Part shown: positions 1-19,583 of the stretch, one piece after another
Layout of the letters: each line of letters begins with the position of its first letter
How positions within the stretch are numbered: position 1 is the stretch's first letter
Assembly (NCBI GenBank): GCA_041497675.1
Contig: JBGQGY010000068.1
Location: 1 to 19,583 of the forward strand
DNA from: a bacterium
GTDB taxonomy: Bacteria; Sysuimicrobiota; Sysuimicrobiia; Sysuimicrobiales; Humicultoraceae
Reading direction: 5' to 3'
Length of the DNA stretch: 19,583 nt
Notes under the pieces: generated by a model
The model's database searches: none
Told to the model about the DNA's origin: nothing
What the model saw: the letters and a program-made list of their open reading frames with translations, nothing else
Made by a program: the position numbers and the translations under genes

Positions 1-753
1 GGCCTTCGAGGCTACCGTCGAAAACCGTGGATCCACGACCACGACCTTTGCGCCACGGGCACGCGCCGCCGCGAAGTCCTGCATCATCGTGTTGTGGGCG
101 TTCTCGCCGATGTGCGTGCCCAGCAGGACGATGTAGCGCGTGTGCTCCCAGTCCACCGGCTCATGGGCGCCGAGCGGCCGGCCAAAGGTCAGGTTGGCGG
201 CCACCTCACGCGGTGTCGTGCACATGCTGACGGAGGGTCTGGCCGCGTTTGGCGATCCCCAGGCGGGCGCCAGGTAATCGACGAACCACTTGTCGCCCAT
301 GTAATGGCCGAAGAACGCGACCGCTTCGGGGCCGTATTGCTCTTTGATCTTGAGGAGGGCCTTCGCGGTGACGTCGAGCGCTTCGTCCCAGCTCGCCTCG
401 CGGAACCGTCCCTCACCGCGCGCGCCGGTGCGGATCAGCGGTGTCTTTAGGCGATCGGGGTCATAGAGTTCGCCGATCCCTGCCAGTCCGCGGGCGCAGA
501 GCCGGCCGTTGGACTTCGGATTCTCCGGGTGACCCTCGAGCTTCCAGAGTCGTCCATCGCCGACGTGGGCGACCGCGCCGCAACGCCAGAGGCACATCTC
601 GCAAACCGTCGGGACGGCGACCGTGGGCTTCTGGTACCAGAACCGCCGTCGAGGTGGGAGGGCACGTCGAAGGGCGGGGGCGGAGACCGCCGCGGCCGCG
701 CCGACCGCCCCGCTGGCGACAATTAAGAAATCACGGCGGGTGAGTCTCATCAT
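1..753 (-). CDS. psrA: Polysulfide/thiosulfate reductase catalytic subunit (PsrA/PhsA-like Mo/W-bisPGD oxidoreductase), N-terminal 251 codons; runs off the window
   Basis: Not in the ORF track; translated by hand from ATG 753 (SD-like AGGTGG upstream): MMRLTRRDFLIVASGAVG (twin-arginine signal), CEMCLWRCG...GRLCARG (4Fe-4S cluster), YDPDRLKTPLIR, SWDEALD, YGPEAVAFFGH, WGSPNAARPSVSMCTTPRE (probable Cys Mo ligand), GAKVVVVDPRFS. Closely resembles Thermus thermophilus PsrA as I recall it. Confidence 0.88.
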   Translation of the reverse strand, partial: MMRLTRRDFLIVASGAVGAAAAVSAPALRRALPPRRRFWYQKPTVAVPTVCEMCLWRCGAVAHVGDGRLWKLEGHPENPKSNGRLCARGLAGIGELYDPDRLKTPLIRTGARGEGRFREASWDEALDVTAKALLKIKEQYGPEAVAFFGHYMGDKWFVDYLAPAWGSPNAARPSVSMCTTPREVAANLTFGRPLGAHEPVDWEHTRYIVLLGTHIGENAHNTMMQDFAAARARGAKVVVVDPRFSTVASKA

Positions 754-846
754 GACCGATACCACCTGAACCCATCGTGCGACGGCCCCGACGGTTTGCC
801 CATCGGGCCCAGGTGGTAACTATGGAAGGCAGTCTCCCGACAGGGC

Positions 847-864
847 ATCGGGTGGACGCCCTAT
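847..864. promoter_or_regulatory. Palindromic operator box upstream of psrA
   Basis: ATCGGG-TGGACG-CCCTAT; minus-strand -10-like CATAGT (824-819) lies 22 nt away. Confidence 0.72.
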
Positions 865-898
865 GTGGGAAACGGTGTCGTGCGCAGGTACCCACCGT

Positions 899-1401
899 CT
901 AGCGGCTTCTTACGGGCTTTGCGCGCGCGAGTTTTCGTCGGACGGCGTCACCGGTCAATTCGCGCACTGCATCCGCGGCAATCCAGCGGGCGGCCCTCGA
1001 CGACATCTGTTGAATCGCTTTGGCTTGCGCGATGGCCTTGCGGTCCAGCCGCCGGTTCCGCTTGCCGATTTGTCGCAGCGCCCAGTTGATACCTGATCAC
1101 AAACATCCCACGAGTCGAAGGTCGCCGCCCAGCGGTTCATTTGCGCTCGGGTCACGCGCCCCGGATCGTCGATGAATCCGGCCAAGATGCGCGCCTCGTG
1201 CACGCCCGACGCCCATAACGCCTGCGCGAGGGGGTGATCAGTGCCGATCTCACCGGCGATCCGGCGAAGGACCGGGATCGAGATACCCAGGGTGCGTGTC
1301 GGGTTGATGCCAAACCGCGCCATCCCCGCCGCGTTGGTTGGGTTGGCCATCCGGCGCAGTCGACGGAGAATGGCCGCGGCCTTGAGGCCGCCGGTCACCA
1401 C
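899..1401 (-). pseudogene. AlkD-like DNA alkylation repair protein with an internal deletion and frameshift
   Basis: First frame from GTG 1401 gives ...GMARFGI...LGISIPVLRRIA...LAQALWASGVHEARILA...FDSWDVCDQV. A different frame from 1090 gives the family C-terminus INWALRQIGKRN...AARWIAADAVREL...* (stop 901-899). The middle region of the family is absent. Confidence 0.8.
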
Positions 1402-2712
1402 CTACGCCACCGCCGGCACGGTCCCCCTGACGTCATCGCCGGTGTGCGCCAGGCGTCTGACCAGTTCACCGTGGTAGACGCTCAGGTCGATCATCTTGCG
1501 GGCCACGCCGGCAGCCATGGCCGCCTGCGCCACCGCCGGCGCCACGCGCATCAGCAGCCGTGGGTCCAATGGCTTGGGGATCAGATAGTCGGGTCCAAAG
1601 CGCAGCGCGCGCAACCCGTAGGCGCGCAGCACGGCGTCCGGCACGTCCTCCTTGGCCAATGCCGCTAGGGCCTTCGTGGCGGCGATCTTCATGTCGTCGG
1701 TGATGGCCCGAGCCCGGACGTCCAATGCGCCGCGGAAGATGAACGGAAACCCGAGCACGTTGTTGACTTGGTTTGGATAGTCCGATCGGCCGGTGGCGAC
1801 GATGACGTCTGGCCGCGCCGCCCGGGCGTCGTCGAAGCCGATTTCCGGGTCGGGGTTGGCGAGGGCGAAGACGATCGGCACCGGGGCCATCGAGCGGACC
1901 ATGGCCGGGCTGACGATCCCTCCAACCGAAAGACCGATGAACACGTCGGCGCCGGAGAGGGCGTCGGCCAGCGTGCGCGCCGGAGTATCCGCCGCAAACC
2001 GTTCCTTGTACGGGTTCATCCCCGCGGCGCGGCCCTTGTGGACGACACCCCGTGTGTCCACGAGCATGATGCGGGTCCTGGGCATCCCGAGCCTGACGAA
2101 GAACTCGCCGCACGCGATGGCCGCCGCGCCGGCGCCGCTGATGACCACCGTCACCTCGTCGATGCGTTTGCCGGCCACTTCGAGGGCGTTGAGCAGCGCC
2201 GCACCGGTGATGATCGCCGTGCCGTGCTGATCGTCATGGAAGACCGGAATGTCCAACAGGGTCTTCAAGCGCTCCTCGATCACGAAGCATTCGGGCGCCT
2301 TGATATCTTCCAAGTTGATCCCGCCGAACGTCGGCTCGAGGGCCTTGACGATGCGCACGATGTCGTCAGGGTCCGTCGCGTTGATCTCGATGTCGAAGAC
2401 GTCGACATCGGCGAAGCGCTTGAAGAGGAGCGCTTTTCCTTCCATGACCGGCTTGGCGGCCAGGGCACCAACGTTGCCCAGACCGAGAACGGCCGTGCCG
2501 TTGGTGACGACCGCCACGAGGTTCTCCCGCGCGGTATAGGCGTACGCAGCAGCAGGGTCGGCGTAGATTGCCCGGACGGGTTCGGCCACGCCGGGCGTGT
2601 ACGCCAGGGATAGGTCGTGTTGTGTCGCGCATGGTTTGGTGATCTGGATGGCGATCTTTCCAGGCCGGCCGGTCGCATGGTATCGTAGTGTCTCTTCCCG
2701 CAGGCTGCTCAC
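1402..2712 (-). CDS. NAD(P)-dependent malic enzyme (MaeB-type catalytic domains, no PTA domain)
   Basis: 436 aa; [73 protein letters not shown] upstream of GTG. Confidence 0.95.
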
Positions 2713-2776
2713 GGGTAAGCCCTCCTTTGGAGCCGTCGATTCAGTTCCACTGTGGACCCGCGGACCGACCCCCTCT

Positions 2777-2794
2777 ATCGGGCACCCGCCCGAT
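2777..2794. promoter_or_regulatory. Palindromic operator box for the malic enzyme promoter
   Basis: ATCGGG-CACCCG-CCCGAT (perfect arms); minus-strand CACAGT (2754-2749) 22 nt away. Confidence 0.8.
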
Positions 2795-2812
2795 TTTCAG
2801 GCTCGAGCGCGG

Positions 2813-2830
2813 ATCGGCTGCCCGCCCGAT
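2813..2830. promoter_or_regulatory. Palindromic operator box for the USP promoter
   Basis: ATCGGC-TGCCCG-CCCGAT; plus-strand TATCGT (2854-2859) 23 nt downstream. Confidence 0.78.
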
Positions 2831-2898
2831 AGCCGCCCGGCTGGCGCGCGGTCTATCGTGATGTTGGAACCGCCGATCTGTAGGGGGAGGGTTGGATC

Positions 2899-3390
2899 AT
2901 GGATGCCATACAGCGGATGCTCGTCGCGACGGATCTCTCGGACATTTCGACCAGCATCTACAAAACCGCGGCAGATCTTGCCGGGCGGACGAAAGCTGAG
3001 ATGATCGTCGCACACATCGCGAGTCCTGAGGAATACGCGGAGACGCTGCGCGAAGTACATCTGAGCGTCGATGAGTACCTTGAGCGATTTCGGTCCACGA
3101 TCCGCTTCGCCGTCCGCAAGGCGATCGGTGAGACTGTGCCCGTGCAGGCCGAGGTCGTCATGCGCGCGCGAAGCGTGGCCGCCGACCTGCTGGACTTGGC
3201 CACCCGCCTGCACGTAGATCTGATCGTGATGGGCACTCACGGTCGCACCGGTGTGCCCAGAGCCCTCCTGGGCAGCGTCGCCGAAGAAGTTATCCGCCAC
3301 GCCGGGCTCCCGGTCCTTGTCGTGCCGATGTTCCGTCGCCCAGCGAAAGCGGCGGAGGTCGTGGCTGCTCGTAGCGGGGGAGGGATCTAG
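2899..3390 (+). CDS. Universal stress protein (single USP domain)
   Basis: 163 aa; [10 protein letters not shown]-terminus and [27 protein letters not shown] (G-2X-G-9X-GS ATP-binding type); SD GGGGAGG. Confidence 0.93.
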
Positions 3391-3392
3391 CG

Positions 3393-3584
3393 ATGCATGA
3401 GGATCTGCTTGCCCATGCGCTGATGCAGGAGCGTCTCGCTGAGCTCGAGCGGCGGCGCCTGATCCGGGAGGCGGAACGAGCACTGTTTGGGAAAGCCACC
3501 CGGCGGCCGCTGGCCCGGAGAATATTTCCCCGGCGGACAACGGCGCCACGCGGCGCCCGTCCGCCCGAGAAGCGCGCGGCCTGA
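3393..3584 (+). CDS. Small hypothetical protein (63 aa; helical N-half, Arg-rich C-half)
   Basis: ATG 2 nt after the USP stop, preceded by GGGGAGGG; exactly fills the gap to the convergent fhs stop. Confidence 0.6.
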   Translation: MHEDLLAHALMQERLAELERRRLIREAERALFGKATRRPLARRIFPRRTTAPRGARPPEKRAA

Positions 3585-3585
3585 T

Positions 3586-5232
3586 CTACGAGATACCGTT
3601 GATGGTCCCGTCAGGGGCCAGGTCAATGGCCCACACCCGCGGCCGCGGCGGCAGGGCCGGCATCGTCATCATGTCGCCTGCCAGGGCGAGGACGAAGCCC
3701 GCGCCGGCCCGCACCTCGACGTCGCGGATGTGAATCGCAAACCCCTGCGGGACCCCGCCGACATGCGGGTCATCCGTTAGCGAGTATTGCGTCTTCGCGA
3801 TACACACGGGGAATCGGCCGAACCCGCGCGCTTCAAATTCCTTTAGGTGCTGGAGGGCCGCGTCCGCGAAGGTGACGCCTGAGGCGTTGTACACCTCGCG
3901 GGCGACCACATCCAGCTTCTCCGCCAGACCGGCCTCCGGGCCATAGAGCCTGCCCCCGGAGTCCGGCGGCCCGGCCGCGCACTCGTCCAGCACGATGCGG
4001 GCCAGATCGCGTGCACCCGCGCTGCCGGCGGTGAATGCGGTCGAGACCGCGGCGGGTATGCCCCACTCGTGAGCCGCCCGCTCGATCACGTCCAGTTCGT
4101 CGGGGCGGTCGGTGTCGAAGGCGTTGATGCAGATCACGGGACGCATGCCCAGCCGGCGCACGATCTGCACGTGATGGCGCAACTGCGCCAGTCCTGTCGT
4201 CACGGCCGCGGGCGCCGGTTCTCCCAGCCGCGTCAGCGGGACGCCGCCGTGATACTTGAACGCGCGGACGGTGACGACGATTACGGCGACGCGCGGATGC
4301 GGCCCGCCGTGCGCTTCGACGAGGTTCACAAACTTTTCCGCGCCGAGGTCCGCACCGAATCCGGCTTCGACCACCACGTAGTGGGCTAGTTTCCTCGCCA
4401 GCAGCAGTGAAACGAGCGAGCTCGTGCCGTGCGCGATGTTGGCGAACGGGCCCGCGTGGATGAGCGCGGGCCCACCGTCCTGTGTTTGCGCCAGGTTGGG
4501 TTGCAGAGCGTCTCGGAGCAATGCCGCCATGGCGCCCGCCGCGTGCAGGTCTTCCGCGGTCACCGGCGTGCCATCACGCGTCTGGCCCACGACAATGCGG
4601 CCCAGCCGGGCCCGGAGGTCCGCGTAGTCGCACGCCAGGCCCAGGACCGCCATCACTTCCGAAGCGGCCGTGATGTCGAACTGATCCTCGCGCGGGGCGC
4701 TCCCCAACCCCACGATCACGTGCCGTAGGGCTCGGTCGTTTGTGTCGAGCACACGGTGAAACGTCGGGCGCCGGATGTCCGGCTGGGGTTCGCGTCCTCG
4801 GAAGATGTGGTCGTCGAGTACTGCGGCCAACAGGTTGTTGGCGGCGGTGACGGCGTGGAAGTCGCCGGTGAAATGGAGGTTGATCTCCGCGGCGGGTTCA
4901 ACGGTGCAGCGCCCGCCGCCCGTCGCGCCGCCCTTCAGGCCGAACACGGGCCCCATTGACGGCTCGCGTAGGCACACGACAGTCGGGGCGCTGCTCGCCC
5001 GCAGTGCCTGGGCGAGCGCGATGGCCGTCACCGTCTTGCCTTCGCCTGCCGGCGTGGGGGTGATGGCGGTGACCAGGACGACGTGGCCGTCGGGCCTGCT
5101 GCGCCGCAGCGCCAGCGCGTCCAGCCTCACCTTGGCTTTGAAATGACCGAACAATTCGAGCTCAGACGGATCGAGTCCGACCTCCGCTGCCACCGCGGTG
5201 ATCGGGCGCAATCCCGTCGCAATCGCGGCCAT
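3586..5232 (-). CDS. fhs: Formate--tetrahydrofolate ligase
   Basis: 548 aa; TPAGEGKT, GPVFGLKGGATGGG, NLHFTGDFHA, GPFANIAHG, EAGFGADLGAEKF, CIAKTQYS; SD GGGGAGG. Confidence 0.97.
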   Translation of the reverse strand: MAAIATGLRPITAVAAEVGLDPSELELFGHFKAKVRLDALALRRSRPDGHVVLVTAITPTPAGEGKTVTAIALAQALRASSAPTVVCLREPSMGPVFGLKGGATGGGRCTVEPAAEINLHFTGDFHAVTAANNLLAAVLDDHIFRGREPQPDIRRPTFHRVLDTNDRALRHVIVGLGSAPREDQFDITAASEVMAVLGLACDYADLRARLGRIVVGQTRDGTPVTAEDLHAAGAMAALLRDALQPNLAQTQDGGPALIHAGPFANIAHGTSSLVSLLLARKLAHYVVVEAGFGADLGAEKFVNLVEAHGGPHPRVAVIVVTVRAFKYHGGVPLTRLGEPAPAAVTTGLAQLRHHVQIVRRLGMRPVICINAFDTDRPDELDVIERAAHEWGIPAAVSTAFTAGSAGARDLARIVLDECAAGPPDSGGRLYGPEAGLAEKLDVVAREVYNASGVTFADAALQHLKEFEARGFGRFPVCIAKTQYSLTDDPHVGGVPQGFAIHIRDVEVRAGAGFVLALAGDMMTMPALPPRPRVWAIDLAPDGTINGIS

Positions 5233-5289
5233 CGATGCCTCCCCAAACCAGACCTGCTTTCAGGCTACGGACCGGCCCCACGCCGGGCC

Positions 5290-5307
5290 ATCCGTCGAAG
5301 GCCCGAT
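5290..5307. promoter_or_regulatory. Operator box for the fhs promoter
   Basis: ATCCGT-CGAAGG-CCCGAT; minus-strand TAGCCT (5267-5262) 22 nt away. Confidence 0.68.
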
Positions 5308-5339
5308 TCTCGCCCGCGGCGCGCGGCCAGCCGCGCAGG

Positions 5340-5357
5340 ATCAGATATTCGCCCGAT
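5340..5357. promoter_or_regulatory. Operator box for the ybaK-PRODH-capA promoter
   Basis: ATCAGA-TATTCG-CCCGAT; extended -10 TG-T-GATGCT (hexamer 5380-5385) 22 nt downstream. Confidence 0.7.
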
Positions 5358-5422
5358 AGTGGCGGCCCCCGACCCGTGTGATGCTAACAATGGAGCAATG
5401 TAACAGGGAGGAGGGAGATGCC

Positions 5423-5929
5423 ATGACATGCCGGGAGCGCCTCGAGCGAGTCTTTCACGAACTGGGGGTGCCGTACCGCGTCACCCCGCATCATCTCGCG
5501 TATACGGCGCAGGAAGTCGCCACGACCGAGCACATCAGCGGCTACGCTGTCGCCAAGGTGGTGATCGTCATGACTGACGATGCGCCGGTTATGGTCGTCC
5601 TGCCGGCGCCGCTTCGCGTCCACCTAGAGAAAGTGAAGGGCGCGTTCGAGGCCAAGACGGCCCGCCTGGCCAGCGAGAAAGAGTTTGTGGAATTCTTCCC
5701 CGACTGCGACGTCGGCGCGATGCCGCCGTTTGGCAACCTCTATGGCGTTCCGGTCTGCGTCGACCGTCGCCTGACGGTTGATCCGGAGATCACCTTCAAC
5801 GCCGGCTCGCATCGCGAGACGATGACCATCGCGTACGGTGACTTCGAGCGCTTGGTCCGTCCGAAGATTGCCGAAGTCTCCATGCCACCGGCGGAGCAGC
5901 CGGTCTCAGAGTACGAGATGAGGCGATGA
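5423..5929 (+). CDS. YbaK/EbsC/ProX-family aminoacyl-tRNA deacylase-like protein
   Basis: AYTAQEVA, VAKVVIV, RLASEKE..FPDCDVGAMPPFGNLYG, FNAGSH; start moved to ATG 5423, which follows GGAGGAGGGAG (168 aa). Confidence 0.9.
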   Translation: MTCRERLERVFHELGVPYRVTPHHLAYTAQEVATTEHISGYAVAKVVIVMTDDAPVMVVLPAPLRVHLEKVKGAFEAKTARLASEKEFVEFFPDCDVGAMPPFGNLYGVPVCVDRRLTVDPEITFNAGSHRETMTIAYGDFERLVRPKIAEVSMPPAEQPVSEYEMRR

Positions 5930-6903
5930 GCACGAGGGCGGGCGCGGCACCGCTTCCGGGTCAGAGCCAGCCGCGGCAGCGCCCGCCCTTCGTCCGCACG
6001 TTCGTTCTGGGATTGTCCCGGACGCGGCCTGTGCGTCATCTCGTCACGCGTACGGGTCTGTTCCGGCCGGTCGTGAACCGGTTCATCGCGGGTGAGACCC
6101 CCGCCGCCGCCCTCACCGCCGTGGCCGACCTCAACGCCCGCGGCCTGCTTGTCACCGTCGATCTGCTTGGCGAGGCGACCGTCAGCGACGCCCTCGCCCG
6201 GCAGGCCGCGCTGGGCTACGTCAGGATATTGGACGCTTTGAGCCGGCGCGGGTTGCGCAGTCACGTTTCGGTCAAGCTCTCGCAACTGGGGCTCGACCTC
6301 TCGCTTGACACGGCCGAGGCGTGGCTGCGTGACATCGTGGCGCATGCGCAGACCAGCCGGACGTTTGTGCGGGTGGACATGGAGGATAGCGGGCGCCTGG
6401 CTGCGACCCAGCGGGTGTTTGACCGCGTATGGCATGCGGGGGCGCGCAACGTTGGAATCGCCCTGCAGGCCTATCTGTATCGCACCCCAGACGACGCCAG
6501 ACGCTACGCGGCCCGCGGTGTGAGCATCAGGTTGTGCAAGGGCGCGTACGCCGAACCCCCGGACCTCGCATATGCGCGCAAGGCCGACGTCGATGCGGCG
6601 TTTGTCCGCCTGATGCACCAGGTGCTTGGCAGCGAGAGCTATCTCGCCATCGCCACCCACGACGAGCGTCTGATCGAACAGGCGAAGACGCTCGCGGCGG
6701 CGAGGAACATCGCGTCGGAACGGTTCGAGTTTCAGATGTTGTACGGTATCCGCCGGGACCTGCAGGAGTTGCTGGTGCGGCAGGGTTACCGCGTGCGCGT
6801 CTACGTGCCGTTCGGCACCCATTGGTATCCGTACTTCATGCGGCGGCTTGCCGAGCGTCCCGCCAACGTGCTCTTCCTGGCCCGACACCTGATCCGGCGC
6901 TAG
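5926..6903 (+). CDS. Monofunctional proline dehydrogenase
   Basis: RFIAGET, DLLGE, SVKLSQLGL, VDMED, LQAYLYRT, RLCKGAY, IATHD, EFQMLYG, YVPFG..WYPYFMRRLAERP; ATGA overlap with the upstream gene. Confidence 0.95.
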   Translation: MSTRAGAAPLPGQSQPRQRPPFVRTFVLGLSRTRPVRHLVTRTGLFRPVVNRFIAGETPAAALTAVADLNARGLLVTVDLLGEATVSDALARQAALGYVRILDALSRRGLRSHVSVKLSQLGLDLSLDTAEAWLRDIVAHAQTSRTFVRVDMEDSGRLAATQRVFDRVWHAGARNVGIALQAYLYRTPDDARRYAARGVSIRLCKGAYAEPPDLAYARKADVDAAFVRLMHQVLGSESYLAIATHDERLIEQAKTLAAARNIASERFEFQMLYGIRRDLQELLVRQGYRVRVYVPFGTHWYPYFMRRLAERPANVLFLARHLIRR

Positions 6904-6906
6904 CTT

Positions 6907-7953
6907 ATGCGCCTCGCGTTGCTCGGCGATGTCATGTTGGGCCGGCTGGTGAACGAGGCGCTTCGTGCCCTCCCGCCCGCATACCCGTGGGGCGACACCC
7001 TGCCGATCTTGCGCGCGGCGGACGTGGTGATCGCCAACCTGGAATGCGTTCTCGCGGACCACGGCGTGCCGCAGCCCGAGAAGGTATTCACCTTTCGTTC
7101 CGATACGAAGAACGTCGCTGTCCTGAATGCGGCGCGGGTCGCAGCGGTCTCGCTCGCCAACAACCACTCGCTGGACTACGGATGCGAGGCGCTGGTCGAG
7201 TGTCTTTCAGTGCTTCACGGGTGCGGGATCGCCGTAGCTGGGGCCGGTCGATCACTGGACGAGGCCGCCGCGCCCGTGCTGGTGTCTCTCCGCGGTCGCG
7301 CCTCACCGGTGGCTGATGTCCCAGCGCTCGCCCTGGTGGGCTGGACCGACAATGAGCCCGCGTGGGAAGCCGGTCCGCACACGCCCGGCGTATTCTACGT
7401 GTCGCTGACGCCGGACGGTGATGACCCGAGGGAGGAGGCCCTGCTCTCGGTCGTCGCGGCCGCCGCGAATGCGGGGCAGTGTGTCATTGTGTCCGCGCAC
7501 TGGGGGCCGAACTGGGGCGTCGAGCCGCTGGCCGACCATGTCCGGGTTGCGCGTCGGCTGATCGACGCGGGCGCCGACGTGATCTTCGGCCACAGCCCCC
7601 ACGTCTTTCGGGGGGTGGAACTGTATCGCGGAAAACCCATCTTCTATGGCTGCGGGGACTTCATCGACGACTACTACGTCGATGCTGTGGAGCGCAATGA
7701 TCTGTCGTGCGTGTCCGTCCTGGACTATGAAGAGGGGCGCCTGCGGCGGCTCTTGCTGTATCCTACGGTCATTCGGCGGTTCCAGGCTCGCCTGGCCCGT
7801 GGTGCCGATCGTGAGATGTTCCTGGAGCGCGCGGCCCGAGTCTGCCGGGCGTGCGGTACCCGGACCCACCTCGTTCCCGAGGGTCTTGAGATCCCCCCGG
7901 ATATACAGCGTTCGCCCGATGGCGCGGGGACGCGCGGTGCTCTAGCATACTAA
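6907..7953 (+). CDS. CapA/PGA_cap family metallophosphatase-fold protein
   Basis: LGDVMLGR, ANLEC, SLANNHSLDYG, SAHWG, GADVIFGHSPH, YGCGDFIDDY. Confidence 0.92.
   Translation: MRLALLGDVMLGRLVNEALRALPPAYPWGDTLPILRAADVVIANLECVLADHGVPQPEKVFTFRSDTKNVAVLNAARVAAVSLANNHSLDYGCEALVECLSVLHGCGIAVAGAGRSLDEAAAPVLVSLRGRASPVADVPALALVGWTDNEPAWEAGPHTPGVFYVSLTPDGDDPREEALLSVVAAAANAGQCVIVSAHWGPNWGVEPLADHVRVARRLIDAGADVIFGHSPHVFRGVELYRGKPIFYGCGDFIDDYYVDAVERNDLSCVSVLDYEEGRLRRLLLYPTVIRRFQARLARGADREMFLERAARVCRACGTRTHLVPEGLEIPPDIQRSPDGAGTRGALAY
7903..7948 (+). promoter_or_regulatory. Operator box plus -10 inside the 3' end of capA, pointing at the candidate ncRNA
   Basis: ATACAG-CGTTCG-CCCGAT (7903-7920; one perfect arm) and TAGCAT (7943-7948) 22 nt downstream; implied start near 7955-7956. 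Confidence 0.6.
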
Positions 7954-7955
7954 TC

Positions 7956-8127
7956 GAGGAGCGCGGGCGACCGGCGAACGAGCTGAGTCAACGACGCGCA
8001 CGTAGACGCTGAGAGTCAATTGAGGACCTTCGGAGGGTAACTCCGGGGAGTCGTTCACGAACGGCAGGCGTCGGCGGCGTGTTCGGAGACAACGGAAGGG
8101 CCGGAACAGCCACGAATCACGCTCCTC
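7956..8127 (+). ncRNA. Candidate structured RNA (rod-shaped, 6S-like architecture) or structured 5' leader
   Basis: Hand-folded nested pairings: 7956-63/8120-27, 7966-68/8109-11, 7971-75/8100-04, 7994-99/8077-82, 8005-10/8067-72, 8021-23/8055-57, 8025-27/8050-52, 8028-35/8041-48 with a GGUAA loop. G-U pairs favour the + strand; no convincing ORF. Confidence 0.6.
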
Positions 8128-8139
8128 TTAATATTTCCT

Positions 8140-8805
8140 ATGACAACGGCCCCCACCGCCGAGTTCTTCGTCACCATCCCCGTTGGGGAGGCGGGTCTTG
8201 AGGGCCACCTCAGCGTGCCATCCGCGGCCGCCGGCATTGTCTTGTTCGCTCATGGCAGCGGCAGCAGCCGGTGGAGCCCGCGCAACCGATTCGTGGCCGG
8301 CGTATTGCAAGGCGCCGGCCTGGCGACGTTGTTAGTTGATTTGCTGACCCCCGCCGAAGAGACCGTCGATGAGCGAACGCGCCGCCTGCGGTTTGACATT
8401 GGGCTGCTCGCGGGCCGTCTCGGCGCCGCCACCGAGTGGGTGACGGCATCGCCGTCCACACGCCATCTCGCCGTGGGGTACTTTGGGGCCAGCACCGGAT
8501 CTGCGGCGGCGCTGGTGGCGTCGGCGGAACGCCCCGAGGTGGTCCTCGCCATTGTCTCGCGCGGGGGTCGTCCGGACCTGGCCGGCGACGCACTGGAGCG
8601 CGTGCGCGCGCCCACGCTGCTCATCGTTGGGGGGAACGATACCCCGGTCATCGGCCTGAACCAGGACGCCCTTCGGCGCATGACGGTCGAAAAGGAACTG
8701 GCCATCGTGCCGGGCGCGACGCACCTGTTCGAGGAACCCGGGGCGCTGGAAGAGGTGAGCCGTCTGGCCGCCGGCTGGTTCTCGCGATACCTTCCGCAGC
8801 GTTAG
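8140..8805 (+). CDS. Dienelactone hydrolase-like alpha/beta hydrolase
   Basis: 221 aa; LFAHGSGSSRWSPRN, GYFGASTG nucleophile elbow, SRGGRPDLA, PTLLIVGGND, GATHLFEEPG. Confidence 0.9.
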   Translation: MTTAPTAEFFVTIPVGEAGLEGHLSVPSAAAGIVLFAHGSGSSRWSPRNRFVAGVLQGAGLATLLVDLLTPAEETVDERTRRLRFDIGLLAGRLGAATEWVTASPSTRHLAVGYFGASTGSAAALVASAERPEVVLAIVSRGGRPDLAGDALERVRAPTLLIVGGNDTPVIGLNQDALRRMTVEKELAIVPGATHLFEEPGALEEVSRLAAGWFSRYLPQR

Positions 8806-8806
8806 A

Positions 8807-9694
8807 CTACAGCGTGCCCCGCAGGCGCGGGTCCAGGGCATCACGCAGGCCGTCGCCCAGGAAGTTGAAGGCCAGCATCGTGATGACGATGGCCATACCG
8901 GGGAAGAAGACGAGGTGAGGCGCCACGCGAAGCACCTCGGTCGCGTCGGAGGCCAGCGAGCCCCACGAGGCCATCGGCGCCTGCACGCCGAGGCCGATGT
9001 AGGAGAGGAACGCTTCCACGAAGATGGCCTGCGGCACCGACAGTGTCATGGTGACGACGATCGGACCCATCGTGTTGGGGATGATGTGCCGCAACAGGAT
9101 GCGTGGTGTGCTGACGCCCAGGGCCCTCGCCGCTTCGACAAACTCGCGCTCTCGCAGCGACAGCACCTGGCCCCGGACAAGACGCGCCATGGTGAGCCAG
9201 TACACGGTGCCGAGCGCAATGTAGATGTTGGTCAGGCCGGGCTTCAGCACGACCATCAACAGGATGACCCACAAGAGCAGCGGCACACCGTAGATGACGT
9301 CGACGATCCGCATCATCAGGTTGTCGACCCTTCCTCCCGCGTAGCCCGAGATGGCACCGTACGTCACACCGATGACGACATTGAAGAAGCTGGCCACGAA
9401 ACCGATCGACAGCGAGATGCGGGCGCCGTATAGCACGCGCGTCAGGACATCGCGCCCGAGTTCATCGGTCCCGAACCAGTGGGCGCGGTTCGGTCCCTCG
9501 AAGAGGTGGTCGAAGTCCTGATCGCTGTATCGATAGGGCGACAGAGACGGGCCGATGATCGCGGCCATGATGAGGAAGATCGTGATCCACAGACCGATCA
9601 TGGCGCCGCGGTTCTTGCGCAATCGCCGCCAGACGTCGGCCCAGAAGCCGACGCTGGGCGTGGTGTCGCGGGCTGCAGGCCCCGGCCCGTTCAT
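8807..9694 (-). CDS. oppC: Oligopeptide ABC transporter permease OppC
   Basis: HWFGTDELGRD..RVLYGARISL, EFVEAARALG (EAA loop), EAFLSYIGLG, GDGLRDALDP. Start uncertain (ATG 9694 chosen; ATG 9757 possible). Confidence 0.92.
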   Translation of the reverse strand: MNGPGPAARDTTPSVGFWADVWRRLRKNRGAMIGLWITIFLIMAAIIGPSLSPYRYSDQDFDHLFEGPNRAHWFGTDELGRDVLTRVLYGARISLSIGFVASFFNVVIGVTYGAISGYAGGRVDNLMMRIVDVIYGVPLLLWVILLMVVLKPGLTNIYIALGTVYWLTMARLVRGQVLSLREREFVEAARALGVSTPRILLRHIIPNTMGPIVVTMTLSVPQAIFVEAFLSYIGLGVQAPMASWGSLASDATEVLRVAPHLVFFPGMAIVITMLAFNFLGDGLRDALDPRLRGTL

Positions 9695-9722
9695 GGCCCG
9701 GTGCGCGAGGGCGCGCCCCGGG

Positions 9723-10640
9723 TCAGTCGAATCGGATACGGGGATCGATGAAGCCATAGGCCACATCCACGACCAGGTTCATCGCGACCAGAAAGACGCT
9801 GTAGAAGACCGTCGTGCCCATGATCACCGTGTAGTCGCGATTGTAGATCGACGTCACGAAGTAACGCCCCAGACCCGGGATGGCAAAGATGCGCTCGATG
9901 ACGAACGACCCCGTCAGCACCGCTGCGGTGATCGGACCCAGGTACGTGACCACCGGGATGACAGCGTTCTTCAGCGCGTGACGGTATGTCACCGTGATCT
10001 CGGCCAGGCCCTTGGCCCGCGCCGTGCGCACATAGTCCTGCCGGATGACCTCGAGCATGCTCGATCGGGTGAGGCGCGCGATGAAGCCGGTGGGGTACAT
10101 CCCCAACGCCACGGCGGGCAGTAGCAGATGCGCCGGCGTCCCCCAACCGCCGGCCGGCAGCACGTGCAGGCGAAGACCAAAAAAATAGATAAAGAGCGTC
10201 GCCAGCAAGAACGATGGGATCGAGACGCCCAGCAGCGCCCAAAGCATCGAGAAGTAGTCCGAGAACGAATACTGCCGGAGCGCAGAGATCAGCCCGGTCG
10301 GGACACCGACCGCCAGGGCAAACAGCAACGCCAGCACGCCCAACTCGGCAGAGACCGGAAACCCCTGCCGGATGATGTCATTGACGGTCAGGTCTTCATA
10401 TTTGAACGATGGCCCGAGATCGAAGCGCAGCAGGTTGTGCAGATAGTCGACGTACTGCTTCCAGAGCGGGTCGTTCAGCCGGTAGCGGACCTCCAGGTTG
10501 CGCAAGATCTCGGGTGGGAGCTGTTTTTCCGCCGTAAACGGCCCGCCCGGGATAGTTTTCATCAGGAAGAACGTCATCGTGCTGACCACCCAGATGACCA
10601 CCAGCATGGAAAGCACGCGTCTGAAGATGAACCCGCCCAT
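9723..10640 (-). CDS. oppB: Oligopeptide ABC transporter permease OppB
   Basis: PGGPF, DLGPSFKY, DYVRTARAKG, HALKNA, GSFVIERIFAIPGLG, DPRIR; ATG 10640 follows GAGGG. Confidence 0.94.
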   Translation of the reverse strand: MGGFIFRRVLSMLVVIWVVSTMTFFLMKTIPGGPFTAEKQLPPEILRNLEVRYRLNDPLWKQYVDYLHNLLRFDLGPSFKYEDLTVNDIIRQGFPVSAELGVLALLFALAVGVPTGLISALRQYSFSDYFSMLWALLGVSIPSFLLATLFIYFFGLRLHVLPAGGWGTPAHLLLPAVALGMYPTGFIARLTRSSMLEVIRQDYVRTARAKGLAEITVTYRHALKNAVIPVVTYLGPITAAVLTGSFVIERIFAIPGLGRYFVTSIYNRDYTVIMGTTVFYSVFLVAMNLVVDVAYGFIDPRIRFD

Positions 10641-10650
10641 AGATGCCCTC

Positions 10651-10683
10651 ACGCGGGGGAGGAAGGACCAACCTCCCCCGCGT
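10651..10683 (-). other. Intercistronic stem-loop between oppA and oppB
   Basis: Perfect 12-bp inverted repeat ACGCGGGGGAGG / CCTCCCCCGCGT with a 9-nt loop and no U-tract; typical position for an mRNA-stabilising hairpin after a binding-protein gene. Confidence 0.8.
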
Positions 10684-10691
10684 CGACTCGG

Positions 10692-12278
10692 TCAGTGTCC
10701 TTCGATCCAGACGTTGCGCAGCAGCGGCGGGCCCGTCGGGTCGGTCGCCAGCCCCTGCACGTAGTTCTTGTAGAGGATCGGCTGGACGTAGAAATAGATG
10801 GGCGCCAGCGGCATGTCCTGGACGAAGATCTTCTCGGCTTCATGGAACGCCTTCATCCGGACAGCCTGGTCCGCCGTCTTGGTGGTCGCGTCGACCAGCC
10901 GGTCATATTCCTTGTTGCTCCACAGGCCTTCGTTGAAGGACGAGCCGGTGATGAACATATCCAGGAAGGTCTTGGGATCGCGGTAGTCGCCGATCCAGCC
11001 CGCGCGTGCGATGTCGAAGTTGTGCTGCGAGCGGGTCTGCAGGTAGACTTTCCATTCCTGGTTGGTCAGGTTGACCTTGACGCCCAGATTCTGGCGCCAC
11101 ATCTCCTGGATGGCCTCGGCAATCGTCTTGTGGCGCTGTGAGGTGTTGTAGAGGATCGTCAGCGTCGGGAAACCCTCGCCGTTGGGGTACCCGGCCTCGG
11201 CCAGCAACTTCTTGGCCAGCGCGGGATCGTACACGGGCATGAGCGGCCCGCCCGCCTGGCGGAAGTCCGTCCCGTTGACGACGATGCCCGACGGCACAAA
11301 CGCGTTCGCCGGTTTTTCCCCGGCGCGGGTAATGCGCGCGGTGATCAGCGTGCGGTTGATCGCAAATGCCAGCGCCCGGCGCACGCGCGCGTCATCGAGC
11401 GGCTTGTGCGTGGTGTTGAACAGATAGTAGTAGGTGCCGATGTACGGCATCGCCTTGAAGTCGCCCGTCTTCAGCAGCCTCGGGATGTCGGCCACGGGCA
11501 CGTTGGACGAGCCGTCGAGCTGGCCGGCTTCGTACTGGACCAGCGCTGTGCTCTCGGCCTCGATCATCGAGAACTCAATCCGCTGGAGCTTGATGCTCTT
11601 GGCATCCCAGTAGTTCGGGTTGCGCTCGAGGACGACGCGGTTCTGGCGGGTCCATTCCTTCATCACGAACGGCCCGTTGCCCACAAATGTCTCGGGCTTA
11701 CCCGCCCAGGCGGGGGTACCCGTCGCCACGGTCTTCGGCACGGGCATCAGCGTATGGAAGGACAGCAGGTCGCCAAAGAAGGGCGTGGGACTCTCCAGGG
11801 TGACGACCAATGTACGGGCGTCCTTGGCGATCACGCCGACTTGTGAGACGTCCTTGATGCTGCCACTGTTGTAGGCTTTGCCGTTCTTGAGATAGTAGAG
11901 CTGATACGCGTAGTCGGCCGCCAGAGCGGGGTCCAGCACCCGCTTCCACGCAAACTCGAAATCCCCGGCCGACACCGGCTGGCCGTTGGACCATTTGGCC
12001 GCCCGCAGGTAGAAGGTCCAGGTCAGCCCGTCCTTCGAGACGTCCCAGCGTTCCGCCATGCCGGGGACGAGGCGCCCCTGCGGATCACGCTGCGTGAGAC
12101 CTTCGTACAGCAGGTAGATCACGGTTGCTTCAGGAATCCCGGTGCTCTTGGCGGGATCCAACGTTTCGAAGTCAGTGCCGACGTTCCAGCGCAACACCTG
12201 GGAAGCCGACGGTTGCGCCCAGGTCGCGGGTGCCAGAGCCATGGTCATGACCAATGCCACGACCACCAGTCTGTGCAT
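10692..12278 (-). CDS. oppA: Oligopeptide ABC transporter substrate-binding protein OppA (SBP family 5)
   Basis: 528 aa; Sec signal without lipobox; TLDP, LYEGL, PGMAERWDVSKDGLTWTFYLR, GNGPF, RAGWIGDY; SD AAGGAGG. Confidence 0.95.
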   Translation of the reverse strand: MHRLVVVALVMTMALAPATWAQPSASQVLRWNVGTDFETLDPAKSTGIPEATVIYLLYEGLTQRDPQGRLVPGMAERWDVSKDGLTWTFYLRAAKWSNGQPVSAGDFEFAWKRVLDPALAADYAYQLYYLKNGKAYNSGSIKDVSQVGVIAKDARTLVVTLESPTPFFGDLLSFHTLMPVPKTVATGTPAWAGKPETFVGNGPFVMKEWTRQNRVVLERNPNYWDAKSIKLQRIEFSMIEAESTALVQYEAGQLDGSSNVPVADIPRLLKTGDFKAMPYIGTYYYLFNTTHKPLDDARVRRALAFAINRTLITARITRAGEKPANAFVPSGIVVNGTDFRQAGGPLMPVYDPALAKKLLAEAGYPNGEGFPTLTILYNTSQRHKTIAEAIQEMWRQNLGVKVNLTNQEWKVYLQTRSQHNFDIARAGWIGDYRDPKTFLDMFITGSSFNEGLWSNKEYDRLVDATTKTADQAVRMKAFHEAEKIFVQDMPLAPIYFYVQPILYKNYVQGLATDPTGPPLLRNVWIEGH

Positions 12279-12356
12279 AGGTACACCCTCCTTATGGACA
12301 CCACTGACTCTTGCTGCGTCCGATTTTATGGTATGGCTCGCGCGTGGAAGGGCGTA

Positions 12357-12374
12357 ATCGGGCGCCCGCCCGAT
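12357..12374. promoter_or_regulatory. Operator box for the oppABC promoter
   Basis: A-ATCGGG-CGCCCG-CCCGAT-T (perfect, extended arms); minus-strand TACCAT (12333-12328) 23 nt away. Confidence 0.82.
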
Positions 12375-12402
12375 TCGGAGACGCGGGGGCTGGCGGGCCC
12401 GG

Positions 12403-12768
12403 TTAGTGCGGCAGGCGCTGCAGCGTGGTCACCAGCATATCCGCCAGTTCGGTTTTTTCTACCCACCCATCCGCGGCGAGGCGCTCGACGGCATCCTCGT
12501 ACTCGGTCCCGTGGTTCGCGGTGGTGACCACCAGGCGCAGACCCGGGTATTGACCGCGCAGCTGCGCCAGGGCCAGCGGCTGGGCCACGCAGGCCCGCAG
12601 ATCGGCCACCACAACGTCGATGGCGTCGGGTTTGGCCGACCAGAGTTCCGGCAGCGACCGGACGTGTTCCACGATGCGCAGGTCTGCGGTGCCTCCAAGC
12701 ACCGACGCGATCGCCAGGTGCATCTCGGGAGAAGGCTCGACGATGGCCACGAGCAACGGTTCAGGCAT
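12403..12768 (-). CDS. Stand-alone receiver (REC) domain protein, atypical
   Basis: VAIVEP (beta1), DVVVADL (phosphoacceptor Asp), LVVTT, ADGWVEK (conserved Lys); no output domain. ATG 12768 preferred because ATG 12807 overlaps the operator box. Confidence 0.78.
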   Translation of the reverse strand: MPEPLLVAIVEPSPEMHLAIASVLGGTADLRIVEHVRSLPELWSAKPDAIDVVVADLRACVAQPLALAQLRGQYPGLRLVVTTANHGTEYEDAVERLAADGWVEKTELADMLVTTLQRLPH

Positions 12769-12805
12769 CTCGTCCTTCTTATACAGAGACGAGCCCCGGG
12801 TGCCC

Positions 12806-12823
12806 ATCAGGCCGCCGCCTGAT
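12806..12823. promoter_or_regulatory. Operator box for the receiver-domain gene
   Basis: ATCAGG-CCGCCG-CCTGAT (perfect palindromic arms); minus-strand TATAAG (12783-12778) 22 nt away. Confidence 0.75.
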
Positions 12824-12825
12824 TA

Positions 12826-13851
12826 TCACTTGACGATGAGCGCCGTTACCATGCCGTGCATGCCGTGATCGCTTTCGGCGTGGTTGAGGAGATGGCAGTG
12901 AAACGCCCACACGCCTGCCTCGGTCGCGTGGATCAGCACGTCGAACCGCTGACCCGGCGAGATGTTCAAGGTGTCGACCTGATACGGCTGCGGAACCGGG
13001 TAACCGTCCTCGGTGATGACCCGCATCGGCATGCCGTGGAGGTGCATCGGGTGGATCATCAATCCTTCGTTCATAAAGCGCACGCGGATCCACTCACCGT
13101 TCTTGGCTACAATCGGTGCCGTAGCCGGAAAGCCTTTGCCGTTAATCGTGTACCCAAAGAAACCATCATTGAGAATCAGGATCTGGTCTTGACTGACCTT
13201 TGGCTCTGCCGACCTGTTCTTCGGCTCGATGATGAACGCGCCCAGCAGGCCGAGTGGCACCTGGCGGTCTGCGGCGTGGTGCGAATGGTACATGTGCGAA
13301 CCGGGATTGCGTGCGGTGAACTCGTAGGTGAACGACTCTCCCGGCTTCACGGGCGGCTGCGTGATGAACGGCACACCGTCCATGTTGTTGGGGATGAGCA
13401 GACCGTGGAAGTGGATGGACGTGCTTTCCTTCAGGTTGTTCCTGAGGATGAGCCGCACGCGGTCGCCCTCGGTCACCCGGATCGTCGGGCCTGGGACCGC
13501 GCCGTTGTACGCAAAGGCGGTCTTTTTCACCCCGGGTGTGATCTCCCAGTCGATCTCAGACGCCGTGATCTTGAAGACCTTGACGCCGGCTGCGATCTCG
13601 GGCGCAAGGGGTTGCGCCCCCTTGCCGGCCGTCGGCGCGGGGAAGGCCTTGACCCCGGCCTCGTGACCGGCGTCCATTTCCCGAACGCGGTCCTGAATGG
13701 TCTGAGGCAGCGTGGACGCCGCCTGGGCCACGCGGGGAGCCAGGGGGCTATGGATCTGAGGCAGAAGTGGCGTCCTCCGCCCCGTGTAGGTTCCCGCCAC
13801 AAAGGCCAGGGCCACCAAGAGAGCGATGAGGCCGATCTTTGGGAATCGCAT
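12826..13851 (-). CDS. Two-domain multicopper oxidase (type B, small-laccase-like), exported or membrane-anchored
   Basis: SIHFHG, MYHSH, HPMHLHG, FHCHLLNH...HGM; T1 ligands only in domain 2. Start ATG 13851 follows AGGAGG, then a hydrophobic N-terminal segment (341 aa). Confidence 0.9.
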   Translation of the reverse strand: MRFPKIGLIALLVALAFVAGTYTGRRTPLLPQIHSPLAPRVAQAASTLPQTIQDRVREMDAGHEAGVKAFPAPTAGKGAQPLAPEIAAGVKVFKITASEIDWEITPGVKKTAFAYNGAVPGPTIRVTEGDRVRLILRNNLKESTSIHFHGLLIPNNMDGVPFITQPPVKPGESFTYEFTARNPGSHMYHSHHAADRQVPLGLLGAFIIEPKNRSAEPKVSQDQILILNDGFFGYTINGKGFPATAPIVAKNGEWIRVRFMNEGLMIHPMHLHGMPMRVITEDGYPVPQPYQVDTLNISPGQRFDVLIHATEAGVWAFHCHLLNHAESDHGMHGMVTALIVK

Positions 13852-13918
13852 TGCTGGGGGTTCCTCCTGGAGACACGATCTTGCTGGTGATCGTACCGGA
13901 ATGCGCCGGACGGCAACC

Positions 13919-13983
13919 ATCCGGTCTGCTGCTGATTTCCGCATCGGGTCCACGCCTGACGCCGGTTCAGCGGGCGGACCGAT
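13919..13983. promoter_or_regulatory. Three tandem operator boxes between the divergent MCO and CBS genes
   Basis: 13919 ATCCGG-TCTGCT-GCTGAT; 13943 ATCGGG-TCCACG-CCTGAC; 13966 TTCAGC-GGGCGG-ACCGAT. Minus TACGAT (13895-13890) is 23 nt from the first; plus TAAGCT (14006-14011) is 22 nt from the third. Confidence 0.68.
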
Positions 13984-14041
13984 GGCGGGTTGGGGGCGTG
14001 GGGACTAAGCTGGTCCCAACGATGCTGCGGAGAGGGCTGCC

Positions 14042-14713
14042 ATGTTTGTCCGGGACTGCATGACCCCCGATCCGAGGACGATCGAGCCGGACGCGACACT
14101 CGACGAGGCCCTGAGCCTGATGGGCGCTCTCAAGATACGGCACCTGCCAGTCGTCGATGGGAGCCAGCTGGTCGGGATCGTCACGTGGACCGACCTGATG
14201 GGCGTGGTGCCCATGCCCGGAAGGCGGCGCCGCACCGCCAACGGCGCGGGGCTCCTGGCTAACGCGCAGGTCAAGGACGTGATGACCAAAGACCCGCTGA
14301 CCGTCTCACCCGATGCGCCGGTCGAGATCGCGGCGCGGATGCTGCGGGAGCGAAAGATTGGCTCGCTCCCCGTGATGGAGCGTCACATGCTGGTAGGCAT
14401 CGTGACCGAGAGCGATCTGTTCGACGCGCTGGTGTATCTGTTGGGTGGAGACATCCGGGGTGTGCGAATGTCCCTGGAGCTGCCAAACGGTCTCGCCGAC
14501 GTGACACGGTTTACTGCCGCGCTGGCCGGTCTTACCATCGAGAAGAACGCGGTCGTCGTGACTGTTCGCGTCGACGAAGTATCCCACCGTGGGTACGTGC
14601 GCGTGGCGACCCCATCCCCGCTCGCTCTCACCGAACACCTGGCCACCGCGGGTTTTGAAATCTCCAATTTGCGATTTGACGGCGTCCCGAAGAACGCCCG
14701 GCACACGTCCTGA
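14042..14713 (+). CDS. CBS-pair protein with C-terminal ACT-like domain (AcuB-like)
   Basis: MFVRDCMT, IRHLPVVD..LVGIVT, VKDVMTKDP, KIGSLPV..LVGIVTESDLF, then a ~85-aa alpha/beta tail. Confidence 0.88.
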   Translation: MFVRDCMTPDPRTIEPDATLDEALSLMGALKIRHLPVVDGSQLVGIVTWTDLMGVVPMPGRRRRTANGAGLLANAQVKDVMTKDPLTVSPDAPVEIAARMLRERKIGSLPVMERHMLVGIVTESDLFDALVYLLGGDIRGVRMSLELPNGLADVTRFTAALAGLTIEKNAVVVTVRVDEVSHRGYVRVATPSPLALTEHLATAGFEISNLRFDGVPKNARHTS

Positions 14714-14732
14714 TAGCAGGTGAGGGAAACTT

Positions 14733-16652
14733 TCAGGCCCGGGTCGGCCTGAAACGGAGGAGCCGGAGCCCGTTGAATACCACAAGGACCGTGCTGCCCT
14801 CGTGCCCGACCACGCCCAGCGCCAGGCGCAGACCTACGGCAAAAGTCAGCATGATGAGCACGGCGATGACGCAGGCTGCAAACGCGAGGTTTTGCCTGAT
14901 CACCCGCCTGGCCTGACGGCTCAGCTGGATCGCCTCCGGCAGCCGGTACAGGTCGTCCCCCATCAGCACCAGGTCGGCGGTTTCCATCGCGGCGTCGGTA
15001 CCGGCGGCCCCCATCGCGACGCCGATGTCGGCGGTGGCCAGAGCCGGCGCGTCGTTGACCCCGTCGCCCACCATGGCGACGACGCCCTCCCGGGCCAACC
15101 CCTTGACGACTTCGGCCTTCTGCTCGGGGAGGAGGTCCGCACGGGTCTCGTCCAGTTCGAGTTGTCTCGCCACGGCCTCGGCGACTTGATGGTGGTCGCC
15201 CGTGAGCATCACGATCCGCCGAATGCCCAGCGCCCGCAGCGCACGAATGGCCGGGTACGCCTGCGGCCGAAGCGTGTCCGCCACGGCGAGAATGCCGAGC
15301 AAGGTCTGGTTGGCCACCAAAATGGGGACCCTGCCTCGCTCGCGCAGCAGGCTGAGGTGGATGGCCACGTGCTCGGAGATTGTGACGCCCTCGTCGCGCA
15401 TGAACTGTTCGCTGCCCACCCGCACCGTCTGGGTCCCGACGATGCCTTTGACCCCGCGGCCCGTGACCGACTCAAACGACTGCGGATCTACCAGGGCCAC
15501 GCCGCGTTGCCGGCAGGCCGTCACCACCGCCTCGGCCAGCGCGTGTTCTGACCGCTGTTCGATGCTGCCGGCCACTTCCAGCAGCGTCTCCTCGGTGACG
15601 GCCAGCGGGACGACGTCGGTCAACTCCGGTCGGCCCATGGTCAGCGTTCCCGTCTTGTCAAAGACGACGGTCCCGACGTCGGCAAGCCGCTCGACGTGCA
15701 CGCCGCCCTTGAACAAGATGCCGCGGCGCGCGGCGTTCGCGATCGCCGACAGCACGGTGGCAGGCGTGGCGATGACCAGCGCGCAGGGGGAGGCCACCAC
15801 GAGCAACGTGATGGCGCGATAGAAGGCCGCGTCTCCCGCAAATCCCAGCGCGATGAACACGGCGTACGCGGCGATCGCGCCCAGGATCACGACGATCGCG
15901 TAGACTTGACCGAAGCGGTCGATCAACCGCTGGCTCGGCGCCTGCGCCGACTGCGCTTCTTCGACGAGCGCGATGATCCGTGCGAGCGTCGCGTCTTCCG
16001 CTTCCTTCGTCACCTGGATTTCCAGGCTGCCGCGCTGATTGATCGTGCCGGCGAAGACCGGCGTCCCGGGGCCGACGTCGACCGGGATCGACTCCCCGGT
16101 AATGGGGGATTGATCGATGCTAGAGGCGCCGTGCGCGACGACGCCGTCGGCGGGCAGCCGTTCGGCCGGCCGGACAATGATGACGTCACCGACGCGAAGG
16201 TGTTCGACGGCGATGACGATTTCTTTGCCATCGCGCCGCGCATGCGCCTCGCGGGGGCGCAGGTCCATCAGCGCCCGGATGGCGCGGCGTGTGCGGCCTA
16301 CTGCGTAGAATTCCATGGCATTGCTGAGGGAGAAGAGGAAGAGGAGGATGCCGCCCTCGTCCCACTGGCCGATCGATGCGGCGCCGAGCGCCGCGATGAG
16401 CATGAGCAGGTTGACGTCGACGCGGCGACGCCGCAGCGCGCCCCATGCGGTGATCGCGCTGCCCGTACCGCCGGCCAGATATGCGAGGACGTGCAGGGGG
16501 AGCGACGCCGGGTCACCGGCGAAGTGCTCGACCAGTCTCGCGCCGATCAGGAAGAATGCACAAAACGCCGGCTGTGCGCCGGGGAGGATGTGATGGAGCC
16601 AGGACCCCGATCTGACGCTCCGGTCGGGGCCTGCCGGCCGCGTGTGGAGCAC
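14733..16652 (-). CDS. Heavy-metal P-type ATPase, P1B-4 subclass (PfeT/CoaT/CtpD type)
   Basis: TGES, SPC in the metal-binding helix, DKTGT, SEH, GDGVNDAP, HEGST in the last helix; no N-terminal HMA domain; 639 aa. Confidence 0.94.
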   Translation of the reverse strand: MLHTRPAGPDRSVRSGSWLHHILPGAQPAFCAFFLIGARLVEHFAGDPASLPLHVLAYLAGGTGSAITAWGALRRRRVDVNLLMLIAALGAASIGQWDEGGILLFLFSLSNAMEFYAVGRTRRAIRALMDLRPREAHARRDGKEIVIAVEHLRVGDVIIVRPAERLPADGVVAHGASSIDQSPITGESIPVDVGPGTPVFAGTINQRGSLEIQVTKEAEDATLARIIALVEEAQSAQAPSQRLIDRFGQVYAIVVILGAIAAYAVFIALGFAGDAAFYRAITLLVVASPCALVIATPATVLSAIANAARRGILFKGGVHVERLADVGTVVFDKTGTLTMGRPELTDVVPLAVTEETLLEVAGSIEQRSEHALAEAVVTACRQRGVALVDPQSFESVTGRGVKGIVGTQTVRVGSEQFMRDEGVTISEHVAIHLSLLRERGRVPILVANQTLLGILAVADTLRPQAYPAIRALRALGIRRIVMLTGDHHQVAEAVARQLELDETRADLLPEQKAEVVKGLAREGVVAMVGDGVNDAPALATADIGVAMGAAGTDAAMETADLVLMGDDLYRLPEAIQLSRQARRVIRQNLAFAACVIAVLIMLTFAVGLRLALGVVGHEGSTVLVVFNGLRLLRFRPTRA

Positions 16653-16657
16653 CGGCT

Positions 16658-17122
16658 CTAGCGGCGGGCTCCCTTCCGAGGGCGCCGGACCGGTACCCTT
16701 CGACGGCCGGCGGCGCGCTTGGGCGGCGCCGTCTCGCGCGGCCCTTCGCGCTCGCCACCCGTGTCGTGGAGGTTGAGGAATACACGGATGATGTCGCTGG
16801 CGCTGACAATGCCGATCACCCGGCCACCCTCGACGATAGGCAGGCGCCGGACCATCTGGTCGAGCATCATGCCCGCGACCTCTTCCACCGACGCGTCCTG
16901 CGCGGCGCTGACCGGATCCGAGGTCATGATGTCGGTCACCCTCTCGCCGACCCGGCCTACCAGGTCAACCAGGCTGACCATTCCCACCAGCTGGCCGGCG
17001 GCGTCCACGACCGGCGCGCCGTGGATCCGGTACCGTGTCAGGAGCTCGCTCGTCTCAGCCACCGTCATGTCCGGTACCACTGAGATGACGTCCCGTGTCA
17101 TGATGTCTGCGGCCGTCAACAT
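16658..17122 (-). CDS. CBS-pair protein with Arg-rich tail
   Basis: Real start ATG 17122 (MLTAADIMTRDV); IHGAPVVD..LVGMVS, VRRLPIV..VIGIVSASD; 154 aa. The longer ORF call overlaps the USP gene. Confidence 0.88.
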   Translation of the reverse strand: MLTAADIMTRDVISVVPDMTVAETSELLTRYRIHGAPVVDAAGQLVGMVSLVDLVGRVGERVTDIMTSDPVSAAQDASVEEVAGMMLDQMVRRLPIVEGGRVIGIVSASDIIRVFLNLHDTGGEREGPRETAPPKRAAGRRRVPVRRPRKGARR

Positions 17123-17196
17123 CGGCGTCGCCCCCGGTGCGTCGTTTTGTAGATCCGAAACCCTACTCAGCGTAGCCCCGCGACGTGGACCGGGCC

Positions 17197-17214
17197 ATCG
17201 GTCGAGTGCCTGAT
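17197..17214. promoter_or_regulatory. Single operator box centred between divergent CBS/ATPase and USP/DASS promoters
   Basis: ATCGGT-CGAGTG-CCTGAT; minus TACGCT (17174-17169) and plus TG-G-CATCAT (17237-17242) each 22 nt from the box. Confidence 0.78.
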
Positions 17215-17272
17215 TCCAGCGTCTGGGCGTTGGTGGCATCATAGCATTGGAGATCACAGGGGGTGAGTATGG

Positions 17273-17728
17273 ATGGCAACCGAGATCAAGCGAATTCTGG
17301 TTCCTACCGATTTCTCGCCCGGCGCGGAGCCGGCCCTCGCGTGGGCGGCCAGGCTTGCCGACTGCTTCAATGCACAGATTGTCCTTCTGCACGTCGTCGA
17401 CGTCCGGCTCGCGGCGCTGGCGGGGCTGCCGCCTGACATGGCCGCGATGCCCGCCGTCGACGAATTGGTCCAGGGCGCGCGCACCGAGGCCGACGAGCAG
17501 ATGAAGCGGGTCGCCGCGCGCTTCCCGCGGGCCACCACGTTGGTCAAAGAGGGCTCGGCGCGCACCGTGATCCTCGAGGTCGCGAAGGACCTCGATGTCG
17601 ATCTCATCGTGATGGGCACGCACGGACGCACAGGTTTTGCGCACGTGTTCTTCGGGAGCGTGGCCGAGCACATCGTGCGGCATAGCCGCATTCCGGTGCT
17701 GACGGCGCGCCAGGAGGAAACATCGTAG
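17273..17728 (+). CDS. Universal stress protein (single USP domain)
   Basis: KRILVPTDFS and [29 protein letters not shown]; 151 aa. Confidence 0.95.
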   Translation: MATEIKRILVPTDFSPGAEPALAWAARLADCFNAQIVLLHVVDVRLAALAGLPPDMAAMPAVDELVQGARTEADEQMKRVAARFPRATTLVKEGSARTVILEVAKDLDVDLIVMGTHGRTGFAHVFFGSVAEHIVRHSRIPVLTARQEETS

Positions 17729-19248
17729 GCGGTTCCGTCGCTCATGTCGACGGGGGCGCCTACGACAGGGCCACTCTGAAAGGCCTGATCGGCCTGGCGT
17801 TAGGGCCGCTGCTGTTTGCCGTTCTCCTGGTACTGCCGCTGGATGGGCTCGCCCCGCGGGCACACCGTCTGGCCGCGGTCTTCACGTGGGCCGTCGTCTA
17901 TTGGGTGACCGAGGCGGTGCCGGTGCCGGTGACCGCGGTGCTGGCGTCCGTGCTCTCCGTCCTGCTGGGGATCGCGCCGGCGCAGGCCGTCCTGGCGCCC
18001 TACGGCGATCCCATCATCTTCCTGTTCATTGGGTCGTTCATGCTTGCGGCCGCGTTTCAGGAAACGGGGCTGGATCGCCGCGTCGCGTTTACGCTGCTGC
18101 GGTTTCCCTGGACGACGCGCACCCCTACACGCGTGCTGGCCACGCTGGGGGTAATCACATGGGCGATGTCCTTGTGGATGAGCAATACGGCCACGACGGC
18201 GATCATGCTGCCTGTCGGCCTCGGCATCCTCAAGAGTATGGGCGAGACACCGTCGCCGGGGACACCGCGGAACGCGGGCCGCGGTGGCTTCTCCGTTGCG
18301 CTGTTGTTGATGCTGACGTGGGCGTCCTCGACCGGAGGCATCGGAACGCCGGTGGGCTCACCACCGAACCTGATCGCCATCTCGATGCTCCGCGAATTGG
18401 CCGGCCGGCGGGTGACGTTCTTCGACTGGATGTCCGTCGCGCTCCCGATGGCCCTCCTGATGCTGGGGCTGTGCTGGGTGATCCTCACGCTGCGGTACGG
18501 CGGGCCGACCCGGTCCGGCGTGGACCTGCAGCGCCACGTGGCCGCCGAGCGCGCACGACTGGGGCCGTGGCGCCGGGGCGAGGCAAACGTGGCCGCGGTG
18601 TTCGTGCTGGCGGTCATCCTCTGGGTCTTGCCCGGTGCGACCGCGATGATCTCGCCACAGGCAACGCTGCCACGCTTCTTCGAACGTCATCTGCCCGAAG
18701 CGATTGTGGCGTTGGGCGCCGCGGTCTTGCTGTTTCTGTTGCCGACCGATCTGCGTCGCGGCAAGTTCACGCTGACCTGGCGGGGGGCTGTTGGCATCGA
18801 TTGGGGCACGATCCTGCTCTTCGGCGGGGGGCTGTCGCTTGGCAAACTGATGTTTGAGACGAAACTCGCCGAAGCCGTTGGGACAGCAGTGGTGCGCGCC
18901 GCGGGCGCCGACAGCGTGTGGGCGCTGACCGCGGTGGCGATCGTGTTGGGCATCGTGCTCTCGGAGACCTCATCCAACACCGCGTCGGCGAGCATGCTAG
19001 TCCCGACGATCATCGCCGTCGCCGCGGGGAGCGCCATGAATCCCATCCCGCCGGTGCTCGGCGCGACGCTGGGCGCGAGCTTTGGCTTCATGCTACCGGT
19101 GTCGACGCCACCCAACGCGATCGTCTATGGCTCGGGGTTGGTCCCGTTGAAAGAGATGATGACGTCGGGGATCTGGCTCGACGTCACCGGTGGGATCCTA
19201 ATCTGGGTGGGGCTCAGGGTGCTGTGCCCGCTGCTCGGCCTCGCGTGA
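17722..19248 (+). CDS. DASS/SLC13 family di/tricarboxylate or sulfate transporter; start unresolved
   Basis: WMSNTATTAIMLP and TSSNTASA (two SNT motifs), GTPVGSPPN, FMLPVSTPPNAIV. The frame is open from 17686 and encodes family-typical GLALGPLLF...AHRLAAVF upstream of GTG 17905; start 17722 (ATC after AGGAGG) is tentative. Confidence 0.88.
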   Translation: MVGGSVAHVDGGAYDRATLKGLIGLALGPLLFAVLLVLPLDGLAPRAHRLAAVFTWAVVYWVTEAVPVPVTAVLASVLSVLLGIAPAQAVLAPYGDPIIFLFIGSFMLAAAFQETGLDRRVAFTLLRFPWTTRTPTRVLATLGVITWAMSLWMSNTATTAIMLPVGLGILKSMGETPSPGTPRNAGRGGFSVALLLMLTWASSTGGIGTPVGSPPNLIAISMLRELAGRRVTFFDWMSVALPMALLMLGLCWVILTLRYGGPTRSGVDLQRHVAAERARLGPWRRGEANVAAVFVLAVILWVLPGATAMISPQATLPRFFERHLPEAIVALGAAVLLFLLPTDLRRGKFTLTWRGAVGIDWGTILLFGGGLSLGKLMFETKLAEAVGTAVVRAAGADSVWALTAVAIVLGIVLSETSSNTASASMLVPTIIAVAAGSAMNPIPPVLGATLGASFGFMLPVSTPPNAIVYGSGLVPLKEMMTSGIWLDVTGGILIWVGLRVLCPLLGLA

Positions 19249-19281
19249 GCGTGCTAGCCTGTGAAATGGTTGGGTGGGCGG

Positions 19282-19287
19282 TAAAAT
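19282..19287 (+). promoter_or_regulatory. Putative -10 element for the last gene
   Basis: TAAAAT in an AT-richer intergenic stretch, 39 nt before the ATG; no operator box at the 22-23 nt position. Confidence 0.45.
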
Positions 19288-19326
19288 GAAAAGGAAAGTC
19301 CTATGGACCTTGGGGAGGGATCCGCA

Positions 19327-19583
19327 ATGTTGGAAGAGATGCTGAACCGGATCGGGCAGGTACACGATCGGGCGTCGGTCAAGACAGTCTTCGGTGAGCC
19401 GTTTCAGGTCAACGGGCGCACTATCATACCAATCGCTAAAGTCCAGTACGGTTTTGGGTTCGGCGTAGGCCGCAGCAAGGAGAAGGAGAAGGACGAAGAG
19501 GAGTCCGGCGAGGGTGGGGGCGGCGGCGCGGGCGTGTCCATCAGACCGATAGCCGTCCTGGAGATCACCGGTCAAGAGACGAA
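19327..19583 (+). CDS. YtfJ/GerW-family protein, runs off the window
   Basis: Not in the ORF track; after SD GGGGAGGG: MLEEMLNRIGQVHDRASVKTVFGEPFQVNGRTIIPIAKVQYGFGFGVG...GEGGGGGAGVSIRPIAVLEIT, matching the family pattern VxGEP...TIIP...GFG...GGGGG...PxA. Confidence 0.85.
   Translation, partial: MLEEMLNRIGQVHDRASVKTVFGEPFQVNGRTIIPIAKVQYGFGFGVGRSKEKEKDEEESGEGGGGGAGVSIRPIAVLEITGQET

Follow-up and report, generated by a model that had tools for sequence, protein, structure and literature searches.

The 18-letter palindrome with the refined consensus ATCGGGY-N4-RCCCGAT precedes, at a fixed distance, nearly all gene groups of the window, the whole 19,583-nt stretch of bacterial DNA that was analysed, and most likely marks a shared switch of stress and anaerobic-metabolism genes there and in the rest of the genome. 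The evidence makes it probable that the palindrome is the operator of one dimeric factor, most likely the response regulator RR C, and that this factor controls a low-oxygen, anaerobic and stress regulon by DosR-like class II activation. The first-pass annotation had proposed a regulon from the palindromes in the window; the genes they head are functionally coherent both there and in the remainder of the genome, and the boxes are conserved across a sample of the phylum.

The palindrome and its genes in the window

The pattern described in the first-pass annotation, ATC(G/A)GG-N6-CC(C/T)GAT, was located by direct check at all 12 coordinates given there. Three boxes match it exactly (2777, 12357 and 12806), five have one mismatch (847, 2813, 5340, 13943 and 17197) and two have two (5290 and 13919). 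Boxes 7903 and 13966 have three; together with 13919, they had already been named as weaker. In the window, the exact pattern occurred three times (shuffle mean 0.01), a number reached in none of 200 shuffles. Allowing up to two mismatches gave 15 matches versus a shuffle mean of 3.88 (largest 11, 0 of 200 reaching 15). Ten of these 15 are sites of the first-pass annotation, and the other five (5201, 10977, 17121, 19131 and 19351) are about what chance would yield.

Divergent genes have either one box per promoter or a single symmetric box. For example, the malic enzyme gene (1402-2712, −) follows box ATCGGGCACCCGCCCGAT (2777..2794; PWM 24.7) and the −10 hexamer CACAGT (2749-2754, −; gap 22), and the adjacent universal stress protein gene (2899-3390, +) follows box ATCGGCTGCCCGCCCGAT (2813..2830; PWM 18.1) and TATCGT (2854-2859; gap 23). 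Similarly, box ATCCGTCGAAGGCCCGAT (5290..5307; PWM 17.6) with TAGCCT (5262-5267, −; gap 22) heads the gene for formate-tetrahydrofolate ligase (3586-5232, −), and box ATCAGATATTCGCCCGAT (5340..5357; PWM 21.1) with GATGCT (5380-5385; gap 22) heads an operon (~5400-7953, +) for a YbaK-like editing-domain protein, proline dehydrogenase and PGA_cap. The true start codon here is probably further downstream than the GTG at 5378, because the latter would precede the predicted start site. Box ATCGGTCGAGTGCCTGAT (17197..17214; PWM 17.3) serves two divergent promoters with a gap of 22 on both sides: TACGCT (17169-17174, −) for a CBS protein and a P1B-type ATPase (~17140 down to 14733, −), and CATCAT (17237-17242) for a second universal stress protein (17273-17728, +).

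Other boxes head single genes or operons. Box ATCGGGTGGACGCCCTAT (847..864; PWM 21.0) and CATAGT (819-824, −; gap 22) precede a gene for a PhsA-like molybdopterin oxidoreductase (1-765, −) that runs on into contig C113. The OppA-like binding protein and two permeases of an Opp transporter (12278 down to 8807, −) lie behind box ATCGGGCGCCCGCCCGAT (12357..12374; PWM 23.2) and TACCAT (12328-12333, −; gap 23). Box ATCAGGCCGCCGCCTGAT (12806..12823; PWM 20.5) lies 3 nt past the stop codon of the multicopper oxidase gene and precedes, with the −10-like TATAAG (12778-12783, −; gap 22), a small ORF that matches no family (12403 to ~12770, −). The weak box ATACAGCGTTCGCCCGAT (7903..7920; PWM 11.1), whose promoter-proximal half is perfect, sits within the 3′ end of the PGA_cap gene. 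Together with TAGCAT (7943-7948; gap 22), it may form an internal promoter from which a hydrolase gene (8140-8805, +) is read.

Three boxes form an array. The first, ATCCGGTCTGCTGCTGAT (13919..13936; PWM 15.0), precedes the two-domain multicopper oxidase gene (12826 to ~13851, −) with TACGAT (13890-13895, −; gap 23). The last and weakest, TTCAGCGGGCGGACCGAT (13966..13983; PWM 4.3), precedes a CBS-pair protein gene (14042-14713, +) with TAAGCT (14006-14011; gap 22). The middle box, ATCGGGTCCACGCCTGAC (13943..13960; PWM 16.2), lies 24 and 23 bp from these neighbours. It lacks a hexamer at gap 22 or 23 in both directions and probably plays an auxiliary, cooperative role.

Rigid promoter geometry and likeness to DosR

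All 12 of the −10-like hexamers reported for the window are present, at 22 nt (nine cases) or 23 nt (three) from the box edge, and 11 keep A at position 2 and T at position 6, the exception being TATAAG at box 12806. The spacing is enriched in the whole genome: among the 44 box-to-gene orientations of boxes with a PWM score of at least 16, TANNNT occurred 11 times at gap 22 and 5 times at gap 23, versus 0-2 times at each of the remaining gaps between 8 and 39. NANNNT flanks 24 of the 33 intergenic boxes at a gap of 22 or 23 nt on one side or both, compared to 1-10 at 13 control gap pairs. The −10 of box promoters has the form TAnnnT, and the edge of the box lies exactly 22 or 23 nt from its start. 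Mostly G and purines come after it (G directly after the hexamer in 70% of 37 gap-22 promoters). No conserved −35 element follows the box in these 37 promoters. Promoters lacking a −35 are common in some phyla, so this absence is weak evidence of activator dependence.

With a start site about 7 nt past the hexamer, the rigid 22/23-nt gap would put the box centre near −43.5. This position, the fixed gap and the lack of a conserved −35 agree with the class II activator geometry suggested from the window. The palindrome's mode of action is most likely analogous to that of the tuberculosis dormancy switch, although both the DNA site and the regulator differ. The DosR box at hspX is reported to be centred at −43.5, the same position as computed here; the neighbouring −35 is suboptimal, and DosR makes contacts with both sigma region 4 and alpha (PMC13486717). 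Dev boxes are reported in tandem at −42.5 and −63.5 (PMC3177182).

The same protein and operator could instead act by repression, covering the −35 region until anoxia lifts the block, since a protein bound right next to the −35 position is able to obstruct sigma region 4. We regard this as improbable. Dozens of promoters, including the two that flank box 17197, hold the spacing to one position, whereas repressor operators would usually tolerate variable placement, and no −35 consensus follows the box. Furthermore, the factor solved at this same position, DosR, is an activator (PMC13486717).

The probable regulon in the genome and across the phylum sample

The exact pattern occurs at 13 genome sites with the N6 spacer and at 1-7 sites with each of 12 other spacings between N0 and N12; taken together, the sites with one mismatch show no enrichment at N6 (74 sites versus 41-121 at other spacings). 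Ten of the 13 exact sites and 19 of the 74 one-mismatch sites are intergenic, against a non-coding fraction of 7.7% as estimated by a crude gene caller. These exact-pattern counts are free of the partial circularity that affects intergenic counts based on the PWM, which was trained on intergenic sites. The window makes up 0.5% of the genome length and holds 11 of the 57 genome sites with a PWM score of at least 15. Elsewhere, the top-scoring box (PWM 28.2, C23:29725) heads an Rrf2-nosZDFYL operon, and other boxes head pyruvate:ferredoxin oxidoreductase (at two loci), HSP20, hypC, FeoB, cupredoxins, MoeA/MobB, and an ADP-forming acyl-CoA synthetase with a P-type ATPase.

Of the 73 genomes in the phylum sample, 62 contain exact boxes, as do 36 of 41 relatives, with up to 40 per genome and none in the reversed control. 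The genome counts given here for boxes, RR B, CRP and RR C include two unpublished genomes (G010 and G019), which have 0 boxes and no RR C-like gene. A 135-kb stretch of genome G009 carries 26 sites with a PWM score of at least 13, 22 of them intergenic; its boxes precede the gene families named above and, in addition, genes for a NiFe hydrogenase, a NarG-like enzyme, aconitase and a sigma-70-family protein. Orthologous promoters also retain the site: 14 of 22 malic-enzyme orthologs have an upstream box (PWM at least 12), which in 12 of the 14 is 69-86 nt away from the start, and between genomes the half-sites are kept while the centres differ. In genus g4, no box was found upstream of the malic enzymes at the three loci examined.

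That the boxes are REP-like repeats or RNA/DNA hairpins (terminators or processing sites) rather than protein operators is a negligible prospect. Perfect boxes do fold into 7-bp hairpins (−11.8 to −14.6 kcal/mol) and several lie just past a stop codon (12806, 12357 and C69:7956). However, the degenerate boxes 17197 and 5340 form no hairpin and still have a −10 at the right gap, and the inspected stretches show no T-run after the boxes by direct reading. The fixed spacing to the −10, the conservation of the half-sites alone, and the location upstream of a gene of 28 of the 29 intergenic sites in one genome-wide set also argue for the operator.

RR C as candidate regulator

The first-pass annotation guessed a NarL/LuxR-type dimer encoded outside the window. 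Sequence comparisons point to RR C (C72:13477-14130), which belongs to a conserved clade of NarL/LuxR-family response regulators, as the best candidate binder; its gene indeed lies outside the window, on contig C72. The gene is cotranscribed with that of a cytoplasmic GAF-HisKA_3 histidine kinase (C72:12298-13476). The 36 members compared form one clade and share the recognition helix S[IV]KT[VI]QTHR[AT]H, which a helix comparison did not find in the genome's other NarL-type regulators. A box lies within 300 nt upstream of the regulator's own operon for 11 of the 36 clade genes (30 relatives); these include 9 of the 10 members of a subclade in which no kinase match adjoins the regulator. This clade membership, the invariant helix, the frequent boxes and a co-occurrence with the palindrome lend the NarL/LuxR guess indirect support. 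In the 73 phylum genomes, at least four exact boxes, a threshold of our choosing, were found in 38 of 56 with an RR C-like gene versus 2 of 17 without, although related genomes are not independent. The direction is the same within genera g9, g15, g24, g27 and g28. RR C-like genes are present in the 7 genomes of genus g4, yet these contain 0-2 exact boxes, and genomes G012 and G068 (93% and 86% complete) have 5 and 11 boxes with no RR C-like hit at E≤1e-75. The co-occurrence could simply reflect joint gain or loss of an island containing the regulator gene.

The operon of RR C has no box in this genome or in G009, whereas that of dosR carries one. Nor does an upstream box single out RR C, because other NarL-type systems, those of RR A, RR B and, in G009, RR1, are also box-preceded. 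The binder might thus be another, autoregulated NarL/LuxR regulator, RR B (C69:16264-16938) or RR A (C26:15196-15840) in this genus, with RR C unrelated or a co-regulator, which we consider unlikely. Their operons have strong boxes (the perfect C69:18996, PWM 26.9, and C26:18092, PWM 22.6), as does dosR; a copy of the 3′ end of the window, 95% identical to it, is joined to the RR B locus; and the paralog RR1 sits in a box-headed malic enzyme operon. However, relatives of RR B at 68% identity or more exist in only 3 of 40 relatives (G001, G002 and G027; other hits ≤50%), whereas the box occurs throughout the phylum sample. RR A (NTVKFHMKN) and RR B (STVRFHVSS) have unlike recognition helices, neither of which is that of the conserved clade, and RR1 has no ortholog in this genome (best match 51%).

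Two other families seem far less probable binders, and neither the CRP/FNR nor the Rrf2 candidates show the co-occurrence with the box seen for RR C. The 5-N6-5 core TCGGG-N6-CCCGA has CRP geometry, and anaerobic genes are typically under the control of FNR-type factors bound near −41.5, which fits the gene content. The genome has three CRP-family genes and the G009 island has one (~725.97-726.82 kb). Yet no box lies near any of the three. Orthologs of the C18 CRP protein are present in G010, G011, G019 and G037, which have no exact box, and were not found in the box-rich G004, G023 and G028, where HTH_Crp_2 matches are weak (best E 8e-9, 6e-8 and 1e-5; partial in G004 and G023). A CRP/FNR site is therefore very doubtful. 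Marginally less credible still is the NsrR-like Rrf2-family protein encoded by the first gene of the nosZ operon, whose box scores best in this genome; of its two boxes in G009 (PWM 22.7 and 27.4), one is among the best there. Known Rrf2 sites are longer, with 11-1-11-type repeats; Rrf2 matches at E≤1e-20 occur in 15 of 41 genomes and, at this cutoff, were not found in the box-rich G018, G027, G028, G032, G036 and G038.

Proposed mechanism

In the mechanism we favor, the palindrome would be the operator of one dimeric transcription factor that switches on genes for survival at low oxygen, without oxygen and under stress. The window would be part of the regulon's main genomic island. The factor would bind about 43.5 bp upstream of the start, directly upstream of the −35 position, and recruit RNA polymerase like a class II activator to promoters that have only a TAnnnT −10. 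RR C would activate rather than repress, presumably in response to low oxygen, redox or nitrogen oxides. Where boxes form arrays at intervals of 22-25 bp (13919/13943/13966), the factor may bind cooperatively along one helix face. The two box-bearing NarL-type systems, ytfJ with a PAS-GAF kinase and regulator on C69 and a Cache-HAMP-GAF kinase with its regulator on C26, would be regulon members acting as second-tier regulators.

Enrichment and position of the palindrome

The first-pass annotation had described 12 boxes in the window (at 847, 2777, 2813, 5290, 5340, 7903, 12357, 12806, 13919, 13943, 13966 and 17197) and 12 -10-like hexamers at a fixed distance from them, and all 12 coordinates and all 12 hexamers were reproduced. 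The window contains three exact copies of this 18-bp candidate operator, whereas 200 dinucleotide-preserving shuffles of its sequence averaged 0.01. Tolerating up to two mismatches gives 15 matches where 3.9 are expected, a count that none of the 200 shuffles reached, and 10 of the 15 are sites of the first-pass annotation. The boxes at 7903 and 13966, already marked there as weak, have three mismatches and are acceptable only because their promoter-proximal half-sites and hexamer spacing fit.

Across the whole genome (3.97 Mb in 272 contigs, about 66% G+C), in which the window is contig C68, exact copies of the two half-sites occur 13 times at the N6 spacing and 1–7 times at the other spacings from 0 to 12. 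We relied on this spacing control because the reversed pattern, which gave 0 matches in all genomes, is unmatched in composition (TAG is rare and CG common). Ten of the 13 exact sites are intergenic and lie 5' of a gene in a genome that is just 7.7% non-coding, as estimated with a crude gene caller. The consensus of the intergenic sites is ATCGGGY-N4-RCCCGAT. The window, which is 0.5% of the genome, carries 11 of the 57 sites with a box score (PWM) of at least 15.

Two pairs of near-identical 26-mers with degenerate boxes look like short-repeat copies, not ordinary operator sites. The members of one pair (C90:8202 and C90:8634; CAAGATCGGTCGGTG(G/A)ACTGATGACA) are 432 bp apart, 5' of an arsR-type gene, and those of the other are at C59:14157 and C103:6591 (AAATCAACTC(C/T)(T/C)CGCCCGAT(G/A)GAC).

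Promoter architecture

Reading the sequence from the box edge toward each adjoining gene, we identified TANNNT hexamers at a gap of 22 nt in 11 of 44 orientations and at 23 nt in 5 of 44, against 0–2 of 44 at every other gap from 8 to 39 nt. The 22–23 nt gap claimed for the window is thus seen genome-wide. In the relative G009, TANNNT falls at gap 22 in 9 of 27 orientations and at gap 23 in 2 of 27. Among the 33 intergenic boxes, 24 have NANNNT at gap 22 or 23 on at least one side (TANNNT in 19 of these), and 13 control gap pairs gave NANNNT at 1–10 and TANNNT at 0–3 of the same boxes. When 37 gap-22 promoters were aligned on the hexamer, the shared elements were the box, (G/T)G, TAsssT, then G in 70% and a purine-rich stretch; no conserved -35 element was found between box and hexamer in this alignment. 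The G and purines after the hexamer (TGGAA, TGAAA, TGGAG; for example, window 2749–2740 and 5262–5253) resemble the GGGA-type discriminator known from the RNA polymerase of Thermus.

If transcription starts about 7 nt past the hexamer, the box centre lies at -43.5 (gap 22) or -44.5 (gap 23). This fixed helical position adjoining the -35 region holds at many promoters, as in class II activation, and suggests activation as the direction of control. A repressor bound at the box fits the rigid box-to-hexamer spacing poorly. The promoters are of the sigma-70 type, and the predicted factor would abut the -35 position. Most box promoters in this genome have one box. The box at 17197 lies at an equal 22-nt gap from two divergent promoters, and that at 13943 has no hexamer of its own and is 24 and 23 bp from those at 13919 and 13966. 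A further close pair, 23 bp apart, is on C115, and a three-box array precedes the aconitase gene of G009 with spacings of 25 and 23 bp.

Promoters and start sites predicted from the operator can be compared with existing metatranscriptomes. In seven RNA-library runs, 7–14% of the sampled words were found, and sediment metatranscriptome contigs cover parts of several box-headed genes. We compared the contigs of four RNA-library runs with the window; many of the pieces are just 92–95% alike. Among the 32 of 393 pieces listed, ends fall 10–18 nt inside the predicted starts of four promoters (2883/2884, 5407, 12308 and 17152). Because contigs cannot show transcript starts, we take these four ends as a weak hint, not as evidence; stretches that no contig covers are uninformative.

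Gene content of the window and adjoining contigs

The window genes were assigned with Pfam and NCBIfam. A TAT-signal PhsA-like molybdopterin oxidoreductase (1–765, -), a truncated DNA-alkylation-repair-like ORF (955–1401, -) and malic enzyme (1402–2712, -) are followed by the first copy of a universal stress protein (2899–3390, +) and a formate-tetrahydrofolate ligase (3586–5232, -). Next come a YbaK-like editing-domain protein, proline dehydrogenase and a PGA_cap protein (about 5400–7953, +), a dienelactone-hydrolase-like protein (8140–8805, +) and an OppA/B/C-type transporter (12278 down to 8807, -). The remainder comprises a small ORF of up to 134 amino acids (12403–12807, -), a two-domain multicopper oxidase (12826–13953, -), a CBS-pair protein (14042–14713, +), a second CBS-pair gene followed by a P1B heavy-metal ATPase (about 17140 down to 14733, -), the second universal stress protein (17273–17728, +), a DASS symporter (17905–19248, +) and, at the 3' end of the window, the start of a YtfJ-family gene. 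The multicopper oxidase scores below the cut-off of the NCBIfam NirK model (71.8 versus 296.3 bits) and was therefore not named a nitrite reductase.

No Pfam or NCBIfam family was found for the small ORF, which lies between the multicopper oxidase and Opp genes, shows good codon bias and has a box-type promoter of its own. The ORF at 955–1401, downstream of malic enzyme, is probably a gene remnant: its family match covers positions 2–107 of a 213-position DNA alkylation repair profile, the first half only, and the codon-bias gene caller rejected it. G009 has a kinase-regulator pair in the equivalent position. In the region 5378–5430, the annotated GTG start of the editing-domain gene (5378) overlaps the predicted -10 hexamer at 5380–5385, and translation more plausibly begins at a GGAGG-ATG downstream of it.

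Window positions 1–136 match the end of another contig (C113:11675–11810) with 100% identity. Thus, the two contigs abut and the island extends into C113, which continues with the rest of the PhsA-like operon, MoeA/MobB, the second pyruvate:ferredoxin oxidoreductase, another universal stress protein and citrate synthase, and has boxes at 490 and 6264. At the other end, about 780 nt of the window (18800–19583; the end of the DASS symporter and ytfJ) are 94–97% identical to the end of C69 (C69:18500–19516), reflecting either a duplicated locus or two strains collapsed in one assembly. The spacer of the C69 copy is about 90 bp longer and contains a perfect box, and ytfJ is followed there by a PAS-GAF kinase and a NarL-type regulator. 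The window has a box-like sequence with one mismatch, ATCGGGCAGGTACACGAT (19351–19368; PWM 15.5), 56 nt into the ytfJ coding sequence.

A regulon for anaerobic energy metabolism and stress proteins

Strong boxes outside the window head genes that share a theme with those inside it, as expected of the regulon first proposed. The best box in the genome precedes an Rrf2-nosZ-nosL-nosD-nosF-nosY operon divergent from IMP dehydrogenase (C23). Others lie 5' of pyruvate:ferredoxin oxidoreductase (C20, with a second multi-subunit copy on C113), hypC, cupredoxin genes, HSP20 (C42), FeoB (C1), MoeA/MobB, an ADP-forming acyl-CoA synthetase with a P-type ATPase (C93), OsmC, peptide-binding proteins and two NarL-type two-component operons (C26 and C69). 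The theme combines low-oxygen and anaerobic energy metabolism with stress and dormancy-type proteins. Genes for universal stress proteins, CBS proteins, alpha-crystallin and anaerobic respiration are all represented, a gene content of the DosR type.

Conservation across the phylum

Exact matches to the refined consensus were counted in 36 of 41 relatives and in 62 of the 73 genomes that make up a phylum sample (at least 85% complete and all from one order in the collection), with up to 40 copies per genome. In G009, which is assembled in four contigs, 26 sites with a PWM of at least 13 lie in a 135-kb stretch and 22 of them are intergenic. These boxes head universal stress protein/CBS pairs, Rrf2-nosZ, multicopper oxidase, molybdoenzymes, a radical-SAM gene, hypA-NiFe hydrogenase, hypB, a V-ATPase-like operon, aconitase and a sigma-70-family gene. 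Furthermore, the universal stress protein and malic enzyme genes diverge in G009 as they do in the window, again with two boxes. The sigma-70-family gene (G009:C1:707394–708332; L101:7394–8332) is full-length, with regions 1.2, 2, 3 and 4, and lies 286 nt downstream of the box at 707099, which has NANNNT at gap 22. It could be a feed-forward step; no box-headed counterpart was seen in the present genome.

Orthologous promoters, which the first-pass annotation had put forward as a test of its operator, retain the box: it lies 5' of malic enzyme in 14 of 22 loci from other genomes, at 69–86 nt from the start codon in 12 of the 14. The eight loci lacking it include all three of genus g4, one of which (L131) has just 115 nt of upstream sequence. 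At the malic-enzyme boxes the half-sites are conserved and the central four to six bases vary between genomes. Half-site-only conservation, together with position and spacing, also argues for a protein site over a hairpin; folding gives 7-bp hairpins for perfect boxes and none for degenerate boxes with the correct promoter spacing, and the hairpin reading was rejected.

The phylum is described as having no cultured member (PMC11604079). The words 'regulator' and 'promoter' occur 0 times in that genome survey, and nothing on gene regulation in the phylum was found in the literature searched. The operator provides a testable map of co-switched genes (stress proteins, N2O reductase, molybdoenzymes, hydrogenase, and ferredoxin-linked and C1 enzymes) and thus predicts the response of these proposed facultative anaerobes to the loss of oxygen.

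A NarL-family regulator as candidate binder

We counted 16 GerE matches in the genome, along with three clear CRP-family genes. The candidate that fits best with the distribution of the boxes is a response regulator, RR C (C72:13477–14130), which has Response_reg (3.5e-31) and GerE (6.2e-24) domains in Pfam, aligns over its full length with VraR, NarL and DevR, and is by domain content a member of the NarL/FixJ family. Directly 5' on the same strand is a kinase gene (C72:12298–13476) with GAF, HisKA_3 and HATPase_c domains and no membrane sensor domain found with Pfam. In PDB sequence searches the kinase matches DevS/DosT in the kinase core and not in the GAF domain, which is uninformative on haem. 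This regulator-kinase pair is a specific candidate for the box system. Directly beside the RR C gene are a tandem-domain universal stress protein (C72:14141–15052, -; L108:5141–6052) and an Nramp transporter, then aconitase.

RR C is 87–88% identical to a G009 protein encoded about 4 kb past the last boxes of the G009 stretch, and it has relatives of at least 64% identity across all families sampled. Its clade (36 rows) is tight in a maximum-likelihood tree and has an invariant recognition helix (S[IV]KT[VI]QTHR[AT]H) from which the other NarL-type regulators of the genome differ. A box lies at most 300 nt upstream of the gene's own operon for 11 of the 36 clade genes (30 relatives), and nine of these 11 fall in a subclade of ten regulators for which no adjacent gene matched a kinase. 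Of the 56 genomes that have an RR C-like gene, 38 contain at least four exact boxes, versus 2 of the 17 without one, two unpublished genomes (G010 and G019) being counted among those with neither. Within genera g9, g15, g24, g27 and g28, members without an RR C-like gene have fewer boxes than their congeners. This co-occurrence suggests RR C as the binder, although joint inheritance of an island would give the same pattern. Counter to RR C, genus g4 has an RR C-like gene and hardly any boxes, and G012 and G068 have boxes without an RR C-like match. Upstream of the RR C operon itself, no box with a PWM of at least 8 was found in this genome, a result that speaks against autoregulation of RR C. 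For the G009 ortholog, no such box was found beyond 122 kb except three upstream of aconitase. These three are in tandem near the RR C ortholog, and the aconitase gene of the present genome has none.

Other candidates were rejected. The NarL-type regulator RR B (C69) has close relatives in just three other genomes, a phyletic pattern that argues against a universal regulator. Co-occurrence led us to discard the CRP/FNR and Rrf2 candidates: the CRP-family protein on C18 is present in box-less genomes and was not found in box-rich ones, three box-rich and nearly complete genomes (G004, G023 and G028) have no good HTH_Crp_2 match, and the Rrf2-family protein was found in just 15 of 41 genomes. 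The C69 PAS-GAF kinase was likewise no useful tracer of the regulon, because among its public relatives kinase-upstream boxes are limited to L022 (74% identity; boxes at 331 and 2812). The upstream stretch of L021 (91% identity) is too short, and distant Chloroflexota-labelled loci have no box upstream of the kinase. The sole Chloroflexota-labelled locus with a match, L025 (PWM 17.0), has it inside the matched gene range.

Comparison with DosR and related systems

The DosR/DevR-DosS/DosT system of Mycobacterium tuberculosis offers the closest parallel in wiring. At hspX, the centre of the DosR box is placed near -43.5, next to a suboptimal -35 element, with the dimer contacting sigma-A region 4 and the alpha subunit; residues K179, K182 and N183 read GGGACT in a 20-bp site with G4G5G6A7C8T9 in each half, hence GGG-N8-CCC (PMC13486717). 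Dev boxes are reported to act in tandem (-42.5 and -63.5), with DevR requiring at least two (PMC3177182). Among the DosR targets are universal stress proteins, hspX, which is a small heat-shock protein, and ctpF, a P-type ATPase (PMC13486717, PMC3177182, PMC5069765). The system described here is similar in its NarL-family regulator (the candidate RR C), GGG...CCC palindrome, predicted centre at about -43.5, GAF kinases, extra boxes about two helical turns away, and universal stress protein, small heat-shock protein and P-type ATPase targets.

Nevertheless, the system is not DosR-orthologous. The operator is 18 bp with GGG-N6-CCC, and the same half-sites occur exactly seven times at N8 versus 13 at N6 in this genome. 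Of K179, K182 and N183, RR C keeps just the first (aligned residues K, Q and T in K-T-V-Q-T). In the PDB search RR C is nearer VraR/LiaR (E = 1.6e-50) than DevR (2.1e-33), with DevR (3c3w) ranking fifth behind VraR/LiaR and NarL. RR C is below every NCBIfam equivalog cut-off (best, MctR, 193.6 versus 300 bits; NarL, 157.9 versus 250), a cut-off reached by no regulator, and no DosR-type model is among the best 25 of its 37 matches. Promoters here mostly have a single box, unlike the two or more reported for DevR (PMC3177182). These five differences led us to set DosR orthology aside. The RR C operon also differs in having no box, and the regulon adds N-oxide and sulfur respiration, hydrogenase and C1 enzymes.

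We read the system as working like DosR on the strength of the box position and contacts reported for the latter (PMC13486717, PMC3177182). By analogy with the DosR activation complex, a phosphorylated NarL-type dimer beside the -35 position would recruit RNA polymerase to -10-only promoters via contacts with sigma region 4 or alpha. RR C as the binder is inferred from genome comparisons, and the signal (low oxygen, redox or N-oxides) is a guess from the gene content and the GAF sensor. The finding of the first-pass annotation is real and its interpretation essentially right: the regulon is conserved, in a phylum without cultured members, its operator and regulator clade are new, and its wiring follows that of the known DosR/OsdR class. 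The mechanism is not new. The DosR-like class of dormancy or hypoxia regulons gains a second operator geometry.

More tentatively, and with the balance somewhat against it, the system may be an independent invention of the DosR logic that most of the sampled genomes of this uncultivated phylum share. The clade with the frozen recognition helix would then read the shorter GGG-N6-CCC from a rigid -43.5 position at promoters that lack a -35 element. The regulator would sit atop a cascade in which it activates PAS-GAF and Cache-GAF two-component systems as well as its own kinase-less copies, plus a sigma-70-family gene in some genomes. With up to 40 exact boxes per genome, one input could thereby switch tens of operons between aerobic heterotrophy and survival by anaerobic or chemolithotrophic means, a mode involving hydrogenase, respiration of N-oxides and sulfur, ferredoxin-linked pyruvate metabolism and C1 enzymes.

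Among other relatives, OsdR/OsdK of Streptomyces coelicolor is similar in having its DosR-like regulon in one region rich in universal stress protein genes, and the OsdR regulon is reported to have been predicted by the comparative logic also used here and later confirmed by EMSA (PMC5069765). The OsdR consensus, AGGGCCGATCGGCCCT, is a 16-bp GGG-N8-CCC site described as interchangeable with DevR sites (PMC5069765). In the box described here, the G-tracts are 2 bp closer together and the flanks are ATC/GAT. VraR/LiaR, which respond to cell-envelope stress, are the best PDB sequence matches of RR C over the full length (E = 1.6e-50 to 2.9e-49). However, the recognition helix of VraR (KTVKTHVSN) differs from that of RR C (KTVQTHRAH), the kinase paired with RR C carries a GAF sensor, and the two regulons are unrelated. 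NarL/NarP and NreC share with RR C the REC plus GerE/LuxR helix-turn-helix family; they are nitrate- or oxygen-responsive and control anaerobic respiration genes via inverted repeats. Their sites (TAGGG-N4-CCCTA for NreC and 7-2-7 heptamers for NarL) differ from the box described here in half-site sequence and spacing.

Follow-up and report, generated by a model that had tools for sequence, protein, structure and literature searches.

The Gap Between capA and the Hydrolase Gene

Two forward-strand genes of the window (the whole 19,583-nt stretch of DNA analysed here; 66% G+C), a CapA-like gene and a dienelactone-hydrolase-family gene, are separated by a gap of 186 nt (capA stop codon at 7951–7953, hydrolase ATG at 8140), and the question raised by this locus is what that gap holds. 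An earlier, sequence-only reading described it as one continuous hairpin closed by GAGGAGCG/CGCUCCUC, with a GGUAA apical loop and a large purine-rich internal bubble, expressed from a promoter of its own as a 6S-like or new stress-induced small RNA. The length of the gap agrees with the sequence and the open reading frame (ORF) coordinates, and positions 7956–8127 do fold without branching into a rod with the described ends and loop (Table 1). The closing stem comprises 8 pairs, 6 of them G-C (−12.8 kcal/mol). The 56 unpaired bases of the rod (30 A, 16 G, 6 C, 4 U) are mostly purines (46/56). We conclude that 7956–8127 is a real, strand-specific rod that has no known family and is preceded by a predicted promoter.

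The bubble is the one part of the described structure that did not hold. The segment 7976–7991 / 8086–8099 is predicted to be mostly paired, with a cost of +6.2 kcal/mol to open it fully. What had been taken for a bubble is predicted as three small loops (GAACGAG/AAGG, A/AA, and AA/GA) split by two 3-bp helices, in which the unpaired probability is about 0.1 (7983–7985) and below 0.1 (7987–7989).

The rod is tightly flanked. The capA stop codon lies 3 nt 5′ of it, the last 51 nt of capA contain both a regulon box and a −10-like hexamer, and 12 nt separate its 3′ end from the hydrolase AUG on the same strand. Only 22 AT-rich islands occur in the window; they include the linker that joins the rod to the AUG, as well as 7943–7954, immediately left of the rod.

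Table 1. Coordinates of the rod, its flanking genes, and the regulon boxes in the window.
Feature	Position	Strand	Remarks
PGA_cap (CapA-like) gene	6907–7953	+	Pfam PGA_cap, E 1.4e-70
Regulon box ATACAGCGTTCGCCCGAT	7903–7920	+	within last capA codons
−10-like hexamer TAGCAT	7943–7948	+	22 nt 3′ of box
Unbranched rod, 172 nt	7956–8127	+	58 pairs: 41 G-C, 10 A-U, 7 G-U
Closing stem, 5′ arm GAGGAGCG	7956–7963	+	partner 8120–8127
Purine-rich, weakly paired segment, 5′ side	7976–7991	+	partner side 8086–8099
Apical loop GGUAA on 8-bp stem	8036–8040	+	computed fold
Closing stem, 3′ arm CGCUCCUC	8120–8127	+	computed fold
AU-rich linker UUAAUAUUUCCU, rod to AUG	8128–8139	+	without Shine-Dalgarno
Dienelactone-hydrolase-family gene	8140–8805	+	Pfam DLH, 27 bits vs. 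cut-off 21
Box	847–864	−	faces molybdopterin oxidoreductase
Box	2777–2794	−	faces malic enzyme; perfect palindrome
Box	2813–2830	+	faces USP gene 2899–3390
Box	5290–5307	−	faces formate-THF ligase
Box	5340–5357	+	faces ybaK-proDH-capA
Box	12357–12374	−	faces opp binding protein; perfect palindrome
Box	12806–12823	+	TACCAT; no identified gene ahead, antisense into multicopper oxidase ORF
Box	17197–17214	+	faces USP gene 17273–17728
Box	17197–17214	−	TACGCT; without obvious target

Stability and Shape of the Fold

With a minimum free energy (MFE) of −80.5 kcal/mol, the rod was more stable than every one of 200 dinucleotide shuffles (z −4.0) and every one of a second set of 500 (z −4.5). Of the 500 shuffles, 3 were unbranched and none was both unbranched and closed at its ends. 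The ensemble diversity was 9.4, compared to 38.3 ± 14.6 in the shuffles, with values as low in 4 of the 500. The signal is also strand-specific, given that the reverse complement folds far less stably (−63.8 kcal/mol, z −1.85, with 8/200 shuffles equally stable).

These values need to be read against the remainder of the window. Raw MFE does not discriminate, with 107 of 904 windows of 172 nt as low as the rod, and when the window was scanned end to end with z-scored RNALfold, several coding-region segments came out at about −4 to −5. Judged by its z-score only, the rod therefore does not stand out. Among the 407 local structures of at least 120 nt, 22 were unbranched; the rod was the best of these, and the runner-up reached z −3.35.

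A further strongly folding segment was noted on the minus strand at 681–837 (z −4.48; no Rfam match). A gap of 189 nt (766–954) lies upstream of a TAT-signal molybdopterin oxidoreductase gene on the minus strand.

A Shared Palindrome Upstream of the Rod

The box and the −10-like hexamer upstream of the rod are present at the positions given by the sequence-only reading (7903 and 7943). The box belongs to a set of 12 matches in the window (3.17 ± 1.80 expected) to the 18-bp palindrome ATCGGGC-N4-GCCCGAT at up to three mismatches, a count reached by 0/200 shuffles, and two of the copies are perfect (2777 and 12357). The 7903 site is of the weakest kind of match, its right half being perfect and its left half carrying all three mismatches. 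A NANNNT hexamer at a spacer of 22 or 23 nt past the box was seen at 10 of the 24 oriented sites, compared to 1.47 expected (binomial P 6.5e-7), and TANNNT at 6 (0.12 expected); most of the ten box-plus-hexamer sites point at a gene start. The layout seen here, box-N22-TAGCAT, recurs before at least eight other genes or operons, supporting the earlier claim of a regulon-type promoter for the rod. It predicts a start at C7955/G7956, 7–8 nt 3′ of TAGCAT, which would place the first transcribed base at, or next to, the first base of the closing stem, as had been proposed. This layout would put the box over the −35 region, an arrangement comparable to that of class II activators.

Together, the palindrome sites look like a dense stress regulon, and the genes of the island include those for universal stress (USP), CBS-domain, and CapA-like proteins, the hydrolase, formate-THF ligase, malic enzyme, and a molybdoenzyme. 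No regulator of the palindrome regulon was found among the genes of the window. We regard this regulon as the more solid by-product of the analysis: an 18-bp palindrome that covers the −35 region at no fewer than nine promoters within 19.6 kb. Rex operators share the 7-4-7 geometry of the palindrome and differ from it in sequence. The palindrome is distinct from the DosR box, and the canonical DosR pattern (GGGAC-N4-GTCCC) is not enriched in the window (13 matches at up to two mismatches vs. 21.9 expected). "DosR regulon" is thus an analogy and not an identification. Generic consensus scans for sigma-70 promoters and terminators gave no match in 7600–8400 and were at chance across the whole window (sigma-70, 1 vs. 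2.1; terminators, 14 vs. 9.2 ± 3.2).

Several further observations concern the genes and sites of this island. An inverted repeat, GGGGAC-N7-GTCCC (about 14000–14017), precedes the CBS-domain gene at 14042; it combines DosR-like half-sites with a non-canonical spacing and may be the site of a second regulator. The two USP genes (2899–3390 and 17273–17728, both on the plus strand; Pfam Usp, E 4e-27 and 5e-37) are hidden under longer minus-strand ORFs (2797–3549 and 16658–17863), which a longest-ORF reading would favour, and the true minus-strand CBS gene covers only about 16658–17200. The ybaK-like ORF probably starts downstream of its listed GTG at 5378; its start region contains the hexamer of the box promoter, GATGCT (5380–5385), and a strong Shine-Dalgarno (SD) sequence, GGGAGGAGGGAG, at about 5406–5417.

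Homologous Loci, RNA Families, and Coding Potential

The hydrolase returned 8000 homologues (best 94% identity), with a start column common to the close ones; the closest, at 75–94% identity, are of metagenomic origin. Named homologues at ~70% identity come from Rubrobacteraceae and other Actinomycetota metagenome-assembled genomes (MAGs), and on this basis the lineage was read as probably Actinomycetota. In one scan of the hydrolase protein against genome contigs, 18 loci from other phyla were obtained (51–67% identity), and no likeness to the rod was seen upstream of these by eye, blastn-short, or nhmmer. A single-sequence covariance model of the rod run on the same 18 loci gave 7 non-self matches (11.7–13.9 bits, E 3.2–9), and the element was not found among them. 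With blastn, plasmids gave two short chance matches and phages none.

We did note that homologues of the hydrolase are often named as, or fused with, a phosphoribosyltransferase. In several loci (L008, L009, L012-L014, L016, and L018), phosphoribosyltransferase-like coding sequence, as read by eye, runs gaplessly into the hydrolase match. At the 8140–8805 locus this partner is absent and the rod is in the upstream position.

A covariance-model search against Rfam, which the earlier reading had suggested for 6S and riboswitch models, gave 0 matches at gathering scores across the whole window. At E ≤ 10 with lax filters, neither 6S nor Ms1 was found in 7800–8300 or in 7950–8135. The sole match on the wider interval was serC-leader (14 nt, 11.3 bits), which we attribute to chance. 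On the narrower interval it was the SAH riboswitch (RF01057) at 11.8 bits and E 5.8, below its gathering score of 37; this match, to CGAGGAGCGC, is likewise due to chance, with 5/7 P1 pairs flagged as non-canonical.

Coding content was likewise considered. A minus-strand ORF at 7988–8113 (41 aa, with GAGGAG-N8-GTG upstream) has no homologue. An antisense ORF at 8055–8237 (60 aa) has six matches, all uninformative partial stretches of proteins of 195–6238 aa, of which four exceed 1,100 aa. When the gap was translated from stop to stop, none of the six products had a Pfam match at E ≤ 1. The hydrolase frame is open upstream from 8041, and the extension contains no ATG, GTG, or TTG.

Candidate Leader of the Hydrolase mRNA

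Our tentative preference, at somewhat less than even odds, is that the rod forms the 5′-terminal structured leader of the hydrolase mRNA within a stress-regulon transcript. The rod is on the hydrolase strand and ends 12 nt before an AUG whose position is shared by close homologues, which argues for this arrangement. Folding longer transcripts from the predicted start points the same way: in 7956–8200 and 7956–8300 the closing stem persists (pair probability 0.92–1.0), and 8128–8142 is unpaired in transcripts from 7956, with an unpaired probability of at least 0.9 for the linker. The specificity for the plus strand, seen in the better fold, the 7 G-U pairs, and the A/G-rich loops, also favours a leader, as does the lack of any ORF in the gap with a family or homologue.

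The 7903 box marks the only box-type promoter upstream of the hydrolase gene, which is likely the cargo of the rod transcript. The predicted leader would be 184 nt, of which 172 nt are the rod, and about 12 nt without it. Leaders at four other box promoters (5290-, 2777-, 12357-, and 847-) are estimated at roughly 23–47 nt, and clear SD sequences of the GGAGG type precede the genes for malic enzyme, the opp binding protein, and formate-THF ligase. Rv0571c and Rv0574c of M. tuberculosis, presumably the counterparts of the DLH-like and CapA-like genes here, offer an analogy. Each of the two has its own DevR-dependent promoter, according to the accessible part of the source (PMC3177182).

The leader would work as follows. 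A transcription factor would bind the 18-bp palindrome over the −35 region, as the repeated box-N22/23-hexamer layout suggests, and transcription would begin at about G7956. The first 172 nt are then predicted to zip into the rod without a 5′ overhang, and, by analogy, such a 5′ hairpin would protect the RNA from 5′-end-dependent decay. At the foot of the rod, 8 bp followed by UUAAUAUUU may halt some polymerases, and this possible partial termination at the U-rich foot would release an RNA of about 175–185 nt. Read-through would yield the hydrolase mRNA, presumably translated from an SD-less AUG within an AU-rich stretch that is computed to be unpaired. The element itself may have originated as a palindromic insertion between a promoter and a short-leader gene.

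Four observations count against the leader. An SD-less hydrolase gene with TAATAT 5 nt before its ATG is arranged like a leaderless gene that has a promoter to itself; 6 U in 9 nt come after the foot of the rod, as in a terminator; the z-score of the rod is equalled by several coding segments of the window; and the regions upstream of the 18 hydrolase-homologue loci are unrelated.

Alternative Interpretations

The first two of these observations lead to the alternative that comes closest, which we consider somewhat unlikely: a free, stress-induced small RNA of about 175–185 nt, which would run from ~7956 to the U-rich tract, with a hydrolase mRNA that would be leaderless from TAATAT (8129–8134), a −10-like hexamer that could serve the gene in place of TAGCAT. 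The rod does take up the whole distance between the predicted +1 and a stem with UUAAUAUUU after it, the hydrolase gene has no SD, and both flanks of the rod are among the few AT-rich islands of the window. There is also a regulon precedent in the DosR-activated DrrS/MTS1338, as described in the accessible part of a review (PMC8628891). Against this, the U tract UUAAUAUUU is interrupted, and the terminator scan lists nothing here, because its loop limit of 8 excludes long hairpins. No palindrome box lies at the right distance before TAATAT (none is listed between 7920 and 12357), no Rfam family was matched, and the preponderance of purines among the unpaired bases leaves almost no single-stranded C/U-rich seed. 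We prefer the leader over the free RNA because the hydrolase gene would otherwise have no regulon box and because the rod is nearly devoid of a single-stranded pyrimidine seed; the sequence alone does not separate a leader from a free RNA accompanied by a leaderless hydrolase mRNA.

An old insertion resembling a miniature inverted-repeat transposable element (MITE) is a fair rival, albeit an unlikely one. The rod would then be a palindrome, or the remnant of one, that landed behind the regulon promoter, in front of a hydrolase gene with a short leader, and is now transcribed with little or no selected function. It does end in an 8-bp terminal inverted repeat (GAGGAGCG/CGCTCCTC) between symmetric flanks, TAAT-N1 and N1-TAAT (7951–7954 and 8129–8132), and with the rod taken out the leader would shrink to about 12 nt and lack an SD, as suits a short-leader gene. 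However, a 4-nt repeat in AT-rich flanks is weak evidence, with chance still a possible source, and a single copy is seen in the 19.6-kb window and none in the 18 loci fetched. No transposase is encoded nearby, the fold is clearly better on the plus strand, and the arms are identical at only 53 of 91 aligned columns (about 58%) at the DNA level. Of the arm mismatch columns, 5 give G-U and 2 give A-C on the plus strand, a hint of selection at the RNA level that is not significant. A search of the literature for actinobacterial MITEs with hairpins returned no paper.

It is quite improbable that the rod serves the ybaK-proDH-capA operon as a terminator or 3′ stabiliser, or that it is a hairpin devoid of any function. 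Its position directly after the capA stop codon would suit such a role, coding segments of the window have similar z-scores, and the foot, a G-C-rich 8-bp stem (−12.8 kcal/mol) followed by UUAAUAUUU, has terminator features of a kind that a consensus scan with a loop limit of 8 would pass over. The opp operon of the window also has an intercistronic hairpin (10653–10691). On the other side, a length of 172 nt is far above that of usual terminators, the predicted regulon promoter is placed exactly at the 5′ end of the rod, and an end-closed rod arose in 0/500 shuffles.

The opp hairpin lies in the gap between the binding-protein gene and the first permease gene on the minus strand. It is a perfect, G+C-rich hairpin of 10 bp (GCGGGGGAGG...CCTCCCCCGC; RNALfold z −4.27 at 10645–10693) and is probably an intercistronic stabiliser or attenuator.

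Very improbable is a 6S/Ms1-like RNA whose bubble would mimic an open promoter and bind RNA polymerase: the size, the form of a rod, and a weak, purine-rich stretch that separates the closing stem from the long apical stem are in keeping with it, and canonical 6S is absent from most Actinobacteria while Ms1 homologues are elusive by sequence (accessible part of PMC9130861), but there is no match even at E ≤ 10, the bubble is predicted to be paired (+6.2 kcal/mol to open), the closing stem is short (on each side the closing part covers no more than about 20 nt), a gene starts 12 nt after the rod, and both its size (172 nt) and its neighbours (PGA_cap and DLH) are a misfit for Ms1. The same very low probability covers a new class of RNA-polymerase-binding rod RNA from this poorly sampled lineage, which would resemble 6S and Ms1 in function but not in sequence, be switched on by a dormancy-type regulon, and be freed by termination at the foot of the rod.

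What the rod means depends on whether it has been selected. If so, it would be a structured leader or small RNA without an Rfam family, controlled by a stress regulon in a lineage known mostly from soil metagenomes, and it would show how expression of an SD-less gene proceeds behind a very stable 5′ hairpin. Should it be no more than a palindrome inserted long ago, the finding is an ordinary one.

Comparison with Known Systems

For the leader, the nearest known arrangement is the 5′-terminal stabiliser hairpin of mRNAs such as the ompA leader. These are short hairpins in leaders with a normal SD. Like the rod, they have a stem ahead of the coding region that starts at +1 or beside it and leaves no 5′ overhang; the rod differs in its length of 172 nt and in the SD-less, AU-rich start region that follows it. 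As an insertion, the rod would resemble the enterobacterial ERIC, Neisseria Correia, and Bacillus bcr1 elements, which are of similar size and form a hairpin over their whole length. The rod and these elements alike are imperfect palindromes of 100–170 bp with short inverted ends, located in intergenic gaps that are transcribed and bordered by AT-rich repeats. Those elements occur in many copies per genome, however, whereas one copy was seen here in 19.6 kb, with arms about 58% identical.

As a regulon-controlled small RNA, the rod recalls DrrS/MTS1338 of M. tuberculosis in its dormancy-type regulon promoter and in its island, which encodes USP, CBS, CapA-like, and hydrolase proteins. The two showed no relation by sequence or in Rfam, and the box here, ATCGGGC-N4-GCCCGAT, differs from the DosR box. 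DrrS is also shorter (about 108 nt), is cut from a precursor of >400 nt, and adjoins Rv1733c, going by the accessible part of the review (PMC8628891).

The likeness to 6S RNA (RF00013) and Ms1, which had suggested the 6S-like label in the sequence-only reading, is one of form: all are rods in a similar size class whose helices are irregular and which include a weak, purine-rich stretch, and the rod is plausibly stress-induced. That label is not supported, given the missing Rfam match to 6S or Ms1, the bubble predicted to be closed, and gene neighbours that differ from those of Ms1. The rod further differs from both RNAs in its short closing stem and in its place directly before a gene. For Ms1, sizes of 250 and 300 nt are given in the accessible part of the review (PMC8628891). 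In most Actinobacteria Ms1 takes the place of 6S, and its locus adjoins a HAD-IB hydrolase gene, as far as the accessible part of PMC9130861 goes, whereas the rod described here lies between PGA_cap and DLH genes.
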